The notes under the pieces were generated by a model. The model saw only the letters and a list, made by a program, of their open reading frames with translations, was not told the DNA's origin and made no database searches. 56,981 nucleotides of DNA from NCBI GenBank assembly GCA_045533555.1, contig JAZSHZ010000209.1:1-56981 (forward strand). Reading direction: 5' to 3'. This document shows positions 1-56,981 of this stretch, in pieces. Numbering within the stretch: the stretch's first letter is position 1; the number at the start of each line of letters is the position of its first letter. The stretch comes from Eubacteriales bacterium. GTDB taxonomy: Bacteria; Bacillota; Clostridia; Oscillospirales; JAAYXM01. A program made the position numbers and the translations under genes.

Positions 1-107
1 ATTTCAAGGCGTTTTCCGCTTGTTTTGTTCAAACCTCACCTCTCGACGTACCAACGTACTACTTCGGGTTCGGTTTGAATAATCTTGCACCCTTTTGGAC
101 AATCTCT

Positions 108-174
108 CAGCGTGTCGATAAGTTTATCGACACGCTGAAACCGTGTGGCAAAATGCCACACGGTTTCTTTTTTG
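108..174 (+). terminator. Tandem stem-loops; the second is a rho-independent terminator
   Basis: Perfect 13-bp hairpin cagcgtgtcgata/tatcgacacgctg (108-137) is directly followed by 13-bp hairpin aaaccgtgtggca/tgccacacggttt (138-166) and ctttttt. It lies between the window edge and the stop codon (178-180) of the convergent minus-strand gene, so it probably ends a + strand gene located off-window. Confidence 0.6.
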
Positions 175-177
175 CTT

Positions 178-1122
178 TTATATTTCGCCATATAGAGTCT
201 TTATCGCGCGGATGATATCAAGCCCGTATTCACCCGTGACGACAGGCTTTTTATCGGGCGTCTGCATAACGCGGATAACATCCTCAAGCTGATTTTTCAT
301 ACCCGAGCCCGAATGCTCTTCCTTTTTGAAAACGCCGTCCTCCCCGCAATATTCGACTGCGCCGCTCGTGCTTATTCTTATCTCGCCCTTTGTGAGATAA
401 AGAACGGTCGGGTTCATATGCGCGGCTGTCGTTCCGACGAGGTTTACCGTTCCGTATCCTCCGTTTTTCATTCGCACGAATGCCTGAACGCTGTCCTCGA
501 CATCAAAGCCTTCGCGGATATGGACATTCCCGCTGATCGACTCGATCTCCGAATCGAAGAAATATTTCATCTTATCGAGGCAATGCGCACCGAGGTTTAT
601 CATTATTCCGCCGCCCGAAAGCTCCTTTTTCAGGAACCAGCGCGGCCTCGAATCAGCAAAATAATTGACGTTGCGAGTCTCAGAGAAGCAGACGGGCTCG
701 CCAAGCTCTCCCGAATCCGCAATTTCTTTTGCACGGCGGTAAGCATCGACATAGCGATGCGGATGGCCTACCCAAAGCATAACACCGCATCTTTTGCAGG
801 TTTCTATCATCTTCTCGCAATCGGCGACGGAGATTCCCATCGGCTTTTCGAGGAAAATGTCTATCCCCCGCTCTGCGGCATAGCAAGTTGCTTCTCCATG
901 GAGAAAATGAGGAAGCGAGATTATCGCAAGATCAATATCCTCCTTATCGAGAAGCTCTTTATAGTCTGTATACCCGACTGCGCCCGTCTTTTCACAAATT
1001 GCCGCAAGGCGCTCTTCGGACGTATCGCACACAGCGGTTATTTTCGCATCGGGGCTCGCCTCTATCGCCGCAATCTGCGATGAACTTATTTTCCCGCAAC
1101 CGACAAGACCTGCTTTTATCAT
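178..1122 (-). CDS. Gfo/Idh/MocA family NAD(P)-dependent oxidoreductase (314 aa)
   Basis: N-terminal Rossmann motif MIKAGLVGCGKIS and the family-typical DAV.I..P...H......A...G..I.LEKPMG block. GAGGAGA SD (1131-1137) lies 8 nt upstream of the ATG. Confidence 0.9.
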   Translation of the reverse strand: MIKAGLVGCGKISSSQIAAIEASPDAKITAVCDTSEERLAAICEKTGAVGYTDYKELLDKEDIDLAIISLPHFLHGEATCYAAERGIDIFLEKPMGISVADCEKMIETCKRCGVMLWVGHPHRYVDAYRRAKEIADSGELGEPVCFSETRNVNYFADSRPRWFLKKELSGGGIMINLGAHCLDKMKYFFDSEIESISGNVHIREGFDVEDSVQAFVRMKNGGYGTVNLVGTTAAHMNPTVLYLTKGEIRISTSGAVEYCGEDGVFKKEEHSGSGMKNQLEDVIRVMQTPDKKPVVTGEYGLDIIRAIKTLYGEI

Positions 1123-1205
1123 TTCTCTTTTCTCCTCAAAACTTTAATTTCATTTTACAGTATATACCTTTTTTCATCGTTTGTCGAGCCGATATTTCCT
1201 TTTGG

Positions 1206-1235
1206 TTGACATCAAGCAAAATTAAGATGTATAAT
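1206..1235 (+). promoter_or_regulatory. Sigma-A type promoter for the frameshifted surface-protein gene
   Basis: Consensus TTGACA (1206-1211), 18-nt spacer ending in TG, consensus TATAAT (1230-1235). About 40 nt upstream of the ATG at 1275, with AGAAGGGA as SD. Confidence 0.65.
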
Positions 1236-1274
1236 TTATATGTATATATAGGCAACAGAAGGGATTTAAAAATT

Positions 1275-2904
1275 ATGAAAAGAAGGATCATGAGGGCAAT
1301 AATCGCGCTCACGCTCGTCATCGCAATGAGCGCGGGGATGTTTGCATCGGCATGGAACTCAAACAATAAGCCATCCGGTTTTCAATTAGTTTGGGATGGA
1401 AGAGCAGCGCTAAAAGAAAATAATGCTTCGAACAAAGCAACATTTTATTTATACCGCAATGTCAACGCTCCGGGTGAAATCAGCAATATTACACCTCTTC
1501 AGCAATCCGGGTTACCTGTTCCGACCAGCATATTTAAAGATGAGGTTCAATTTCAGTTTGACAAAGATCACGCAGATATGAACGACCACTGGTTTTATGT
1601 CAGAGGAGAAAACGTAAAAGTAAATAATGGAGATAATCCGTTTGGGTTTTTCTTAAAGGAGAATCCGGAACACGCAAAGTTTATGTTGAGGCAATAGACC
1701 GAACGCTCATAAGAGAGAACCTGGTTTTAATAAGGCAAAAAAGATATGCATCAAATTCTTATGATTACAGAACTGTCAATGTCTATATCAATAACACCCC
1801 CAAGTATACAACCTACGAAGCCTTCGCAAGCAGAGGTTCAAGTTACGAAGCGGATCAGATAGATATAGAAAAAGTTACTCAGGAATCTTACAAATATATA
1901 AATAATGATTATAATAACAAAGTTTATAATCTTTATTTTGTTTCAATATACACCATTGAATTCGCAGGCGGTGGTGCGACAGGCGGAAGTACAGCCTCTC
2001 AGGAGTTTGAGTGGGGAACGCCTCAAACCCTCAACAAGAACGGATTCACCCGTTCTCACAGAGTAACCTTTAACGGCAACGGCGGAACGACAGAAAAAAG
2101 CTATGTTGATGTTAAAGCATCATTTAAAGACTGGACGGGTGAAAACGGAGATACATTCACAGACCAGCAGGCGGATATCGACAAACTTACAGATGAAACT
2201 CTTGACACCTTCACTATGACTGCAAACTGGAATTTAGGTTCGACAACCCTTCCGAATGCAACGCGCGAGGGCTATACCTTTGACGGTTGGTATGACGGAA
2301 ACACAAAAAAGGAGATGCGGGCAGCTCGCTTACCCCGACCGCTCATACTACCCTCACCGCGAAGTGGACGGCGATTGAATATAACATCACCTATAATCTT
2401 AACGGCGGCAATGACCCCGGCAACCCGACAAAGTATACGGTTGAGGATGCGATAACACTCAAAGCCCCGACAAAGGAAAACTATGAGTTTCTCGGCTGGA
2501 CGCCGGAGCTCGCCCCCGTAACATGCGACACGGTCTATCTCGCAAAATTCGAGAAAACTCCCATCGGTGAGGCGGCTTCTGACCTCATTATCACCGTGCG
2601 CGGCTGCAAGAAGGAAAATGACAGCTTCGTTTTCACTGTCTCAAGCGCAGAGTCTTCCTCCTTCAAGCCGCTCGAGGTTTCGATCATCGGCAACAACAGC
2701 GCAACGGTAAAGGACATCGCGATCGGCAAATATACCGTTACGGAAGATGACGAATGGAGCTGGCGATATGGCTCGCAAGCCCCGCAGACAATCACGGCCA
2801 GCATTCCCGATGACGGCGAGAAAAACGAGGTGATCTTTGATTTTGCCGGGGTCAGTTTCATAAAGAAATGGCTTTCGGGTCTCGCTTCTTTATTTGTCAG
2901 ATAA
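1275..2904 (+). pseudogene. Secreted Listeria-Bacteroides-repeat (Flg_new-like) surface protein gene interrupted by two frameshifts
   Basis: Signal peptide MKRRIMRAIIALTLVIAMSAGMFASA starts at 1275 and that frame stops at 1695-1697. The reading continues without stops in the frame containing 1679-2455 (VYVEAIDRT...TREGYTFDGWYDGNTKK). It then continues in the frame of 2311-2904 (GDAGSSLTPTAHTTLTAKWTAIEYNITYNLNGGN...ENYEFLGWTPE...). The second shift is at the A6 run 2305-2310; the first lies within about 1640-1690. GY.F.GW / NGG repeats are typical of List_Bact repeats, and the C-terminal GKYTVTEDDEWSWRY block looks like a Cna-B/prealbumin-like domain. Confidence 0.6.
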
Positions 2905-2919
2905 TCTTTGCAAATAAGC

Positions 2920-2956
2920 AAAAATCCTTGTCAGCAAATTGCTGACAAGGATTTTT
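2920..2956. terminator. Bidirectional rho-independent terminator between convergent genes
   Basis: 17-bp perfect stem aaaaatccttgtcagca/tgctgacaaggattttt with a 3-nt loop, an A-run on one side and a T-run on the other. Sits between the stop at 2902-2904 (+) and the stop at 2960-2962 (-). Confidence 0.85.
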
Positions 2957-2959
2957 TCA

Positions 2960-3511
2960 TTATTTTACGAAATCGAGGATTCTTTGAATCAATACTGCGA
3001 CTTCGGCGCGTGTGGTGTTTGCCGTCGGGTAGATGAGAGCGTTTTTACCGTTTACAAGCTTTGCATTGACAAGTGCTGCTACTGAGTCTTTTGCATAGTC
3101 GGCTACCTTGTCATAATCGCTTGCCTGCGGGACGTCGAGGACGCCGTCCCCTACATTGAGTTTGTTCATTCCCACAAGTGCTCTGTAAACTATAACCATC
3201 ATATCCTGACGGGTGATATTGTTTCTCGGTGCGAATTTGTTCTCACCGATGCCGTTGACAAGACCTGTGTTGCGAGCTATCGCAAGCTCCTTTGCGAAGT
3301 AATCGGAAGATGAAACATCCGCGAAGTTTTCTTCACTCTCAGAAGCTAACTTAAATGCGCGGACAAGAAGTATTGCGAAGTCTGCGCGCGTGATGTTAGC
3401 TGCGGGTGAGAACGTATTCTCGCTTGTTCCCTTGATGATTCCTTCATCTGCAAGAGCATTGATAGCGTCTGCCGCCCAGGCATGATTTCCGAGGTCGATG
3501 AAGCGGACGTT
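2960..3511 (-). repeat. Dispersed SLH-anchor cassette, copy A (3' end of giant A)
   Basis: Encodes the three SLH repeats. It aligns without gaps to the 3' ends of the other three giants. For example, 3350-3511 versus 33874-34035 shows 14 mismatches in 162 nt by my manual count. Confidence 0.85.
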
Positions 3512-6500
3512 TGAATCAACATCCGGCGTTGTCGGTGTTGTCGGAGTTGTTGTTCCCGGTGTCTGCGGGACATCGTCCTTGTCATCTGCACCCGGAGTTG
3601 CCGGGATCGTCGGTTTGTCTGTCGGTGTGGACGGTGCGCTCGGTGGTCCTGCTCCGCCGCCACCGCCGCCGGTGGTTGAACCGTAAACCGTAACTATGAA
3701 GTGAATTGTGGATTCACGTCCGTGAGAGTCTGTTGCAGTCACTGCAAAATGGTTATTTCCGACCTGACTTGATGTTGGCTTCCATACAATCACACCTGTC
3801 GTCTCATCAAGAGTTGCACCACGAGGTATCTTCTCTCCACTGTATGTGACCGTTACGTCCTCAAGCTCGCTTGATGCATTGAGCTTTACAGTTATTGCGC
3901 TTCCCGCGCTTGTTGAAAGACCGTTCGGAACTGTATCAAATACAGGTGCATTATCATCACTTACCGAAAGCGGAATTATCGCTTCCTGACCTGCCGCTAT
4001 TGTATAGACATAGCCAAGTTCAGGCTGATACATATCGACATACTTTCTTATAAGAGTTGTTCTTCCGAGATTGAGAAGGATATTGTCGCCACTTCTCTCT
4101 GCCGATACAATCTTATACGCGCCGTCACGCATTCCCTCTTCGTTGTCGATAATAACAACGCGATTTGCGAGATCTGAAAGCTCTGCATCTGTCAGAGGCT
4201 CTTCTGTTGAAAGCTCAATAACATTTGAAGAAGCAAGCTCCTTCGTGAAATCTATAACTGTTCCAACAATCGCAGGCTTCTCGCCCGTTGCCTCTCCGAT
4301 GATATCACCGTCGAGAACATATTTATATGTATTCACGCCGTTTTCAACAGTATAAACTCCCACAAAACCACGGAAAGCAATTTCTGTATCGCCATCTGTT
4401 ACTGTATAAGTAACGTTATTATTTGTTGCATAGAAGACATAGTCAACTCTTCCGTCAGCAAGCTCTACTCTTACTGCACGGGCAGCATCGTTCTTCTTTT
4501 CCTTGCCGTCCGTTGCTGTCATTGCAAGCTCATCCGCCGACTTTAAGATACGATTTCCCTTATACGGTTCAAGGACCGTTGTGAATACAGTATCAAGCTC
4601 TTCGTTTTTGTTCTCATTTTCAATGAGGACATATTTGAGCTTGTCGATGTTTTTATTTGCAGCAACTCTCGGTGCATAACCATCGGTTATTGCTACATTA
4701 ACATCTGCACCTTCTGCCACGTTTGTTCCGTTGAGCATAGTCATGCGGAGATGGATATTCTTCGAATCCTTGACTGTCTTATTGAAGTCAGTGATTGCAA
4801 AGTCAATCTCAAACTTGTCTTCGGGATTTTCATCACGGTCAACATTTTCAAGCCAGGTAAATCCTATCGGATATTCGGTCTCATAATCCCATGAATTTGC
4901 GGTTTTGGGATCCTGTCCGTATTTTGTATCCTTGCCTGCGTATGTTCCGACATAGTTGCCTGCTTCATCTGCCTGCTTTACTGTTTCTATCCCTTCTGTT
5001 TCAGAGATTTCGTTGCTCTGTGCATGGAAACTGTAGATATGGCTGTTTCCTCCAAGGACTCTGAACAGATCAACATAATATGAATTTTCATCATCCACAT
5101 TGATCATTACAACACTTCTGCGATACGCCTCAGCTTCATCATAGACATAGCTTGTGTCAACATCTATTACCTGAACCTTATCTGCATCATCATAGTGCTT
5201 TACTTTACCGCGGATTTCAGAATTCTCCTCCTGCTTTTCACCGTTGACAACAACCGTGTTGTGTGAAAGAGTATTTCTTACCCACTGAATTCTGTTCGGG
5301 TCATTTCCCGTCTGCTCCGGATAACCGAGATCGGGAAGTATATTGAGGCCGAATGCCGTCATACCAATATTGAGGCTGTCAAGATGAGCGTGGCTGACAC
5401 CATTTGAGCCAAAATACATCCAGACATTTCTTGTTGTTTCACTGCTCGTTGCACTCGTCACATTATCCTCAAATCGGTGACCGTCACGGAGAATGGAGTA
5501 GCCAAATCCCGTCTGAATATCCGAGTCAAGTTCAATCTCGCCGTATTCATCAATAATTGCCTGAATCTCGTTTGCAAGGCTCTCAGGATTCTTTGTATAC
5601 ATATCATACTTGAGGTCTTCAACAGAATTTCCGTTAAGCATATAGAGATACTGTGCGAAAACGGGATCCTTAGTCTGTGTGTAAGCCGTCTTCATATGAC
5701 CTGCATTAGCCCAGTGAGAAATATCTGCGGTGTTTCCGCCGTCTCCTATCTGCGGAGAATAGCTGTTTGCAGCACGGAGCGGCATAAGTGCGAGGAACAT
5801 CTGCTGATATTTCGGATTTTCAGAGAGGTTTTCTTTTTTGTACTTATCATATCCGTTCAAAACATTGTTGACAAGGCTTACACCGCTGAGCCAGAGAAGT
5901 CCGTAGTCAGAAGCTTCGTTGCTATGACCGTCGGCACATATTTTCTCAATGAGAACTTCGTTTATTCCTCCGCCTACGACAGGAACATCTGTTGTCCAGC
6001 CGGGGGCAAAGAGATAATCAAGCCATTCTCCTGTTTCCGGGAAGGAATCAAGAATTACCGCCGCCATAGCCACATTTCGCTGTGACATACCGAAGTTACC
6101 GTGAATCTTTCTGTTGTATACTTCATCAAGGACTCCGCGTATAAAGTTATCTTCGACATTCTGGCGAATCTGCGCTGCTGTCTGCTTTGAATATCTGCTT
6201 GTATTGTTCTTTGCTATATAATCGATAACCTGAGAATCCTCATACATATCATATACCATATCATATGCAGGAACCTCGTTTGTGAGAATTGAGCATTCCC
6301 AGATGCAGCCGAGACGCTTGCCCTGGTTCGAACCGCCATCGGAGTTCCAGACATCATTTCCAAATGCCTTGATATCGTAGTCACGATAGAAATCCGCAAC
6401 TCGGTCAAGGAGGATTGCTGCTACACGTCCGTATTTCTTATCGCCGGTAAAGTAATATGCATAAGCACAGTTTGTGATTGCATTTGTAAGAACACCGCCG

Positions 6501-9500
6501 TTGTCTCCCGCCTTTGTCTGGAATACGCCATAATGCATAAATTCCGCGATATAGAGGTGTCTTTCCACAACGGTTCCGGACAGATATGCCTTGCCGTTTT
6601 CATCATACGGGACATATCCGTAGCCGTCATCAACTCCCCAGGTAGCTGTTGTCTCACCCGGACGGAGCCCCTGACCGCAGTTGATTGTGTCAACGTTTTC
6701 AAGGTTGGAATATAGCTTATTTACAAGATATCCGCCCTCTGCACCGTAGCCGTAATACTCCTTCCATTCCGCTGTTCCTTTAGTTGTCGGAGCAACGCAG
6801 TCACATTCAAGCTCTGCATCACCGTGGTGAATGAGGCTGTGGTGAGCATCAAGGGCATCCTGATATATAAATTCGCCGTATTCATTAAGACCGAGCTTAT
6901 AGAAGCTTTCGAAATCGTTGGACGGGAAATATCTGTCACATTCGGGGCACTGAATCTTCCACGGTCTGGTTATTGAATTATGTACCCACGGATAGTTACC
7001 ATACTTCTCCTGGAGATTCTCTCCACAGTAGCGGCAAGTGTACATATTCGGGTCTTTTTCTGCACCTACGGAGAAGCTTCTCGGAACCTCCTGAGATGCA
7101 ATGAGCGAATAAATCTCATCGAGCTTGTCAACATACTTATCGGCATTTTTTATGTATGTCTCGGCAGAGCTCTTTGCCCAATCATATTTTTTGATATTCT
7201 CTCTTGCAATTTCCTGCTTTTCAGCTGTCATATAGCTTGCTTCAGTCTTTGCCGTAACAACAGGAAGCTCAATGACCTTTGTGCGAATACGTCCGTCAAC
7301 CTTGACTGTTACCTCAAATCGGGCAGTTCCGTCTGCAACAGGCTCAATATAGTTTGCCCATTCACCGTTTTCATCCGGATACTGCTCATATGCTATTTTT
7401 GCAAATTCCGGAGTGAGTGCTGCAGCTGTTACCTCTGCATCCGTAAGATCAATATCGTTGCCGAGATTTGTTTTTGCGGAAACATAAAGCGGATATCTGT
7501 CTGTTGCATCGTCTGTAAGGCGTATTCTCGGGCTTCCGCCGCTTGTCGCCGTTATATCCGTCATTCCCTCGGGAAGAACCTCGACCTCGAAGCTCGTGCT
7601 CTTTGTTTCTCCGTTAAAGGTCGCAGTTGCTGTGATAGTCGTCTTTCCTACAGCGAGAGTTGTTATTGCGTTGCCGGATACGGTTGCGACGCTTTCATCG
7701 GAAGAAGAATATGTTATCGGTGCGTTTTCTTCACTGATAACTCTGCCGCTTTGAAGCTTTACTTCACCTTCAAGAAGCGCAATATCTCCAAGGAACACTT
7801 CATCTGCAACGGTCTTTGCAGTGACCGAAGCAATTGGGTCATTCACTACTTTTATCTTGACCGTTTCGGTTGTTTCCGTACCGCCAACGGTTACGGAAAG
7901 CGAAATCTCAGCCTCGCCTTCAGCCTTTCCGGTAAGCGTGAAGGGAAGCTTTCCGGTTTTGCCCATAGTGTAGGCCGCAAATCCCGAAACTCCAAGAACA
8001 TCGGAGGTCATCGAGCTTACTGATGCTGAATTTGCAGTATCTGCGCTTCCGTCGTTGTTTATACCGAAGTGAAGAGCCGAGCCGTCTGTCATGGCAGCAT
8101 AAACTGCACCCTGCACCGTTTCACCGACTGCTATCTCTTCGGGAAGCTCATATGCAATCTTTTCATAAACCGTTCCCGATTCTGCAACCGGGTCAAAGCT
8201 TATTGTTCCTACAACAAGAATTGCACCTGCGGAATAATGCTTTTCACGGGCTCTGAAGGATATCTTGTGTTCACCCTTCTCGAGATGCAATGTGTTAAGA
8301 GACTGCTCACCGTTATCGAACATAGCCGTAACCGACGGGTCATAGCAGTTGTAGTCACCTGCATACATATCATCAACGAATACAGAGAACTTTCCTCCCA
8401 AATTCCATACACCGCCATGAACCTTTAAATTGAAATCGTGTTCATAGGGAATGTCAACAAGAATCGTGATTGCATTGTTTGTGATTTTCGGAGTTGCCGG
8501 CCACATACCGCCGCGCAACCACATATATGCCGCCTTAAAGCCTGTGTTTGAGCAAGCGCCGAGACGCCACATTGTTGTGTCTGATTCTTCGCGCACCAGC
8601 GTATACCCCGGTGTTTTTGTCGGAGCAGGGCGATTACCCGAGCCGTCAGCACCATTATATTCACTCTGCGAGAAATCTACCGAAATAGTCGGGAAGGTTT
8701 CATAAACATTGAGTGTAAGCTTTCCTGATATTTTTGCACCGTCTTCGTTTTCAGCCTCTGCTGTTATGACGGTCATACCTGCCGCAATGGTTGCAACTTC
8801 GCCTGTTGCCTTATCAACCGTTGCTGCAGCAATGTTTGAGCTCTTATATGATACTGTATAACCGCTCATATCAGCAGCTATTCCGTCATTCATCATACCC
8901 TCAACGGTAATCTGCGCGGTATCTCCGGGAAGAAGAACGGATTTATCTGCCGAAAGTGTGATGCTTTCAAGCACAGGAGCAGCTTCAATTTCAATATCAA
9001 TACCTCCGATGACCTGCTTGCCTTCTGAAATTGCAGTCACCGTTATCTTTGCAGTACCCTTAGATACGCCTGTCACAACACCCGTTGTCTTATCAACGGT
9101 TGCGATGCTTTCATCGTAGCTTGCGAACGAAATTTCGGTTTCCTCTGTCCACTCGCTTTCGAGATTGCTTATAAGCTCATAAGAAACCTGCGCAGTTCTC
9201 GTTGCAGGAATGGTTTCTTTATCAACGAAAACCTTGACGGTCTGAAGCTCCGGAACCGGATATATCTTAATCGGAACCGTTTCTGTGTACGGTTCATTTC
9301 CGTCGGTGTTGACGGTAATTTTAATGTTTGTATCTCCGACTGTCTTCGCGTTTACCGTGAATGCAATATCGTTCTCGCTTTCAGGCTGAGCATACTTCAA
9401 ATCCGAAACGGTTGCGATGTTTTCATCTTCGATAATAACCGAAACGGTATTCTTCACATCTTCCGAAGCATTATCAGAAAGCCCGAAGCCGCGGTATGAA

Positions 9501-11665
9501 CCATCAGACATCTTGACCTTCGCCGCAACACTTTCAGCTCTTCCGACCGTGAGCTTTTCGCTTCCCGAAACTTCAACCTTTTCAACTTCGGGCTTGCTTT
9601 CAACAGGAGTGAATTCCATCCATATCGGAACAAAGTTCGGTGTTGCATAATGCTTTACTCTTGTGCGGAAGGAGATTTCGACATCACCTGCCGGTATATA
9701 AAGAGTATTGAGCTTTTTCTTTTCTCCGACTGAGAGAGCAGCACCCGTTTCGAAGAAATTATAGTCACCTGCATACTCGCCATTTACATAGACTGCAAAA
9801 TCGGAGCCTGCAGACCACTTATAGCCAAGCATTTCAATTGCATAGTAGCCCGCCGCGGAGAAATTCTTCCTGATGGTAAACATTGCTTCCTGCGAATCAG
9901 GCCTTGTCTGCCACGGGTCACCCGCAATCTGAATCTGCTGATACGGAAGAGCCATACCGTTTGCAAGTGTAACCGAGCTCTTGCGCGAGATACCCGTCGT
10001 CGTCTTTCCCGCAACAATATCAAATCCATATGTATTCCATGTTGAAGGAGCTGTCTTATCCTTGCCTATCGTGTGTGTGCCGTTGAGGTCAAGGCGCGTA
10101 TACGCGGGCTTCGTCTCATCAACGGGAGTGAGAGTGATTCCCGAAAGAAGGAACATCTGATATGTCGTCGAGCTTCTGTACCAGCTCTTCGCATTTTTCG
10201 CGATGGCATCCTTGTCTATATCAAAGAAGAGATAATACTCGCCCGCCTTCGGAACGTCAATATAACCGATATCCGATATATACGGAGCATCTGCGCTCGT
10301 TGCGAGGTTATTGACATCATAATAGCCAACTTCATCGGCAACGGTTACGAAATCACCAAACAGTGCGCCATTTGTTACGCCACCGCTTGAAGCTTTGTTT
10401 GTTATTGCAAAGTTTGCGTTTCCAAAATAAACCTTTGCGACGGTACCTTTATCGAAAGAACCCTTAACCGCACCGTTTTTTTGTTCTCCGAGCGAAACAA
10501 CACCCGCGACCACCGGATGCGACTTTGTGAATGCATTTGATGCCGAGAGCCTGAATCTGCCGCCATAAGGCACATTGAGCTTTATCGCAACCCATGGATG
10601 TGCCGCATAGTCTGCGCTCTCATAAGAATTCCCCGCGCTGTCGGTTGCAATTTTAAGCTGCGTTGCATAGCCTGCATCCTTGATTGAAGGACCATTATCC
10701 ATAGGCATACGTCCGACTATTTCATAGCCTTCCGTTTTTGCCGGGTCGAGCATCGGAGCAACGCCGGAAATCTTTTCCTTATAGCTTACATACATAAGCT
10801 CGAGGTTATCAATTTCCGAGCCTGCCGTTGCCGCAGTGGATGCCTGACGGGAAGCATAGTTTGCTATTGCATCCTCGTGGTATGCACCCGGAGTAATATT
10901 ATACGAAAGGGTCGGCTTTTCGCTTATAGCTTGCTCCGAAAGAGAGAAGGAGCGAAGCTTGAGCGTTATGAAATATCTGTTTGCTGTTGTGTATATATCC
11001 TTTTTGATATTTGCATTTGCACCATTCAGAAGAAGAACGAGATAATATTTCTTCGAAGCATCAACCGAAACCTTAGAAAAGCTTACTGTTTTAAGCTCAC
11101 CATTTCCGTATGCATCGAATGAGCCTATTTTAGTTGTTGCCGCCTTTGCAGCTACGTTGTTTCTGATAGCCTTGTTTCCCCATGCAATCGTCGGACACTG
11201 CCACGTGCTTGCAGGAGCTTCAAAGAAAAGAACATCATATTTTCCGCCCGAATTCTCGGTGAGAAAGCTTATATTCGGGACAAAGCTTCCCGTTTTGCTT
11301 GGCTGAATCTCGAAGACAACCGTTCTGACAGTTGCCTGCGTGCCGTCAAAATCCGCGGAAGTTCCGTCAGCTAAATTAATTGTCCACAGGAAATTGTTGA
11401 TATCGGCGGAAACAGTTGATCCCGACGCCTGGTTAACAAATCCCCATTTGCTCGAAACTCCTGTTTTTGTTGAATCAAGAGCGGCATTTGTTCCAAGCGT
11501 TGTGCTGTTATACATCGCCGTCAATGCCGAATATCCGTGCGACGGAGCCGTGAACAGATATTCGTCAACGATGGTGTTCTCTGCCGCAGATGCAAAGAGA
11601 GTCATTGTCGGAAGCATCGAAATGACCATTGCAAGGGCGAGAACAATCGATAAAATTCTCTTCAT
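2960..11665 (-). CDS. Giant SLH-anchored surface protein A (2,901 aa): signal peptide, four CBM-like modules, Big_2 Ig repeats, Cys4 ribbon plus heparinase II/III-like core, He_PIG Ig domain, 3x SLH
   Basis: Uninterrupted 8.7-kb ORF. SD AAAGGAGGA (11672-11680). Signal peptide MKRILSIVLALAMVISMLPTMTLFASA. Big_2-like ...IATVD..TG.VT....GTA.ITVTA... repeats. Core motifs YYFTGDKKYGRVAAILLDRVADF and SHAHLDSLNIGMTAFGLNILPDLGYPE...LSHNTVVVNG. He_PIG-like IPRGATLDETTGVIVWKPTSSQVGNNHFAVTATD. C-terminal FIDLGNHAWAADAINALADEGIIKG (SLH). Confidence 0.95.
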   Translation of the reverse strand: MKRILSIVLALAMVISMLPTMTLFASAAENTIVDEYLFTAPSHGYSALTAMYNSTTLGTNAALDSTKTGVSSKWGFVNQASGSTVSADINNFLWTINLADGTSADFDGTQATVRTVVFEIQPSKTGSFVPNISFLTENSGGKYDVLFFEAPASTWQCPTIAWGNKAIRNNVAAKAATTKIGSFDAYGNGELKTVSFSKVSVDASKKYYLVLLLNGANANIKKDIYTTANRYFITLKLRSFSLSEQAISEKPTLSYNITPGAYHEDAIANYASRQASTAATAGSEIDNLELMYVSYKEKISGVAPMLDPAKTEGYEIVGRMPMDNGPSIKDAGYATQLKIATDSAGNSYESADYAAHPWVAIKLNVPYGGRFRLSASNAFTKSHPVVAGVVSLGEQKNGAVKGSFDKGTVAKVYFGNANFAITNKASSGGVTNGALFGDFVTVADEVGYYDVNNLATSADAPYISDIGYIDVPKAGEYYLFFDIDKDAIAKNAKSWYRSSTTYQMFLLSGITLTPVDETKPAYTRLDLNGTHTIGKDKTAPSTWNTYGFDIVAGKTTTGISRKSSVTLANGMALPYQQIQIAGDPWQTRPDSQEAMFTIRKNFSAAGYYAIEMLGYKWSAGSDFAVYVNGEYAGDYNFFETGAALSVGEKKKLNTLYIPAGDVEISFRTRVKHYATPNFVPIWMEFTPVESKPEVEKVEVSGSEKLTVGRAESVAAKVKMSDGSYRGFGLSDNASEDVKNTVSVIIEDENIATVSDLKYAQPESENDIAFTVNAKTVGDTNIKITVNTDGNEPYTETVPIKIYPVPELQTVKVFVDKETIPATRTAQVSYELISNLESEWTEETEISFASYDESIATVDKTTGVVTGVSKGTAKITVTAISEGKQVIGGIDIEIEAAPVLESITLSADKSVLLPGDTAQITVEGMMNDGIAADMSGYTVSYKSSNIAAATVDKATGEVATIAAGMTVITAEAENEDGAKISGKLTLNVYETFPTISVDFSQSEYNGADGSGNRPAPTKTPGYTLVREESDTTMWRLGACSNTGFKAAYMWLRGGMWPATPKITNNAITILVDIPYEHDFNLKVHGGVWNLGGKFSVFVDDMYAGDYNCYDPSVTAMFDNGEQSLNTLHLEKGEHKISFRAREKHYSAGAILVVGTISFDPVAESGTVYEKIAYELPEEIAVGETVQGAVYAAMTDGSALHFGINNDGSADTANSASVSSMTSDVLGVSGFAAYTMGKTGKLPFTLTGKAEGEAEISLSVTVGGTETTETVKIKVVNDPIASVTAKTVADEVFLGDIALLEGEVKLQSGRVISEENAPITYSSSDESVATVSGNAITTLAVGKTTITATATFNGETKSTSFEVEVLPEGMTDITATSGGSPRIRLTDDATDRYPLYVSAKTNLGNDIDLTDAEVTAAALTPEFAKIAYEQYPDENGEWANYIEPVADGTARFEVTVKVDGRIRTKVIELPVVTAKTEASYMTAEKQEIARENIKKYDWAKSSAETYIKNADKYVDKLDEIYSLIASQEVPRSFSVGAEKDPNMYTCRYCGENLQEKYGNYPWVHNSITRPWKIQCPECDRYFPSNDFESFYKLGLNEYGEFIYQDALDAHHSLIHHGDAELECDCVAPTTKGTAEWKEYYGYGAEGGYLVNKLYSNLENVDTINCGQGLRPGETTATWGVDDGYGYVPYDENGKAYLSGTVVERHLYIAEFMHYGVFQTKAGDNGGVLTNAITNCAYAYYFTGDKKYGRVAAILLDRVADFYRDYDIKAFGNDVWNSDGGSNQGKRLGCIWECSILTNEVPAYDMVYDMYEDSQVIDYIAKNNTSRYSKQTAAQIRQNVEDNFIRGVLDEVYNRKIHGNFGMSQRNVAMAAVILDSFPETGEWLDYLFAPGWTTDVPVVGGGINEVLIEKICADGHSNEASDYGLLWLSGVSLVNNVLNGYDKYKKENLSENPKYQQMFLALMPLRAANSYSPQIGDGGNTADISHWANAGHMKTAYTQTKDPVFAQYLYMLNGNSVEDLKYDMYTKNPESLANEIQAIIDEYGEIELDSDIQTGFGYSILRDGHRFEDNVTSATSSETTRNVWMYFGSNGVSHAHLDSLNIGMTAFGLNILPDLGYPEQTGNDPNRIQWVRNTLSHNTVVVNGEKQEENSEIRGKVKHYDDADKVQVIDVDTSYVYDEAEAYRRSVVMINVDDENSYYVDLFRVLGGNSHIYSFHAQSNEISETEGIETVKQADEAGNYVGTYAGKDTKYGQDPKTANSWDYETEYPIGFTWLENVDRDENPEDKFEIDFAITDFNKTVKDSKNIHLRMTMLNGTNVAEGADVNVAITDGYAPRVAANKNIDKLKYVLIENENKNEELDTVFTTVLEPYKGNRILKSADELAMTATDGKEKKNDAARAVRVELADGRVDYVFYATNNNVTYTVTDGDTEIAFRGFVGVYTVENGVNTYKYVLDGDIIGEATGEKPAIVGTVIDFTKELASSNVIELSTEEPLTDAELSDLANRVVIIDNEEGMRDGAYKIVSAERSGDNILLNLGRTTLIRKYVDMYQPELGYVYTIAAGQEAIIPLSVSDDNAPVFDTVPNGLSTSAGSAITVKLNASSELEDVTVTYSGEKIPRGATLDETTGVIVWKPTSSQVGNNHFAVTATDSHGRESTIHFIVTVYGSTTGGGGGGAGPPSAPSTPTDKPTIPATPGADDKDDVPQTPGTTTPTTPTTPDVDSNVRFIDLGNHAWAADAINALADEGIIKGTSENTFSPAANITRADFAILLVRAFKLASESEENFADVSSSDYFAKELAIARNTGLVNGIGENKFAPRNNITRQDMMVIVYRALVGMNKLNVGDGVLDVPQASDYDKVADYAKDSVAALVNAKLVNGKNALIYPTANTTRAEVAVLIQRILDFVK
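4995..7240 (-). other. Heparinase II/III-like (polysaccharide-lyase fold) core of giant A, with Cys4 insert at 6938-7036
   Basis: Runs from ASYMTAEKQEIARENIKKYDWAK through the TGD.KYG toroid motif to FGYSILRDG...VSHAHLDSLNIG...PDLGYPE...RIQWVRNTLSHNTVVVNG...FRVLGGNSHIYSFHAQ. The H.H.D / PDLGYP / SHNT pattern matches my memory of the Hepar_II_III family. Confidence 0.7.
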
Positions 11666-11691
11666 AAAAGTTCCTCCTTTAGTGCATTATA

Positions 11692-11712
11692 GGGGAAGAA
11701 AAAATCTTCCCC
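11692..11712 (-). promoter_or_regulatory. Intercistronic stem-loop between the partner gene and giant A
   Basis: 8-bp GC-rich stem ggggaaga/tcttcccc with a 5-nt loop, in the 58-nt gap between the stop at 11724 and the start at 11665. No U-tract follows on the coding (minus) strand. It may be an mRNA processing or stability element, or a weak attenuator. Confidence 0.4.
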
Positions 11713-11723
11713 AATTTTCGCAT

Positions 11724-14306
11724 TTATTTGCTATATATCACATTACCGTTTGAAAGGATTGCATAACCGATTGCTTCACCGCTTACGTCATCGATTACGG
11801 AGAAGGTGTCTCCCTCTGTTTTCATCGAGATCTTGTGAGTTGCATTGTCGATATCCGTTCCGAAAAGGATTCCCTTTTCGACGACATCGGAAATTCCGAT
11901 AAATTCCGCAACTGCGGCGGTTTCTCCACCGACAAGTCTCGTTCCGAGAATAATCTTTCTCACTGTCTTTGCAACCGGAGTATAGTCGTTATAAACGGCC
12001 GTTACGGTCGTGTCCTTCCAAGCCTTGAAGCTGTAAGAAAGATCAAAGCTTACTATTTCTCCGTCGCGCTCCCAGTAGTTGAAGAGCTGCATTCCCGTGT
12101 TATTCTTGCGAGCGGGTGCAGTCACGGTTACCGTTTCACCATATGCCGGTGTCGCATTATCTGCAGTTCCGCCGATTACCGTTATCTCAAAGCTTTCGGA
12201 GGGCTCGTCCGAATATTCCGCAACGAAGCGCATAAGCTTTCCGCTTGCCCTGACTTCATCATCTGCGGTATAAGTCTCGCCGTCCGCATCAAGTGTCCAG
12301 CCCGTTGCAGTATCAAAGCCTGCAAGGCTCGGAAGCGCAGGAAGCATTATCGCATCGTTTTCATTATATTGACTGCGGGAGATTTCATCTCCGTTCGCAT
12401 TATAGAAGATGACATCCGTCTCTGCCGAGTTGTTATCCGCATACACTGCAGTAAGCCACATAGGACCTTTTTCAGCTTTGACGGAAAGCTTTGCATCATA
12501 AGAAGCGATCTTCTTGAATTCGCCCATACCCTGCGCCCAATAGAGGAAGGTATATCCCTCTTTTTCGGGAGCGGTATATGTAATATCGGAGCCTGCTGCG
12601 ACATCATCTGTGTCAAGAACACTGTTATCTGCTCCGCAGAGGATTTTTACATTTGATGTTGTGCTTGCCGGAGCTTTTTCCGTTGCATTGCCGGGGTTGA
12701 CGTTTGTAATGGAATCGTATTCAGCTTGTACTTTTTCTTGTTCTGTGTCTTCAACAAGCTTCAGCTCTACTCCCGAAAGAAGGAATAATTGACGGAACAC
12801 ACTGTTTCTTGATACAAACCAACACTTTTCGTTCTCAAGCGAGGACATATCAAATACAAGAATATATTCTCCCGGTTCAGTAGCCGTTACAGTTCCGAGC
12901 ATCGTCTTTGCAGGAGTTTCGGCATCTGTTGCAAGTACATTTGAATCATATATTCCAAGATATTCATAATTTTTGTAAACCTCGGCAAACGCAGCCAAAT
13001 TATTTACGGTTCCCGTTGACTTATATGTGAAATTGAAGCCATTTGCCTTTCCGAAATATGTCTTCACCTTTACACCTTCGTCAAATACACTTGCATCTGC
13101 ACCATTCGCCTGTGTTGAAGTCTTTTTCAAGCTCATTATCGTGTCTGAATCAGCTGTAAATCTATTTACTACGGAAAGCTCATATTCCCCTGCATACGGT
13201 ATGTTCAATTTTAGCATATATTGAGGTCTGGTTGCAATCGTTGTTCCCTCATAGTTTTTTGCCGTCCACTCTGTTGCAGACGTTCCTTTTCCGATATTGA
13301 ATTGTGTATGAACACCGATATCTTCAAGAACAAGTGCATTGTCATAACCGCTTCTTCCGTAAAGCTCAAATCCATCCGTCTTGTTTGCATCGAGTGCAGG
13401 ATTCTTGTCAAGCTTGCTCTTCCAACTTATATACTGATGTTCCAAGTTATCAATTACGCCGGAAGAAGTTGCGTTCGTACTTTCCTGCAACGAACCGAAA
13501 TCCGTTATTGCCGTTGAAGAAAGTGCATTAGTTGATATATCATAATTATAATATGCCTCTTTTGCATCGGGAGTTTCAGAAAGCATAAATGACTTCAAAT
13601 CCAAAGAACCAACATATCTCGAATCCAAATATTCCGTTGTCCAACCATCAGACGCGCCATTTGGTAAAATGACGAGATAATAATTTCCCGGTTGTACATC
13701 ATATCTTCGGAAAGATGCAGTTTTTATCTCAACCGACTCTCCGTATGCATCAATCATGCCAAGGCGCTGTTCCGGATGAGCAACGACATGATTAAACACA
13801 GCCTGACGTCTTGTTCTTGATGTTGTGCTCGTCCAACCTGCTGGATTTGTTATTGAAGACTTTTCTACTAAATAAACATCGTTTCTCATACCCGAGGACG
13901 ATGTTTTATATGTGATACTGGGAACAACATCGCCGGCAACATCAACTACCAGTTCAAGTATTAAGCCCGAACTTAATTTAGTGTTGTCCACGGCATCGAA
14001 CGCCTCAGGTCTTGCATTTTGGTCAGACGTCGAAACAAGGTGACGTAATCTTATATATTCATATCCAAGATCTCTTTTGTTTGCGCTCAAATCATTCACA
14101 TATGCCCACTTATCACCGACAACGGTTGCATCAAGCGAACAATCAGCTGTCGTCATGGAGATAAATGTCGTTTTGTCTGCTTCCAGTCCATGAGATGCGG
14201 CAGTGAAAATATATTCGTTATAGTCGCCATCCCCTGCCGCGAAGCTCATCGGCATTATTCCGACAATCATTGCACACGCAAGAATAATTGATAAAATTCT
14301 CTTCAT
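11724..14306 (-). CDS. Secreted partner protein A' (860 aa): two CBM-like modules paralogous to the N-terminus of giant A, InlB-B-repeat-like units, conserved C-terminal tail, no SLH
   Basis: Signal peptide MKRILSIILACAMIVGIMPMSFAA and SD GGGAGG (14315-14320). Collinear motif matches to giant A include EYIFTAASHG, IDNLEHQYISWKSKL, YMLKLNIPYAGEYELS and QLFLLSGVELKLVED. GYTFLYWAQG and LFNYWERDG repeats are present. Confidence 0.9.
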   Translation of the reverse strand: MKRILSIILACAMIVGIMPMSFAAGDGDYNEYIFTAASHGLEADKTTFISMTTADCSLDATVVGDKWAYVNDLSANKRDLGYEYIRLRHLVSTSDQNARPEAFDAVDNTKLSSGLILELVVDVAGDVVPSITYKTSSSGMRNDVYLVEKSSITNPAGWTSTTSRTRRQAVFNHVVAHPEQRLGMIDAYGESVEIKTASFRRYDVQPGNYYLVILPNGASDGWTTEYLDSRYVGSLDLKSFMLSETPDAKEAYYNYDISTNALSSTAITDFGSLQESTNATSSGVIDNLEHQYISWKSKLDKNPALDANKTDGFELYGRSGYDNALVLEDIGVHTQFNIGKGTSATEWTAKNYEGTTIATRPQYMLKLNIPYAGEYELSVVNRFTADSDTIMSLKKTSTQANGADASVFDEGVKVKTYFGKANGFNFTYKSTGTVNNLAAFAEVYKNYEYLGIYDSNVLATDAETPAKTMLGTVTATEPGEYILVFDMSSLENEKCWFVSRNSVFRQLFLLSGVELKLVEDTEQEKVQAEYDSITNVNPGNATEKAPASTTSNVKILCGADNSVLDTDDVAAGSDITYTAPEKEGYTFLYWAQGMGEFKKIASYDAKLSVKAEKGPMWLTAVYADNNSAETDVIFYNANGDEISRSQYNENDAIMLPALPSLAGFDTATGWTLDADGETYTADDEVRASGKLMRFVAEYSDEPSESFEITVIGGTADNATPAYGETVTVTAPARKNNTGMQLFNYWERDGEIVSFDLSYSFKAWKDTTVTAVYNDYTPVAKTVRKIILGTRLVGGETAAVAEFIGISDVVEKGILFGTDIDNATHKISMKTEGDTFSVIDDVSGEAIGYAILSNGNVIYSK

Positions 14307-14348
14307 TTAATTTTCCTCCCAAATTATATCAGATATTTATATAGAAGT

Positions 14349-15230
14349 TCATTGAGAACTTTTTATACGCTTTAAATATTCGCTTGGTGAAATTCCCACT
14401 CGTTTTGAAAAGGTAACCGAAAAATGCCCTTGTGAACGGAAAGAGAGATAATCCGCTATCTGCGTGAAATTGAGCGAGCTTTCTTCGATAAGCTGCTTTG
14501 CGCGCTCAATCTTCATATCAAGAAAATAATCCATTATCGCAAAATCGTATTTCTTTTTGAATTCGCGGCAGATATACGGAACACTTAGTGAAAGCTCCTC
14601 CGATATCCGTTCAAGCGTTACCCGCTCCGGAAGATGCGCCTTGAGATATTCAAGAACGTTCTCCGCAACAGACAGCCTTATCGGGATGAAATCCTCCTCA
14701 GTAAGAGTTCCGAGCTGAGCCTCGATCAACTTGATGCAGAATATTTCAAAGCGGTTTTTGAGCATCTGAATTTTTCCTCGCGAAACACCTTCGCGGATTT
14801 TACAACCCAGATTTGTCGCATCGCGCGAAATCGGCACAAAGCACATTGCACCTTCGGACGAAAAATCACTGAGCACCTTTCCGTCATCCTCACTGATATC
14901 TATCGGACGTGAGCAAAGCGAAAGAAGCTCTTTTTCGCGAAGAACGGAAAATCCGATAACATAGCACAGAAGCTCATCCGTCCGCTCGACAAGCATATGC
15001 GATGCATTCGGCGGAATGATTATAAGCTGCCCTTCTCCGAGAGTCACGTTTTCTCCATTGACAGAGTTGGTTCTTTTTCCTTTTCTGACATACTGAAGCT
15101 CGAAGAAATTATGTCTCTCCGGCGGATATATCATCGGATAATTATTTTGACTGCTGTCATTGAAAAAAGCAAATTTATCAACCGCAAAGAAATTCACTAT
15201 GTCATTTCTTCTATACATTGTTTTTTCCAT
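14349..15230 (-). CDS. AraC/XylS family transcriptional regulator (cupin plus HTH), cassette A
   Basis: C-terminal AraC HTH region (...LERISEELSLSVPYICREFKKKYDF...FTQIADYLSFRSQGHFSVTFSKRVGISPSEY) and an N-terminal cupin-like sensor. I chose the ATG at 15228-15230 (MEKTMYRRN) over the GTG at 15272, which has no SD. The ATG at 15218 is an alternative. Confidence 0.85.
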   Translation of the reverse strand: MEKTMYRRNDIVNFFAVDKFAFFNDSSQNNYPMIYPPERHNFFELQYVRKGKRTNSVNGENVTLGEGQLIIIPPNASHMLVERTDELLCYVIGFSVLREKELLSLCSRPIDISEDDGKVLSDFSSEGAMCFVPISRDATNLGCKIREGVSRGKIQMLKNRFEIFCIKLIEAQLGTLTEEDFIPIRLSVAENVLEYLKAHLPERVTLERISEELSLSVPYICREFKKKYDFAIMDYFLDMKIERAKQLIEESSLNFTQIADYLSFRSQGHFSVTFSKRVGISPSEYLKRIKSSQ

Positions 15231-15276
15231 ATGCTCACCACATCGCTTAATATAATGGTAACAATTATACACGATA

Positions 15277-15341
15277 ATTATAGCACAGCAAAAAACACAT
15301 ATCTATATATAATCTTATACAAAATATGCAGAATCTTACAC
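15277..15341 (-). promoter_or_regulatory. Promoter of the cassette-A AraC gene with conserved 23-bp block and phased half-site
   Basis: Extended -10 TGCTATAAT (15277-15285, minus strand). The 23-bp block ATTTTGTATAAGATTATATATAG (15303-15325) lies 20 nt upstream of the hexamer. A second half-site GTGTAAGATTC (15331-15341) lies 21 bp from TATAAGATTAT. Confidence 0.5.
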
Positions 15342-15352
15342 TTTCAATTTCA

Positions 15353-17389
15353 TCAATCAATGCAAATGAGCGCATATCCCGAGAAGATATCTCCCGGAAC
15401 ATTGATTTTCATGCGGTTGCCCGCAATTTCAAATGAAAGCGCGATTTCGTCGGCAATTTCGGGAGTTGCAAGTCGAACAGTTTTCGGAGCAAAGCCTTCG
15501 CAAAGCTCAACGGACAATTCAACCGCCGGAATCTTTTCTGCTCCCTCTGCAAAATCCTTGATGATATCCGAATGCCAGACAGTGCCTTCTGTTTTGGAGA
15601 CTGTGTTTTTATGATTCATAAGATGAATGCCTAACGCATCGGAAACCTTGAATGCAGTTGCAAGAACATCTTCGTTTTCACAGCTGACCAAAACTTTCGG
15701 ACTTCCGATTACATCCGCAAACATTTCCTTGATGCATTCTCTCTGCGCTTCTCTCTTTGATGGAATCGCACTTCCCGATTCGGGGATTTCCTGACGGCGC
15801 TCTGCCCATACCCATTCCTGGAAAAGCTCCGTCGGAATCTGCTTACTTGTATGTATGATTCTTCCGTTTCCGAAATCAGTTGTCGCATTCTTTGCAAAAG
15901 CGCATCCGAGGGCATCGAAAATCTCTTTGTCGCATCTTGTGCTTACGTCCGAGCGCCTTGTCGCAAACTCTCCGCTTATAAAGAGAATTCCTCCCTGCTT
16001 TACATATTCACCGAGTTTTGCAAGCTCGATATCATCGAGCACCAAAACATTCGGAGCGACAATAAGCTTATGACGGCAAAGCTCCTCGACGCTATCGTCT
16101 TCCATAACCATATCGACGCCGAGATTTGAAAAATATGCGCCCTGAATTCCCGCCATAAGGCGATATGAATATTCATGGGGATCGGGGATGCAATCGCGCG
16201 TCTTGAGTGAGAAATAAAAACTCAGATCGCGATACTTTTTCGGCAATTTATAATATCTTGCATATTCCTTTTCAAAATCACGGTAAGGCTTTTCAAGATT
16301 GGAAATGTCGTGTCCCTCGTGCGTTCCCGTATACATCTGCCCCCAGGAGCGTGAAAGCGCCCAGGCAAAATATACGTTATCGGGACGGTCGGGATAGAAA
16401 AGCGACATTGAAGGAACGCCATATCTTTCCGCCGCCGCAAAGCGATGGACGGATTCCGCAAAATAGTCGGGGTATGATTCCTTCATAACGGAGGAGAAAC
16501 AGTTTTCCTGCATTATGACATCCCACATATCAAGGCAACGGTCGAAGGAATAGAAGGAGTTGTTCTCACGAACTACCGTTGAAGCATAGTTCCAGCGCAT
16601 AAGCGAAACGCCCTCTGATTCATAAAGCTTTGTGAGATCGCGATACATCTCCGCCGTGCTCTCAAATTTGAACATTTTCCATGCGACAAAAACAGGGTCG
16701 TCATAGTTATTTATGAATTTATCCCAGTTTTCCGGAGACGGAAGAGTATAGCCCGTTTTCTCAAAGAACTTCTTGCGGCAATGTTCACAAGCGCAGGCAT
16801 TTTCTCCGAAATACTGGATATCATCATTCATAATACCGTCAATACCCGTTTTGCAGACATCCTTCATATGATTGAAATAAATCTCGCGGTAATCGGGGTT
16901 ATTGAAGCACATTGCATATGCGCCATAGCGGTTGACGACCGGCTCACCCGTTGCGCCGTCTATCTGCAAAAACGTTCTTATATCCTTGCCCTCAATCATA
17001 AAATCCGTTGTGAGGAACGGGAAGATTTTTTTCCATGTATCATAGCTTATGTGTCCGCCTGAGCTGTAGGTTGCACGCATATTTTCAAATTGCTTCCATC
17101 CGTTTGGCGAGAGGAAAGCAAAAGTAAGATGTGAGCTTGCATGCTCGTGAACCCGAAGCCCGACCTTATGGCAGGCAATAACTACCTTGCGGATAGCCTC
17201 GATGATATCCTTCCAGTATGGGTAAAACGTCAGACGAAAATGGGTTATGCCGAAGTTTTCAACGTCGGTTACTCCGTTATCCTTCAACATCTGCGCCTGA
17301 CGGTCAAAATCCTCCTGAGTATATCTGAAAATCTGCTCATCATTGAGCCAGAACCAGCTTAAATTCGCATTCCATAAATCCTTTTTCAT
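15353..17389 (-). CDS. GH42/GHL6-like glycoside hydrolase with trimerisation-like C-domain (678 aa), no signal peptide
   Basis: MCFNNPDYRE and GIMNDDIQYFGENACACEHCRKKFFEKTGY resemble the GH42 strand-4 region and its C.C..C zinc cluster (16778-16795). LIVAPNVLVLDDIELAKLGEYVKQGGILFISGEF resembles the Glyco_hydro_42M domain. The start is moved to MKKDLW (ATG 17387-17389) because it has SD GGGAG 9 nt upstream, and the longer ORF would begin upstream of the predicted -10. Confidence 0.7.
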   Translation of the reverse strand: MKKDLWNANLSWFWLNDEQIFRYTQEDFDRQAQMLKDNGVTDVENFGITHFRLTFYPYWKDIIEAIRKVVIACHKVGLRVHEHASSHLTFAFLSPNGWKQFENMRATYSSGGHISYDTWKKIFPFLTTDFMIEGKDIRTFLQIDGATGEPVVNRYGAYAMCFNNPDYREIYFNHMKDVCKTGIDGIMNDDIQYFGENACACEHCRKKFFEKTGYTLPSPENWDKFINNYDDPVFVAWKMFKFESTAEMYRDLTKLYESEGVSLMRWNYASTVVRENNSFYSFDRCLDMWDVIMQENCFSSVMKESYPDYFAESVHRFAAAERYGVPSMSLFYPDRPDNVYFAWALSRSWGQMYTGTHEGHDISNLEKPYRDFEKEYARYYKLPKKYRDLSFYFSLKTRDCIPDPHEYSYRLMAGIQGAYFSNLGVDMVMEDDSVEELCRHKLIVAPNVLVLDDIELAKLGEYVKQGGILFISGEFATRRSDVSTRCDKEIFDALGCAFAKNATTDFGNGRIIHTSKQIPTELFQEWVWAERRQEIPESGSAIPSKREAQRECIKEMFADVIGSPKVLVSCENEDVLATAFKVSDALGIHLMNHKNTVSKTEGTVWHSDIIKDFAEGAEKIPAVELSVELCEGFAPKTVRLATPEIADEIALSFEIAGNRMKINVPGDIFSGYALICID

Positions 17390-17436
17390 TTTTGTTTCTC
17401 CCTTCGCGCATGACTGCATATCATAATTCGGCATAC

Positions 17437-17499
17437 ATTATATCATATTCAACATAACAACGCTATACATAATCTTATACAAAATTTATATAAGATTAT
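17437..17499 (-). promoter_or_regulatory. Promoter of the GH42-like gene with second copy of the 23-bp block and an 11-bp inverted repeat
   Basis: Extended -10 TGATATAAT (17437-17445, minus strand). The block ATTTTGTATAAGATTATGTATAG (17463-17485) is 22/23 identical to 15303-15325 and again lies 20 nt from the hexamer. ATAATCTTATA (17469-17479) and TATAAGATTAT (17489-17499) form a perfect inverted repeat with a 9-bp spacer. Confidence 0.5.
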
Positions 17500-17511
17500 A
17501 TAACATCAGGG

Positions 17512-17540
17512 TTGTTTTTAAAAATCCGTTGTGATATAGT
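17512..17540 (+). promoter_or_regulatory. Candidate promoter of the cyclase-family gene
   Basis: TTGTTT (17512-17517), 17-nt spacer containing TG (17532-17533), TATAGT (17535-17540). About 35 nt upstream of the ATG at 17576, with SD AGAGGG. Confidence 0.4.
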
Positions 17541-17575
17541 TTTCGCAGAAACAGTTTGAAAGAGGGTTTTATAAT

Positions 17576-18217
17576 ATGAATATCATTGATCTCACTCATC
17601 TTATTTCGGAAAATATGCCCGTCTATCCGGGAACGGAAAAGCCGAAGCTCACACCCGCAACGACGCTTGAAAATGACGGTTTTCGTGAAACATTGCTCAA
17701 TATGTATTCCCACACGGGAACGCATATGGATACTCCGGGTCATCTTCTTGAGGATGCGGCAATGCTTGATGAGCTTCCCTCCTCGACCTTCGTCGGAAGC
17801 GCGCTTATTATTGATTGCCGCGATCTTCGCGAGGGTGACACCGTCCCGCTCTCGCACATCACAAGATACGGCGAGGATGCCGAAAAGGCGGAGTTTTTGC
17901 TCTTCAATTTCGGATGGGACAGATTCTGGAACGATGAAAAATATTTCGGTGATTACCCCTATCTCGGCGAAGATGCCGTCGATTATATCATAAAGACTAA
18001 GAAAAAAGGAGTCGGCCTTGATGTTATCGGAATTGACCCAATTTCGGATTCGGCTCTCTCAATACACAAGAAGCTTTTCCGAAGCGGAAACATCGTCGTC
18101 ATTGAAAACCTTTGCAATCTCGACAAGGTCGGAAGCGGTCTCTTCACATTTGCGGCGCTTCCGCTCAAATATGAAAACTCAGACGGTGCGCCCGTCCGCG
18201 CTATCGCAATAAAATGA
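17576..18217 (+). CDS. Cyclase family protein (kynurenine formamidase-like metal hydrolase, 213 aa)
   Basis: Diagnostic H.GTH.D.P.H motif (YSHTGTHMDTPGHLL) near the N-terminus. The size and the ...IENL.NLD... C-terminal block are typical of the putative cyclase family. Confidence 0.85.
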   Translation: MNIIDLTHLISENMPVYPGTEKPKLTPATTLENDGFRETLLNMYSHTGTHMDTPGHLLEDAAMLDELPSSTFVGSALIIDCRDLREGDTVPLSHITRYGEDAEKAEFLLFNFGWDRFWNDEKYFGDYPYLGEDAVDYIIKTKKKGVGLDVIGIDPISDSALSIHKKLFRSGNIVVIENLCNLDKVGSGLFTFAALPLKYENSDGAPVRAIAIK

Positions 18218-18219
18218 AT

Positions 18220-18261
18220 AAAACAAAAACGGCAATGCTGATGCATTGCCGTTTTTGTTTT
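18220..18261. terminator. Bidirectional rho-independent terminator (cyclase gene / giant B)
   Basis: 19-bp perfect stem aaaacaaaaacggcaatgc/gcattgccgtttttgtttt with a 4-nt loop and A/T runs on both sides. Located between the convergent stops at 18215-18217 (+) and 18334-18336 (-). Confidence 0.8.
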
Positions 18262-18333
18262 ATATTGGTTGGTGTAAGCCTTGTCATTTCGAGCGCAGCC
18301 GAGAAATCTCAACTGCCGAATGAGATTTCTCTC

Positions 18334-19060
18334 CTACTTTACGAAATCGAGGATTCGCTGAATCAGAACTGCGGCTTTCGCGCGTACTGTGATTGCCTGC
18401 GGGCCAATAAGACCGTTCTTGCCGTTTACAAGCTTTGCATTGACAAGTGCCGATACTGCTTCTTTTGCATAGTCTGCGACTTGGTCAAAGTCGGGAGCTT
18501 GCGGGACGTCGAGGACGCCGTCCCCTACATTGATTTTGTTCATTCCCACAAGTGCTCTGTAGACGATTACCATCATATCCTGACGGGTGATGTTGCTCTT
18601 CGGTGCGAATTTATTCTCACCGATGCCGTTGACAACACCTGTGTTGCGGGCTACCGCAAGTTCTTTTGCAAAGTAGTCGGAAGCGGAAACATCCGCGAAG
18701 TTTTCTTCGCTCTCGGATGCTAACTTAAATTCGCGGACGAGGAGGATTGCGAAGTCTGCGCGTGTTATGTTAGCCGCGGGCGAGAATGTATTCTCGCTCG
18801 TTCCCTTTATGATTCCTTCATCTGCAAGAGCATTGATAGCGTCAGCCGCCCAATCGTGAGCACCGAGGTCAATAAAGCGGACGTTTCCGGCTCCCTCTCC
18901 GAGGGAGCCGTCGGCATCGCCGACTGAGGGAGTTTTATCTACATTGTCTGTGGAGGACATTGAATCATCCTTATCCTCCGGCTTTGTTGCGGGGATGGTC
19001 GGTGTGCTTGTTCCCGGTGTCGAGGGTGCGCCGGAGCTTCCGCCGCCACCGCCTGTGGTT
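18334..19060 (-). repeat. Dispersed SLH-anchor plus linker cassette, copy B
   Basis: The 3' end encoding SLH x3 is near-identical at nucleotide level to copies A, C and D. The linker part (tccggctccctctccgagggagc.gtcggcatcgccgactgagggagttttatc) is shared with C and D but not A. Confidence 0.85.
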
Positions 19061-22000
19061 GCACCGTAGACATCGACATAGAAATGTATTGTTTCCTGTC
19101 TTCCATATTCATCAATTGCAGTAACCGCGAAATGGTTCTTTCCTATCTGCGAGCTTGTCGGCTTCCAGACGATTTTGCCTGTTTCCGCATCGATGCTTGC
19201 TCCGCGCGGCAACATCGCCGCTTCATAGGTTATCGCGGGTGCATTTTCCTCTATCGGGCTTCTTGCTTTGATATCGACTACTATCTGACTTCCTGCCGTT
19301 GTCGAAAGCTTCTCACCTACTGCATCGAATATCGGCTTGAAGTTTTCCGCTTCCGTGAGCGGAATTCTTGCAGGCTGATTCTTTTCTATGATATAGATAT
19401 ATCCCTTATCCATATCATATTCATCCTTATATCTGCGAACCGTCGTGACATCACCGACATTGAGTCTGATATCGTTTCCGCTGCGCTCGGCGCTCTTTAT
19501 CTGCCATGCACCGCTTCGGTTTTCTACTCCGTTGTCAACAAAGACATATTTTCCGGGAAGATTTGCTAAAACATCATCGGAAACTTCGCTATCCGGAGTT
19601 ATCGAAATAAAGTTCTCAAACGCAAGCTCTTCCGTGAACGAGGAAACAGTTCCCTCAATTGATGCCGTTTTTCCCGTTTCCTCTCCGAGAATATCACCGT
19701 CGTGGAGATATTTATAGGTATTTATGCCGTTTGCAACCGTCCATACACCGAGGAAGCCGCGGAACTTGAGTGTGCTTCTGTCATCAAGCGTTATCTCATA
19801 TGTTACCTTATTGTTCGTTGACCAGAGAACATAATCGACTCTGCCGTTCTCGTGTTCAACACGTACTGCGCGGTGGTCATCATCCGCACCTTCTGCAACA
19901 TCGCCTGCGACGCGCATCTCAATTTCATCGGAATTCTTAAGATAACGGTTATGGCGGTAAGGCTCAAGAACCGTTGTGAATGTCGTGTCGAGATTCTTTC
20001 CTTCGTTCTTTATAAGGACATACTTGAATTTGTCAATCGCCTTATTTGCTGCCTTATCCGGCGGATAACCGTCCGCAATTGAGATCTCCGCATCTGCACC
20101 GTTCTTTACGTTGCTGTCATTGAGCACTGTCATATGGAGGTGGAGACCCGTTCCGTCCATCAGGCTCTTTCTGAAATCCTTTATTGCAAAATCAATTTCA
20201 ACGCGATTTTCGGGATCCGTGTCGCGGTCAACATTCTTAAGCCAGGTATATCCGCGCGGGAATATCGTTTCATATGTCCACTGGTTCGGAGAATTCGGGT
20301 CATTGCCGTATTCCGCTTCGAGGACGACTTCGTTCTCACCGAGAACCGCATCCTCTGTATATCTGCGGACAGCGCCCGTTTCCGTATCCTTGATATACTT
20401 TGCATTTCTGCCTGCGTATGTTCCCTTGTAGTTTCCGTTTTCATCAAGCTGTGAGCCCGAAATATAATTTCCGTTTTCATCCTCAATGAGGGTGAAATCA
20501 AGGCCGACAGTCTCTGCAATTTCGTTTGATGCGGCATGGAATGAATAGAGCTGCTTATTTCCGCCGAGAACTCGGAAGAAGTCTATCACATATGAATTCT
20601 CGTCATCAACGTGAACCATGACAACGCTTCTGCGATATTCGCTTACGCTGTCATTGACGTAAGGTGCGGAAACATCCATTACCTGAACATCCTCGCCATA
20701 GTCAAAGTGGAGTGATTCGCCTCGGGGCTCATCGGGAGCACTCGTTTCCTTGTCATCAACGATGACAACGTTATGCGAAATCGATCTTCCGACCCACTGG
20801 AGACGGTTCGGCGTGTAGCTCGTTTCCTCCGGATATCCGAGATCGGGGAGGAGTTCGAGCCCGAATGCAGTCATTCCGAGTCCGAGATTATCGTTATGCG
20901 CATGGCCATCACTTGTTCCGAAATACATCCATGCATTTCTTGTCGTATCGATCGAGTTCTGATTGTTTGTGCCCTTATATTCGCCGCCATCGCGAAGAAT
21001 TGCATAGCCGAAGTTTGTCATTGCCTCGGATGTGCGGACGAGAGTTCCGTGATTGTCAATAACCGTCTGAACTTCTTTTGCAAGGCGCTCCGGATCACGA
21101 GTATAGATATTATAGTGAAGTCCCGTGCTCTTATTGCCGTTTATGAGATAGAGCATCTGCGCGAAAACGGGGTCACCAAGTCTTGAGAAGCCCTGAATGA
21201 GCTGGTTCTGCTCATACCACTGACTCGAGGTCATCGTCGAGAACGTATCGCCGATATTTACCGAGTGGTTACCCGTTACAAGCGGAAGGTTACTGTAGAA
21301 CATTTTGACGAATTTCGGGTTGTTATAGAGGCTTGCTGCCGAATAGCCGTCATAACCGTCGAGAACCTCCTGAACGCTGATGAGCGTCGTGTGCCAGTCC
21401 GCATTATATTCCGAACCTTCGTTACCCTGACCGTCCGCGTCAACCTCGTCTACAAGACGTGTGCTGATACCGCCACCGTCGCTTCTGCCATTTCTACCCC
21501 AGCCCGGAGCCATAAGATAGTCAAGCCAGTATTTCGTGTCAGGCATTGTGTCGAGGACAACTGCCGCAAGCGCATTCGTTCTCTGCGGATAACCGAAGTT
21601 ACCTGCGATCTTGCAATCGGGAAGCGCATTGAGTACGCCGCGGAGGATTCCGTCTTCGACATTCGTTCTTATCTGCGAAGCCGTTTTCTTCGAATGGCGC
21701 ATCTTGATCGTTTCCGCTTTTTTGCTGATATAATTTACGACAAACGGATCATCATAGCAATCGAAGACCATATCATATGCTTCGATATATTTATTCATCT
21801 GAGTTCCTTCCCAGATGTTGCCGAGGATTTTTCCCTTTCCTGTTCCGCCGTCGGAATGGGTTACATTGTTGCCCCATATCGAGCGGTCAAAATCGGGATA
21901 GAAGTCTGCCATACGGTCAAGAAGTATTGCCGCGGCCTGACCGTATTTCTTCTCGCCGGTGAAGAAATATGCGTTTGCAAGATAGGAGATCGCATTCTGT

Positions 22001-25000
22001 ATCGCGCCGCCGCTTCCGCCGTCTCCGCGCCAGAGACCATAGTGGCTGTATTCCGCGATATATGTGTGTCTTTCTGCGCGGTTGTCATTCTTATAGTATG
22101 TTCCGTCGAGCTTTCTCGGAACATAACCGTGGCCGTCATCGACGCCCCACGTTTCCGTCGTCTCGCCCTCGCGGAGACCCTGATTTGCATTGAGAGTCTT
22201 GACATCCTCAAGATTATCATAGAGCTTATTTACGAGATATCCGTTCTTATCACCGTAGCCATAGTAGGGATACCATTCCGTTGTCCATTCGTTTTCCGGC
22301 GCGACGCATTCGCATTCAGCATTCGCATCGCCGTGGTGAACGAGCGCATGGTGCTTTGTAAGCGCGCGCATTCTGTCAAACTCGCCGTATTCGTTGAGTC
22401 CGAGCTTATAGAACGAGCCGAAATCATTTGTCGGGAAGTTTCTTCCGCAATCGGGGCAGATTATCTTCCATTCATTCACGAGCGAGTTATGCTTCCACGG
22501 ATATGTTCCGTATTTCGCAGTAATCTTGACTCCGCAATAGCGGCAATATCCATTATAAGGATCACTCTTTGCTCCGACGCCCGAGCTTCGCGGAACGCCC
22601 TCGGAGTGGATCATATTATAGAGCTGATCAAGTCTTTCGACATAGCGATCGGCTTTCTTGACGTTTGATTCAACTTCTTTTTTCGCCCACGAATATGTTG
22701 AATAATTTTCCCTTGCAGCTTCCGCTTTTTCCGCTGTCATATAGGATGAGCGGCTCTTGCCCCATACTACGGGAAGAGTTACATCACGCGAAATCGTTCT
22801 TCCGCTGTGGGTTGCGGTTATGCGGAAGATCGCATCACCTTCGGCAATCGGGAGTATTTCATTATCACCGATTATCTGCGCCTTATCGGGCGTGAGGCAT
22901 TCCGTCGTGAAGGTAAGCTCATCGGGGTCAAATTCGTTTCCGAGGTTCGTGAACGCTCTGACATAGAGCGGCACCGTGTCATTTTCCTTATCCGTCAGGC
23001 GGATATATTTGCTTCCGCCCGCGGTTGCGGCGATCTCGTTTATTCCTTCGGGAATAACCTCAAGATCAATATGGGATTCGACACACTCGCTGCTTCCGTT
23101 GATATGAGCTTTGGCGGTTATGCGGACATTTCCCGCCTTCTTTGCCTTGATATTCATTCCGTCAATCTCAGCAACTTCCTCATTTCCGGAGGAGAGCTCC
23201 GTTATGACCGCAGGGGTGTTGAACTCAGTTCCGTCGGAAAGCTTCGGTATCGCGGTTATCTTAACGGTGTCACCCTCAAATATCTCCTCCTGCGAGACCT
23301 TCGTCTCAACGGAGGTAAGCGCAAGCTTCGGAAGCGGATAGAATCCGAAGTTGTTTATATTGACATAGAGGTGATTCTTATAGTTTACACTGCCGTTTGA
23401 AATATTGAAGTTTTCAGGTCCCTGAAGAGCCTCATTGAGGCCGTTACATTGCCAGATGAGATAATACTCACCCGCAGTATCAACCGTTATATTCTCAAAG
23501 CTTTCCGTCTTCGTCTCGCGCACGGTGCTGTACATATCGTGCTTTGCGATGAGATATTCCTCCTTGTCCGGAAGAGCTTTGAGCATCTTTGCGACATTTG
23601 CCGCCGTTGTGAGATCGGGGTATGAGCTTGCATCGACAACGGATTTCGGGATGAGATACGTGTCAAAGATACAAAGTGTATTTTTCGTATCATAGGTTAT
23701 TGCCGGTGTGAACGTTCCTGTTCTGTTTATCTTGATGAGCGCCGCAACGGTAATGTCCTGACGCGCGGTATATGTTCCGCCCTCAAATGTTCCGTTTTCA
23801 GAATCGACGGTTGCACCCATATATCTCGCGGCACGGTAACCATAGGCATGCCACGTGAGTGAATGCGGGAGAGAATTTGAGCCCGACGAAGAGCTCGTTA
23901 CCTTCTCGCTTCCCGTTACGGAGAGCCAATACTGAAGGTTTGCACCGCTGACGATCTGCCACGGATCGGTGTTATATTCCGCATATCCGAGAGTCGGAAG
24001 CTTTGCCTTCACTATTTCCTCGTTCAAATCATAGCTGCTTGCGCTGAAGTTATAGACGAGGCCATCAAGCTCGCGCCTTACCTCCACGGGGACGGAAAGC
24101 ACTATCGGATCGCCGTTTTCGTTTGTTGCGGATGCGGAAACGGTTGTCTTACCGACAGCGACCGCCGCCATATTTCCGTTTTCATCAACAGTTACGACGG
24201 AATCGTCTCCGCTCTGATAGCTTACTTCATAATTTGCGATATCGCCCGCTTTTCCGTTTGACATAATTGCGGAAATGCCGATCGCTGCGGAGCTGTTGTT
24301 TTCATCGTTTTCAAAGAAAACGAAATTCGGCTTTGCCGCCTTGAAGCTTTCAAGATAGGGCTTGCCTTCAACGATAATATCGACCGAGTCGGATACATTG
24401 CTTCCCTTGACGGTTGCCGTTATAGTCGCATTACCTTTTGCGATTGCGGTTACAACGCCATCCTTATCGACGGTTGCGATATTATCATCGGAGGATTTAT
24501 ATTCAATTTCATATTCACCTGTCGGGATATCTCCGTTTGAGAGCCACATTTCGACAGATGAAGTTGCGCTTCCTCCCTCGGAGAGCGTCGTTTCGCTGAG
24601 CGTAAGCTCAAGCTTTCCGATTTCGGGGCGCGCGATCGCACCCTTATGGTGGAGGTCGAATGAATAGAGGTTGACATATATTGCAGGTCCGTTTGCATTT
24701 TCATATTTTGCCGCAAGCTTTTCATTGAGACCGTTTGAAAAGAAGAAGAGGACATATTCGCCTGCCTTCTCAACAACATAGTCATCAAGGAAGCTCGTCT
24801 TTGTTCCTGCAGTCTCGCCGTACATATCAACGTTGCCAATAAAATAATTCGTGATTCCCGGGCGAACCGTTGATGAAAGCGCCGAATTCGCAAACTTGAG
24901 GCGGTTTCTGTAGTTTCCGATAAGCTCGCTCCACGGAACGAGATAGACCTCATAAATGCAGAGGTCGGGGCGTGCATGATATGTAACCGTCGGGATGAAT

Positions 25001-25431
25001 GTTCCCGTCTCGTCAATCTTGACTCTTATTGCAGCTGCACTGTCATGCTTGACTGCACCTGATGCCCATGCGCGCGTTCCGTAAGCATACCATGTGAGTG
25101 CATTCGGCATTTTTGTCGCCGCGCTGACCGCATCGTGTGTGAGTGCGGGATATCCCGACTGTGCACGGTAATGGCCGTCAACAACCCACGGATCGGTATT
25201 TACACTTGCCCATGTGAGATTATCCGATACATCGGGAGTTGCCGATGTATCGCCATAGGTCTTGAGCGTATCCATATCGATCTCGGCAGTTGCGCCATAT
25301 CCTTTTGCGCCGAAATTGAAGTGGACACCGTCTCCCGTCTCTGCCGCAAAGGACATCGTCGGAAGAAGCGAAAGCATCATCGCAAGCGCAAGAATAAGAC
25401 TCAGGCTTCTTTTGAAAGATAATTTCTTCAT
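18334..25431 (-). CDS. Giant SLH-anchored surface protein B (~2,365 aa): signal peptide, two CBM-like modules, Big_2 repeats, Cys4 ribbon plus heparinase II/III-like core, He_PIG, 3x SLH
   Basis: Uninterrupted 7.1-kb ORF, open to 25449. I prefer MKKLSFKRSLSLILALAMMLSLLPTMSFAA (ATG 25429-25431) because GGAAAGGA lies 8 nt upstream. Core motifs YFFTGEKKYGQAAAILLDRMADF and DGHAHNDNLGLGMTAFGLELLPDLGYPE...ISHNVVIVDD. SLH tail FIDLGAHDWAADAINALADEGIIKG. Confidence 0.95.
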   Translation of the reverse strand: MKKLSFKRSLSLILALAMMLSLLPTMSFAAETGDGVHFNFGAKGYGATAEIDMDTLKTYGDTSATPDVSDNLTWASVNTDPWVVDGHYRAQSGYPALTHDAVSAATKMPNALTWYAYGTRAWASGAVKHDSAAAIRVKIDETGTFIPTVTYHARPDLCIYEVYLVPWSELIGNYRNRLKFANSALSSTVRPGITNYFIGNVDMYGETAGTKTSFLDDYVVEKAGEYVLFFFSNGLNEKLAAKYENANGPAIYVNLYSFDLHHKGAIARPEIGKLELTLSETTLSEGGSATSSVEMWLSNGDIPTGEYEIEYKSSDDNIATVDKDGVVTAIAKGNATITATVKGSNVSDSVDIIVEGKPYLESFKAAKPNFVFFENDENNSSAAIGISAIMSNGKAGDIANYEVSYQSGDDSVVTVDENGNMAAVAVGKTTVSASATNENGDPIVLSVPVEVRRELDGLVYNFSASSYDLNEEIVKAKLPTLGYAEYNTDPWQIVSGANLQYWLSVTGSEKVTSSSSGSNSLPHSLTWHAYGYRAARYMGATVDSENGTFEGGTYTARQDITVAALIKINRTGTFTPAITYDTKNTLCIFDTYLIPKSVVDASSYPDLTTAANVAKMLKALPDKEEYLIAKHDMYSTVRETKTESFENITVDTAGEYYLIWQCNGLNEALQGPENFNISNGSVNYKNHLYVNINNFGFYPLPKLALTSVETKVSQEEIFEGDTVKITAIPKLSDGTEFNTPAVITELSSGNEEVAEIDGMNIKAKKAGNVRITAKAHINGSSECVESHIDLEVIPEGINEIAATAGGSKYIRLTDKENDTVPLYVRAFTNLGNEFDPDELTFTTECLTPDKAQIIGDNEILPIAEGDAIFRITATHSGRTISRDVTLPVVWGKSRSSYMTAEKAEAARENYSTYSWAKKEVESNVKKADRYVERLDQLYNMIHSEGVPRSSGVGAKSDPYNGYCRYCGVKITAKYGTYPWKHNSLVNEWKIICPDCGRNFPTNDFGSFYKLGLNEYGEFDRMRALTKHHALVHHGDANAECECVAPENEWTTEWYPYYGYGDKNGYLVNKLYDNLEDVKTLNANQGLREGETTETWGVDDGHGYVPRKLDGTYYKNDNRAERHTYIAEYSHYGLWRGDGGSGGAIQNAISYLANAYFFTGEKKYGQAAAILLDRMADFYPDFDRSIWGNNVTHSDGGTGKGKILGNIWEGTQMNKYIEAYDMVFDCYDDPFVVNYISKKAETIKMRHSKKTASQIRTNVEDGILRGVLNALPDCKIAGNFGYPQRTNALAAVVLDTMPDTKYWLDYLMAPGWGRNGRSDGGGISTRLVDEVDADGQGNEGSEYNADWHTTLISVQEVLDGYDGYSAASLYNNPKFVKMFYSNLPLVTGNHSVNIGDTFSTMTSSQWYEQNQLIQGFSRLGDPVFAQMLYLINGNKSTGLHYNIYTRDPERLAKEVQTVIDNHGTLVRTSEAMTNFGYAILRDGGEYKGTNNQNSIDTTRNAWMYFGTSDGHAHNDNLGLGMTAFGLELLPDLGYPEETSYTPNRLQWVGRSISHNVVIVDDKETSAPDEPRGESLHFDYGEDVQVMDVSAPYVNDSVSEYRRSVVMVHVDDENSYVIDFFRVLGGNKQLYSFHAASNEIAETVGLDFTLIEDENGNYISGSQLDENGNYKGTYAGRNAKYIKDTETGAVRRYTEDAVLGENEVVLEAEYGNDPNSPNQWTYETIFPRGYTWLKNVDRDTDPENRVEIDFAIKDFRKSLMDGTGLHLHMTVLNDSNVKNGADAEISIADGYPPDKAANKAIDKFKYVLIKNEGKNLDTTFTTVLEPYRHNRYLKNSDEIEMRVAGDVAEGADDDHRAVRVEHENGRVDYVLWSTNNKVTYEITLDDRSTLKFRGFLGVWTVANGINTYKYLHDGDILGEETGKTASIEGTVSSFTEELAFENFISITPDSEVSDDVLANLPGKYVFVDNGVENRSGAWQIKSAERSGNDIRLNVGDVTTVRRYKDEYDMDKGYIYIIEKNQPARIPLTEAENFKPIFDAVGEKLSTTAGSQIVVDIKARSPIEENAPAITYEAAMLPRGASIDAETGKIVWKPTSSQIGKNHFAVTAIDEYGRQETIHFYVDVYGATTGGGGGSSGAPSTPGTSTPTIPATKPEDKDDSMSSTDNVDKTPSVGDADGSLGEGAGNVRFIDLGAHDWAADAINALADEGIIKGTSENTFSPAANITRADFAILLVREFKLASESEENFADVSASDYFAKELAVARNTGVVNGIGENKFAPKSNITRQDMMVIVYRALVGMNKINVGDGVLDVPQAPDFDQVADYAKEAVSALVNAKLVNGKNGLIGPQAITVRAKAAVLIQRILDFVK
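20503..22752 (-). other. Heparinase II/III-like core of giant B, with Cys4 insert at 22447-22545
   Basis: Runs from SSYMTAEKAEAARENYSTYSWAK to FFRVLGGNKQLYSFHAASNEI. H.H motif at 20896-20904. Confidence 0.7.
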
Positions 25432-25451
25432 TCGTTTCATCCTTTCCATTC

Positions 25452-27209
25452 CTATTCGGAAAGCTCACCGTCTGTTATTAATTTGAGCTCTCCGCCTTCC
25501 CTGACTATTGCATAGCCGACCGCATCGGCATTTTCAATATCATCGATAACCGCAAACTGCATTGCATCACCGGTCATCGCGACGCGCTTGTTTCCAAACA
25601 TTATTCCTTTTTCAAGAGCATCGTCAAAGCCAATGAACTCTGCCATAATTGCGCTTTCGTTACCTGCCGCAAAGCCATCGAGGATTATTTTTCTCATTGT
25701 TTTTCCGAGTGTGGGCGCCGCATCGCCGAATACCGCCTCGACGGTTGCGTTTTCCCACGCACAGAAGCTATATGAGTTCGCTGTCGAAACAATGTCTCCG
25801 TTCTTCGTCCAATACATAAAGACCTTTCCTTCGGGAGCGACTGCTTCACAGCTTACCGCATCGCCGTAGGCATAGTTTTTCTTTTCACCGTTGACGGTTA
25901 TTTCGATGTTCTTTGCAAGATCACCGTATTCCGCGACGAAGATTCCGTCCTTATATTCAGTCCAACCCGTTGCCACACCGTAGCCCGGCATACTCGGGAG
26001 TGTATTTCCGTTTGCAAGAAGCTCGCCGTTTGCGTTGTAATATTCAGCCTTCTCCGCATTTTCCGCGTCTGCTTCTTCGTAGACGGCAAGGAGATGATTT
26101 GCTCCTTCATACGGTTTATAGGAGAAAGCCGCTTCATGGGAGATTATCTTCTTTCTCTCCATAGTTGCGCCCTTTGCCCAATAGAGGAATTTATATATCT
26201 TCTCGCCCTTCGTTACTGTTTCGGGTGCGGAAAGCTCAGTGGTGCTTCCGTATGTAACAACAGGGGTTTCGATTATTTCCGTTTCGTTTACTTCTCCGTC
26301 AGTACCATAGACCGCAAATGCGCGAAGCGATGTACTTCCGCCCGTATAGTCTTCTTCGCTGTATGCAAATTCCGGATCGAGGCTTATTTCTTCCTTTTTC
26401 TCACCGAGGAGTCTGAAGGAATCGATGTTTATGTACTGATGAGGTATATTACTATCCGCAACACCTGTTGTAAGTTTCTCATCCATTCCGTTCGGGTAGA
26501 AGAAAAGTGCAAACTGGCCGTATGCTGCCTCTTCCTCCGAAATTGTGTACGAATTGAGTCTTACCGATTTCGCGGTTTCATCCGTATCGTACATATTTAT
26601 CTGCCCGAGAAAAGTCTTTGAGTTCGCTTTCAGCACGGTATAGACACTGCTCGTAATCTTTGAGTTGTTGAATGTAAGCGAATTTCTGTCACTCGCCTGA
26701 AGGTAATAATTTTTTGTTTTCAGGGACACAAGATAAACATCATACATTGCAAGTCCTTTATGCGGATAATATGTAAGCTCCGGAACATATGTTCCCGCCT
26801 TGTCTATCTGCAGTCTCACAACGATGCCGGCCGCTGTTTTCTTAGCTCCGCTGCCCCATACGCGTGTGTTGTAAACGTATGCATATATCGAGTTTGGTTG
26901 TTTCGTCGTGCTCGTTCCGACATCCGAACCCGTCAAAGCAAGCGTTGTTACATATCTGTGTCCGTCAACGACCCACGGATCGGTATTCTTCGTTGCCCAT
27001 GTGTGTCCTTCCTTTGAATCCTGCGATTCTGTTGACAGGTCGCCGTATGTTTTGAGCGTGTCACTGCCTATTTCCGCGGTTTCGCCGTAGCCTGCGGCAC
27101 CAAAGTCAAAATTATACTTGACCTCAAGCTCCTTATCTGCCGCAAATGCAGACGGCACAAGCGATATCAGCATCGCTGCCGCAATAATTATTGAAAGCGT
27201 TTTTTTCAT
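25452..27209 (-). CDS. Secreted partner protein B' (585 aa): one CBM-like module paralogous to module 1 of giant B, InlB-B-repeat-like units, conserved tail, no SLH
   Basis: Signal peptide MKKTLSIIIAAAMLISLVPSAFAA and SD GGGAGG (27217-27222). FDFGAAGYGETAEIGSDTLKTYGD and NTDPWVVDGH match giant B. YKFLYWAKG and VFMYWTKNG repeats are present. The stop at 25452-25454 is only 20 nt from the giant B start. Confidence 0.9.
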   Translation of the reverse strand: MKKTLSIIIAAAMLISLVPSAFAADKELEVKYNFDFGAAGYGETAEIGSDTLKTYGDLSTESQDSKEGHTWATKNTDPWVVDGHRYVTTLALTGSDVGTSTTKQPNSIYAYVYNTRVWGSGAKKTAAGIVVRLQIDKAGTYVPELTYYPHKGLAMYDVYLVSLKTKNYYLQASDRNSLTFNNSKITSSVYTVLKANSKTFLGQINMYDTDETAKSVRLNSYTISEEEAAYGQFALFFYPNGMDEKLTTGVADSNIPHQYINIDSFRLLGEKKEEISLDPEFAYSEEDYTGGSTSLRAFAVYGTDGEVNETEIIETPVVTYGSTTELSAPETVTKGEKIYKFLYWAKGATMERKKIISHEAAFSYKPYEGANHLLAVYEEADAENAEKAEYYNANGELLANGNTLPSMPGYGVATGWTEYKDGIFVAEYGDLAKNIEITVNGEKKNYAYGDAVSCEAVAPEGKVFMYWTKNGDIVSTANSYSFCAWENATVEAVFGDAAPTLGKTMRKIILDGFAAGNESAIMAEFIGFDDALEKGIMFGNKRVAMTGDAMQFAVIDDIENADAVGYAIVREGGELKLITDGELSE

Positions 27210-27251
27210 ATTTATTCCTCCCGTTAAAAATGAATAAACCTGTTCAAAGTA

Positions 27252-27290
27252 ATCATATCATCTGCCTATGCATATTTTCGCCATATTGTA
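27252..27290 (-). promoter_or_regulatory. Promoter of the B'-B operon with TACAATATGGCGAAAA motif at the -35 position
   Basis: Minus-strand reading: TACAATATGGCGAAAA (27290-27275), 17 nt (ending TGA), TATGAT (27257-27252). SD and ATG follow at 27217-27209. Confidence 0.5.
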
Positions 27291-27306
27291 CATTTTTCTG
27301 GAAACG

Positions 27307-27346
27307 GAGGATATGGCGAAAACTATGTTTCGTTTTATGCTTTAAT
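27307..27346 (+). promoter_or_regulatory. Promoter of the GH20 gene with GAGGATATGGCGAAAA motif at the -35 position
   Basis: The motif at 27307-27322 is the inverted partner of 27275-27286 (12-bp perfect inverted repeat TTTTCGCCATAT/ATATGGCGAAAA with a 24-nt spacer). An 18-nt spacer ending TGC is followed by TTTAAT (27341-27346). Confidence 0.45.
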
Positions 27347-27379
27347 GAACCTATATAATTTGAAAGGACTGTTTGAAAT

Positions 27380-29152
27380 ATGAATATAAAGGAAATTATA
27401 TCCGGGCTTTATAATTTCGAATTCCCTTGCAAAACAGCGGAAATCGACTCGGATGGAGTTTATGTCTGCTATAACGGCGAGAGTGCGGAAATCGGCGGAG
27501 CAACCATCCCGCAGAAGATGCGCGCCTACACTCTTCTCGCAAAGGCAATACGAGAAGGAAAAACTTCCTTTGAGCTTTCGGAAAAGCCGAATTTCAAAAC
27601 GCTCGGTGCGATGATCGATATGTCACGCGGGGGCGTTATGAAGGCTGAGAGCGTCAAGAAATACATACAGTATCTCGCCTCCCACGGCTATAATATGCTT
27701 ATGCTCTATACCGAGGATACATATGAGGTCAGGGAATATCCCTATCTCGGCTATCAGCGCGGAAGATATACCGTCGAGGAGCTTCGTGCGATCGATGACT
27801 ATGCATACTCACTCGGAATCGAGGTCATCCCCTGCATACAGACTCTCGGACATATGGAGCAGTTTCTCCGCTATTCCGTCAATGATCCGATTGCGGATAA
27901 CGCAAGAGTCCTTCTCGTCGGCGAGGAGAAAACATATGAATTTATCGAGGCCTGCATAAAGACGGTCCGCTCGGCTTTCCGCACGAAGCGAATCCATATC
28001 GGCTGTGACGAGACGGCAGGACTCGGGCTCGGTCAGTATCTCGTCCGCAACGGTATGCGCGACCGCTTTGAGATTTTCTCGGAGCATCTTGAGCGCGTCT
28101 GCGAGCTCTGCGGCAAATATGACTTCCACCCGATGATGTGGAGCGATATGTATTTCTCCCTCGTTGAAAAGAGCAAGGAGGAGGATTATATGCCGCACGT
28201 CATCGTTCCGCAGTATGCGATCGATGCAATGCCCGATGCGGATATGGTCTTCTGGGATTATTACCACACGAACAATGAGTTCTATAAAATAAATATCGAA
28301 AAGCACAAGAACTTCAACCGCCCCGTCGTATTCGGCGGCGGCATATGGACGTGGGACGGTTTTGTTCCGAACTATGACCACACCTATAACACAATGAAGC
28401 CCGCTCTTGAAGAATGTCTTCGCGGCGGAGTTCCTGAGGTCGTTGTTACAATATGGTCAAATGACGGTTGTGAGACGAGCCATATGCTTGCAATACCCTC
28501 GCTTTCGCTCTTCTCCGAATATTGCTATAAGGGAGAGGCCTGCACAGACGAGGATATATGGTCGCTTTCGAATTTCACAACAGGTATGACAAAGGAGCTT
28601 TCACATGCGATAAGCGATTTCTTCTTCCGTGAGGATGGTGCGATAAGAGCAGGAAAGCACGTCATCTGGAGTGATCCGCTCATAAACCTTCTTTGCTTTG
28701 ATATAAATATTGAAGGCGGAAAAAAATATCTTGAAGACGCAATAAAGGTTATTGAGAAGTTTGATAACACCGATTATATTCTCGCAGTATTCCGCGCCTG
28801 CCTCTCAAAATGCGAGCTTCACCTTGAGCTTCGAGAAAGATATAAGGCTGGCGATAAAAAATGGCTTTCGGAGTTTGCCGAAAAGCGCCTCCCCGAAATC
28901 ATTTCGGAATTTGAGAAGCTCCACGAGCTTCACCGCAAGATGTGGTATCGCGATTATAAGGCACACGGCTTCGAAAACATTATGTGCCGCTACGGCGCGG
29001 CAATAGAGCGACTTCGCCACACGGTAAGAGTCATAAATTCATATCTAGACGGTGAGATTGACATTATCGAAGAGCTTGAGCCGGAGCTTATCCGCGGACA
29101 GAAATGCAAATGGCTCGGCGCGAATGACTTTATGTATATCCATACAATGTAA
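27380..29152 (+). CDS. GH20 beta-N-acetylhexosaminidase, GcnA-like (590 aa), no signal peptide
   Basis: LGAMIDMSRGGVMKAESVKKYIQYLASHGYNMLMLYTEDTYE (GH20 TIM-barrel entry motif) and the catalytic-pair context RIHIGCDETAGLG (H.G.DE). Confidence 0.8.
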   Translation: MNIKEIISGLYNFEFPCKTAEIDSDGVYVCYNGESAEIGGATIPQKMRAYTLLAKAIREGKTSFELSEKPNFKTLGAMIDMSRGGVMKAESVKKYIQYLASHGYNMLMLYTEDTYEVREYPYLGYQRGRYTVEELRAIDDYAYSLGIEVIPCIQTLGHMEQFLRYSVNDPIADNARVLLVGEEKTYEFIEACIKTVRSAFRTKRIHIGCDETAGLGLGQYLVRNGMRDRFEIFSEHLERVCELCGKYDFHPMMWSDMYFSLVEKSKEEDYMPHVIVPQYAIDAMPDADMVFWDYYHTNNEFYKINIEKHKNFNRPVVFGGGIWTWDGFVPNYDHTYNTMKPALEECLRGGVPEVVVTIWSNDGCETSHMLAIPSLSLFSEYCYKGEACTDEDIWSLSNFTTGMTKELSHAISDFFFREDGAIRAGKHVIWSDPLINLLCFDINIEGGKKYLEDAIKVIEKFDNTDYILAVFRACLSKCELHLELRERYKAGDKKWLSEFAEKRLPEIISEFEKLHELHRKMWYRDYKAHGFENIMCRYGAAIERLRHTVRVINSYLDGEIDIIEELEPELIRGQKCKWLGANDFMYIHTM

Positions 29153-29153
29153 T

Positions 29154-29194
29154 AAAAAAAGGAACGATGGGTTTTATTTCCTGTCGTTCCTTTT
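29154..29194. terminator. Stem-loop terminator shared by convergent GH20 and AraC genes
   Basis: A-run, then stem ggaacga (29161-29167) / tcgttcc (29184-29190) extended by A:T pairs, then ttttg. The AraC stop codon (29174-29176) lies in the 16-nt loop. Confidence 0.55.
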
Positions 29195-30157
29195 GTCGTC
29201 TATATATTCCGCTTCAAAAAAATCATGGGTGACGCGTATCCCCGGATAATTGCGGAGAAGCTCTTCGAGCGCCGCGCGCTCCTCCTTCGGAGTGTAGCCG
29301 CGATATTTCTTATAGCATTTTCCAAAATACGTCGGGCTTCCGAAGCCGCACATATCTGATATATATGAGAATGAATAATTTGAAAAGCCGAGTGCGCGGT
29401 GAGCGCGCTTGACGCGAATTTTCTGAAGATAAATTGAATATGTATCACCGACGGTCTTCTTTATCGCGCGGTAAAAATCCGTTCTGCAAAGACCGGATAT
29501 ACGAAGCAGGTCCTCACAGTGAATTTTCTTTGAGAAATTGCTGTTCATATATACAACGGCTCTGACAGTGGGAATCAGCTTATCCGAAATTATGCTCTCT
29601 GCGTGCTTTTTTTCAGCTTCCCCGAGCGCGAATTCCGGAAGAGAGAAAATTTCATTCACTGCACCGAGAACTTCTCCCTCATCGCATTCTTTTTCTTTTC
29701 CGAGCCGCGATAGCCTGCAGAATGCATCATATGCGGTTTTCACCGAGCTTTCACCGAGCTTCATTACGCTCGGAAAGCAAAACTCCTCTCCCCAGAAACG
29801 TCCGAGAAAAAGGTAGGCGACAGCATTGACTGAAAGCGGATTTGCTTTCCGGAGGAGCAATTCAAACGAAACATTGAGATTTATTATTTCGCCCGCAGAC
29901 TCGACATCAAAGGAATGCACGGCTCCGGCAGGTATCACGAATATTTCTCCGTCGGAAATCTCATATGTGACTCCGTCCACAAACTGCAGCATTTTACCCT
30001 TATGGCAATAATATGCCTGAGGAAAATCGTGAATATGGTTATACCCCTTCATTTTGATTACCTCTCGGGTATTGATTTTTACATTTTTCCCAAAGAAATG
30101 CTCAAATTCAAAATCTATTCCCGGATATTTATCATGCGGCACATCAAGTCTTCCCAT
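29174..30157 (-). CDS. AraC/XylS family transcriptional regulator (cupin plus HTH), cassette B
   Basis: Cupin motif (YYCHKGKMLQFVDGVTYEISDGEIFVIPAGAVHSF) and C-terminal HTH (LLRISGLCRTDFYRAIKKTVG...FSNYSFSYISDMCGFGSPTYFGKCYKKYRGYTPKE). The start is moved to MGRLDVPH (ATG 30155-30157), which has GGAGGTGA 8 nt upstream. The ORF is open to 30208. Confidence 0.85.
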   Translation of the reverse strand: MGRLDVPHDKYPGIDFEFEHFFGKNVKINTREVIKMKGYNHIHDFPQAYYCHKGKMLQFVDGVTYEISDGEIFVIPAGAVHSFDVESAGEIINLNVSFELLLRKANPLSVNAVAYLFLGRFWGEEFCFPSVMKLGESSVKTAYDAFCRLSRLGKEKECDEGEVLGAVNEIFSLPEFALGEAEKKHAESIISDKLIPTVRAVVYMNSNFSKKIHCEDLLRISGLCRTDFYRAIKKTVGDTYSIYLQKIRVKRAHRALGFSNYSFSYISDMCGFGSPTYFGKCYKKYRGYTPKEERAALEELLRNYPGIRVTHDFFEAEYIDDKRNDRK

Positions 30158-30216
30158 CTCGCTCACCTCCGATTGCATTATATCATTGTCGAAATGATTT
30201 TTCAACACAAAAAACG

Positions 30217-30255
30217 TACAATATGGCGAGTTTTTTTCTTTTAGTATATTATAAT
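30217..30255 (+). promoter_or_regulatory. Promoter of the PHP-C26-SLH operon with TACAATATGGCGAGTT motif at the -35 position
   Basis: TACAATATGGCGAGTT (30217-30232), 17-nt spacer, TATAAT (30250-30255). The geometry matches the B'-B promoter. Confidence 0.5.
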
Positions 30256-30283
30256 TAATGATTAAAGAAAGGAATGATATTTT

Positions 30284-31168
30284 ATGAAACTTTATGCAAA
30301 CTTACATACACATTCGACGCATTCTGACGGTGGCTACACTCCCGCGCAGATCGCGCAGGTCGCAAAGAAGGAAGGCTATGGCGCCGTCACCGTCACTGAC
30401 CACGATACGGTAACGGGTTTTCCCGAAATAAAAGCCGAATGCGAAAAGCTCGGACTTGAGACGATTTTCGGCGCTGAATTCTCCTCTCCCTCAAAACTTC
30501 TTGAGGGCAAGCAATATATGGAGGCAGATTTTCACATATGCGGATTCCATTTTGACCCCGAATATCCCCCGATGAAGCAGTATCTCCACGAGATGAGCCT
30601 TCGCGAAACGGATCAGACAAAAACACTTTATGAAAGAGCTGTCCGTCTCGGCAAAATCAAGGGAATTGAATGGGAAGAGGTTCTTGAATTCAACAAGGGA
30701 ATCACATGGCTCTGCAACGACCATCTCTGGCGCGCACTTCTCGCAAAGGGACTTATGCAAAAGTCAGACCGCGGTTGGTATTTCACGGAGCTCTTCGGAG
30801 TTCACCGCTATGAGGTTCCGCCATCACATCCCTTCAAGCAGGAGCACGAAATCATTAAACTTATCCACGATGCGGGCGGCATCGCGATAGTCGCGCATCC
30901 CCACGGTCAGCTTATGCATATGGACGCGCTCCGCGAAATGGGAATAGACGGTCTTGAAATCTGGCATCACCTTCTCACGGAAGAGGAAAAGGAAGAGGGC
31001 ATAAAATATGCTCACAAGCACGGGCTTTATATCTCGGGCGGAAGCGACCACGACGGCTTCTGCGCAGGTATTACCGATGAAAGCAGCCCGAGATATGCAT
31101 CTGCCTGCGCTTACGGAACAACAAAGGAATATTTCGACGAGATCAAGAACAGAAAAATCAACAGATAA
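30284..31168 (+). CDS. PHP (polymerase/histidinol phosphatase) domain metal-dependent phosphoesterase (294 aa)
   Basis: N-terminal LHTHSTHSDG motif, then ...VTVTDHDTVTGF... and later AHPHG / GGSDHDG His/Asp clusters typical of PHP domains. Confidence 0.85.
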   Translation: MKLYANLHTHSTHSDGGYTPAQIAQVAKKEGYGAVTVTDHDTVTGFPEIKAECEKLGLETIFGAEFSSPSKLLEGKQYMEADFHICGFHFDPEYPPMKQYLHEMSLRETDQTKTLYERAVRLGKIKGIEWEEVLEFNKGITWLCNDHLWRALLAKGLMQKSDRGWYFTELFGVHRYEVPPSHPFKQEHEIIKLIHDAGGIAIVAHPHGQLMHMDALREMGIDGLEIWHHLLTEEEKEEGIKYAHKHGLYISGGSDHDGFCAGITDESSPRYASACAYGTTKEYFDEIKNRKINR

Positions 31169-31191
31169 TTATTTCTATTAAAGAGGTTTTT

Positions 31192-31848
31192 ATGAAACCG
31201 AAAATCTTATTATCGACAAGCGATAACAATAAAACTCAGTTTTATATCAAAGCCATAACCGAATGCGGCGGCGAAGCCTTCGGGGGTTATCTCCCTCCGA
31301 TTTCCACCGATTTCGATGCGCTTCTGCTCTGCGGCGGAAGCGACGTTCATCCGGATCGCTTCGGCGAAGAAATCAACGGCTCACGAAACATTGACATCGC
31401 ACGCGACGAGGTTGAGCTTCGGTTATTTAACCTCTTCATGGAGCAGAAAAAACCGATTTTCGGCATATGCCGCGGTCATCAGGTCATAAACATCGCGCTC
31501 GGCGGATCTCTTTTCCAGGATATCCCCGAATCACCAAAGCACGTCTCAATTGACGGAGTTATGCAGATGCACCATGTCATATCCGACGGTGAGAGCTTCC
31601 TCAGCGAGCTTTACGGAGCGAAATTTCCGGTCAACACCTCGCACCATCAGGCAGTATCGAACCTTGGGCAAGGGCTTCGGAGTATCGCGCACTCGGCAGA
31701 GGATGGCTATTGCGAGGCGATTATCCACGAATCACTTCCGATATTCGGAGTTCAGTGGCACCCCGAGAGAATGTCCTTCTCGATGCGGCGCGAGGACACG
31801 GTTGACGGAAGATATATTTTCGAGCACTTTTTAAATCTCTGCAAATAA
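31192..31848 (+). CDS. Class-I glutamine amidotransferase / peptidase C26 gamma-glutamyl hydrolase family protein (218 aa)
   Basis: Nucleophile elbow FGICRGHQVINIALGG, then HHQAV, then the GVQWHPE triad motif. Confidence 0.85.
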   Translation: MKPKILLSTSDNNKTQFYIKAITECGGEAFGGYLPPISTDFDALLLCGGSDVHPDRFGEEINGSRNIDIARDEVELRLFNLFMEQKKPIFGICRGHQVINIALGGSLFQDIPESPKHVSIDGVMQMHHVISDGESFLSELYGAKFPVNTSHHQAVSNLGQGLRSIAHSAEDGYCEAIIHESLPIFGVQWHPERMSFSMRREDTVDGRYIFEHFLNLCK

Positions 31849-31866
31849 AAATTGTAGGTAGGACAA

Positions 31867-33354
31867 ATGAAAAAGTTTTTAACTCTTATCCTTGCAGGCA
31901 CAATGACACTCACCTTTGCATCAGCAGCATTTACCGATGTTCCCGAAAACCATTGGGCATATGGCGAAATCTCCGTTTGCGCAGAGAACGGACTTTTTGC
32001 CGATGAAGAAAGCTTTAATCCCTCATCGGTTATGACAAAGGGCGATGCAACGGCGCTTCTTTCCGCACAGTTTAAAGATGCGGATCTTTCCGCATTTTCC
32101 GCTGACAAAGCATCCGCTATCACAAGAGAAGAGGCGGCATATCTTTTCTCAAAGGCAAAGGGCTATGAAGATACATATCTTTATGTACTCGATAAATTCT
32201 CCGACAAGGCTTCCATATCCGATAAATATATAACGGAAGTGAGAGCCGCAGTTGCAAACGGTCTTATTTTAGGTCATAGTGACGATACCTTCCGCCCGAA
32301 GGAAAAGCTCACAAAGGCTGAATTTGCAGTTCTTCTTTATCGCGCGCTTTACGGTGAGGAAATTCTTGCGGAGAGAAGAGAAAAGGCTCAGGAATATATG
32401 CTCAAAACGACCACAATGCTCTGGAAACCCACAGAAGAAATTTTTTATACCACACAATCGAACGTGACACCCGCTGAAGCCAAGGAAAACGTTCAGTTCA
32501 CGCTTTATCCCGACAGAATTTACCACGGTGTTCCCTATAGCTATGCAGGCGGCACAGCCGAATCTTTCCTCGATTATGCAATCGAGCAGGACGAAAACGG
32601 TGTATATCTCATTGACGGACTCACATGGGAGAATATCAGCGGCGGAAGCGGCATTGGCAGAATCGGAAACGATTGCTCAAGCGCACTCCTTCAGTCATGG
32701 GGTCAGCTCGGCGAGACCTTCAACGCGACAACAACGGGATACCTCACCGAGAAATATGGCATTTATCCTGTCGGCGATTACAAGTCCGTTTATGATAAGT
32801 ATGAAGACACGGGCGAAATCGTCAAGGAAAACGGTGATCAGGCAATCTTCCGCGCATATTCTCTTATGAAGCCTGCTGACGGAGTTGTGAAACGTGCCAA
32901 TAACAGCGGTCACTGCAGAATGATAACAAAAGTCAACACAGTCTATCTCCCCAACGGAACGATTGACGGTGAAAACAGCATGATGACGATGATCGAGCAG
33001 ACAGTAGGCTCATTCAAGAAAGAACAGACATACTTTGATGAAAAGCTCGGTTGCGATGTCGAGAACAACGAAACCAATGAGGGAACGCTTACCTGCAATT
33101 GGATGATGGACAGCATCACACTTGAAATCTCCGCAAACGGAGAAGCGGTGCAGACGGCAACGGCATATGCCAGCCGCAAAAACGGCAAATATATGATATT
33201 TGAAATGCAGGAATTTGTCACTGTCAATCCCGTTCTTGTCCGCGGAAAAATTGCTCCCGAAGAACTTGCGGCGGGAAAATACAACTGCAAGGTAACGGTC
33301 AGACTCGTCACGGGAGAAAAAGTCGTCGTCAGGGATTTCGATTTTGAAATTTAA
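31867..33354 (+). CDS. Secreted SLH-domain protein with a C-terminal putative Cys/His (papain/NlpC-P60-like) hydrolase region (495 aa)
   Basis: Signal peptide MKKFLTLILAGTMTLTFASAA. SLH repeats FTDVPENHWAYGEISVCAENGLF and ...AVANGLILGHSDDTFRPKEKLTKAEFAVLLYRAL. Downstream are GNDCSSALLQSW (Cys codon 32674-32676) and NSGHCRMI (His codon 32911-32913). The hydrolase call is inference only. Confidence 0.75.
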   Translation: MKKFLTLILAGTMTLTFASAAFTDVPENHWAYGEISVCAENGLFADEESFNPSSVMTKGDATALLSAQFKDADLSAFSADKASAITREEAAYLFSKAKGYEDTYLYVLDKFSDKASISDKYITEVRAAVANGLILGHSDDTFRPKEKLTKAEFAVLLYRALYGEEILAERREKAQEYMLKTTTMLWKPTEEIFYTTQSNVTPAEAKENVQFTLYPDRIYHGVPYSYAGGTAESFLDYAIEQDENGVYLIDGLTWENISGGSGIGRIGNDCSSALLQSWGQLGETFNATTTGYLTEKYGIYPVGDYKSVYDKYEDTGEIVKENGDQAIFRAYSLMKPADGVVKRANNSGHCRMITKVNTVYLPNGTIDGENSMMTMIEQTVGSFKKEQTYFDEKLGCDVENNETNEGTLTCNWMMDSITLEISANGEAVQTATAYASRKNGKYMIFEMQEFVTVNPVLVRGKIAPEELAAGKYNCKVTVRLVTGEKVVVRDFDFEI

Positions 33355-33445
33355 CCGCAAAAGGCAAAAATCCGCGGCTACGGCGCAAACGGAAGCCTTA
33401 TCCCCGATGATGTTTTAAAAACCTTCCCGCTATATTGAATATTGC

Positions 33446-33482
33446 AAAAAGCTCTCTGATCATTTGATCGGAGAGCTTTTTT
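33446..33482. terminator. Bidirectional rho-independent terminator (SLH protein gene / giant C)
   Basis: About 16-bp stem aaaaagctctctgatc/gatcggagagcttttt (one G:U pair) with a 4-nt loop and flanking A and T runs. It directly abuts the stop of giant C (33484-33486). Confidence 0.8.
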
Positions 33483-33483
33483 G

Positions 33484-34220
33484 TTATTTTATGAAATCAA
33501 GAATCCTCTGAATCAGAACCGCGACTTCGGCGCGAGTTGTGTATGCCGTCGGGTCGATGAGACCGTTTTTGCCGTTTACGAGCTTTGCATTGACGAGAGC
33601 GGAAACTGCGTCTTTTGCATAGTCTGCTACCTTGTCATAATCGCTTGCCTGCGGGACGTCGAGGACGCCGTCCCCTACATTGATTTTTTCCATTCCCGCA
33701 AGTGCTCTGTAAACGATTACCATCATATCCTGACGTGTAATGTTGTTTCTCGGTGCGAACTTGTTCTCACCGATGCCGTTGACAAGGCCCTTGTTGGTGA
33801 CAACTGCAAGCTCTTTTGCGAAGTAGTCGGAAGAGGAAACATCCGCGAAGTTTTCTTCGCTCTCGGAAGCTAACTTGAATGCGCGGACAAGAAGTATTGC
33901 GAAGTCTGCGCGCGTTATGTTAGCTGCGGGTGAGAATGTGTTCTCGCTTGCTCTCTTTATGATTCCTTCATCTGCAAGAGCATTGATAGCGTCAGCCGCC
34001 CAATCGTGAGCACCGAGGTCGATGAAGCGGACGTTTTCGGCTCCCTCTCCGAGGGAGCTGTCGGCATCGCCGACTGAGGGAGTTTTATCCCCTGCATTGT
34101 CTGTGGAGGACGAAGTGTTGTCCTTCTCATCGTCCTTATCACTCGGTGTTGCGGGGATAGTCGGTGTTGTCGTGCCGGAGGATGTTCCTCCGCCACCGCC
34201 GCCTGCGCCACCCGTGGTTT
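33484..34220 (-). repeat. Dispersed SLH-anchor plus linker cassette, copy C
   Basis: See copy A for the counted alignment. The linker sequence is shared with copies B and D. Confidence 0.85.
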
Positions 34221-37200
34221 TACCATATACCTTGACAGTGAAGGTGATGCTGTTTTCTCTTCCTTCCGCATCCTTTGCGGTTATTACGAAGAGATTTTCG
34301 CCTACCTGGCTCGACTCGGGCTTCCATGTGATTCTGCCTGTTTCCCCGTCGATTATCGCGCCGCGCGGAACGTTCGTCGCAATATAGGTTATCTCATCGC
34401 TTACTTCGCTCGTCGCATTGATATCCATCGAGAATGCGCTCTGCGCAGTTGCGGAGATATCCTCTCCGACCACCTCGAAGCGCGGTGCGGAATCTTCGAC
34501 ATATGCAGTCGAAATCCTGAAGCTCTGACCCGGATTTATGTTATAGAAGAATCCGGCATCAAAATCATTCGCATCCTTATATTTTCTTATTGCTGAAACC
34601 GTTCCGATATCAAGCTCTATCTCGCCGCCTTCAAGCTTGGTTGCGCTTTCGATATAATATGCGCCGTTCTGCACCATATCATTATCGATGACTATCATCT
34701 TGCCTGCAAGCGTTGCGGCATCTACATCCTGATCCGGCTTGACGGTTATATAATTATCAAGCGAGAGATCACGCGAGAAATCCGAAACCTCACCTGTAAC
34801 GGTAGTTTCCGTTTTGTGAGCGCCGATTATATCACCGTCATTGAGATAGGTATAGACATTTGTTCCGTTTTCGATGCCATAGACTCCGACGAAGCCGCGG
34901 AAAACAATTTCCGTCTCGCCATCCGTCACGCGATAGGTGACTTTGTTGTTCGTCGCATACATGACATAATCGCATCTGCCCGATGCATATATGACCTTGA
35001 TTGCCTTTGCGGTGTCATTCTCGCCCTCATTTCCGTCAATCGGCTCAATTCCAACAGCTTCCATTCCCGAAAGCTTTCGGTTGTTTCTGTATGGCTCATA
35101 TACTGTTGTGAAGAGTGAATCGAGAGATTCTCCCTTTCTTCTTGCAAGGACATATTTGATACCTTTTTTATTAACCGCGACATTTGAGCCGTTTGTCGGC
35201 GGGTGACCCGTTGTGACGGAAACCTCATCGAGATCAAAATCATTGAGCATTGTCATTCGAAGATGAAGCCCCTTCTCATCATCTATGCGCTTTTTATAAT
35301 CCTTGATTTCAAAATCAATATCATATGCACCGACGGGAGCTTCCGCACGTCTCGTTTCCTTGAGCCATGTGTAACCCTTCGGATATACAGTGTCATAATA
35401 ATATTCCGCAGGTGAATTCGGGTCCTGACCGTAGGGCCAGTTCGGGTCTGCATATGAGCCCGGCTGTTCCTCACCGAGAGTGAGCGAGGTTTCGGAAATC
35501 GTGTCTCCCGCGACGTGGAATGAGAACAGATGATCATTTCCTCCGTCAACACGGAAGAAATCTACCATATAGCTGTCCTGCGCGTCTATATCGACGGTGA
35601 CGAGAGTTCTGCGATAGATATCGGTTTCCGCATATGCACCTGATGCATCGACATCAAGGAGCTTTACCTTGCCCGAATCGTCAAAGTGTTGCGGATAGCC
35701 GTGCTCGACGCCCGTCTGCGCTTTTTCATTGACGACGATCGTGTTGTGGGAAAGCGTATTGGAAACCCACTGAAGTCTCTGCGGCTGAGGACCTGTGTTA
35801 GACGGATAGCCGAGATCCGGCGTCATATTGAGGTCATAGCCCGTTATACCGATATTGAGCGCATCCTTGTGGCCGTGGCTTGCGATGCTTCTTCCAAAGT
35901 TCATATAAATACCGCGCTTGAAGTTCGAATTCTGAACGGTATCAAGCTTTCCACCGCTTCGAAGCATTCCGAAGCCATAACCCGGAAGAATTTCGGAGAA
36001 CCATGCAAGCTGCGGATCATAGAGCTCTTCAACCTCTTTCTCGAGGCTTTCCGGGTCCTTCGTCATGATATCATAACGGAGTCCCTTCGTCTCTTCGCCG
36101 CTTATGAGGTAGATATAGTTCGCGATTCTCTTTGCATTCTTCGTGTTTTTCAGATATTTGAATGCCGGTATGAAGTCTTCCGGCAATGCGCGGAAGCCGC
36201 CGTAGCCGAAACCGCCGCTGTCACCTACCTGAACAGATTCGTTCGAGGTTATCGCAACGGGCGGATATGACATAAACATCTGAACGAACTTTGTGTTTTC
36301 CCAGAGGTTGTATTTATCTTCAACCGGGTATCTTCCGAGAAGATCCGCGATGCTCATGAGGCGCTCGATCCAGACATAGTTATACTGCGGGCTTGCCTCA
36401 TTTCCCATACCGTCACGCGAGATGATATCGACAAGTGTTGACGAAACGCTTCCGCCTGTGAACTCCGTCTTTGTTTCAACACCGGTTTTGAAGACAAAAT
36501 CGAGCATTTCGTTTGTCTTCGGCTGAGAATCAAGCGCAACCGCCGCCATAGTGACGACATACTGATGCTGACCGAAGTTTCCGCCGATTTTTCTCGTTTT
36601 AACGCCGTCATATGCGGCATCGATTATTCCGGTCTCCCAATTGGACCAGATATCATATGCGCTTTCCTTCTTGTTTTCAAGCGAATGATTTTCCGCCTCC
36701 GCCGAAAGGAATTTTATGACCGATTCATCCGAGATTGCCGGATAGAATGCATCTGCGCATTCGGAGAAGAGCGTTGCCATAACGCAATCGTCAATACATC
36801 CCTGTGTCTTTCCGACGAAGTTTCCGCCGTCCGTTATAAAGAATCCTGCCTCAAGACCCGTGTAGGACGAAGAATCCATTTCGGGCCAGATATCCGCGAT
36901 TCTGTCAAGGATAATCGCGCCTGCTTTTCCGTATTTAATATCGCCCGTATAGACATATGCAGTCTTGAGGGCTTCGAGGATATCGCGGCGGGATTCCCAT
37001 GCCGAATAGTTGTAATATGCGATATACGGATGTCTTTCCTGCTTTCCGTTTGCATATTTATACTGATTTCCGTTTTCATCGCGCGGGATATAGCCCCAAC
37101 CGTCATCAACGCCCCATGTCTCGGTCTTTTCACCCGGTCGGAGACCACGGTTGTTGTTTATCGTGTCTGCAAGCTCGGGATAAAGGCTGTTTTTGAGATA

Positions 37201-40200
37201 TCCCGTTCCGTATGTTCCGCCATAGAGCTCTTCATGAACACTGAGAGCCCGGTCACGGTCAAAGAGTCCATGCTCATCAAGACCGAGATTATAGAAATTC
37301 TCGAAGTCGTTTGACGGGAAATTGCGCTTGCAGTTCGGGCACTGCACCTTCCACGGGCGGGCTATGATGTTCCAAGTGAACGCGCGCCCGTTTCCGCCGT
37401 TCGGGAATGTCGATACATCAACACCGCAATAGCGACAGATCATATATTCAGGGTCACCGTAGCCGCCGAGCTGACGCGAGGTCGGGAGGCCTTTTCCTGC
37501 TATTCCCGAATAGATCTTCTCGTAGGAATCGACATATTTATCAGCAAGCGCTTTTGCCGACTTGACCTCATTATATGCCCATTTATATTTTGCCGTATTC
37601 TCGATCGCAGTCTTTCGCATTTCATCCGTATAGACTGTTGCTTTGCTCTTTTTTGTGTTTGCGAGAAGGTTTATTTCCACAGCATCGACATTCCATCTTG
37701 CATTTTCATACCAGGTGCTTGCCGAAATCTTTATGCTTCCTTCCTTTTCTGCATAGACATAGCCGTTGCTGTCAATCGTTGCCGCGCCCGCGGGAATGCT
37801 CTCGGAGATTTCAAAGCGGACATCCGATGCGGGAATATCCTTTATAACTCCACTCATCATCTCGACCTTGAGCTTCACCTGTTTTTTATCCGAAACATAG
37901 ATTCCTGCGGGAGCATCGAAGAAGACGCGGCTGACTCCGCTCTCATCCAAAACTTCGATCGTTTCGCTTGCCGTATGGACTTCCGTTCCGTATTTTACGG
38001 TTACGGTAATCGTCACCTTTCCGTCACGAAGCGCCGTGACTGTTCCTTTTCTGCTTACGGTTGCAATATCGGTGTCGCTCGAAGAATATCTGATATCAAG
38101 CTCGGATGCGGGGATTTCCGTTCCGTCAAGAAGATATGCGTGTGCGGAGGATTCTGTTTCTCCACCTATGCCGATTTTCTTATTTTCGATTTTGAATTCA
38201 ACATATTTGAAAACATTGCTTCCGTCAAGCGTGAGGCTTCGGAGATTGACATATTCGCCGCCATGGCCGCGCGTTTTTTTCACCGCGAAGACATATTCTC
38301 CCGCCTCCGGGATTTCAACGATTCCGAGATCCTGATGCGCGGGAGTCCAATCAAGCGCATCCGCATCGAAGCATTCAACATTGCCGATGCTTTCGTTTTC
38401 GGCAATCGCCGCCTTAACATCGTTTGTCATCGGAAGAATATAGATATCTCCCGCTCCCGACGATGTATTGTATTTGTTCTTTTCGACGCTGACAAAATAT
38501 CTGCCTGCCGCAGGTATCTTTATCGTAAGTGCCGCAAACGTGTTTTCGGGAAGCCCGAAGCGAAGTCTTCCGTAAGGCTCGCCGCGATACATCCAGGCAA
38601 CATCGGAATACGGATTCGGGAAGGACGAGACATCCGTGCTGTGCCACTGCCACTTTCCGTCTGTGTAATTATATGTGATAGCTCTTATATCCTCGGTGCG
38701 CTTCGGCTCCTGAGTATACATAGGTGCATCCCAATCGGGAGTCATCGCAAGGAAATCATAACACTCCGATACTCCTGACGGAGCAAGCTGCGGCGCAGGC
38801 TCAACCGCAAAGGTTTTCTCAACCTTAAGAGTCTGATCGCCATAGGTGATATCGGCAGAAACCGTGAGGTCTCCCGATTTCAAAACCTTTACCGTTCCGT
38901 CTGCGCTGACGGTTGCAACATCGGGATTCTTTCCCTCATATACAACCGTTGCCGAGGACATATCGGCTGCGGAGAGATTTGCATCCGCAAGCTTTCCCGA
39001 AACGGAAAGCTTCTTGTTTCCCGTAAGTGCCATATCTGCAGAAAGGAGTGCGTAGTTCCCTCCCGTTCCTGCCGAGAGTTCAAGATTATGAACTCTTATA
39101 TTCTTTACATTTGGAGAGTGGAAAATGAGAGTATATTCGCCCTCTTCAAGTGCCTTTGTGCCAAGCTCGCCAAGCTGTGTGCCGTTGGCGTTACCCTTTG
39201 TGCAGTTGACGGACGTAAGAGCTCCCGTTCCATTTGCAATTGCCGATGTGATTGCATCATCCGTTGCCGCACCTTCGAGTATATATGTTCGAAGGTCGCT
39301 TTCAAAGCTTGAATGGACGCTGTAGCCGAGTGTAATCTTGTATACCGCGCTCTTCGGAACACGGAGATTTATCGCAAACCAGTTCTTATTCGTGCCAAAG
39401 TACGCGCGCAAACCAAGGTTGTATGCGTTTGCCGTTGTATAGCAATGGTTTACGGAAAGTCCGCTCGGTGCGGAAGCAAGCTTCCAGAGTCCGAATGTCT
39501 TATCATATGTATCAACAAGGTTTGTTGACTTGTGGGTTGCAAGGAATGTAAGCTCACCCGTTGTATAGGGGACATCTTCCGTGTAGTTCTTTATAAAGTC
39601 ATAATGAACTTTAATGTTTGATGTCTTTTCGATGACCTTGATGCTTGTTGAACTTTTATATACATTTCCGTTCCACGTTACGGTTGCAGTTATTTTTGCC
39701 TCACCGACCGAAACTGCCGTGATATATCCGTTTGAATCAACCGTTGCGACCGATTCATCAGAGCTTTCAAATGCTTTTTCATCGGGGTAGAGGACAGCCT
39801 CACCGCCATCGCTGTAGAAAAGCTTTACGTCTGCCTTTGCGCTTGTTTCTGCAGGAATTTCAGAAGCGCTGACAGATGCAACGGCACCCATAGGTGCAGT
39901 TCCGTTGCCGCCGTCGAGAACGATTTTTCCGATAGTTGTATACGTCCACTTCTCGGTTCCCTGAACAACGAGGAGATATTTTCCCGCGCTCGGGAATGTT
40001 ACATTTCCCGATGCGGTTTCGGTCTGCTTATAGTTATCCTCGCTGAAGAAGGAATTTTCGGAGAATCTGTTCTCTTCTGTGAGATTCGCTTCGATATCCG
40101 CGCTCTGCGCTTCATCAAGAATATAGAGATATGCCTTGTTTGCGCCCATCGTACGCTTGATGCATTCTACCGAAAGATTATAGCCTCCCGCCGCGGGAAC

Positions 40201-40497
40201 TTTGAGCTCTATGGCATACCAATCTCCCTCCGCGTGGTGGAATGCAAGCATACCCTTATGCGGATCTCCGTTTATTCTGAAATCACCATGGGCAGGCTCC
40301 CAGCCTGCCTTTCTTGAATGATAGCTGTAAAAGCTGTTTGTCAGTTCATATGTGATATCTGCAAGATTGACATTATATTCAAGACGCGAAGGGTCATAGA
40401 CAACCTTGACACCCGAAAGCACTGCGTCTTCAGCAAATACGGGCATGAAACCGACGAGCATTGCAATCGCAAGTATTGCGGATATAAGTCTTTTCAT
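33484..40497 (-). CDS. Giant SLH-anchored surface protein C (2,337 aa): signal peptide, three CBM-like modules, Big_2 repeats, Cys4 ribbon plus heparinase II/III-like core, He_PIG, 3x SLH
   Basis: Uninterrupted 7.0-kb ORF. SD AAGGAGG (40503-40509) lies in the 21-nt gap after giant D, implying co-transcription. Signal peptide MKRLISAILAIAMLVGFMPVFA. Core motifs YVYTGDIKYGKAGAIILDRIADIW and SIASHGHKDALNIGITGYDLNMTPDLGYPS...LSHNTIVVNE. SLH tail present. Confidence 0.95.
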   Translation of the reverse strand: MKRLISAILAIAMLVGFMPVFAEDAVLSGVKVVYDPSRLEYNVNLADITYELTNSFYSYHSRKAGWEPAHGDFRINGDPHKGMLAFHHAEGDWYAIELKVPAAGGYNLSVECIKRTMGANKAYLYILDEAQSADIEANLTEENRFSENSFFSEDNYKQTETASGNVTFPSAGKYLLVVQGTEKWTYTTIGKIVLDGGNGTAPMGAVASVSASEIPAETSAKADVKLFYSDGGEAVLYPDEKAFESSDESVATVDSNGYITAVSVGEAKITATVTWNGNVYKSSTSIKVIEKTSNIKVHYDFIKNYTEDVPYTTGELTFLATHKSTNLVDTYDKTFGLWKLASAPSGLSVNHCYTTANAYNLGLRAYFGTNKNWFAINLRVPKSAVYKITLGYSVHSSFESDLRTYILEGAATDDAITSAIANGTGALTSVNCTKGNANGTQLGELGTKALEEGEYTLIFHSPNVKNIRVHNLELSAGTGGNYALLSADMALTGNKKLSVSGKLADANLSAADMSSATVVYEGKNPDVATVSADGTVKVLKSGDLTVSADITYGDQTLKVEKTFAVEPAPQLAPSGVSECYDFLAMTPDWDAPMYTQEPKRTEDIRAITYNYTDGKWQWHSTDVSSFPNPYSDVAWMYRGEPYGRLRFGLPENTFAALTIKIPAAGRYFVSVEKNKYNTSSGAGDIYILPMTNDVKAAIAENESIGNVECFDADALDWTPAHQDLGIVEIPEAGEYVFAVKKTRGHGGEYVNLRSLTLDGSNVFKYVEFKIENKKIGIGGETESSAHAYLLDGTEIPASELDIRYSSSDTDIATVSRKGTVTALRDGKVTITVTVKYGTEVHTASETIEVLDESGVSRVFFDAPAGIYVSDKKQVKLKVEMMSGVIKDIPASDVRFEISESIPAGAATIDSNGYVYAEKEGSIKISASTWYENARWNVDAVEINLLANTKKSKATVYTDEMRKTAIENTAKYKWAYNEVKSAKALADKYVDSYEKIYSGIAGKGLPTSRQLGGYGDPEYMICRYCGVDVSTFPNGGNGRAFTWNIIARPWKVQCPNCKRNFPSNDFENFYNLGLDEHGLFDRDRALSVHEELYGGTYGTGYLKNSLYPELADTINNNRGLRPGEKTETWGVDDGWGYIPRDENGNQYKYANGKQERHPYIAYYNYSAWESRRDILEALKTAYVYTGDIKYGKAGAIILDRIADIWPEMDSSSYTGLEAGFFITDGGNFVGKTQGCIDDCVMATLFSECADAFYPAISDESVIKFLSAEAENHSLENKKESAYDIWSNWETGIIDAAYDGVKTRKIGGNFGQHQYVVTMAAVALDSQPKTNEMLDFVFKTGVETKTEFTGGSVSSTLVDIISRDGMGNEASPQYNYVWIERLMSIADLLGRYPVEDKYNLWENTKFVQMFMSYPPVAITSNESVQVGDSGGFGYGGFRALPEDFIPAFKYLKNTKNAKRIANYIYLISGEETKGLRYDIMTKDPESLEKEVEELYDPQLAWFSEILPGYGFGMLRSGGKLDTVQNSNFKRGIYMNFGRSIASHGHKDALNIGITGYDLNMTPDLGYPSNTGPQPQRLQWVSNTLSHNTIVVNEKAQTGVEHGYPQHFDDSGKVKLLDVDASGAYAETDIYRRTLVTVDIDAQDSYMVDFFRVDGGNDHLFSFHVAGDTISETSLTLGEEQPGSYADPNWPYGQDPNSPAEYYYDTVYPKGYTWLKETRRAEAPVGAYDIDFEIKDYKKRIDDEKGLHLRMTMLNDFDLDEVSVTTGHPPTNGSNVAVNKKGIKYVLARRKGESLDSLFTTVYEPYRNNRKLSGMEAVGIEPIDGNEGENDTAKAIKVIYASGRCDYVMYATNNKVTYRVTDGETEIVFRGFVGVYGIENGTNVYTYLNDGDIIGAHKTETTVTGEVSDFSRDLSLDNYITVKPDQDVDAATLAGKMIVIDNDMVQNGAYYIESATKLEGGEIELDIGTVSAIRKYKDANDFDAGFFYNINPGQSFRISTAYVEDSAPRFEVVGEDISATAQSAFSMDINATSEVSDEITYIATNVPRGAIIDGETGRITWKPESSQVGENLFVITAKDAEGRENSITFTVKVYGKTTGGAGGGGGGTSSGTTTPTIPATPSDKDDEKDNTSSSTDNAGDKTPSVGDADSSLGEGAENVRFIDLGAHDWAADAINALADEGIIKRASENTFSPAANITRADFAILLVRAFKLASESEENFADVSSSDYFAKELAVVTNKGLVNGIGENKFAPRNNITRQDMMVIVYRALAGMEKINVGDGVLDVPQASDYDKVADYAKDAVSALVNAKLVNGKNGLIDPTAYTTRAEVAVLIQRILDFIK
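35485..37650 (-). other. Heparinase II/III-like core of giant C, with Cys4 insert at 37330-37437
   Basis: Runs from KATVYTDEMRKTAIENTAKYKWAYNE to FFRVDGGNDHLFSFHVAGDTISE. H.H motif at 35869-35877. Confidence 0.7.
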
Positions 40498-40518
40498 ATT
40501 TGCCTCCTTGGGTTACCT

Positions 40519-41250
40519 TTATCTTATATATTCAAGAATCCGATGCAGAAGCACCGCCACCTCGGCGCGCGTTGTGTTTGCCGTCGGATCGATGAGACCG
40601 TTTTTACCGCTTATCAGCTTTGCATTGATAAGGGCCGCGACTGCGTCTTTTGCATAGTCTGCTACCTTGTCATAATCGCTTGCCTGAGGCACGTAGAGTA
40701 CGCGATCCCCTACATTGATTTTTTCCATTCCCGCAAGTGCTCTGTAAACGATCACCATCATATCCTGACGGGTGATGTTGTTTCTCGGTGCAAATTTGTT
40801 CTCACCGATGCCGTTGACAAGGCCCGTGTTTCTTGCAACTGCAAGCTCTTTTGCGAAGTAGTCGGAAGAGGAAACATCCGCGAAGTTTTCTTCGCGCTCG
40901 GAAGCTAACTTGAATGCGCGGACAAGGAGTATTGCGAAGTCTGCGCGCGTGATGTTAGCTGCGGGTGAGAACGTGTTCTCACTTGTTCCCTTTATGATTC
41001 CTCCGTCTGCAAGGGTGTTGATAGCGTCAGCCGCCCAAGCATGGTTTCCAAGGTCGATGAAGCGGGTGTTTCCGGCTCCCTCTCCGAGGGAGCTGTCGGC
41101 ATCGCCGACTGAGGGAGTTTTATCCCCTACATTGTCTGTAGAGGACGAAGTATTGTCCTTATCCTCCGGCTTTGTTGCGGGGATAGTCGGTGCGGTTGTT
41201 CCCGGTGTGGACGGCACACTTGCTCCGCCACCACCCCCGCCGGCTGTGGA
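40519..41250 (-). repeat. Dispersed SLH-anchor plus linker cassette, copy D
   Basis: Near-identical to copies B and C through the SLH repeats and linker. Same orientation as all other copies. Confidence 0.85.
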
Positions 41251-44200
41251 GCCATAAACTCTTATATTGAAATGCAATGTGCTTTCTCTTCCCGCACTGT
41301 CCTTCGCTGTTACGGAGAAGTGGTTTTCACCTACCTGCGAGCTTGTCGGCTTCCATGTGATTTTTCCGTCTTCCGAAAGAGATGCTCCTCTGGGAATTGA
41401 GTTTGCCAGATATATAACTTCTCCGTCATCCTTTGCTTTTGCTCTGACATTCACGGATAATGCGCTTCCCGCATTTACGCTGAGTCCCGTAAGCTCTTCA
41501 AACACGGGCGCATCATCAAATTCATAAGACATCGGAATATACGCGCTCTGCCCTTTGCTGATATTATAAACATATCCTTTTGTGAAATCATCCTCATCGG
41601 CATAGCTTCGAATAGTCGGCACAAGCCCGATATTGAGCTTCACCTTTCCATTGGAAAGCTTTTCCGCACTTTCGATAACATACGTTCCGTTCTCCGCTCC
41701 GTCATTCCTGATATTGACTATCTTACCCGCAAGGGAATCAGCATCATCGATATCTGCAGAAAGAATGATGTAGTTTTCCATCATATGCTCATGGCTGAAA
41801 TCTGAAACCGTTCCGCTATATGCACTCATCAGATTTTCTTTATCGCCGATCACATCTCCGTCACTTATATATGAATAGATGTTCTCTCCGACAGCATTTA
41901 CGGAGTATACTCCGACAAAGCCCCGGAAATTGAACACATCTCCCACATTATAGAGCACTGTGTTATCCGTTGAATATACAATATAGTCGCGTCTGCCATC
42001 CCTGAACCTGACACAGATTGCGCGGGCTTCGCCTTCCTGCGGCGCAGGGGAAATCGCAACAGGCGTCACCGATTCTATGCGGCGGTTTTCCTTATATGGC
42101 TCAAGCACCGTTGTGAAAAGGCTCTTCAGGTCTTTTCCTTCGCGTTTTACAAGAGCATACTTGATTCCTCGCGGAAGACCTGCATTAACGCTCTTATTCG
42201 GCACATAACCGTCTGCTATCGCAACCTCCGAAACCGCGAAATCATTTACCTGCGTCATTCTGAGATGAATCTTGTCGTTGTCCCTTATCGCCTTGCGGTA
42301 GTCTGTTATTTTGAAATCAACAGAGAAGCTTCCCTCGGGATTTGCGGCTCTGTTGACATTCTTAAGCCAGGTATAGCCACGCGGATAGCGAAGCACATCC
42401 GCATCCGAATATGCGGTATCGGGATCCTGAACAAACCCCGGAACATCAATTCCCGCATAGCTTCCCTTATATTCTCCGTTTTCAGCCTGCGCAACGAGGT
42501 TCAGACCTTCCGTTTCATAAATCTCTTCCGATTGTGCGTGGAAGCTGTAGACATGGGTATTTCCGCCCTGAACATTGAAGAAATCAACGCCATAGCTTAT
42601 ATCTCCGGGTGCTTCTACCATAACGAGTGTTCTGCGATATTCATCCGCACCGGGATATGCTTCTTCGCTTCTCATATCAACGACCTTCACCTGATTTCCG
42701 TCATCAAAATGGAGCGGAGTCGCCGATTTGAGCGTTCTCGTCTGCTGCTTTTCATCTATCGTTACGGTGTTATGGGATAATGTTGTATTGATCCACTGAT
42801 CGCGGTTCGGATCACTTCCCGTTGCTTCGGGATAACCGAGATCGGGGCTTAAGTTGAGGCCGAACGCCTCAACGCCGATATTCATCGAATCGAGCTGATG
42901 ATGCGATGCATTTCCCCAACCCGAATATATCCAGAAGCTTCGGAGAGTATTATCCGAGCCATCGGTGCTGATGCTTTCGCGGCGCTCGCCTTCTCTCAAT
43001 ACAGCAAAGCCATAACCCGAAAGGAGCTCGCTTCCGCTCTTTGAAACATTATCGGAAAGGGCGAGGATTTCTTCCTTTATGCTTTCGGGATTCTTTGTGA
43101 AAATATCATAATGGATCCCCGAAACATCTCCGTCATGTCTCATATATATCTGATTTGCAAGTCTCTTTGCAACATCGGTATCTTTTAAATACTTAAAGCT
43201 CTTTATAAGATTTTCCGCGGAATCGACAAATCCGATTGTCGCCGTACCCTGAGAGTCGCCTATCTGCACGGTATGGCTGTCGCTCAATATAAGCGATGTG
43301 AAATTTGTCGAAATCTGCGCAAATCTCGGAGTTTTTGATATGTCATACTTGCTCTTATTTACGCCGTTGTATCTCGAAAGAGCTTCAACGGTCTCAAAAA
43401 GGTCATCAGGTGCTATATAGTTATACTGAGGCGAGGATTCAAATCCGAAACCGTCGCGATCAAGCTCGCCGACAAAGTAGTTGCCGAGATTTCCGCCGGT
43501 TACCTCAAAAGCTTTATAGCCTACCCAGCCGCCGCTTTTGAAGGTGAAGTCCAGAATTTCTTCGCTTTCAGGCTCATTACCGAGAGCAATCGCGGTTTTT
43601 ACAAGTGCTTCCTGAGCCATACCGAAATTGCCCCATACATTGGCTTTCTTTACGGAGCGGTAGTTTTCAAGAAGAAGGCCTTCCTGCCAGTTTTTCCAAA
43701 TATCGTAGGCGCTTTCCTTTTTGTTTTCAAGGTTATATTTCTCCGCCTTTTCCGAAAGGAAGCTGATAACCGTTTTGTCTTCGAGAATCGGGAAGAGCAT
43801 ATCCGCCGCTTCCGCAAAGTTTGTTGCAAATTCACAGTCCTGAATACGTCCGACAAACTTACCTTCACCTGTGCCGCCGTGGGTATAGAAGAAGGTTTTG
43901 AAATACTGCCACATATCCATATCCGGATAAACATCGGCAATTCTGTCGAGAATGATTGCGCAGGCTCTTCCATACTTTGCTTCACCGGTATAGTAATAAG
44001 CATAAGAAAGGTTCTTTACCGCGGGACGGACATACTGGAACCACGCATGCCAATTATAGACAGCTATATGTGTATGGCGCTCGACAACGCCGTTGGAATA
44101 TTTATAAGGTTCTCCGTTTTCCTTTTTCGGAACATATCCGAAGCCGTCATCAACGCCCCATTTTTCAACGGTTTCGCCCGCTCGGAGCCCTTTGCCGCAA

Positions 44201-47200
44201 TTTATTGTGTTTGAAAGCTCCGGATAGAGAATGTTGACGAGGACATCCGCTTCGGGACCGAATTCCGCAATATTTGCGTTGTTCTTCTCGTGGGCACGGT
44301 TAACATTGAATATACCGTGTTCATCAAGACCGAGTTCATAGAACTTCCCAAAGTCATTTGACGGGAAAAGACGCTTACAGTCGGGGCACTGGATCTTCCA
44401 CGGACGCATAATGAAGTTTATATCATATGCATATGCGCCGTCTGCACCGTATTTTGTCGCAATATCAACTCCGCAGTAGCGGCAATAATAGTATTCGGGG
44501 TCATCCTGCGAACCATTCTGCCTGCCTCTCGGGACGCCTTCACCGACAATGTGGTCATAAATATATTCATAATGCTCCACATATCTGTCGCCTGCCGCAA
44601 CGATTGAGTTCTTCTGATCTTTTGCCCAGTTATATTTTTCAACATTTTCAAAGAGATTCTTCTGCATCTCTTTTGTGAACAAAGTGGGCTCAGTCTTCTT
44701 CGCGCCTTCAAGCGCTGTAATTTCTATTTCGTTTGAGGAAATATCCGTTCCGCGGAAATCTGCCTTTGCGGAAACTCTGACAATACCGATACCGGTCGCG
44801 CATACATAGCCTTCTTCATCCACATATGCAATGCCCTCGGGTTCCGTTACAACCGTATAATCAATATCACTTACCGGAACTTCGAGGCGTTTTCCGCTGC
44901 TCATATCCGCGTGAAGAGTAAGCTTCTTTCTACCGCGCACATATATGGTCTCCTCCGCAGAAAGCGTTGCCGCCATAACCTCACTTGCATCGGTTACGGT
45001 TATCTTTGCGGTTACATCCATTGCAACGCCGCCGTAAATCACACGCGCCTTGATCAGGGAGCTGCCTTCCTCAACACCGCGGATTTTTCCGTCTTCCGAT
45101 ATTTCCGCAATATGGGAATTTGAAGAGGAATATTTAATTTTAAGCTCATTCTCATCGATCTTCGAGCCATCGAGCATATATGCCGAAATTCCCGCGGATG
45201 TCTCTTCTCCGACCTTGATGTCATAATTCCCGATATGAAGCTCTGCGCGCTTCATGCCGTCAACACCGTCTAATGTGAAGGACTTGAAATCCATATAACC
45301 GCCGCGGAGAGACTTTATGACAAGGATATATTCTCCTGCGGCCTTTATATCAACGTCTCCTATTTCCACGGTGCCGAGAGTAAGCTCTTTTGCGTTTTCA
45401 TCCTGGCAGTCAAATGTGCAGAGATAATTATCCTGAGTGAGCGCCTCGGATATATTCTCCGTGTCCTTCGGAACAAGATAAACCTCTGCCGCGATTCTGC
45501 CCGAATAATATTTGCAATATTCAAAGGTTGCGAGGTATCTTCCCGAAGCCGGGATATTTACCGTGAAGCCAACCCATTTGTCTTTGCTTGTTCCCACGCG
45601 GGTGCGACCGTCCGCGCCGCTTCCGGTATACATCCATACCACCGTATTTCCGCTTTCCTCGTAAATACCCGATATGTTACTGTCATACCACTCCCAGTTG
45701 CCGGGAGAGCTTGTCTTTGATGTATACTGATATGTTATTCCGCGTATGTCATTCGCGTTCGGAGCGGATTCTCCCTTCCAGTATACAGGCTTCCAGTTAT
45801 CGTTTTTTATGCTGAAATCATACTTTGCGTATACGCCGCTGTATTGCATAAACTCATCGCCCGTTATTGTGAGCTTCACCGTATCGCTTACTGTTATGCC
45901 GCCTACCGTCACACTTGCGGTAACCTCGACATCGCCCGTTGAGTATGTTCTGAATTTTCCTGTCTCCGCATCTATTCTGAGAATGCTTTCATCGGATGAG
46001 ACATATTTCACCTGAAGTTCTTCTCCGCCAAGAGTCTTACTGTCGCTCATCGTCACGGTGACGGAAGGCTTTAAGCTTTTCGAAACCGAAAGCCCGAGTG
46101 CTGTCGGAACAGTATCTTTACCGCCGTTGAGAATAATCGTTCTCGGAAGGAGCAGGTATCTTGACATACTGTTATACTCTCCAAAGCCCTTGAACACGAG
46201 GAGATATTCACCTGCTGACGGCGCATCAAAGGAGCCGCTCGCAGTATAGGGCGCGCTTTCGCTATACTCGCTTCTCTCTCCGTTGCAGTTCATCACCGCA
46301 ACCGGAGTTGCCGTTGCAATAGCTCCCTCCACATCCGCTGTATCGGCAGGAAGGATAAAAACCTTTCCGCTTGTTCCGCTGGAGTGCTTATTGTAGCCGA
46401 GAGTTACGTTATAATAACCCTTTTTCGGAATCATGATTTTATAGGAAACATACTCCGCCGCGCGCATATGCATCGCAACCGAGTTTCTCTCCCAGCCGAG
46501 CGCACCCGATATTCCGCCGGGGTTATCAAGCTCAATTCTGTTTCCGCTGTTTTCATATGTTATGAGTGCCGCATTTGCAAGAGACACATATTCGCTCTGC
46601 GTCAAAGGATAGCGGACGGTTATTCCGGACATTTCGACATCCGATTTTATAACCGCTATTTCATTACCGCAAAGCACATAGTCGCCGCTTTTAGTGAGCA
46701 CATCCGCTTTGCCCTCACCCACGGGAACTATTTTGTTTCCATCAATTCGCACGACGGATGTGTCGGAGCTTTCAAAGGTCAGAGCATTCACTTCCGCGCT
46801 TGCGCCCTTTGAACCGTCGCTCATATAAAGAGTATCCACGGAAATTTCCGCAGTTTCACCCGTTGCAACATTGATTATTTCTTTTGAAAGGACGGAATTC
46901 GCCCATATGGGAGCTTTGCCGTCTCCGCCGGAAAGAGTGAGGTCGCCGAGAGTGACGAGATATCTTCCCATTGAGTTCTTATCTCCGGTTCCCTTCCATA
47001 CAACAATGTATTCTCCGGGTGCTTCCGCTTCCCATTCCGCGCTTTGCGACGGCGCAGTGCCGCCTGTAAGCTCAGCCCCCGCAGTTCCCGTTTCACCGTA
47101 GAAATCAATTGTCATAACGGGAGTTGCATTTATAAGCGCCGACGGAATATCCGTCACGTTTGCGCTTAAGATATACATATCATTTTTTGTTCCGGCAGTT

Positions 47201-47553
47201 TTCTTCGCATACTGCTGTGTTACTGTATATTTTCCTGCCTTTGGCACACGGATCTTCAGCGCCGCATATTCGCCTTCTTTCAAATGCGCCGAAAGCGCAT
47301 ATGTTCCCCAGCTTATGCCGCCGCTTACCGATGATGTTGACGAATGCCATTCTATTCTGCCCTTGCTGTCTGCAGAGGCGTATTTTATGTTTGTCGGCGG
47401 AGTTGCATCGGTATCATATGCGAGCGCACTTGAAATCGGATAATGTATTTCTATACCCGATGCTGCCGCTTCTGCGGAAACCGATGAAGAGATCTGCGGA
47501 AGCAACGCAACCGTCATACAAATGGCAAGAACAACCGATAAAATTCTTTTCAT
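40519..47553 (-). CDS. Giant SLH-anchored surface protein D (2,344 aa): same architecture as C
   Basis: Uninterrupted 7.0-kb ORF. SD GGAGGAAAAAG (47561-47565 core). Signal peptide MKRILSVVLAICMTVALLPQISSSVSA. Core motifs YYYTGEAKYGRACAIILDRIADVY and GNASHHQLDSMNIGVEAFGLNLSPDLGYPE...LSHNTVTIDE. SLH tail FIDLGNHAWAADAINTLADGGIIKG. Confidence 0.95.
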   Translation of the reverse strand: MKRILSVVLAICMTVALLPQISSSVSAEAAASGIEIHYPISSALAYDTDATPPTNIKYASADSKGRIEWHSSTSSVSGGISWGTYALSAHLKEGEYAALKIRVPKAGKYTVTQQYAKKTAGTKNDMYILSANVTDIPSALINATPVMTIDFYGETGTAGAELTGGTAPSQSAEWEAEAPGEYIVVWKGTGDKNSMGRYLVTLGDLTLSGGDGKAPIWANSVLSKEIINVATGETAEISVDTLYMSDGSKGASAEVNALTFESSDTSVVRIDGNKIVPVGEGKADVLTKSGDYVLCGNEIAVIKSDVEMSGITVRYPLTQSEYVSLANAALITYENSGNRIELDNPGGISGALGWERNSVAMHMRAAEYVSYKIMIPKKGYYNVTLGYNKHSSGTSGKVFILPADTADVEGAIATATPVAVMNCNGERSEYSESAPYTASGSFDAPSAGEYLLVFKGFGEYNSMSRYLLLPRTIILNGGKDTVPTALGLSVSKSLKPSVTVTMSDSKTLGGEELQVKYVSSDESILRIDAETGKFRTYSTGDVEVTASVTVGGITVSDTVKLTITGDEFMQYSGVYAKYDFSIKNDNWKPVYWKGESAPNANDIRGITYQYTSKTSSPGNWEWYDSNISGIYEESGNTVVWMYTGSGADGRTRVGTSKDKWVGFTVNIPASGRYLATFEYCKYYSGRIAAEVYLVPKDTENISEALTQDNYLCTFDCQDENAKELTLGTVEIGDVDIKAAGEYILVIKSLRGGYMDFKSFTLDGVDGMKRAELHIGNYDIKVGEETSAGISAYMLDGSKIDENELKIKYSSSNSHIAEISEDGKIRGVEEGSSLIKARVIYGGVAMDVTAKITVTDASEVMAATLSAEETIYVRGRKKLTLHADMSSGKRLEVPVSDIDYTVVTEPEGIAYVDEEGYVCATGIGIVRVSAKADFRGTDISSNEIEITALEGAKKTEPTLFTKEMQKNLFENVEKYNWAKDQKNSIVAAGDRYVEHYEYIYDHIVGEGVPRGRQNGSQDDPEYYYCRYCGVDIATKYGADGAYAYDINFIMRPWKIQCPDCKRLFPSNDFGKFYELGLDEHGIFNVNRAHEKNNANIAEFGPEADVLVNILYPELSNTINCGKGLRAGETVEKWGVDDGFGYVPKKENGEPYKYSNGVVERHTHIAVYNWHAWFQYVRPAVKNLSYAYYYTGEAKYGRACAIILDRIADVYPDMDMWQYFKTFFYTHGGTGEGKFVGRIQDCEFATNFAEAADMLFPILEDKTVISFLSEKAEKYNLENKKESAYDIWKNWQEGLLLENYRSVKKANVWGNFGMAQEALVKTAIALGNEPESEEILDFTFKSGGWVGYKAFEVTGGNLGNYFVGELDRDGFGFESSPQYNYIAPDDLFETVEALSRYNGVNKSKYDISKTPRFAQISTNFTSLILSDSHTVQIGDSQGTATIGFVDSAENLIKSFKYLKDTDVAKRLANQIYMRHDGDVSGIHYDIFTKNPESIKEEILALSDNVSKSGSELLSGYGFAVLREGERRESISTDGSDNTLRSFWIYSGWGNASHHQLDSMNIGVEAFGLNLSPDLGYPEATGSDPNRDQWINTTLSHNTVTIDEKQQTRTLKSATPLHFDDGNQVKVVDMRSEEAYPGADEYRRTLVMVEAPGDISYGVDFFNVQGGNTHVYSFHAQSEEIYETEGLNLVAQAENGEYKGSYAGIDVPGFVQDPDTAYSDADVLRYPRGYTWLKNVNRAANPEGSFSVDFKITDYRKAIRDNDKIHLRMTQVNDFAVSEVAIADGYVPNKSVNAGLPRGIKYALVKREGKDLKSLFTTVLEPYKENRRIESVTPVAISPAPQEGEARAICVRFRDGRRDYIVYSTDNTVLYNVGDVFNFRGFVGVYSVNAVGENIYSYISDGDVIGDKENLMSAYSGTVSDFSHEHMMENYIILSADIDDADSLAGKIVNIRNDGAENGTYVIESAEKLSNGKVKLNIGLVPTIRSYADEDDFTKGYVYNISKGQSAYIPMSYEFDDAPVFEELTGLSVNAGSALSVNVRAKAKDDGEVIYLANSIPRGASLSEDGKITWKPTSSQVGENHFSVTAKDSAGRESTLHFNIRVYGSTAGGGGGGASVPSTPGTTAPTIPATKPEDKDNTSSSTDNVGDKTPSVGDADSSLGEGAGNTRFIDLGNHAWAADAINTLADGGIIKGTSENTFSPAANITRADFAILLVRAFKLASEREENFADVSSSDYFAKELAVARNTGLVNGIGENKFAPRNNITRQDMMVIVYRALAGMEKINVGDRVLYVPQASDYDKVADYAKDAVAALINAKLISGKNGLIDPTANTTRAEVAVLLHRILEYIR
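42505..44700 (-). other. Heparinase II/III-like core of giant D, with Cys4 insert at 44377-44484
   Basis: Runs from TEPTLFTKEMQKNLFENVEKYNWAKDQ to FFNVQGGNTHVYSFHAQSEEIYE. The H.H motif is altered to HHQ (42895-42903). Confidence 0.7.
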
Positions 47554-47586
47554 TCTTTTTCCTCCAAACGCCCTTGATTATGGGAT

Positions 47587-47613
47587 AAAAAGCCTCTCGG
47601 GGAGAGGCTTTTT
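47587..47613 (-). terminator. Rho-independent terminator between partner C' and giant D (possibly leaky)
   Basis: Minus-strand reading aaaaagcctctc-ccc-gagaggcttttt followed by atccc: an 8-bp GC-rich stem extended by A:U pairs, a 3-nt loop and U5. It lies in the 63-nt gap between the stop at 47617 and the start at 47553. I found no convincing promoter for giant D downstream of it. Confidence 0.65.
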
Positions 47614-47616
47614 ATA

Positions 47617-50376
47617 TTACTTGCTGTAAATTACCCTGGGCGCCCCGTCAGTATCCTTGAACATTACATAGCCGCGGACTGAAGTCTGCGCATATTTTGT
47701 ATCTGTGCTCTTTTTCGCGGTAAACTGACCGTGAGCCTTGATATTCTTTACCTTTGCCTTATAATAGCAGGCGTTTACTGTGTTGTGGCTGTCATCGCCG
47801 AAGATAATACCTGCATCCACTATTTCATACCCTGCCGCATCATACTCAAGCATATATGCATCCCCACTTATATTGAGCACTGCTATCGGAAGCTTTTCGG
47901 ATGCATCTGCTTCAGATGATTCTATCTCGGTTGCACTCCATACATAATAGGTGTATGTATCGCCGTATCCGACAAGCTCATCATCGCGGTACCATGCCTT
48001 TGCGCCGGAAACCGTCTTTGTTATGGCGTCGCCATATTTTGTTCCGCTCTGAGCTTCCCCGTTTACCTTAACGCCCGAAACAGCTTTTCCTTCATCCTCA
48101 TAAAGAGCAACTGCGCGGAGAACCGCATTTATTACGGTATCATCAGCAATGCTCCAGTTCTTGAATTCATAACCCATAAGGTTTGCAGTCGGTGCTTCGA
48201 TTCCATCAAAACGGGTTCCCTTCTCCGCAGAAACAAATCCGAGGAAATCGCGGTTGCCATTGAAGAATTCAACACCTGTTCTGTCATTTTCTTCGCTTAT
48301 ATTATCAAATACCGCAATGATTGATGTGTTTGTATATGCCGTGAAGGTATATTCCGCACTGTCGCTTACAACATTGCCGGCACTGTTCTTCCAGTATGCA
48401 AACTTATACCCCTCATCCGCAATTGCTTCCGCCTTAACTTTCGTTCCTGCAGCCGCACTTGCCACCGTATTTACGGCAACCTTATCGGCATCAACACTTC
48501 CGCCGGATGTTCCCGCAATATAGATTCTTACCGTATCCGATACCGCCTCACCCGGAGCATTATCGGGAACAGTCACGGTTTTTGTGTATGCTTTGCTTTC
48601 ACCGTCAACAAGAGCAGTTACCGTAATCTTCGCAACACCGGGCTTATTTGCGGTGAGCTTATATGTTGTGGTTGTCGGGTCGATTTCCTGCGTATAGTTC
48701 TGATATACACTGGGTTCTATGCATACAACATCACTTACACTTACAACCGCGGAGTTTGAAGACTCGACCTTGATTATATCATCTTCAGTGGGAACAGCAC
48801 CAGCATCGGTATATCCGAAATAACGATATGTTCCGTCTGCCATCCTGACCTTTGCGGTAAGGTCTGCCGATGCATCGACCTCGATAGTATCGGGGATTGA
48901 TGTTTCAACTGCGGAAATCGCAGGCTTCTCTGCGGGAGAAAGAGTGAGTGTTATCGGTGAAAAGAGACTATATCCGCCGCTATAGTGTCTGTGTCTTGTT
49001 CTGAAGGAAATCTCAACATCTCCTGCCGGAATATACACGGTGTTGAGTGTATTTTCCGTTCCGAGCTTCTGCCCGCTTGCTTTTGCGTCATAGAAATTAT
49101 AGTCACCTGCGTATTCTCCGTTTATATAAAGTGCATAACGGGAATGTGCATTCCACATAACACCAAGAAGCTTTACCTGATAATAGCCGGGATAGCTGAA
49201 GCTTTTCCTGATTGTTAAGCTTGTATCTGCAACAGATTTCGCCGGCCATTCAAGCCAGCCTGTATGAAGCTTTGCGATGGCATATCCCGAAACAGTTACA
49301 TAGCCGCTGAGCATTGTTCCGTCACCGGACTTTGTCTTTTCCGGAACCATACTGAATGCGTTGTCGGTTATAGTCCATGTATCGCACTTTGTTCCGTTTG
49401 TACCGGTAATCGCACCGTTTGCAAAATTAATTACAACAGGTGCTTTTCCCTTGACCTTTATATCCGCTTCACCTATTACGCGGTCTCCCGATTTTGCATA
49501 TAACTTGACATCACCGGAAGAAATCCCCTTTACTGTTGCACCGGAAACCGTTGCGATTTCTTCATCGGAGCTCTCAAAGGTGATTGCCGCAATGTCATCG
49601 CTTGTTCCGAGTGTTGCATCGGACATATAAAGCTTTGAAACAGAAACAGTTGCAATGTCAATTCCGTTTCCTTCAATTTCATTCTTGCTGACATTTACTT
49701 CAGCAAGCATCGGAGTCTTAAGGCTTCCGTCTCCGCTTACAAAGCGAAGATCATGGACTCTTATGTTTTTTGCGTTTGCCGCACGGAATACAACAACATA
49801 CTCACCTGCAGAAAGCGTTTTTGAACCGAGAGTCGTTTTCTGCTGACCGTTCTGCTTGCCGTTTGTGCAATTTGCAGAGCCAATAAGACCGGTGCCGTTT
49901 GTTATGCTGTTTGTAATATCATCTTTTGTTGCCGTTCCGTCAAGGATATAAAGCTGGCATTCCGTGTCGAAGGAGGTGTCACTGTCATATCCGAGGATAA
50001 CGTTATATGTTCCGGCAACCGGGACTTTTACCTTTATCGAGAACCATGTTTTGCCACTTGCGAAGTATGCTCTGAAACCGTTATTTCTTACATTGCTTGT
50101 TGAATAACAATGATTTATGGAAAAACCGGTTTCTATTTCATGAAAAACCCAGAATCCATTGGACTTTTCATAGGTATCAACAAAATTTTTACTTCCTCCA
50201 TTAAAGAAGGTCGTTTCCCCCGTTGTATACGGGACATCCTCACTGTAGTTGTCTATAAAATCATATACAATCGTATATCCTGCATCTGCCGCAAACGCAG
50301 TTGTGGGAAGGAGAGCTGTTGCCATGCAGAGAATAAGAGCTATGCTGAGAATCTGCGTGAATAAATTCTTTTTCAT
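47617..50376 (-). CDS. Secreted partner protein C' (~919 aa): CBM-like module paralogous to module 2 of giant C, Big_2, a second CBM-like module of the giant-A type, InlB-B-repeat-like units, conserved tail, no SLH
   Basis: Start moved to MKKNLFTQILSIALILCMATALLPTTAFAA (ATG 50374-50376), which has GGAGGA 8 nt upstream; the ORF is open to 50391. Motifs YDFIDNYSEDVPYTTGETTF, WFSIKVKVPVAGTYNVILGY, LYINGEYAGDYNFYD...DVEISFRTRHRHY, GYKFAYWKNS and GYEFKNWS. Only 24 nt separate it from the GH127 stop. Confidence 0.9.
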   Translation of the reverse strand: MKKNLFTQILSIALILCMATALLPTTAFAADAGYTIVYDFIDNYSEDVPYTTGETTFFNGGSKNFVDTYEKSNGFWVFHEIETGFSINHCYSTSNVRNNGFRAYFASGKTWFSIKVKVPVAGTYNVILGYDSDTSFDTECQLYILDGTATKDDITNSITNGTGLIGSANCTNGKQNGQQKTTLGSKTLSAGEYVVVFRAANAKNIRVHDLRFVSGDGSLKTPMLAEVNVSKNEIEGNGIDIATVSVSKLYMSDATLGTSDDIAAITFESSDEEIATVSGATVKGISSGDVKLYAKSGDRVIGEADIKVKGKAPVVINFANGAITGTNGTKCDTWTITDNAFSMVPEKTKSGDGTMLSGYVTVSGYAIAKLHTGWLEWPAKSVADTSLTIRKSFSYPGYYQVKLLGVMWNAHSRYALYINGEYAGDYNFYDAKASGQKLGTENTLNTVYIPAGDVEISFRTRHRHYSGGYSLFSPITLTLSPAEKPAISAVETSIPDTIEVDASADLTAKVRMADGTYRYFGYTDAGAVPTEDDIIKVESSNSAVVSVSDVVCIEPSVYQNYTQEIDPTTTTYKLTANKPGVAKITVTALVDGESKAYTKTVTVPDNAPGEAVSDTVRIYIAGTSGGSVDADKVAVNTVASAAAGTKVKAEAIADEGYKFAYWKNSAGNVVSDSAEYTFTAYTNTSIIAVFDNISEENDRTGVEFFNGNRDFLGFVSAEKGTRFDGIEAPTANLMGYEFKNWSIADDTVINAVLRAVALYEDEGKAVSGVKVNGEAQSGTKYGDAITKTVSGAKAWYRDDELVGYGDTYTYYVWSATEIESSEADASEKLPIAVLNISGDAYMLEYDAAGYEIVDAGIIFGDDSHNTVNACYYKAKVKNIKAHGQFTAKKSTDTKYAQTSVRGYVMFKDTDGAPRVIYSK

Positions 50377-50400
50377 TTTCTTTTCCTCCATAAACTCATT

Positions 50401-52221
50401 TTATATGTTAAACCAAACGAGCATCTCGCGCTCGCCGCGGTTTGCAAAGGAATAATATGGGATGAACTGAACCTCTGCGGTATCCGTATCCGCAGAGTAT
50501 TTGTAATAAAGCGGAGCATTCTTTTTTGCCTTTGTGCATTCAAGGCTTGCTTTGAGCGTTATCGCTCCGATTTCCTCGTCGAAGGTCTCAACGAACTCGT
50601 CATCGATTACGCGCATTGATTTTAAGTTTGTTCCGATTTCAGCTTCGCCGCAATAGACGATCGGACCGCGCTGAAGAGCAACTCTTCCTCCGTTTTCCGT
50701 TACATTGGGATGTGCTTTCACAAAGAAAGGAGTCATCTCAAAAGAAACGTTTATATCGCCTTTCGGATTTTCTATGTATGCATATCCGTTTTTCTTTGTA
50801 TACGGGCAATCAATTATAAATTCATCGCACCAGCCGGGGATTCGGATTGCAAGATTTTTTATATCTCCCGAAACGGAGAAGGTCATCTCTCCGCTTCTCG
50901 GATAATCCGTTCTTGAAGTAATCTTTATTCCGTTATGGTTAAGCTCGCCGGATGCGAACTGATTTACATACACCGTGTCATCGGAGAAAGAATAGAAATA
51001 CTTTTCAATCGATGCAATGTGTCTTAAAATGTTCGGCGGACAGCAGGAGCAGTCAAACACTTCGACTCTCTGCTGAATCGGCTGATATGTAGGTGCTTCG
51101 TCATAAATGTCATAACGCGTAAGAAGTCTCGGATCTGTTTCAAGGGGGTTTGTGTAGAAAAACTTCTTGCCGTCAAGCGAAACACCCGAGAGCATACCGT
51201 TATACATAACTCTTTCGAGAATATCTGCGTACTTCGAATCAATCTCGATTTCCGACATTCTGCCGGCAAAATACATCATTGCAATTGCCGCGCACGTCTC
51301 CGCATAGGCAACATCATTGGGAAGATCGTATGCATGGGTGAATCGCTCGCCATAGCGGTCAGAACCGACGCCCCCGGTTATATACATTTTTCTCTCCGCT
51401 ATGTCCTCAAAAAGCGTTTTGCAGACATTGAAAAGCTCTTTATCCGAAAGCTCGGCGGCAAGGTCCGCCATTGCGGAATACATATACAAGGCACGGACGC
51501 AATGTCCGACAGCCTCGGTCTGCTCACGCACGGGCTTATGGCTCTGGAATTCTATATCGGGAAATTCGGGGATTCCGAGGCTTTCGTTGTGACGTCCGCG
51601 CTCACTTATGAAGTAGTAGGAAAGGTTAAGATACTTCTTATCTCCCGTCTCCTTGTAGAGCTTAAAGAGCGCAAGCTCTATTTCCTGATGACCGGGAGTG
51701 AAGAATTTCGCACTTTTTTCTTTGACGAAAACCTCTTCGACATAGTCGACGTACTTCTGCATCATCGAAAGAAGCTTATCTTTTCCCGTTGCGTTCTTAT
51801 AGGCTATGCCTGCTTCGATAAAATGACCGAGGCAGTAAAGCTCGTGATTGTTTCTGTTTGTGAATCTGTCTTCGGGGAAGAGCGTTATGTAGAAGGAGTT
51901 GAAATATCCGCAGGGGAGAGCGTTTTTTGCAATTTCCTCCACCATATCATCGATAATCTTTTCAAGCTCTGCGTTTCTTTCACGCGCGAGGATGTAGCTT
52001 GTTCCCTCAATCCATTTTGCCACATCGCTGTCCCAGTATTCGTGGGGCTTGTTTGGCTCTCCCTCTTTCCAACTGCAGGAGAGAGCATCAAATCTTCCCG
52101 TTTCCTTGAAGCGGTCATAAACTGCTTTTGCCGTGGCGTTGCGGTTTATGTCCTGACGTTTTTTCCAGAAGCCGTCCGAAAAGGAAAACTCCGTAAATTT
52201 TATATTCTGTGCCTTGAGCAT
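50401..52221 (-). CDS. GH127 (DUF1680) beta-L-arabinofuranosidase family protein (~606 aa), no signal peptide
   Basis: Typical N-terminus MLKAQNIKFTEFSFSDGFWKKRQ. YAETCAAIAMM and FDCSCCPPNILR match the Glu/Cys zinc-site and Cys-nucleophile motifs known from HypBA1. Start set at ATG 52219-52221 with GGAGGT 5 nt upstream; the ORF is open to 52299. Confidence 0.85.
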   Translation of the reverse strand: MLKAQNIKFTEFSFSDGFWKKRQDINRNATAKAVYDRFKETGRFDALSCSWKEGEPNKPHEYWDSDVAKWIEGTSYILARERNAELEKIIDDMVEEIAKNALPCGYFNSFYITLFPEDRFTNRNNHELYCLGHFIEAGIAYKNATGKDKLLSMMQKYVDYVEEVFVKEKSAKFFTPGHQEIELALFKLYKETGDKKYLNLSYYFISERGRHNESLGIPEFPDIEFQSHKPVREQTEAVGHCVRALYMYSAMADLAAELSDKELFNVCKTLFEDIAERKMYITGGVGSDRYGERFTHAYDLPNDVAYAETCAAIAMMYFAGRMSEIEIDSKYADILERVMYNGMLSGVSLDGKKFFYTNPLETDPRLLTRYDIYDEAPTYQPIQQRVEVFDCSCCPPNILRHIASIEKYFYSFSDDTVYVNQFASGELNHNGIKITSRTDYPRSGEMTFSVSGDIKNLAIRIPGWCDEFIIDCPYTKKNGYAYIENPKGDINVSFEMTPFFVKAHPNVTENGGRVALQRGPIVYCGEAEIGTNLKSMRVIDDEFVETFDEEIGAITLKASLECTKAKKNAPLYYKYSADTDTAEVQFIPYYSFANRGEREMLVWFNI

Positions 52222-52308
52222 TTTTACCTCCAAAAAACAATACGCCGATGTTATGTTATCATACAGTTTAATTCTAATAAATATGAAGAAGTTTATCAAT
52301 GAACAATA

Positions 52309-52329
52309 ACTGTAAATAGTGAGAAAAAA
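52309..52329 (-). promoter_or_regulatory. Candidate regulated promoter element upstream of GH127 (12-mer plus -10-like hexamer)
   Basis: Minus-strand reading TTTTTTCTCACT (52329-52318), ATT, TACAGT (52314-52309). The same 12-mer followed by 3 nt and TATAAT occurs in the cassette-C AraC promoter (53253-53233). Confidence 0.35.
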
Positions 52330-52344
52330 CGACTTGTTTCACAA

Positions 52345-52384
52345 ATATTAAAAAGAGCCGTGAAATTTTATTTTCCACAGCTCT
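52345..52384 (-). terminator. Rho-independent terminator of the cassette-C AraC gene
   Basis: Minus-strand reading agagcugugg aaa / uuucacggcucu: about 13-bp stem with one G:U pair and a bulge, followed by UUUUUAAUAUUU. Lies 27 nt downstream of the stop at 52411. Confidence 0.65.
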
Positions 52385-52410
52385 CTCGCTTTTTACGTTC
52401 GTATTCGTAT

Positions 52411-53202
52411 TTATTTGTTGTTCATATGAATTTTATAATACATATTCCGAAACTTGGTGGGTGACATTTTCTCATGATATTTAAAGAACTTTACAAAAAG
52501 ATTTTCATCATCGAAGCCGAGCTCATAGGCTATATCCTTGATGCTTGCCTCCGTCGTGAGAAGAAGTTCCTTTGCGCATTTTATCCGCTCACGGTTTATA
52601 TAGTCCTTGAGCGTCAGCCCCGAATACCTTTTAAAGAGCCTGCTTATATATGTTTTGTTATATCCGAACATCTCCGCAATATCGCGCACCTTCATGGTCT
52701 GGCGGATATTCATTCTCACCCATTCGGAGATTTTTGAAAACGCCGTCGTCGATTCGTTTTCACGCTTTCTGCCGACGGATGCGAGATGCGCGATGATCCC
52801 CCCGCAGGACATATCCTTTGCATAATCCGGCGCATCCTCCGTGTTTGCGATATGAAGAAGCTCGCGAAAAAGCCCGAGCGTCATATATTCGCCTTCCGTC
52901 GATATGCATTTCTGCATTCCGAAATAGCTTATGTCGTCAGTCAGGAAATGCACCCAGAAAAACTCCGTCGTCCCCTCACTCGTGACGGTTCCCGTATGGA
53001 TCTTTTCGGGCTCGAGAAGTAGCGCATCGCCGCGCTTTAAATGATAATTTATCCCGCTCTCCTCGATATGCACCTCGCCCTGAGTAACGTAAATTATCTC
53101 AAAGCTGTCTATGATGCGGCGCGGGTGAATCCATTTCTTCGCCGTTGAAAAAAGCCCCGCCGAAACATATTGAAGCTCAGCTCCGTTATTGATTTTTATC
53201 AC
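52411..53202 (-). CDS. AraC/XylS family transcriptional regulator (cupin plus HTH, 263 aa), cassette C
   Basis: Cupin (FEIIYVTQGEVHIEESGINYHLKRGDALLLEPEKIHTG) and HTH (VRDIAEMFGYNKTYISRLFKRYSGLTLKDYINRERIKCAKELLLTTEASIKDIAYELGFDDENLFVKFFKYHEKMSPTKFR). GTG start at 53200-53202 with GGTGG/AAGGAG upstream; there is no in-frame ATG nearby. Confidence 0.85.
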   Translation of the reverse strand: MIKINNGAELQYVSAGLFSTAKKWIHPRRIIDSFEIIYVTQGEVHIEESGINYHLKRGDALLLEPEKIHTGTVTSEGTTEFFWVHFLTDDISYFGMQKCISTEGEYMTLGLFRELLHIANTEDAPDYAKDMSCGGIIAHLASVGRKRENESTTAFSKISEWVRMNIRQTMKVRDIAEMFGYNKTYISRLFKRYSGLTLKDYINRERIKCAKELLLTTEASIKDIAYELGFDDENLFVKFFKYHEKMSPTKFRNMYYKIHMNNK

Positions 53203-53232
53203 GCCGCCACCACCTTTCTCCTTAAACCTTAT

Positions 53233-53259
53233 ATTATATCAAGTGAGAAAAAATGTCAA
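53233..53259 (-). promoter_or_regulatory. Promoter of the cassette-C AraC gene
   Basis: Minus-strand reading TTGACA (53259-53254), 15-nt spacer TTTTTTCTCACTTGA, TATAAT (53238-53233). This gives an extended -10 TGATATAAT. About 30 nt upstream of the GTG start. Confidence 0.6.
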
Positions 53260-53284
53260 CACACCGATTTCAAAAGAGGCAAAT

Positions 53285-53313
53285 TTGCTTTTTTCTCTGT
53301 TTTATAGTATAAT
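53285..53313 (+). promoter_or_regulatory. Candidate promoter of the ketopantoate-reductase-like gene
   Basis: TTGCTT (53285-53290), 17-nt spacer, TATAAT (53308-53313). About 30 nt upstream of the ATG at 53344. Confidence 0.4.
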
Positions 53314-53343
53314 TGATTCATCAAATTTTGCGAGGTGTTCACA

Positions 53344-54360
53344 ATGGGCAGATATGCCATATACGGCGCAGGTTCACTCGGAACAATTCTCGGCGCTTAT
53401 ATAACAAAAAGCGGAACAGATATTGACCTTATAAACCGCAACGAGGCGCACATCGCGGCGCTTCGCGAAAACGGCGCGAAAATTCGCGGAACCGTTGAAA
53501 TGACTGTTCCCGTCAATGCCCTTCTCCCTATGGAGATGGTTGGAAAATATGACGTTATTTTTCTTATGACAAAGCAGCTTCAGAACCGCGATATCGTCAC
53601 GAAGCTTTCGACTCATCTTTCCGAAAACGGCGTTATCGTAACATTGCAGAACGGGCTTCCCGAACCGGGAATCGCCGAAATCGTCGGCAATGAAAGAACT
53701 ATCGGTTGTGTCGTTGAATGGGGAGCAACGCTTGTCGAGCCGGGAGTCTGCTTACTTACAAGCGACCCGAAGAGTCTTTCCTTCCATATGGGAAAGATGG
53801 AAGGCATTTCGGATGAGCAATTTTCTCTCGTCAAGAGTCTTCTTGAAAAGATGTGCCCCGTCCACGAAGAAAAGAATCTTCTCGGTGCGCGCTGGTCAAA
53901 GCTTCTCATAAACGCGACATTCTCCGGCCTCGGAACTGTCGTCGGCGGAACATTCGGAGATGTTTCCGAAAACAGCGATGCCCGAAAGGTTGCAATCCGC
54001 TGTATGAAGGAATGCATCGACGTTGGTCACGCGGCGGGCATTGAATTTGCCCCCGTTCAGGGCAAAAACATAGTATCTCTTTTCTATTATGAGGGCCCGA
54101 TAAAGCGCGCAATCTCGACACTTCTCCTGCCGATAGCAATGAAAAAACACCGTGAAATTGAGCCGTCCATGCTTCAGGATATCAAAAATGGTAAACCCTG
54201 CGAGGTTGATGCGATAAACGGAATCGTCTGTGAATGGGGCAGAAAATGCAACGTTCCGACCCCGATAAACGACAGAATAGTTGAAGTAATCAAAAAAGCA
54301 GAGTCGGGCGAAATCAAACCTCAGGCAGCGAACATTCATCTTTTCGACAGTCTGCTATGA
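53344..54360 (+). CDS. 2-dehydropantoate 2-reductase (ketopantoate reductase, ApbA/PanE) family oxidoreductase (~338 aa)
   Basis: N-terminal Rossmann motif YAIYGAGSLGTILGAYI, mid-protein ...TLQNGL... and the C-terminal ...SMLQDI..GK..EVD.INGIV... block typical of the family. Start set at ATG 53344 with GAGGTG 6 nt upstream. Confidence 0.8.
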   Translation: MGRYAIYGAGSLGTILGAYITKSGTDIDLINRNEAHIAALRENGAKIRGTVEMTVPVNALLPMEMVGKYDVIFLMTKQLQNRDIVTKLSTHLSENGVIVTLQNGLPEPGIAEIVGNERTIGCVVEWGATLVEPGVCLLTSDPKSLSFHMGKMEGISDEQFSLVKSLLEKMCPVHEEKNLLGARWSKLLINATFSGLGTVVGGTFGDVSENSDARKVAIRCMKECIDVGHAAGIEFAPVQGKNIVSLFYYEGPIKRAISTLLLPIAMKKHREIEPSMLQDIKNGKPCEVDAINGIVCEWGRKCNVPTPINDRIVEVIKKAESGEIKPQAANIHLFDSLL

Positions 54361-54370
54361 TAATGCGGAA

Positions 54371-54410
54371 AACCCCTGAATTCCGATTGGAATTCAGGGG
54401 TTGTTTTATT
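54371..54410. terminator. Bidirectional rho-independent terminator
   Basis: 14-bp perfect stem aacccctgaattcc/ggaattcaggggtt with a 4-nt loop, followed by gttttatttatt. Located between the convergent stops at 54358-54360 (+) and 54413-54415 (-). Confidence 0.85.
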
Positions 54411-54412
54411 TA

Positions 54413-55918
54413 TTATTTTGCGAAATCGATAAGCGCTTTTGCATCGAGCTTATCGTAGTTTGCGATGAAGCCTGCAAGTTCTTTTGCAATTTTCTTTGCG
54501 CCGCCGACGTCGTTACTCTCGATATTGAGCGGAAGAAGCGGGTCGTGGAGAGAAAGACGGAGGAGGAACCAACCGTTGCCGCGCTCCTCATCGAGGTTTA
54601 CGCGCACACCCTCAAAGTTTGAAGGCGCAAGCGACCATCCGCTCTGCTTTCCTGCATATGCGGTAAGCTCTTCTATAACCTTCTCGCCGTATGCCTTGAA
54701 ATCATCAAGAAGAATATTCATACGGAATTCAACGCTTTCGGCAGGTTCTTCAAGGCTTGCAATGAGAGATTCAAGAGTATATCCCTCTTTCTTTCCTCTT
54801 GCAAGCTCGATGAGAAGCTTCGTTACGATATATGCGCCGTCATCAAGGAAGTAATTTTCCTTGAATGCGCCGTGACCGGAGGTTTCGATTGCAAGCTGGC
54901 TGTCCTGACCGCTTTCATTGAGGCGGATAGATTCATTGATAACGTTTCTGTATCCGCGCTTGAAGCGATGGTGAACTCCGCCCTTTTCTTCAATGAACTT
55001 TGCAAGTCCCGTCGACGTGATCGAGTCAGTGACGATGGTTGTTCCCGGATGCTCGCGGAGAAGTATTGCGGAGAGAAGCGCAATTATACGGTTGCGGTTA
55101 AGCTCACTGCCATCAGAAAGAACTGCGCCTGCGCGGTCAACGTCCGTATCGAAAATGATTCCGAGGTCAGCGCCCGTCTCATTGACTGCTTCCGTTATGC
55201 TCTTCATTGCTTCCTTATCCTCGGGGTTCGGAATATGATTCGGGAACGAGCCATCCGGATCGAGGAAGCGGCTTCCCGCTGTCTCCGCGCCGAGGGGCTT
55301 GAGAACCTTATCAACATAGAATCCGCCCGCACCGTTACCTGCATCGACGACGATCTTAAAGCCTGCAAGCGGCTTCTCCTCACCCGTTGCCGCACGGATC
55401 TTATCCGCAAGGATCTTTGAATATGTATCCATAAATTCTCCGCTTACGATAGCGCCTGCGGGAAGAGAGGTCTTCTCCTCACCCTCAGCATAAGCAAGAA
55501 TCTCTTTAATATCACCTTTTTCAAGGCCGCCGTCCTTCGTGAAGAACTTGAAACCGTTGCGGTTGAAGGGAAGATGGCTTGCGGTAATCATAACGGAACC
55601 GTCAAACTCATAACCCTCTGTTACCGTCGACATAAACATCGCAGGTGTGCTCGCCATGCCGAAATCAGTTACCTCAAGGCCGGACTCTGCCATTGCGGCG
55701 CAGAGCCATCCCGAGAGCGCTTCGCCCGAGAGACGCGAATCGCGGCCTACCGCGACGCGGATATTTCCGCTCTTGCCCGATTTTTTCATAAGCCAGAGTG
55801 CAAAGCCGCGCGCTATATTCTCCGTTACCTCTTTCGTGAGATTTACGGACTGACCTTCTATACCTTCGAGAGCGACACCTCTTATGTCGCTTCCGTTCTG
55901 AAGCTTTTTATAATCCAT
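54413..55918 (-). CDS. Phosphohexomutase (phosphoglucomutase/phosphomannomutase family, ~501 aa)
   Basis: Active-site loop MITASHLPFNRNGFKFF (phosphoserine), metal loop IIFDTDVDRAG, and sugar-binding ...AIETSGHGAF.... Start set at MDYKKLQNGSDIRG (ATG 55916-55918) with GGAGGA 7 nt upstream. Confidence 0.85.
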   Translation of the reverse strand: MDYKKLQNGSDIRGVALEGIEGQSVNLTKEVTENIARGFALWLMKKSGKSGNIRVAVGRDSRLSGEALSGWLCAAMAESGLEVTDFGMASTPAMFMSTVTEGYEFDGSVMITASHLPFNRNGFKFFTKDGGLEKGDIKEILAYAEGEEKTSLPAGAIVSGEFMDTYSKILADKIRAATGEEKPLAGFKIVVDAGNGAGGFYVDKVLKPLGAETAGSRFLDPDGSFPNHIPNPEDKEAMKSITEAVNETGADLGIIFDTDVDRAGAVLSDGSELNRNRIIALLSAILLREHPGTTIVTDSITSTGLAKFIEEKGGVHHRFKRGYRNVINESIRLNESGQDSQLAIETSGHGAFKENYFLDDGAYIVTKLLIELARGKKEGYTLESLIASLEEPAESVEFRMNILLDDFKAYGEKVIEELTAYAGKQSGWSLAPSNFEGVRVNLDEERGNGWFLLRLSLHDPLLPLNIESNDVGGAKKIAKELAGFIANYDKLDAKALIDFAK

Positions 55919-55950
55919 TTCAAAATCCTCCATTTTATATGTTATATTTT

Positions 55951-55979
55951 ATTTTATCACGATTTCTTCCGATAATCAA
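55951..55979 (-). promoter_or_regulatory. Candidate promoter of the phosphohexomutase gene
   Basis: Minus-strand reading TTGATT (55979-55974), 17-nt spacer ending TGA, TAAAAT (55956-55951). Confidence 0.45.
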
Positions 55980-55982
55980 CAG

Positions 55983-56017
55983 AAAAGCCACGACAAATCA
56001 AATTTGCCGTGGCTTTT
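55983..56017 (-). terminator. Rho-independent terminator of the 2-hydroxyacid dehydrogenase gene
   Basis: Minus-strand reading aaaagccacg...cgtggcuuuu: 10-bp outer stem plus inner caaat/atttg pairing, followed by cuguug after U4. Lies 5 nt downstream of the stop at 56022-56024. Confidence 0.7.
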
Positions 56018-56021
56018 AAAA

Positions 56022-56981
56022 TTATGCAAGAATTGAAAGCTTTGCGAGATCGATCTCGCTCTCCATTCTTTCGCCCTTAACGAAGCGCTCAACTTCCTCA
56101 ACCGCATATGTCGCCATACGGGTGCAACCGTTGTTCGCCGCGCCTGCGATGTGCGGCAAAAGAACAACATTCGGAAGGCTTCTGTATGGATGATCGAGAG
56201 CAGGCGGCTCCTGATTCATAACATCTATTATTGCCGTGAAGCGGTTCTTGCGAAGCTCCTCAACAAATGCGGGCTCATCGATGACATTCGCGCGCGCCGT
56301 GTTGATAACAACCGCACCATCCTTGATGAGATGGACATTTCCTGCATTGAACATATTGTCTGTTGCGGGGATATTCGGAGCATGAATGCTTATGACATCG
56401 CTTTCGCGGAGAAGGTCTTCAAATTCGCGCTTCTCGCCGCCGAGCTCTGCAATCTGCTCCGCGCTGAGAGTCGGATCATAGACAAGGATATCGACAACAA
56501 AATTCTTGAGAAGATTGATGAAGGCTCTTCCTGCCATACCCGCGCTGATAACACCGATCTTTATGCCGTAAAAATCCGTGATGATATCATAGTTATCGCG
56601 CCATAGTCCTTCCCTTGTCTGCTTGGAAAGGGTGAACATTCCCTTGCAGGCGGCGATTGCCGCTCCGAGCGCCGTCTCCGCAACTCCGCGCGAAAGCTCC
56701 TTTGCAGCGGAGGTAACACGGATTCCGCGGGATGCATAATTCTCATTTATGACACCCTTGACAGAGCCTGCCGCATGGACATGAGCAATGAGATTCGGAC
56801 AAACCTCAAGCATCTTATCACTTATGTGGGGAGAGCCCCACGTTGTAATGATAATATCGGAATCCCTGAGAAATTCAAGGACATATTCTTCATCATCAAA
56901 AGTCTCTCTGTCATACACGCGAAGGTCTCCGAGCTTACGAAGCGCTTCAAAGTGCGACTCAAGAAAAACTATTCTCTTTTT
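56022..56981 (-). CDS. D-isomer-specific 2-hydroxyacid dehydrogenase family protein (5' end runs off the window)
   Basis: NAD-binding GVISAGMAGRAFINLLKNF..DILVYD, then catalytic ...INTARANVIDE... and ...LLPHIAGA.... The frame stays open upstream of the track's GTG (56918) to the window edge (KKRIVFLESHFEALRKLGDLRVYDRE...), so the true start is at or beyond 56981. Confidence 0.85.
   Translation of the reverse strand, partial: KKRIVFLESHFEALRKLGDLRVYDRETFDDEEYVLEFLRDSDIIITTWGSPHISDKMLEVCPNLIAHVHAAGSVKGVINENYASRGIRVTSAAKELSRGVAETALGAAIAACKGMFTLSKQTREGLWRDNYDIITDFYGIKIGVISAGMAGRAFINLLKNFVVDILVYDPTLSAEQIAELGGEKREFEDLLRESDVISIHAPNIPATDNMFNAGNVHLIKDGAVVINTARANVIDEPAFVEELRKNRFTAIIDVMNQEPPALDHPYRSLPNVVLLPHIAGAANNGCTRMATYAVEEVERFVKGERMESEIDLAKLSILA

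Follow-up and report, generated by a model that had tools for sequence, protein, structure and literature searches.

Four giant SLH-anchored proteins with a heparinase II/III-like lyase fold in a gut Clostridia locus

SLH-anchored glycanases of Firmicutes, such as the xylanases of Paenibacillus, Thermoanaerobacterium and Clostridium, carry CBMs and three SLH repeats. The SLH triplet attaches these enzymes non-covalently to the pyruvylated secondary cell-wall polymer (SCWP). PL17 enzymes are periplasmic or cytoplasmic, not SLH-anchored giants. Dermatan-sulfate epimerase 1 has the Tyr/His set of this lyase fold. In the PL40 enzyme Uly1040, the residues described are N245, E301, Y305, D358, H485 and H487, together with Mn, and the H487A mutant, altered at the equivalent of the second His, is inactive (PMC12915356). 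A metal-assisted His tetrad has been described for PL39, and PL40 itself is reported to be about 93% Bacteroidota and marine (PMC12915356).

Layout of the locus and its giants

The window, meaning the whole stretch of DNA that was analysed, comprises 56,981 nt of a gut Clostridia contig (Eubacteriales bacterium, GCA_045533555.1 JAZSHZ010000209.1:1-56981). An earlier note on this DNA had described four giant minus-strand reading frames, which the ORF listing reproduces exactly save for the start of giant B, placed at 25449 rather than 25431 (Table 1). Position 25431 is the seventh codon and also encodes Met, and either start is possible.

Table 1. Coordinates of genes and protein regions in the window (aa, amino acids).
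Feature	Position (nt)	Strand	Details
Giant A	2960..11665	-	2,901 aa; ORF and Pfam Big_2, Hepar_II_III_C, He_PIG, SLH
Giant B	18334..25449	-	2,371 aa; ORF and Pfam; orthologous cassette in L019
Giant C	33484..40497	-	2,337 aa; ORF, Pfam and module comparison
Giant D	40519..47553	-	2,344 aa; ORF and Pfam; orthologous cassette in L057
Small secreted partner sA	11724..14306	-	860 aa
Small secreted partner sB	25452..27209	-	585 aa
Small secreted partner sD	47617..50391	-	924 aa
AraC-family regulator, cassette 1	14349..15272	-	Pfam HTH_18, HTH_AraC, AraC_binding
AraC-family regulator, cassette 2	29174..30208	-	Pfam; orthologue in L019
AraC-family regulator, cassette 3	52411..53202	-	73%-identical orthologue in L057
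Cytoplasmic "GH42-like" protein	15353..17434	-	Sub-threshold Glyco_hydro_42M and GHL15 matches
Cytoplasmic GH20 β-N-acetylhexosaminidase (GH20C type)	27380..29152	+	Pfam Glyco_hydro_20, Glyco_H_20C_C
Cytoplasmic GH127 β-L-arabinofuranosidase-family enzyme	50401..52299	-	Pfam E 2e-96
GFO/IDH/MocA oxidoreductase, downstream of giant A	178..1122	-	Pfam; possible accessory gene
Lyase-like unit, giant A (conserved)	3959..7255	-	aa 1471-2569; limits from stand-alone homologues
Lyase-like unit, giant B	19351-22758	-	aa 898-2033
Lyase-like unit, giant C	34498-37650	-	aa 950-2000
Lyase-like unit, giant D	41521-44697	-	aa 953-2011
Cys4 putative zinc-ribbon insert, giant A	6938..7036	-	C1544, C1547, C1573, C1576 (CxxC...CxxC)
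Three SLH repeats, giant A	2987..3520	-	Pfam SLH E 6e-29

The four giants have a common layout, which runs from a signal peptide through variable β-sandwich and Big_2 modules to a unit of about 1,050–1,100 aa, and then to a He_PIG domain, a G/P/T linker and three SLH repeats. Pfam finds Big_2, Hepar_II_III_C (PF07940), He_PIG and SLH in each of them, as had been proposed. Judged by eye, the N-termini of the giants look Sec-type, also as proposed; the small partners have signal peptides too, and the GH20, GH127 and GH42-like proteins have none. The giants thus combine an apparent Sec signal peptide with three tandem SLH repeats, which are the marks of an SLH-anchored surface protein.

The N-terminal parts vary. 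Giant A has about 1,440 aa of β-sandwich and Big_2 modules ahead of its lyase-like unit, and giant C has three copies of a β-sandwich plus Big_2 module followed by another Big_2; giants C and D are collinear and 42.5% identical over their full length. These modules had been called CBM-like. The β-sandwich fold is borne out at the level of fold only, and no named CBM family was matched by the one N-terminal module that was modelled, a β-sandwich with two Big_2 domains resembling the Big_2 arrays of the LigA adhesin and of S-layer proteins. The SLH regions are far more uniform. Pfam SLH matches span two to three stretches in each giant (E 4e-25 to 6e-29), the giant A repeats match the SLH domain of Bacillus anthracis Sap in the PDB (3pyw, E 3e-10), and the corresponding tails in B, C and D show 81–90% identity at the protein level. 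The last 300 nt of the giant genes are 78–89% identical as DNA (DNA repeat families D1-D3). No csaB-like gene for SCWP pyruvylation was found within the 57-kb window. The giant A orthologue in a related MAG (L005) is 84% identical in the core and 80% at the N-terminus. The paralogues are of long standing; most of the difference between them lies in the N-terminal modules, and the SLH anchor stays nearly identical. This pattern of divergence suggests that the four may have different glycan targets.

Fold and putative active site of the lyase-like unit

The earlier note had separated a core of about 750 aa from a β-rich region of about 450 aa. Both are present, and they form one evolutionary unit of about 1,050–1,100 aa rather than separate parts; the same unit is also found as a stand-alone protein. 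In giant A, it comprises an N-terminal extension with a Cys4 ribbon, an (α/α)6 toroid, a β-sandwich and extra C-terminal β domains. Its AF2 model (pLDDT 91.5, pTM 0.90) has helices at 235–571 and strands from 579 onward in unit numbering.

The core belongs to the heparinase II/III-like lyase superfamily, in which a toroid is followed by an antiparallel β-sandwich. This agrees with the earlier assignment, and several lines of evidence bear on it: profile and structure searches with the cores gave significant Pfam and Foldseek matches, and the catalytic columns are conserved. PF07940 scores 26.0–38.6 bits in the four giants against a gathering cut-off of 24. A Foldseek search of the PDB with the unit model gave 45 significant matches (E ≤ 1e-3), all of them enzymes with an (α/α)6 toroid and a β-sandwich: 44 polysaccharide-lyase chains (PL17, PL40, PL39, PL15, PL21, PL12, PL35, PL33 and PL8) and one epimerase, human dermatan-sulfate epimerase 1 (6hzn, E 8e-13). 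The best match is PL17 Alg17c (E 2e-25, TMt 0.70), followed by PL40 Uly1040 (5e-24). The same two families are matched when a family profile of 1,041 positions is compared with PDB sequences (PL17 AlgL17, E 9e-13; PL40 Uly1040, E 1e-11), and these alignments bring GHGHxDxL and SHNTV into register. In the toroid, a profile match to heparinase III (4mmi) aligns DG.G.E.S..Y and GDS weakly (E 0.018), and none of the toroid-domain Pfam models Alginate_lyase, DUF4962 and Hepar_II_III_N match the giants at E ≤ 0.01. The motifs of the earlier note agree with the consensus of the family (AYxYTGDxKYGRAGAILLDRIADFYP; GHGHxDxLN...PDLGYP...SHNTV), and its Cys4 insert (CxxC...CxxC) is borne out as well, being conserved in about 86% of family members (42 of 45 sequences, about 219 of 256 domains); it forms short β hairpins in the AF2 model and has been lost from the Paenibacillus member P0090.

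A putative catalytic set of Asn, Glu..Tyr, Asp, His-x-His and metal ligands, of the kind reported for PL40 and PL39 lyases, is essentially invariant across 257 family domains, giant D being the exception. In family numbering, Y451 and H622 occur in all 257 domains, D505 and H665 in 256, N387 in 253, E447 in 252 and H624 in 244. The corresponding candidates are N1857, E1917, Y1921, D1975, H2092, H2094, D2112 and H2135 in giant A; N1284, E1344, Y1348, D1401, H1516, H1518, D1536 and H1559 in giant B; and N1307, E1367, Y1372, D1426, H1541, H1543, D1561 and H1584 in giant C. These three giants have the full set, whereas giant D (N1309, E1372, Y1377, D1433, H1551, D1571 and H1594) has Q1553 in place of the second His, at the H624 position. 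The family residues N387, E447, Y451, D505, H622 and H624 follow the same order as the Uly1040 set with nearly the same spacing; the proposed equivalence with PL40 and PL12 is drawn from profile alignments, spacing and the one weak toroid alignment. Aligned by profile and spacing to PL17, PL40 and PL12, N387 would take the place of the carboxylate-neutralising Asn, and Y451 and H622 those of the Tyr and His. The near-invariance of the catalytic set speaks against the option of a binding platform, which the earlier note had left beside that of a depolymerase, and we read the giants as wall-tethered putative lyases rather than passive binding platforms.

Family distribution, partner genes and cassettes

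The locus is not unique; it is part of a large family without characterised members. This family comprises about 1,200 clusters at 50% identity, mostly giants, and occurs in Clostridia and Paenibacillus, with a large expansion in a small number of uncultured gut Oscillospiraceae. The scale and paralogy once regarded as exceptional are not so for this family: giants of 2,000–4,100 aa are the norm and a MAG may hold many loci, with up to 14 of the best 77 family loci, over which all neighbourhood counts were taken, coming from one goat-gut MAG. The claim that the giants have no characterised counterpart holds, in that no characterised homologue was found among PDB sequences or in the literature, and no published biochemistry was found for any family member. 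Cytoplasmic stand-alone members of about 1,010 aa also exist. Their genes lie in operons for ABC sugar transporters that also contain AraC-type regulators, and one has GH78 and GH38 as neighbours.

Each of the "three smaller paralogues" of the earlier note has N-terminal modules in common with a neighbouring giant and lacks the core, He_PIG and SLH. The N-terminus of sA is 35% identical to that of giant A, and its C-terminus consists of InlB B-repeats and a conserved terminal domain; the N-terminus of sB is 41% identical to that of giant B; and sD has modules common to giants C and D plus an InlB-repeat C-terminal domain. A small secreted InlB-repeat partner gene, newly noticed here, immediately precedes the giant gene in many loci. 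Members of the partner family adjoin a giant in 34–38 of the 77; the two genes share a strand in every case, and the median distance between them is 47 nt.

Three AraC genes accompany the GH20, GH127 and GH42-like genes in three cassettes, as had been described, and each cassette is syntenic as a unit in a related MAG (L005, L019, L057). The GH20 protein matches 2epk (E 5e-96) and 5a69 (E 1e-93) in the PDB, and the GH127 protein matches 4qjy (E 2e-144) and has a 76%-identical orthologue adjoining the giant D orthologue in L057. The assignment of the third enzyme as GH42-like is weak, since it rests on a sub-threshold Glyco_hydro_42M match. This protein belongs to an uncharacterised family (NCBI name "beta-galactosidase trimerization domain-containing protein"), matches 5xb7 weakly (E 0.018), has an 84%-identical orthologue in L005, where the cassette 1 AraC orthologue is 52% identical, and is related to a neighbour cluster with GHL6, GH42M and GLMA_2nd.

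The likeness to a PUL that had been proposed is partial. CAZymes and regulators are co-localised, but the glycosidases are not family-wide (GH127 in 1, GH20 in 4 and GH42-like in 1 of the 77 loci), the genes of the 57-kb window include no transporter, ABC or other, and no GH88/GH105 or Kdu-type gene was found in the window or among the 16 annotated recurrent neighbour clusters of the 77 loci. Among the genes that recur nearby are SBP_bac_1 (at 17 loci), CE15 glucuronoyl esterase (at 3) and GH78 (at 2); GH29, capsule-type (PGA_cap), DegT aminotransferase, GH20 and D-aminopeptidase genes also occur. GFO/IDH/MocA is another gene type that recurs beside family members, its cluster being found at 12 of the 77 loci, and two copies lie upstream of P0090.

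Proposed function and relation to known systems

The giants are probably extracellular, wall-held lyases from an uncharacterised heparinase II/III-like family that act on a uronate polysaccharide by β-elimination (probability about 0.68). The three SLH repeats would hold them on the cell wall, and the variable N-terminal β-sandwich and Ig modules may grip the uronate-containing polysaccharide. In the cleft between toroid and sandwich, Asn would neutralise the C6 carboxylate, the first His of the metal-supported His-x-His, activated through Asp, would abstract the C5 proton, and Tyr would protonate the leaving glycosidic oxygen to give a 4,5-unsaturated product. Giants A, B and D, not C, may be co-transcribed with the small secreted partner that copies part of their N-terminal modules. 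In each cassette, a separate AraC-type regulator would act as the sensor, and a cytoplasmic exo-glycosidase would complete the breakdown of imported fragments.

The missing second His of giant D, the lack of an ABC transporter and of GH88/GH105/Kdu genes, and the 14–16% identity to characterised lyases count against a lyase function. If they are lyases, they may be aimed at microbial polymers (capsules, EPS, or wall polymers of the teichuronic-acid type), whether on neighbours or on the cell itself, in which case the family expansion would reflect inter-bacterial competition or wall remodelling, not dietary-fibre foraging. This would fit the position of the enzymes on the wall, the strong per-genome expansion, the hypervariable N-terminal modules, the neighbouring PGA_cap, DegT aminotransferase, GH20 and D-aminopeptidase genes, and the absence of classical downstream genes for pectin or GAG. 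It is nevertheless unlikely, as plant-glycan-type partners (GH127, CE15, GH78 and GH29) and sugar SBPs recur too and AraC-type sugar sensors head each cassette.

The same fold and residues also serve C5-epimerases (6hzn), which is a further point against a lyase. That the core is a uronate C5-epimerase, or another non-cleaving modifier with the same proton-abstraction machinery that remodels a surface polymer, would accord with the significant match to dermatan-sulfate epimerase 1 (E 8e-13) and with the absence of GH88/GH105 and Kdu genes from the window and the recurrent neighbours. We consider this distinctly improbable: all but one of the 45 significant fold matches are to lyase chains, including the best ones (PL17 and PL40), cytoplasmic members occur in sugar-uptake operons with glycosidases, a catabolic setting, and no polysaccharide-synthesis genes are found in the cassettes. 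Least probable of all, and very improbable, is a mainly non-catalytic role for the giants at the surface (as adhesins, glycan-binding platforms or S-layer-associated scaffolds), with the core as a binding module, as their very large size, tandem Ig-like and β-sandwich modules, SLH anchors, LigA-like and S-layer-like Big_2 arrays, the one motif His lost in giant D and the high transcription of SLH-domain genes reported for an Oscillospiraceae group (PMC12871809) might suggest, since the putative catalytic and metal residues are invariant or nearly so in 257 domains otherwise about 35–50% identical, which is unexpected for pure binding, and the stand-alone homologues in the cytoplasm lack any context of anchoring or adhesion.

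If the giants are wall-held lyases, a further possibility, put forward tentatively, is that they represent a new polysaccharide-lyase family equipped with specific accessories (the Cys4 zinc ribbon, the extra C-terminal β domains and an obligate secreted InlB-repeat partner copying the binding modules) and are the chief means by which an uncultured gut Oscillospiraceae lineage harvests glycans at its surface. A set of a dozen or more in each genome, all anchored to the wall, would then offer Gram-positive bacteria an alternative to Sus-type PULs and cellulosomes, with acidic-glycan targets, for example plant gums containing Rha/GlcA, lignin-linked glucuronoxylan or microbial EPS. To our knowledge, there is no lyase of this fold for such gums, glucuronoxylan or EPS.

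Among described enzymes, PL17 Alg17c (PDB 4NEI/4OJZ) and AlgL17 (9IRQ) are the closest in fold. They have the same toroid and β-sandwich layout, and in both groups the sandwich carries the metal/His motifs GHGHxDxL, PD.G and HNT. Unlike these proteins of about 700 aa, the family consists largely of giants and has an extra 230-aa N-terminal extension with the Cys4 ribbon and about 200 aa of C-terminal β domains. By sequence the family does not belong to CAZy PL17, as structural-alignment identity is only 14–16% and the profile match is local, covering about 125–150 of 1,041 positions (about 125 at E 9e-13); the NCBIfam oligoalginate-lyase model (olalg_lyase) gives 17.8 bits, where its cut-off is 1,400. 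PL40 Uly1040 (PDB 9VTK; PMC12915356) matches in fold (E 5e-24), in profile over the C-terminal 270 aa (E 1e-11) and in the order and spacing of its Asn, Glu-x3-Tyr, Asp and His-x-His set, and some family members have a faint Pfam Ulvan_lyaseC match. Identity is, however, 15%, the toroid half has no sequence-level match, and PL40 lacks the Cys4 ribbon, the SLH anchor and the giant modular form; the family thus looks like a sister of PL40 rather than a member. PL39 Dp0100, PL15 (Atu3025, exoHep), PL21 heparinase II, PL12 heparinase III, PL35 and PL33 have the same superfamily fold (E 1e-13 to 6e-18) and Pfam Hepar_II_III_C in common, with heparinase III aligning at the Tyr and GDS motifs, and are more distant than PL17 and PL40.

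At the level of the locus, Gram-positive PULs also bring together a surface enzyme, an AraC regulator and an intracellular exo-glycosidase in cassettes kept between species. Unlike them, the 57-kb window has no transporter, although SBP genes lie beside family members elsewhere, at 17 of the 77 loci, and no enzymes for unsaturated uronates were found. The SLH-anchored glycanases of Firmicutes have the same order of signal peptide, binding modules, catalytic module and C-terminal SLH triplet. In contrast to them, the giants are two to three times larger, their catalytic module comes from an uncharacterised lyase-like family, and they come with a secreted partner gene of their own and occur as many paralogues per genome.

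Architecture of the four giant proteins

The window encodes four giant S-layer-anchored paralogues, termed A to D, and all four reading frames are uninterrupted in the six-frame ORF list, as the earlier note had described. The start at 25431 that it gave for giant B is an in-frame Met six codons inside the 25449 start. Pfam searches identified Big_2, Hepar_II_III_C (above its gathering score), He_PIG and SLH domains in every giant. The giants and the small proteins have N-termini that are rich in K/R, then hydrophobic, then of the A-x-A type, and an export-type N-terminus of this kind is absent from the GH20, GH127 and "GH42-like" proteins. Nucleotide composition is uniform along the window, and an Rfam search of it gave zero matches.

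Identity among the giants climbs steeply from the N- to the C-terminus, with amino-acid values of 18–31% in the N-terminal modules, 38–52% in the conserved unit, 45–58% in He_PIG and the linker, and 81–90% in the SLH triplet. Local BLAST likewise finds the C-terminal ~1,600 aa conserved (42–53% identity) and the N-terminal parts not conserved. The last 300 nt of the four genes, which encode the third SLH repeat, are 78–89% identical as DNA. SLH identity at both levels is far above that of the core, which suggests that the wall anchor has been homogenized by gene conversion or is under very strong constraint. The N-terminal parts of the giants thus appear to diversify while the wall anchor stays near-uniform.

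In an iterative HMM search of the window's own proteins, a ~220-aa module occurred three times in each of giants C and D, together with one more Big_2 domain, and as partial copies in A, B and the partner proteins sA and sD. The model of one copy (pLDDT 82) shows a beta-sandwich and, after it, two Big_2 domains. The fold matches of this copy are Big_2 arrays (LigA), S-layer Ig domains, MAM-Ig modules and CBM-bearing enzymes, with no specific CBM family among them, so that the term "CBM-like" used for these modules is plausible at the level of fold and does not extend to a particular family.

Several smaller features accompany the genes of the giants. Strong, bidirectional terminator-like hairpins lie downstream of giants A and B and, judged by their position, would mark cassette ends. 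Two copies of a 62-nt repeat (71% identity) each overlap a promoter-like site, making the repeat a candidate operator common to cassette 1, which contains giant A. Broken frames are present in the 1.8-kb gap that precedes giant A; they include a signal-peptide-like start, MKRRIMRAIIALTLVIAMSAGMFASA, and a "GYTFDGWY" fragment of InlB-repeat type, and may be what is left of a secreted-protein gene.

Positions of genes and other features in the window
Feature	Position	Strand	Length	Conserved unit (aa), from stand-alone homologues	Last 300 nt	Location
Giant A	2960-11665	-	2,901 aa	1471-2569	2960-3259	
Giant B	18334-25449	-	2,371 aa	898-2033	18334-18633	
Giant C	33484-40497	-	2,337 aa	950-2000	33484-33783	
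Giant D	40519-47553	-	2,344 aa	953-2011	40519-40818	
Partner sA	11724-14306	-				directly upstream of A
Partner sB	25452-27209	-				directly upstream of B
Partner sD	47617-50391	-				directly upstream of D
GFO/IDH/MocA oxidoreductase	178-1122	-				adjoins giant A
Broken frames	~1290-2904	+				gap before giant A
Secreted SLH protein	31867-33354	+	495 aa			adjoins PHP and C26-peptidase genes
62-nt repeat, copy 1	15277-15338		62 nt			just upstream of AraC1 gene
62-nt repeat, copy 2	17437-17498		62 nt			just upstream of GH42-like gene
Hairpin	2920-2956		17 bp stem			downstream of A
Hairpin	18219-18262		20 bp stem			downstream of B

Fold and putative active site of the conserved unit

Searching PDB sequences with the whole of giant A (phmmer) returned SLH and Ig matches only; the core was reached by a family profile and by fold comparison. 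The minimal conserved unit was bounded by stand-alone homologues of ~1,010 aa. These span both the "~750-aa core" and the "~450-aa beta-rich region" that had been treated as separate parts, and the two are therefore a single unit. An AF2 model of this unit, built from an alignment (A1) of the four window cores and 41 homologues, has a pLDDT of 91.5 and a pTM of 0.90. It begins with an extension of ~230 aa, in which a helical hairpin and small hairpins surround two CxxC knuckles, and continues with a helical toroid (~235–571), a beta-sandwich (from 579) and ~200 aa of extra beta domains.

Foldseek gave 45 PDB matches to the model at E <= 1e-3, every one of them a toroid and sandwich enzyme. The strongest were PL17 Alg17c (E 2e-25, TMt 0.70), other PL17 enzymes and PL40 Uly1040 (5e-24), followed by PL39, PL15, PL21, PL12, PL35, PL33 and PL8. 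The family profile also matched PDB sequences of PL17 AlgL17 (E 9e-13) and Uly1040 (E 1e-11) across the region GHGHxDxL...PD.G...HNT, and a toroid-only profile matched heparinase III weakly (E 0.018), aligning DG.G.E.S..Y and GDS. Both the observation and the main interpretation of the earlier note, that these are SLH-anchored giants built round a heparinase II/III-type fold, therefore hold in Pfam, model and fold search.

The residue roles assigned in Uly1040 (PMC12915356) have counterparts in the family alignment, as listed below; conservation was counted in the ~250 homologues retrieved, which supplied 257 domain instances.

Uly1040 residues with assigned roles (PMC12915356) and corresponding family columns in A-core numbering, with offsets from the first residue
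Role	Uly1040	Offset	Family column	Offset	Conserved
Carboxylate neutraliser	N245		N387		253/257
Substrate positioning	E301	+56	E447	+60	252/257
Catalytic acid	Y305	+60	Y451	+64	257/257
Base activation	D358	+113	D505	+118	256/257
Catalytic base	H485	+240	H622	+235	257/257
Mn2+ ligand	H487	+242	H624	+237	244/257

The putative catalytic columns occur in the same order in both proteins and with nearly the same spacing. Two further columns are similarly conserved, namely N666 in all 257 domains and H665 in 256. By their spacing, and on what is known of PL17, D/E642 and H665 would fit the remaining metal ligands. The putative catalytic set is complete in giants A, B and C. Giant D has Q1553 at the position of H624, the second His of the His-x-His pair and a metal ligand in PL40; Gln is found here in 4 of the 257 domains, and the change may alter metal dependence or reduce activity.

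This conservation argues for an active enzyme. It would fit a lyase and a C5-epimerase alike, since the chemistry of the epimerase is the same up to the elimination step, and the sole non-lyase among the 45 Foldseek matches is dermatan-sulfate epimerase. The suggestion that the giants are passive binding platforms is disfavoured by the near-invariance of the catalytic columns.

Partner proteins, neighbourhood and distribution

The small secreted proteins sA, sB and sD had been described as three smaller paralogues of the giants. They are not reduced copies. Their N-terminal modules are 35–43% identical to those of the neighbouring giant, and their C-terminal ~300 aa form a conserved region of their own, composed of InlB B-repeats and a terminal domain, with no SLH or other recognizable anchor in the protein. 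This partner is a feature that the earlier note did not contain. In related loci it always lies on the same strand as the giant (opposite in 0 of 38 pairings), and in 21 loci fewer than 300 nt (median 47 nt) separate its end from the giant downstream; the gaps in the window are 58 nt (sA–A), about 0–20 nt (sB–B) and 63 nt (sD–D), and giant C is without a partner of its own. A deep homologue search with sA found only sA itself and one other protein. A partner alignment was assembled from ORFs of the related loci, and its profile gave only spurious repeat-protein matches in the PDB and no structural relative. Substrate capture and docking onto the giant are possible roles of the partner.

The division of the window into three cassettes was correct: its three regulators all belong to the AraC family, and they are accompanied by a GH20 close to cytoplasmic GH20C-type enzymes, a GH127 close to a Geobacillus beta-L-arabinofuranosidase, and a "GH42-like" member of an uncharacterized Clostridia family. 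The likeness to a polysaccharide utilization locus (PUL) extends to the regulator and glycosidase of each cassette and ends there, as the window has neither a transporter nor an unsaturated-uronate gene.

Recurrent neighbours were identified by clustering all neighbour ORFs at 77 loci and annotating 16 clusters. The small InlB-repeat partner is the neighbour in 38 of the 77 loci, AraC in 24 + 5, SBP_bac_1 in 17, GFO/IDH/MocA oxidoreductase in 12, a ceramidase-like protein in 8, GH20, DegT aminotransferase and Amidohydro_2 in 4 each, GH29 (fucosidase) and CE15 glucuronoyl esterase in 3 each, and GH78 (rhamnosidase) in 2. GH88, GH105 and Kdu are absent from the 16 annotated clusters. Cytoplasmic stand-alone members lie within ABC sugar operons that also encode AraC-type regulators; one member adjoins GH78, GH38 and BNR genes, and the surroundings of three homologues, SLH-bearing or cytoplasmic, have no single CAZyme partner in common. 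The context is one of carbohydrate catabolism, in which CE15 and GH78 hint at GlcA- and Rha-containing glycans.

Other neighbours deserve mention. The ceramidase-like, CE15, GH29 and GH78 genes are possible substrate clues. The GFO/IDH/MocA oxidoreductase type recurs in other loci (L013, L014, L031, L033; L084), with two copies upstream of a Paenibacillus homologue, and may act in downstream sugar processing. The 495-aa secreted protein has N-terminal SLH repeats and no other recognizable domain; it and the PHP gene are kept with cassette 2 (giant B) in the related locus L019.

An exhaustive HMM search over 1.84 billion cluster representatives matched 1,202 proteins at E <= 1e-30, a number that rises to 3,858 at E <= 1e-3, and most of the best 150 matches are 2,000–4,100 aa long. 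One homologue of 4,066 aa (P0123) matches the core profile in two stretches (2,577 bits), possibly representing two lyase-like units per polypeptide. A scan of one genome per species gave 499 confirmed relatives. Its best 77 loci are drawn from a handful of gut MAGs, including RGIG3057 from goat rectum (14 loci), SIG480 (13), RGIG3186 (10), SGB_1084 (7) and RGIG1800 (6), and two Paenibacillus species are also among them. Four copies in one window are thus ordinary in a lineage where one MAG holds up to 14 of the 77 loci, and the four-fold paralogy is not the exception it had seemed; the locus is typical of its lineage, not unique.

The nearest relative of the window is RGIG3057, with an A-core orthologue 84% identical. 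Each cassette has an orthologous locus elsewhere: L005 for cassette 1 (A core 84%, A N-terminus 80%, sA 49%, AraC 52%, GH42-like 84%), L019 for cassette 2 (B core 56%, sB 40%, AraC 36%, PHP 73%, 495-aa SLH protein 40%) and L057 for cassette 3, which includes giant D (D core 57%, GH127 76%, AraC 73%). The paralogues are therefore older than these species, each keeping its own accessory genes. Near a family member in locus L004, a 3,613-aa protein (22233-25544) has Big_2, He_PIG and SLH domains and no recorded Hepar_II_III_C match; in this lineage, other catalytic cores may be mounted on the scaffold of N-terminal modules, He_PIG and SLH.

Placement relative to polysaccharide-lyase families

Membership in PL17 is rejected on identities of 14–16%, profile matches that are local only and an NCBIfam oligoalginate-lyase score of 17.8 bits, where the cut-off is 1,400. 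With PL40, too, identity is in this range and the profile match is local, and by sequence a sister family is likelier than membership. None of the toroid-domain Pfam models matches the giants. The giant gellan lyase of Bacillus sp. GL1 was considered as a possible analogue. PL33, to which gellan lyase is assigned in the literature, matches the fold less strongly than PL17 and PL40 do, and the family is therefore not filed there. Homologues carry generic database names ("S-layer homology domain-containing protein", "heparinase II/III family protein", "Ig-like domain-containing protein", "FIMAH domain-containing protein"). Literature searches combining heparinase II/III, SLH and Oscillospiraceae, gellan lyase and Paenibacillus, or PL17/39/40 and Firmicutes gave no description of the family, within an incomplete coverage that does not prove absence.

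On model and sequence evidence, the best-supported reading is that the giants are wall-anchored polysaccharide lyases of an uncharacterized sister family to PL17 and PL40, with diversified binding modules, a common homogenized SLH anchor, a secreted partner dedicated to them, and AraC regulators and cytoplasmic glycosidases particular to each cassette. Confirmation of the activity would probably make this a new CAZy PL family. Its sequence clusters number more than a thousand and come mainly from uncultured Clostridia of the ruminant and human gut, whose part in fibre breakdown is poorly understood. Such a result would also show Gram-positive display of many large paralogous lyases on one common wall anchor and raise the question of the conserved partner's job. 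Experimental work could start easily from the stand-alone members (~1,010 aa) and might reveal new specificities for acidic glycans of plants, hosts or microbes.

Even as a probable new PL family, the giants would not be categorically new. Two features of the family were not found in the characterized relatives: the extra C-terminal beta domains and the Cys4 insert, which occurs in ~86% of family members and whose cysteines have disappeared together in a Paenibacillus-type subgroup.

Follow-up and report, generated by a model that had tools for sequence, protein, structure and literature searches.

A conserved four-cysteine element, probably a structural metal site, opens a family-specific insertion in giant exported proteins with a PL17/PL40-like core

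The window analyzed here, a stretch of 56,981 nucleotides from an Eubacteriales bacterium (contig JAZSHZ010000209.1), carries four large paralogous genes, A to D, whose products each hold two CxxC pairs near the start of a lyase-like core. These products appear to be exported, tetrathiolate Zn sites are uncommon at the outer face of Gram-positive cells, and the locus raises the question of what four conserved cysteines do in such proteins. A first-pass annotation offered three answers: a structural Zn site, a pair of disulfides, or a variable loop presented as a specificity element between invariant anchors. Of these, the structural Zn site is the best supported, and both the disulfides and the hypervariable loop are disfavored by the evidence considered below.

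Four paralogous giants and their cysteines

Proteins A to D share 42–53% pairwise identity, and their N-terminal regions of about 1000 aa differ between paralogues. All four begin with a signal-peptide-like N-terminus (for example MKRILSIVLALAMVISMLPTMTLFASA) and end in SLH repeats (two to three in each, 88–100 bits in Pfam), so that their earlier description as Sec-exported, wall-anchored giants stands. The Pfam content of gene A consists of three SLH repeats, Big_2, He_PIG and Hepar_II_III_C; the last of these (PF07940), the C-terminal beta-sandwich, is matched in A, B, C and D at 38.6, 34.9, 31.8 and 26.0 bits respectively, against a gathering score of 24.

The minus-strand translations around the cysteines (A, YTCRYCGENLQEKYGNYPWVHNSITRPWKIQCPECDRYFPSNDFE; B, GYCRYCGVKITAKYGTYPWKHNSLVNEWKIICPDCGRNFPTNDFG; C, MICRYCGVDVSTFPNGGNGRAFTWNIIARPWKVQCPNCKRNFPSNDFE; D, YYCRYCGVDIATKYGADGAYAYDINFIMRPWKIQCPDCKRLFPSNDFG) share the pattern C-R-Y-C-G-x(24/27)-C-P-x-C followed by FP[ST]NDF, with the first Cys placed 67 residues past the core start motif in every case. 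The spans previously reported from first to fourth Cys proved exact, the genes lying on the minus strand, and translation confirmed the claimed spacing between the knuckles, 25 residues for the A/B pair and 28 for C/D (Table 1). Cysteine is scarce in these proteins: it makes up 0.48–0.64% of the giants and 0.3–0.8% of six of the seven ORFs that bear a signal peptide (the seventh, a small SLH protein, has 1.2%), compared with 1.7–2.7% in the ORFs of this organism without a signal peptide, a roughly fourfold depletion of the exported ones. Cys occurs in 34 columns of the alignment, and only the four columns of the element hold it in all four paralogues; with so low an overall content and just four shared columns, the pattern exceeds chance.

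Table 1. Genes, insertion subdomains and motifs of the four paralogues in window coordinates
Feature	Position	Strand	Description	Basis
Gene A	2960..11665	minus	2901 aa, exported SLH-anchored giant, PL17/PL40-like core at aa ~1468-2500	ORF list, N-terminus, Pfam, AF2/Foldseek
Gene B	18334..25449	minus	2371-aa paralogue, 53% identity to A across the C-terminal ~1650 aa	
Gene C	33484..40497	minus	2337-aa paralogue	
Gene D	40519..47553	minus	2344-aa paralogue, lies just upstream of C in the same orientation	
A Cys4 element	6938..7036	minus	C1544-R-Y-C1547-G ... C1573-P-E-C1576, 25 residues between knuckles	
B Cys4 element	22447..22545	minus	C969/C972/C998/C1001, 25 residues between knuckles	
C Cys4 element	37330..37437	minus	C1021/C1024/C1053/C1056, 28 residues between knuckles	
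D Cys4 element	44377..44484	minus	C1024/C1027/C1056/C1059, 28 residues between knuckles	
A insertion subdomain	6641..7075	minus	aa 1531-1675, 145 aa, between VPRS and WGVDDGYGY	
B insertion subdomain	22150..22584	minus	aa 956-1100, 145 aa	
C insertion subdomain	37117..37476	minus	aa 1008-1127, 120 aa	
D insertion subdomain	44161..44523	minus	aa 1011-1131, 121 aa	
FPSNDF motif	A 6911..6928; B 22420-22437; C 37303-37320; D 44350-44367	minus	three residues past the second knuckle	
WGVDDGYGY motif	A 6614..6640; B 22123-22149; C 37090-37116; D 44134-44160	minus	closes the insertion	
Second, optional metal-like motif in the insertion	A 6797..6844; B 22306-22353	minus	A HHSLIHHGDAELECDC; B HHALVHHGDANAECEC; absent in C and D	

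An insertion in a PL17/PL40-like scaffold

The AF2 model of the A core (pLDDT 92.6) predicts an (alpha/alpha)6 toroid plus an antiparallel beta-sandwich, and its top Foldseek matches are PL17 Alg17c (E 5e-25, TM 0.69 on target) and PL40 Uly1040 (E 2e-24); PL15, PL12, PL21, PL39, PL35, PL33 and DS-epimerase 1 are also retrieved, all at probability 1.00. At the sequence level, a phmmer search of the PDB with the core covered part of the sandwich at no better than E 6e-4, and the family profile matched AlgL17 (1.4e-13) and then PL40 Uly1040 (3.2e-13) on the C-terminal sandwich. The PDB sequence searches with the core and the family profiles gave no alignment of the N-terminal core to lyases, only the PL17/PL40 C-terminal sandwich and weak matches to Zn fingers.

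The closest solved fold is that of PL17 (Alg17c, 4ok4/4nei; AlyA3, 7bjt; PMC8600288), which has the same toroid and beta-sandwich, an acid Tyr (PYYQRY) that aligns with Y454 of the family and a His-His-Asp metal site (GHGH / D / SHNT) that the family keeps. Unlike PL17, the family has a core larger by about 300 residues at a profile identity of just 18%, and PL17 is devoid of the equivalent of family core residues 63–208, hence of the Cys4 element, FPSNDF and the insertion subdomain. When the family was aligned by hhalign (99.7%) with 70 PL17 sequences, drawn as full-length genes from metagenome loci, the two were colinear from residue 5 solely after deletion of core residues ~63–208. The knuckles therefore open an insertion that solved PL structures lack, and form the first third of this family-specific segment of 120–145 aa; the earlier suggestion of an insert relative to characterized lyases holds with respect to PL17, but the insert is far larger than the ~33–36 residues then supposed. 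Membership of CAZy PL17 at the family level was rejected in view of the 18% identity and of colinearity obtained only without the ~145-aa insertion. PL40 Uly1040 (9vtk; PMC12915356) is an equally good fold match with the same two-domain architecture and a metal near the cleft; it differs in that no equivalent of the insertion was found and in that the text of the paper contains no zinc, cysteine or disulfide (PMC12915356). PDB sequence, profile and structure comparisons thus agree with the first-pass annotation that the Cys4 element is absent from solved or characterized heparinase II/III-fold lyases, and literature searches on these lyases yielded no relevant description of such a site. Neither the PDB nor the literature yielded a characterized member of the family.

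The catalytic set of PL17 comprises an Asn-His neutralizer, a Tyr acid (Y258) and a Tyr base (Y450) (PMC8600288). Y454, the equivalent of Y258, is kept in 70 of 71 family sequences; near the neutralizer, N390 and Q395 are invariant and the aligned His394 is found in 41/71 only (A has Ser at this position, B has Pro and D has Ala). No family residue aligns with the base Tyr, which faces a gap, and Y648 is a possible substitute. A predicted interdomain metal site consists of H627 (70/71, Gln in D), D/E645 (71/71) and H668 (71/71), which align to the PL17 GHGH, D-Y-G and A-H-N-T motifs.

No other part of the core is as well conserved as the insertion. P114, N116 and F118 of FP[ST]NDF are invariant in 71/71 aligned homologues, those without the cysteines included (entropy 0.2 bits), as are D212 and G216 of the closing WGVDDGYGY motif, which hhalign places on the D-x-G-G-G-Y-T-H-E loop of PL17. 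Between FPSNDF and WGVDDG, sub-insertions of 20 to 125 residues are found among paralogues, and versions of the second metal-like motif, of the form HH-x3-[FVI]H...EC-x-[C/H], are present in many paralogues from Oscillospiraceae. The predicted fold of the isolated A insertion has a pLDDT of 95 and a pTM of 0.90, and a Foldseek comparison with PDB structures retrieved nothing meaningful (best E 1.4, TM 0.17) and no zinc-ribbon match; a confidently predicted subdomain without PDB match, inserted in a PL17/PL40-like scaffold, is a context not described before.

A probable metal site and the loop between its knuckles

The four Cys probably form a structural tetrathiolate site of the zinc-ribbon/rubredoxin-knuckle type, with Zn2+ as the most probable metal. 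Both knuckles fit the classical C-[PR]-x-C-G pattern, and DSSP applied to the AF2 model of A assigns strand or bridge residues at core positions 76/83 and 104–105/112–113, flanking knuckles 1 and 2 respectively; the knuckles have a pLDDT of 87–98, whether the whole core or the subdomain by itself is modeled. All sub-threshold Pfam matches of the isolated 63–66-aa segments are Zn-binding families (DZR, Zn_ribbon_3, PyrI_C, zf_UBZ, Zn_Ribbon_TF and others), and the zinc-ribbon gathering scores were not reached (PyrI_C, 21.5 vs. 23.4; DZR PF12773, 16.7–18.4 vs. 27.3; Zn_ribbon_3 PF13248, 12.6–19.2 vs. 27). Likewise, a profile of the N-terminal part retrieved from the PDB sequences only Zn fingers and ribbons, aligned on the Cys (TAX1BP1 UBZ, E 0.007; RPA12). 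The element resembles zinc ribbons (DZR, Zn_ribbon_3, the TFIIB ribbon and the PyrI C-terminal domain) in its two CxxC knuckles with invariant Cys ~25 residues apart, which may lie at the turns of beta-hairpins; unlike them, it is the opening segment of a larger subdomain and not an independent domain, and its host is a carbohydrate-active enzyme, often exported, rather than a nucleic-acid-binding or redox protein.

In the proposed mechanism, a beta-hairpin turn would carry each CxxC, and both hairpins would be clamped together by the metal, which would fix the conformation of FP[ST]NDF and of the whole insertion, and the insertion may in turn contribute to the substrate pocket. The comparisons establish the motif and how well it is conserved, its concerted exchange, where the insertion begins and ends, the fold and the lack of the element in solved structures. 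What we infer is that a metal binds, which metal it is, that it acts as a clamp and that the site lies near the active site; the link from clamp to FP[ST]NDF to active site is suggested by sequence adjacency and conservation.

In another reading, the knuckles serve purely as anchors, and the functional part is the loop between them, which would be displayed to set specificity and would vary from one paralogue to the next. This loop does range from 20 to 31 residues among paralogues, and A/B differ from C/D by three residues and in sequence, but a skeleton of Y88, G89, Y91, W93, D96, P97, P101, W102 and K103 is conserved within it. At 2.2 bits, its entropy exceeds the core mean (1.87) slightly, yet it is no higher than that of the residues before the first knuckle (2.3 bits). 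The massive paralogy of the family suggests diversified specificity, although far larger differences between paralogues reside elsewhere, in the FPSNDF–WGVDDG sub-insertions and the N-terminal regions. With its skeleton conserved and its entropy just slightly above the protein mean, the variable loop did not bear out the role of specificity element given to it, and a display function seems unlikely; in any case, such a function and a Zn clamp could hold together.

Spread of the element and its concerted replacement

Of 124 first-round homologues, 90 have the Cys4 element. It is also present in 141 of 142 additional independent cluster representatives at 50% identity and, with the same four Cys, in 80/80 Oscillospiraceae/Clostridia genome loci. 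The family comprises at least 588 cluster representatives at 50% identity (median protein length ~2400 aa among the closest ones) and is massively paralogous, with gut Oscillospiraceae/Clostridia among its hosts. Entropy is zero at all four Cys (49/49 aligned Cys4 rows), and the pattern is invariant down to sequences 35–40% identical. Instead of a special feature of four exported giants, as first thought, the site is thus an ancestral, near-universal family trait, common to cytoplasmic forms of ~1000 aa and to the exported giants. Many carriers are ~1000-aa proteins without a signal peptide; about half of the carriers in the first homologue set, ~50 proteins, lack one, and in Paenibacillus eucommiae such a protein (P0024) starts 53 nt after ABC permease (importer) genes. 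For these reasons the site of the giants was probably inherited from, or is shared with, cytoplasmic forms, and the view that it is unusual because exported applies to the giants, which are exported, but not to that half of the carriers.

The same distribution bears on the proposal that two disulfides staple the insertion in exported, wall-anchored proteins. Secreted proteins with disulfides classically show strictly conserved Cys in even number, and the four giants are exported; nevertheless, the ~50 carriers without signal peptide, which would sit in the reducing cytoplasm, and P0024 behind its ABC permease genes mean that disulfides are not a general explanation. Additionally, the hosts are anaerobic gut Oscillospiraceae/Clostridia, Firmicutes generally fold their exported proteins without depending on oxidation (PMC2823432), and CPxCG-type CxxC pairs at predicted hairpin turns correspond to knuckle geometry and not to the usual disulfide pattern. 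Disulfides therefore appear improbable, and the tetrathiolate metal site remains the preferred reading.

Replacement of the cysteines is concerted. The first homologue set holds 90 Cys4 forms, 27 forms with S/T(S)/D/S and no hybrids; the Cys-less forms have Ser, Thr/Ser, Asp and Ser at the four positions in a segment of unchanged length, constitute a derived, nearly monophyletic Bacillales clade in the tree and keep all other family motifs. Since this clade swapped all four ligands and kept every other motif, the Cys4 site itself is not catalytic. The loss of all four Cys probably represents one or two evolutionary events, so that it is statistically weaker than the raw counts. A split between the two states that tracks export was rejected: both occur with and without a signal peptide, and the split follows lineage. 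The exchange fits the exclusion of Cys from proteins of aerobic Firmicutes (PMC2823432), and the polar tetrad presumably forms a hydrogen-bond network. The adenylate kinase LID offers a precedent, as it carries either a Cys4-Zn site or a His-Ser-Asp-Thr hydrogen-bond network (PMC11526920): here too, the Cys4 site of an inserted enzyme subdomain is swapped as a whole tetrad for polar residues, in one lineage, at unchanged length and with no hybrids seen. The kinase differs in fold and enzyme class, and the exchange seen here seemingly happened only once or twice. That all four positions change together upon loss, and that the pattern is invariant at 35–40% identity in Cys-depleted exported proteins, leaves almost no credibility to the idea that it is a neutral relic without structural or functional role.

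The taxonomic pattern could also be read in terms of iron, bound as in rubredoxin, or of a redox/oxygen switch in which the metal is lost and the insertion unfolds when the thiols are oxidized, so that activity would depend on the absence of oxygen. In rubredoxin the CxxC pairs are separated by 29 residues, and C-x-x-C-G ... C-P-x-C-G with a spacer of ~25–28 resembles it; however, Pfam gave no rubredoxin match even at E<=10, and in BLASTP against C. pasteurianum rubredoxin only the knuckles of 7–10 residues aligned. Membership of rubredoxin (PF00301) was accordingly rejected, the likeness being confined to the knuckles. Exported Cys4 forms occur in strict-anaerobe lineages and the aerobic Bacillales clade dropped all four Cys, but the Cys4 form is also found in the cytoplasm of an aerobic Paenibacillus, the Cys-less clade retains the other motifs, so redox chemistry is unnecessary for function, and the general exclusion of Cys in aerobic Firmicutes explains the pattern without a switch (PMC2823432). 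Iron or a switch is accordingly quite improbable compared with the structural Zn site.

Structural Zn(Cys)4 knuckle pairs are commonplace in biochemistry, and it is the family context that had not been described: the family is uncharacterized and vastly expanded in Oscillospiraceae from ruminant and human guts. For work on its expression and substrates, a Cys4 metal site would mean adding zinc and keeping EDTA and oxidants away, and orthologues from Bacillales, naturally Cys-free, may be easier targets. The neighboring genes include GH127 and GH20, which could inform the choice of substrates. The Cys4 to Ser/Thr/Asp/Ser exchange is one more case in nature of zinc being traded for hydrogen bonds, as in adenylate kinase. 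As a long shot, the Cys4-clamped insertion might be a new substrate-pocket or lid subdomain that defines an unrecognized polysaccharide-lyase family, distantly related to PL17/PL40 and expanded in gut Oscillospiraceae to at least a dozen giant SLH-anchored paralogues per genome, with an oxidation-labile site and surface enzymes active only under anoxia. Such lability, if true, would explain why the tetrad was swapped to Ser/Thr/Asp/Ser in aerobic Bacillales.

The Cys4 element in the four giants and across the family

In the four giant SLH-anchored paralogues of the window (A to D), 67 residues separate the start of the lyase-like core from C1, the first cysteine of a pair of CxxC knuckles (CRYCG-x(24/27)-CPxC, the Cys4 element) that is followed by FP[ST]NDF. 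Minus-strand translation bore out the first-pass annotation at every residue of this motif, in the exact C1 to C4 spans and in the spacing between the pairs (25 residues for A and B, 28 for C and D). All four proteins have a signal-peptide-like N-terminus, Big_2 and He_PIG domains, a Hepar_II_III_C match above threshold and two to three C-terminal SLH repeats; over the C-terminal ~1600 residues their pairwise identity is 42–53%. Their Cys content is 0.48–0.64%, and the only Cys columns common to an alignment of the four giants are those of the element. The Cys4 pattern in A to D is real and well above chance level. Cys percentage also separates the ORFs of the window clearly by predicted location: other signal-peptide-bearing ORFs are Cys-poor (0.3–0.8%; 1.2% in a small SLH protein), and cytoplasmic-looking ones (GH127, GH20, two AraC regulators, a PHP protein and a 693-aa ORF) reach 1.7–2.7%.

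Wider searches showed that the element is not peculiar to A to D. With the A core as query, 349 homologue matches were obtained, and the best 120 were classified together with A to D: Cys4 was found in 90 of the 124 proteins (counting a CPHxDC variant of knuckle 1), 27 carry Ser, Thr/Ser, Asp and Ser at the four positions (Cys-less forms), and no hybrid of the two states was found among the 124. A genome scan yielded at least 494 loci; all four cysteines are present in the best 80 that were retained (80/80), with a loop of 20–31 residues between the knuckles, and most of these loci encode proteins of 2000–2500 aa, with signal peptides wherever the 5' end is complete. When the insertion described below was the sole query against 1.84 billion cluster representatives, 588 matched at E<=1e-3; of the 142 best-ranked new ones, 141 have Cys4. 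The element is thus shared by nearly the whole family. Paralogue expansion is extreme: single gut MAGs supply 12–17 of the best 80 loci, and these almost all encode 2000–2500-aa giants with a signal peptide. A to D look like members of a comparable expansion. The closest relative of A among the matches listed (L001, 85% identity) comes from the goat-rectum Oscillospiraceae MAG RGIG3057.

Coordinates of genes, segments and loci (window positions unless a contig is named)
Feature	Position	Strand	Remark
Gene A ORF	2960-11665	minus	2901 aa
Gene B ORF	18334-25449	minus	2371 aa
Gene C ORF	33484-40497	minus	2337 aa
Gene D ORF	40519-47553	minus	2344 aa
D core	41821-44712		
A core residues 600-607	~5441-5464	minus	pLDDT <50
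Second motif, A	6797-6844	minus	aa 1608-1623; HHSLIHHGDAELECDC
Second motif, B	22306-22353	minus	aa 1033-1048; HHALVHHGDANAECEC
Exported Flg_new / Flg_new_2 (Listeria-Bacteroides repeat) proteins	11724-14306, 25452-27209, 47617-50391	minus	585-924 aa
GH127-like beta-L-arabinofuranosidase, GH20 hexosaminidase, two AraC-type regulators	50401-52299 (-), 27380-29152 (+), 14349-15272 (-), 29174-30208 (-)		
L081, Paenibacillus eucommiae	JAGGLB010000017.1, 83527-94625		contains P0024
Expansion, Oscillospiraceae RGIG3057	JAFSEA01 contigs		among L001-L080
Expansion, SIG480	SVLF01		among L001-L080
Expansion, RGIG3186	JAFSIZ01		among L001-L080

Enzyme relatives and the insertion subdomain

The AF2 model of the A core (1033 aa; alignment of 71 sequences) has a pLDDT of 92.6 and a pTM of 0.91. 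Its best Foldseek matches were PL17 alginate lyases (Alg17c, E 5e-25, target TM 0.69), then the PL40 ulvan lyase Uly1040 (E 2e-24), and further ones PL15, PL12, PL21, PL39, PL35, PL33 and dermatan-sulfate epimerase; the query TM was just ~0.49 because the family core is larger by ~300 residues. Sequence-profile matches to the PDB were confined to the beta-sandwich. Against 70 full-length PL17 genes from metagenome loci, hhalign aligned the family with 99.7% probability (E 4e-25, 18% identity): the acid Tyr of PL17 corresponds to the near-invariant Y454 and the interdomain His/His/Asp metal site is kept; neither the Asn-His neutraliser nor the base Tyr has a clear counterpart (hhalign; PMC8600288). 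Proteins of the A to D type are plausibly lyase-like enzymes, putatively active. Membership in PL17 itself was rejected on the low identity and the large insertion. In D, core position 627 is Gln (His in 70/71 members, aligned with a PL17 metal-site ligand) and position 458 is Ala (near-invariant W elsewhere); at position 394, aligned with the neutraliser His, only C of the four giants has His, and A, B and D carry Ser, Pro and Ala respectively. A to D may differ among themselves in catalytic competence or mechanism. In the A core model pLDDT drops below 50 in one place only, a short loop opening the beta-sandwich, whose length varies in homologues too.

With the intact family profile the N-terminal helices were left out of the PL17 alignment. 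Once core residues 63–208 were deleted, the family became colinear with PL17 from residue 5 to the end (score 221 versus 218 intact), with 'eglPRSY' on PL17 'VPvP' and 'WGVDDGfGY' on 'kDpGGGYTHE'; the deleted stretch, 145 aa in A and B and 120–121 aa in C and D, is therefore an insertion in one toroid loop. The Cys4 element falls within it, so that the insert proposed earlier is indeed extra relative to PL17, but the element makes up just the first third of the 120–145 aa. Folded alone, the insertion reached a pLDDT of 95 and a pTM of 0.90; Foldseek found no PDB match for it (best E 1.4, TM 0.17) and it is therefore absent from all solved lyases of this fold. The modelled fold would be new, or else too irregular to be matched by Foldseek. 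The insertion also shows the strongest conservation within the core (mean column entropy 1.63 bits, against 1.90 in the toroid and 1.88 in the sandwich).

A specificity-determining display loop between the knuckles, another earlier suggestion, draws weak support from the differing loop length, but the loop keeps a conserved skeleton (Y88, G89, Y91, W93, D96, P97, PWK), its entropy of 2.2 bits is only slightly over the mean, and paralogues vary far more between FPSNDF and WGVDDG (20–125 residues). A second metal-like motif occurs within the insertion of A and B and recurs in many Oscillospiraceae paralogues as HH-x3-[FVI]H...EC-x-[C/H], the final ligand being Cys or His. It is found neither in C and D nor in L001, and may represent an optional His/Cys metal site.

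Role of the four cysteines

C-[PR]-x-C-G is typical of rubredoxin-type zinc knuckles, and both knuckles match it. Short strands surround them in the AF2 models (76/83 for the first, 104-105/112-113 for the second). All weak Pfam matches of the isolated Cys segments were to zinc-binding families, each below threshold, and in the PDB the N-terminal profile had no matches other than Zn fingers and ribbons, with the cysteines in register. In the Cys-less forms segment length is unchanged and PWK, FP[ST]NDF and all other motifs are kept; P107, P114, N116 and F118 are without exception in 71/71 aligned sequences. A putative structural Zn(Cys)4 clamp, one of the options first offered, is the best explanation: the cysteines show the knuckle pattern with flanking strands, match Zn-binding families only, stay strictly conserved in proteins otherwise poor in Cys, occur in cytoplasmic forms and in anaerobic hosts, and, where lost, give way to polar residues all four together with no change in length. 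A rubredoxin-like iron centre or redox switch may be envisaged at the same cysteines, but it gains no support from the profiles and seems unnecessary, the Cys-less clade being apparently functional. Disulfides, also offered by the first-pass annotation, are disfavoured by the predicted knuckle-type geometry, by the anaerobic Firmicute hosts and by carriers in the cytoplasm. About 50 Cys4 proteins of the first homologue set start directly at the enzyme core without a signal peptide, and one of them, P0024 of P. eucommiae, starts 53 nt past an ABC importer cluster (SBP and two permeases), a position typical for an intracellular oligosaccharide-processing enzyme.

In a neighbour-joining tree with the Cys segment left out, the Cys-less proteins (Paenibacillus, Numidum, Melghirimyces, Marinithermofilum by source name) form one nearly monophyletic clade nested among Cys4 forms, the nearest being P0032, P0053, P0067, P0059 and P0103. 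This nesting indicates that Cys4 is the ancestral state and that the whole tetrad was exchanged once, or perhaps twice. Export was rejected as the cause of the split, since each state is found with and without signal peptides; lineage accounts for it instead. Aerobic Firmicutes exclude cysteine from exported and cytoplasmic proteins alike (PMC2823432), which the Cys-less clade would fit. The nearest parallel to this behaviour comes from the adenylate kinase LID, which carries either a Cys4-Zn site or a hydrogen-bonding His-Ser-Asp-Thr set (PMC11526920). As the invariant FP[ST]NDF follows three residues after knuckle 2, the putative clamp would hold this motif and the subdomain after it in place, and the conservation of that subdomain suggests that it may help to form the substrate pocket.

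Genomic setting and significance

A Flg_new-type protein directly precedes each giant or giant pair on the same strand, which suggests a repeated two-gene module of Flg_new protein and lyase-like giant. For A to D, the nearby glycosidase and regulator genes hint at plant arabinogalactan/extensin or host glycans as the substrate context. No solved or characterised member of the family was found in the PDB or the literature, nor any Cys4 site described in a heparinase II/III-like lyase fold, in line with the earlier impression. The structural zinc knuckle pair is already known as a kind of feature; what is new is the setting of the putative Zn site, at the opening of an undescribed insertion subdomain. 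The family that carries it is large, gut-expanded and PL17/PL40-like. In L081, a sensor kinase and the ABC sugar importer stand before P0024 and a Laminin_G_3 protein after it; this compact utilisation locus of a cultured organism could help substrate discovery.

Follow-up and report, generated by a model that had tools for sequence, protein, structure and literature searches.

Giant cell-wall-anchored polysaccharide lyases of an uncultured gut Oscillospiraceae bacterium were found to be adjoined by smaller secreted non-catalytic proteins, here called partners. The window analysed in this study, a stretch of 56,981 nucleotides (57 kb), encodes three partners (partA, partB and partC) and four giants (giantA, giantB, giantC1 and giantC2), whereas the initial annotation had counted three giants. 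We hold with moderate confidence that partner and giant are a glycan-binding protein and a lyase inherited together as a pair, in which the sugar binding, the localisation and the interaction are proposed. The features of the window are as follows.

52411-53202, AraC gene accompanying the C cluster (Pfam).
47617..50391, reverse strand, partC, a chimeric partner of 924 aa (919 aa from the second Met): gamma module M1 with Big_2 (aa 38-318, nt from 49627), delta module M2 (aa 321-500, nt 48892-49431), a Big_2-like part and the partner tail (aa 613-924).
47585..47615, reverse strand, intrinsic-terminator-like hairpin between partC and giantC2, with a 14-bp stem and flanking A/U tracts.
40519..47553, reverse strand, giantC2, 2344 aa, adjoining partC: three gamma modules, lyase-like core, He_PIG and SLH.
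33484..40497, reverse strand, giantC1, 2337 aa, coming after giantC2; its gamma module 2 is at aa 294-509 (nt 38971-39618).
29174-30208, AraC gene accompanying the B cluster (Pfam).
25452..27209, reverse strand, partB, a partner of 585 aa (BLASTP, Pfam, tail homology): signal peptide, alpha module M1 (aa 27-284, nt 26358-27131) and partner tail (aa 291-585).
18334..25449, reverse strand, giantB, 2371 aa (BLASTP, Pfam, module HMMs): alpha M1 (aa 37-291, nt 24577-25341), Big_2, alpha M2 (aa 459-723, nt 23281-24075), lyase-like core, He_PIG and SLH.
14349..15272, reverse strand, AraC-family regulator directly upstream of partA (Pfam).
11724..14306, reverse strand, partA, a predicted secreted non-catalytic partner of 860 aa (ORF, Pfam Flg_new_2 and Flg_new): N-terminal signal peptide, alpha M1 (aa 25-262, nt 13521-14234), beta M2 (aa 263-525, nt 12732-13520) and a tail of three InlB-B-repeat-like units with an Ig/FN3-like C-terminal domain (aa 546-860, nt 11727-12671).
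11692..11712, reverse strand, stem-loop with a stem of 8 bp (GGGGAAGA) that follows immediately on the partA stop and lies upstream of the giantA ribosome-binding site.
2960..11665, reverse strand, giantA, 2901 aa (ORF, Pfam, module HMMs): signal peptide, alpha M1 (aa 29-262, nt 10880-11581), beta M2 (aa 263-522, nt 10100-10879), delta M3 (aa 525-702, nt 9560-10093), Big_2, delta M4 (aa 996-1175, nt 8141-8680) and then a core of about 1400 aa that is lyase-like, followed by He_PIG and SLH (three repeats).

The partner and giant modules are alike far beyond chance. BLASTP aligned partA 1-522 with giantA 1-519 (35% identity, E 1e-73), partB 1-267 with giantB 12-266 (41%, E 1e-48) and partC 41-314 with giantC1 297-560 (43%, E 3e-60), which bears out the earlier claim that the partners share the N-terminal modules of the giants. 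All of the shared strings quoted in the initial annotation were found in the translations, and the giantA module span that it placed at about 10105-11578 corresponds to giantA residues 29-522 at 10100-11581. In the module tree partB_M1 is sister to giantB_M1 (bootstrap 97) and, as a relation within the window, partA_M2 is sister to giantA_M2 (bootstrap 100). The partner and giant modules belong to the same subfamilies, and since the identity within pairs is only 35-48%, their fine specificity could differ.

The C cluster departs from this simple arrangement. Each giant had been said to have its own preceding partner; this holds for giantA and giantB, but giantC1 is preceded by giantC2. Likewise partC mirrors the C giants in its first module alone; this module has module 2 of the distal giantC1 as its sister (bootstrap 100) and is only 29% identical to the adjacent giantC2. 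The second module of partC is without counterpart in giantC1 and giantC2, and its nearest relative is module 3 of giantA, 36 kb away (35-53%, bootstrap 80). partC is a chimera of a gamma module akin to giantC1 and a delta module akin to giantA. Of the reported gaps between partner and giant, those of 58 nt for partA-giantA and 63 nt for partC-giantC2 were reproduced, while the 20 nt of partB-giantB is obtained only with the third in-frame ATG and becomes 2 nt with the first.

The word-index search (with partA and with an alignment of the alpha modules) gave almost no homologues, and an exhaustive HMMER search with a scan of genome contigs was used. By the exhaustive HMMER search the module superfamily comprises 665 protein clusters; giants and proteins of partner size make up most of it, and its members carry 2-14 module copies each. 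No Pfam CBM family was over threshold for the tested modules (partA M1, partA M2, partB M1 and partC M1); the best match was CBM_35 on partC M1 (E 0.066, 14 bits against a cutoff of 28), and partA M1, partA M2 and partB M1 had no match to CBM_6, CBM_35 and similar Pfam families. The partA sequence was also without a match in the PDB. An AF2 model of partA M1 was of moderate confidence (pLDDT 66, core 85-91), and its best Foldseek matches were CBM36, CBM6, CBM35, CBM61 and MiXBM (E 6e-5 to 1e-3, probability 0.99-1.0), with low TM-scores of 0.25-0.36 on the query; alginate- or porphyran-binding CBMs are included among the matches. The delta family joins the other module families by hhalign (95%, E 4e-8) and gives weak sequence matches to the same CBMs. 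Moreover, a strand motif around '..IxVP.AG.Y.L..' and a late 'GEYxLxF' strand are present in all module families. The profile and model comparisons called for earlier thus place the modules with CBM6/35/36-type folds. The shared modules look like beta-sandwiches of this type, and because of this likeness a glycan-binding role for them is reasonable.

In the giants, Pfam identified three SLH repeats (E 1e-25 to 1e-29), which were not found in the partners, and Hepar_II_III_C in the core (26-38.6 bits against a cutoff of 24). A profile of the core, about 1400 aa and without a close solved relative, matched PL17 alginate lyases in the PDB (E 2e-6 to 8e-6). The giants are predicted to be polysaccharide lyases of the PL17-like/Hepar_II_III_C class. 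No Pfam match to dockerin or cohesin was obtained in partners or giants.

The partners form a family of their own, marked by a constant tail. As the initial annotation had noted, they carry InlB-B-repeat units, have no SLH and end in a conserved tail; the tail is homologous among partA, partB and partC and consists of three such units and an Ig/FN3-like end domain, with Flg_new_2 (InlB B-repeat) at 24.4, 29.0 and 46.6 bits, respectively, against a cutoff of 23.6. A fold search with the tail model returned generic Ig/FN3 matches only and no known anchor fold. The N-terminal signal peptide is the sole hydrophobic segment of the partners; no C-terminal TM segment, sortase motif or lipobox-type signal was detected in them and the partB signal peptide has no Cys, so that lipoprotein, sortase or TM anchoring was ruled out by this check of sequence signals. 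A giant from elsewhere, P0056, has three gamma modules and a lyase core followed by the partner tail in place of He_PIG and SLH; SLH is absent from this protein, and no separate partner precedes it. On the strength of this one fusion protein, the tail is probably a module for surface retention or docking, and the earlier idea of the partner as an anchor-less, free scout is doubtful.

The arrangement is found in other genomes as well. Syntenic orthologous pairs were located in other MAGs (the A pair in L035, the B pair in L036 and the C pair in L039), further partner-then-giant pairs occur at L007, L008, L011, L014, L015 and L034, and the adjacency of partner to giant covers nine independent loci. 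L035 has the gene order of the A locus (690-aa protein, AraC, partner, giant); L036 has a partB orthologue (P0110) of 68% identity and then a giant of 80% identity; and in L039 a C1-type giant follows the partner directly. Between species the tail is 70% (A), 69% (B) and 44% (C) identical. In the A-type partner the modules reach only 31-33% compared with the 70% of the tail, and the change from one to the other is abrupt, near residue 525. The modules of the A-type giant are conserved at 51-62%; in the giants, too, no part evolves faster than the N-terminal modules. At the B locus the partner module (67%) and tail (69%) evolve at the same rate. The alignment of partC with its orthologue P0038 is confined to M1 (57%) and the tail (44%), and what lies between them differs. 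The idea of the partners as truncated giant pseudogenes was rejected, given the intact ORFs, the orthologues and the tail identity of 44-70% between species.

The partner had been said to copy the modules of its own giant, and this could not be upheld. Partner and giant of the B locus are about 40% identical in 4/4 cross-species combinations, which points to an old paralogy and not to recent copying. With wider sampling, the alpha-beta tandem of giantA groups first with another giant, P0028, and next with a protein of partner size; all alpha-beta tandems, partA included, are mutually about 30-35% identical, and giantA is not a nearer relative of partA than other partners or P0028 are. If anything, copying in the A pair would have run from partner to giant. 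A first alpha tree had grouped the modules by genome, and concerted evolution was considered; it was rejected for B on the cross-species identities and for A because the sister relation within the window dissolves with wider sampling. A cognate rule by module tree applies to partB/giantB and, in the window, to the second modules of the A pair, but not to L014 and L015, where the partner modules are not sister to those of the neighbouring giant, and only partly to partC. Further, about half of the partner-family genes (around 12, e.g. L032 and L001) have no adjacent giant. The pairs appear to have been co-inherited as old paralogues with occasional module swapping.

Under the preferred reading, the partners would be Sec-secreted, non-catalytic surface proteins with variable CBM6/35/36-like N-terminal modules on a constant tail, and the three in the window head putative operons whose next genes encode SLH-anchored, PL17-like giant lyases with the same module subfamilies. 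The modules of partner and lyase may bind one and the same class of uronate-containing polysaccharide, the tail may tether the partner to the cell surface or to the giant, and the pair would capture polymer and feed it to the wall-bound lyase. A bolder proposal, tentative and somewhat doubtful, is that the tail represents a new docking module, interchangeable with He_PIG and SLH, which mounts exchangeable, fast-evolving CBM-like heads beside the wall-bound giant; this would be a two-component, cohesin/dockerin-independent mode of glycan capture and cleavage specific to uncultured gut Oscillospiraceae, with heads swapped or diversified to track substrate variants.

It is unlikely that the pairing is only a by-product of module shuffling, i.e. 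of tandem duplication and recombination in a fast-evolving paralogous expansion with no functional coupling. Such a history would account for the mixed descent of partC, the many solitary partners, the non-sister modules of L014 and L015, the even mutual identity of the alpha-beta tandems and the size and copy number of the superfamily. It does not readily explain why the partner-then-giant order and the module subfamilies are kept across species for A, B and C, why the genes are spaced so tightly (2-63 nt) and why a giant core fused to the partner tail exists; the intact ORFs together with the tail conservation of all three types also indicate purifying selection on the unit.

The partner could instead be a structural subunit or adaptor whose modules or tail bind the giant, the S-layer or the cell wall and not a glycan, through homotypic beta-sandwich contacts, as an assembly chaperone or for display of the giant. 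We regard this as decidedly unlikely, as the module fold best matches carbohydrate-binding modules and the low conservation of A-type partner modules beside their tail is hard to square with a conserved interface to a giant whose modules are better kept; on the other hand, the conserved tail lacks a known anchor fold and can stand in for He_PIG and SLH in P0056, and the partner gene comes first and is followed by a stem-loop, as with abundant structural components. The stem-loop at 11692..11712 has a fold energy of -18.4 kcal/mol (z -3.1), a hairpin of other sequence lies at the same place in L035 (-21.9 kcal/mol), and the hairpin at 47585..47615 has -22.2 kcal/mol (z -3.07). These stem-loops after the partner stop are consistent with expression of the partner above that of the giant. 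No such hairpin was found by folding in the giantC2-giantC1 gap, a scan for consensus terminators detected neither the A nor the C hairpin, and most partner-giant gaps have none; a general attenuator hairpin was rejected, since only A-type loci and the C locus of the window have one. Least probable of all, and very unlikely in our view, is that the modules have a role in adhesion or that pressure from host or phage drives their diversification (mucus or host-glycan adhesins, decoys), shared surface display being their only link to the lyase. The abrupt change of rate along the A-type partner and the fast evolution of the giants' own N-terminal modules would suit it, but the equal rates along the B partner and the carbohydrate-catabolism genes of the window (GH127, GH20 and AraC regulators, by Pfam) would not.

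The preferred pairing of a glycan-binding protein with a lyase resembles known systems in part. SusD is an alpha-helical, TPR-like lipoprotein that is paired with the SusC TonB-dependent transporter in the Gram-negative outer membrane. The analogy of the partners with SusD and SusE/F-type SGBPs, drawn earlier, stands as a functional one only: a non-catalytic, putatively glycan-binding protein is found beside an endo-acting surface enzyme with a local regulator, whereas the partners are predicted beta-sandwich proteins with a Sec signal and no lipobox, in an SLH-anchoring envelope. Enzymes (lyase-like giants, GH127, GH20) and AraC genes are present in the window and an SBP_bac_1 gene in the orthologous C locus L039; because no transporter gene was seen among the ORFs of the 57-kb window, it is probably not a canonical gpPUL. 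The predicted beta-jelly-roll (galactose-binding-like) core of the partner modules is shared with CBM6, CBM35 and CBM36, from which they differ by a length of 200-260 aa as against about 125 aa and by long insertions. In the amylosome of Ruminococcus bromii, which belongs to the same broad clade (Oscillospiraceae/Ruminococcaceae), Sas6 (CBM26 and CBM74) is a non-catalytic CBM protein (bioRxiv 10.1101/2022.11.20.514607); like the partners, it is secreted, has binding modules of a kind also present on degradative enzymes and is proposed to hold substrate at the cell surface. However, Sas6 docks by a dockerin to cohesins, whereas the partners have an InlB-B-repeat and Ig-like tail, belong to an uncharacterised module family, and are encoded directly upstream of an enzyme whose modules are direct paralogues of their own. 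Like SLH-anchored multimodular Firmicutes CAZymes such as Paenibacillus ChiW and the Caldicellulosiruptor SLH xylanases (PMC5132251, PMC6556019), the giants join a signal peptide and multiple accessory modules to a catalytic core and carry three SLH repeats at the C-terminus; they differ in their Hepar_II_III_C/PL17-like core and in the dedicated paralogous partner. In agreement with the initial annotation, no description of this architecture was found in the literature searched. Altogether, its observation was confirmed in part and its interpretation partly supported.

The holding of polysaccharide at the cell surface is far less understood in Gram-positive gut bacteria than in Bacteroidota. 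Our study has brought forward a superfamily of modules (665 clusters) for which Pfam has no family, a family of partner proteins that share a constant tail and, in uncultured Oscillospiraceae of the ruminant gut, a conserved operon that joins the partner to very large PL17-like lyases anchored to the wall, all of them undescribed. If binding is confirmed, these would provide new CBM families, a candidate new surface-attachment module and a Gram-positive counterpart of the cooperation between SGBP and enzyme, and the hypervariable partner heads would give a handle on the evolution of substrate range.

The ORF map has shown that all the relevant genes of the window lie on the minus strand. Cluster A is ordered as a 693-aa protein without Pfam match, an AraC regulator, partA and giantA; cluster B as partB and then giantB; and cluster C as AraC, GH127, partC, giantC2 and giantC1. 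Here the giants are SLH-anchored lyase-like proteins and the partners are smaller secreted non-catalytic proteins. No transporter gene was found among the ORFs and Pfam matches of the contig.

Partners and giants of the window
11724-14306, minus strand, partA, 860 aa
2960-11665, minus strand, giantA, 2901 aa
25452-27209, minus strand, partB, 585 aa
18334-25449, minus strand, giantB, 2371 aa
47617-50391, minus strand, partC, 924 aa
40519-47553, minus strand, giantC2, 2344 aa
33484-40497, minus strand, giantC1, 2337 aa

Every giant of the window is built of a signal peptide, variable N-terminal modules, Big_2, a common core of about 1400-1600 aa (43-53% identity between the window giants), He_PIG and three SLH repeats. 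The giants are probably wall-anchored polysaccharide lyases, because they carry the SLH repeats, Pfam places Hepar_II_III_C in the core and the profile of the four cores matched PL17 alginate lyases in the PDB (E 2e-6). The core also contains an invariant, zinc-ribbon-like four-Cys cluster (C..RYCG .... C.P.C.R; alignment A5), located at 7004-7093 of the window (giantA residues about 1525-1554), for which Pfam gives nothing beyond a faint PyrI_C metal-binding match; it is an unusual feature in a PL17-like lyase. Common to the partners is a homologous tail, in which three InlB-B-repeat-like units are joined to an end domain of about 80 aa (alignment A1). The InlB-B-repeat-like units and the absence of SLH, described in the initial annotation, were confirmed with Pfam, the units as Flg_new/Flg_new_2. 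The partners have no sortase motif and, apart from the signal peptide, no hydrophobic stretch. The modelled third repeat and end domain (partA 690-860, pLDDT 83.5) form tandem Ig/FN3-like sandwiches with no specific structural match to a known anchor.

Iterated HMMs resolved four families among the modules, which are numbered from the N-terminus (M1, M2 and so on). The alpha family comprises M1 of partA, giantA and partB and both M1 and M2 of giantB; beta comprises M2 of partA and of giantA; gamma comprises partC M1 and three modules each in giantC1 and giantC2; and delta comprises partC M2 with M3 and M4 of giantA. The alpha, beta and gamma HMMs match one another's members, and delta is linked to them by profile-profile comparison (95%, E 4e-8). 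None of the four corresponds to a Pfam family, the best hint being CBM_35 for partC M1 (E 0.066). The AlphaFold2 model of partA M1, resting on a 17-sequence alignment (pLDDT 66, beta core 85-91), was matched by Foldseek to CBM36, CBM6, CBM35, CBM61, MiXBM and alginate- or porphyran-binding CBMs (E about 1e-4, probability about 1.0), and the delta profile matches the same structures weakly by sequence. The modelling has thus shown a predicted fold class which is that of CBMs, and from it we infer that the modules may bind sugar. In an exhaustive HMMER search, 665 clusters (50% identity) carry the module, 414 of them at E<=1e-10; among the best 150 of the 665, 72 have the giant core, 27 the partner tail and 51 neither, and some of these 51 are proteins of about 2100-2400 aa without any Pfam domain. 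P0023, P0081, P0043 and P0115 form a separate class of about 2100-2400 aa with 5-6 module copies each, in which both the lyase core and the partner tail are missing and Pfam recognises essentially nothing.

The initial annotation had proposed that each giant is preceded by its own cognate partner copying its N-terminal modules. The strings quoted for it were found in the translations, and BLASTP reproduced the likeness in cluster A (partA 1-522 with giantA 1-519, 35% identity, E 1e-73) and in cluster B (partB 1-267 with giantB 12-266, 41%, E 1e-48). In cluster C a likeness does exist, but the best match of partC 41-314 is giantC1 297-560 (43%, E 3e-60) and not the adjacent giantC2 (29%, E 1e-19); moreover, partC 325-608 resembles giantA 528-799 (35%, E 6e-38) and has no counterpart in either C giant. 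GiantC1 is not preceded by a partner. The 58-nt and 63-nt gaps were confirmed; that of 20 nt in cluster B hinges on the choice of start codon. On the basis of these matches, the module content and the gap checks, the observation holds for A and B and calls for correction for C.

A module phylogeny was the check that the initial annotation itself had named. In the first trees, limited to the window and the loci found first, partB M1 was sister to giantB M1 (bootstrap 97), and M2 and M1 of partA to those of giantA (100 and 60), but partC M1 paired with M2 of giantC1 (100) rather than with giantC2, and partC M2 with giantA M3 (80). In L014 and L015 (loci in other MAGs) the partner modules form their own clade apart from those of the adjacent giant. 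The pairing in A changed with wider sampling, where the alpha-beta tandem of giantA joins P0028, the giant of L035 (100), and next a protein of partner size (82); to each of these partA shows about 30-35% identity.

Three orthologous loci settle the history of the pairs. L035 (687-aa protein, AraC, cyclase, partner, P0028) matches cluster A; L036, with a partner 68% and then a giant 80% identical, matches cluster B; and in L039 AraC and GH127 precede a partner, which is followed by a C1-type giant without an intervening C2. In the B type, partner and giant are about 40% identical in all four cross-species combinations, so that their paralogy is older than the speciation and was not followed by concerted evolution. 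The pairs are old units inherited together, and partC is a recombinant which has kept a C1-related gamma head, with a delta module in the place of the second gamma of its orthologue. Between the window and L035, the partner tail and the giant core are each 70% identical and the giant modules 51-62%. Because the partner modules are only 31-33% identical against 70% for the tail, with an abrupt shift near residue 525, the A-type heads (the N-terminal modules) are either hypervariable or were replaced as a cassette. In the B-type partner the rates are alike (module 67%, tail 69%).

Several neighbouring genes were also observed. The 693-aa protein (15353-17434, minus strand), upstream of the AraC gene and partA, is 50% identical to its L035 equivalent, and the B-type locus L036 has a 683-aa gene with a weak GLMA_2nd match; the 693-aa protein may be a glycosidase of the system that has yet to be characterised. 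A 213-aa ORF (17576-18217, plus strand), downstream of giantB on the opposite strand, sits where L036 has a 213-aa Cyclase (PF04199) gene; L035, too, has a cyclase gene, located between AraC and the partner. A 495-aa secreted SLH protein (31867-33354, plus strand) without other recognised domain separates clusters B and C and is neighboured by PHP, C26 peptidase and GH20 genes. On the flanks of the orthologous A and C loci in other MAGs are several Ceramidase_alk (neutral/alkaline ceramidase-like) genes (L035 1-1134, 22572-23912 and 25090-26412; L039 2947-4305) as well as FGGY kinase and amidohydrolase genes, which may hint at the substrate or pathway. The C1-type giant of L039 (12713-19690) is broken into two ORFs (1213 and 1025 aa), by a frameshift or pseudogene formation or else by an assembly error.

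Scanning genomes for the tail revealed 29 loci. Every one belongs to an uncultured Oscillospiraceae, Clostridia or Eubacteriales MAG, and goat and cattle hindgut is the origin of most of them. A giant comes directly after the partner at nine independent sites (three in the window, and L007, L008, L011, L014, L015 and L034), and about twelve partners have no adjoining giant. One stand-alone partner, P0002 (1062 aa; L001 / L002), has two beta-type modules; its flanking genes encode an HTH_3 regulator and a Mannitol_dh-family (hexuronate-type) oxidoreductase. It comes from the metagenome samples that also yielded the B-type pair of L036 and L037.

The initial annotation had suggested, among other roles, that the anchor-less partner could act as a free or loosely bound scout. 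P0056 (2343 aa; L040 8001-15032) bears on this reading, as it consists of three gamma modules, the lyase core and then the partner tail, which occupies the place of He_PIG and SLH in the other giants; it stands by itself and is not preceded by a partner gene. This fusion of core and tail links partner and giant functionally in Rosetta-stone fashion. It also suggests that the tail is equivalent to SLH as a C-terminal module for retention or docking, which weakens the free-scout reading. A stable stem-loop lies 3' of the stop codon of partA (-18.4 kcal/mol) and of partC (-22.2 kcal/mol), z being about -3.1 for both, and L035 has a hairpin of different sequence at the position equivalent to that of partA; the other partner-giant pairs have gaps of 18-33 nt with no structure. 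Expression of the partner above the giant is possible in some loci and is not a general feature.

The pair might be likened to an SGBP-plus-enzyme or a Sas6-type arrangement, but it lies outside both systems: lipoprotein and SusC components are absent from it, as are dockerins and cohesins. A literature search found no description of such a partner-lyase operon pair. The reading with the best support is that of a conserved pair encoded in one operon. One member would be a secreted, predicted glycan-binding protein whose exchangeable CBM-like heads sit on a constant tail, and the other a wall-anchored, putative PL17-like lyase, which carries modules of the same subfamilies as its partner.
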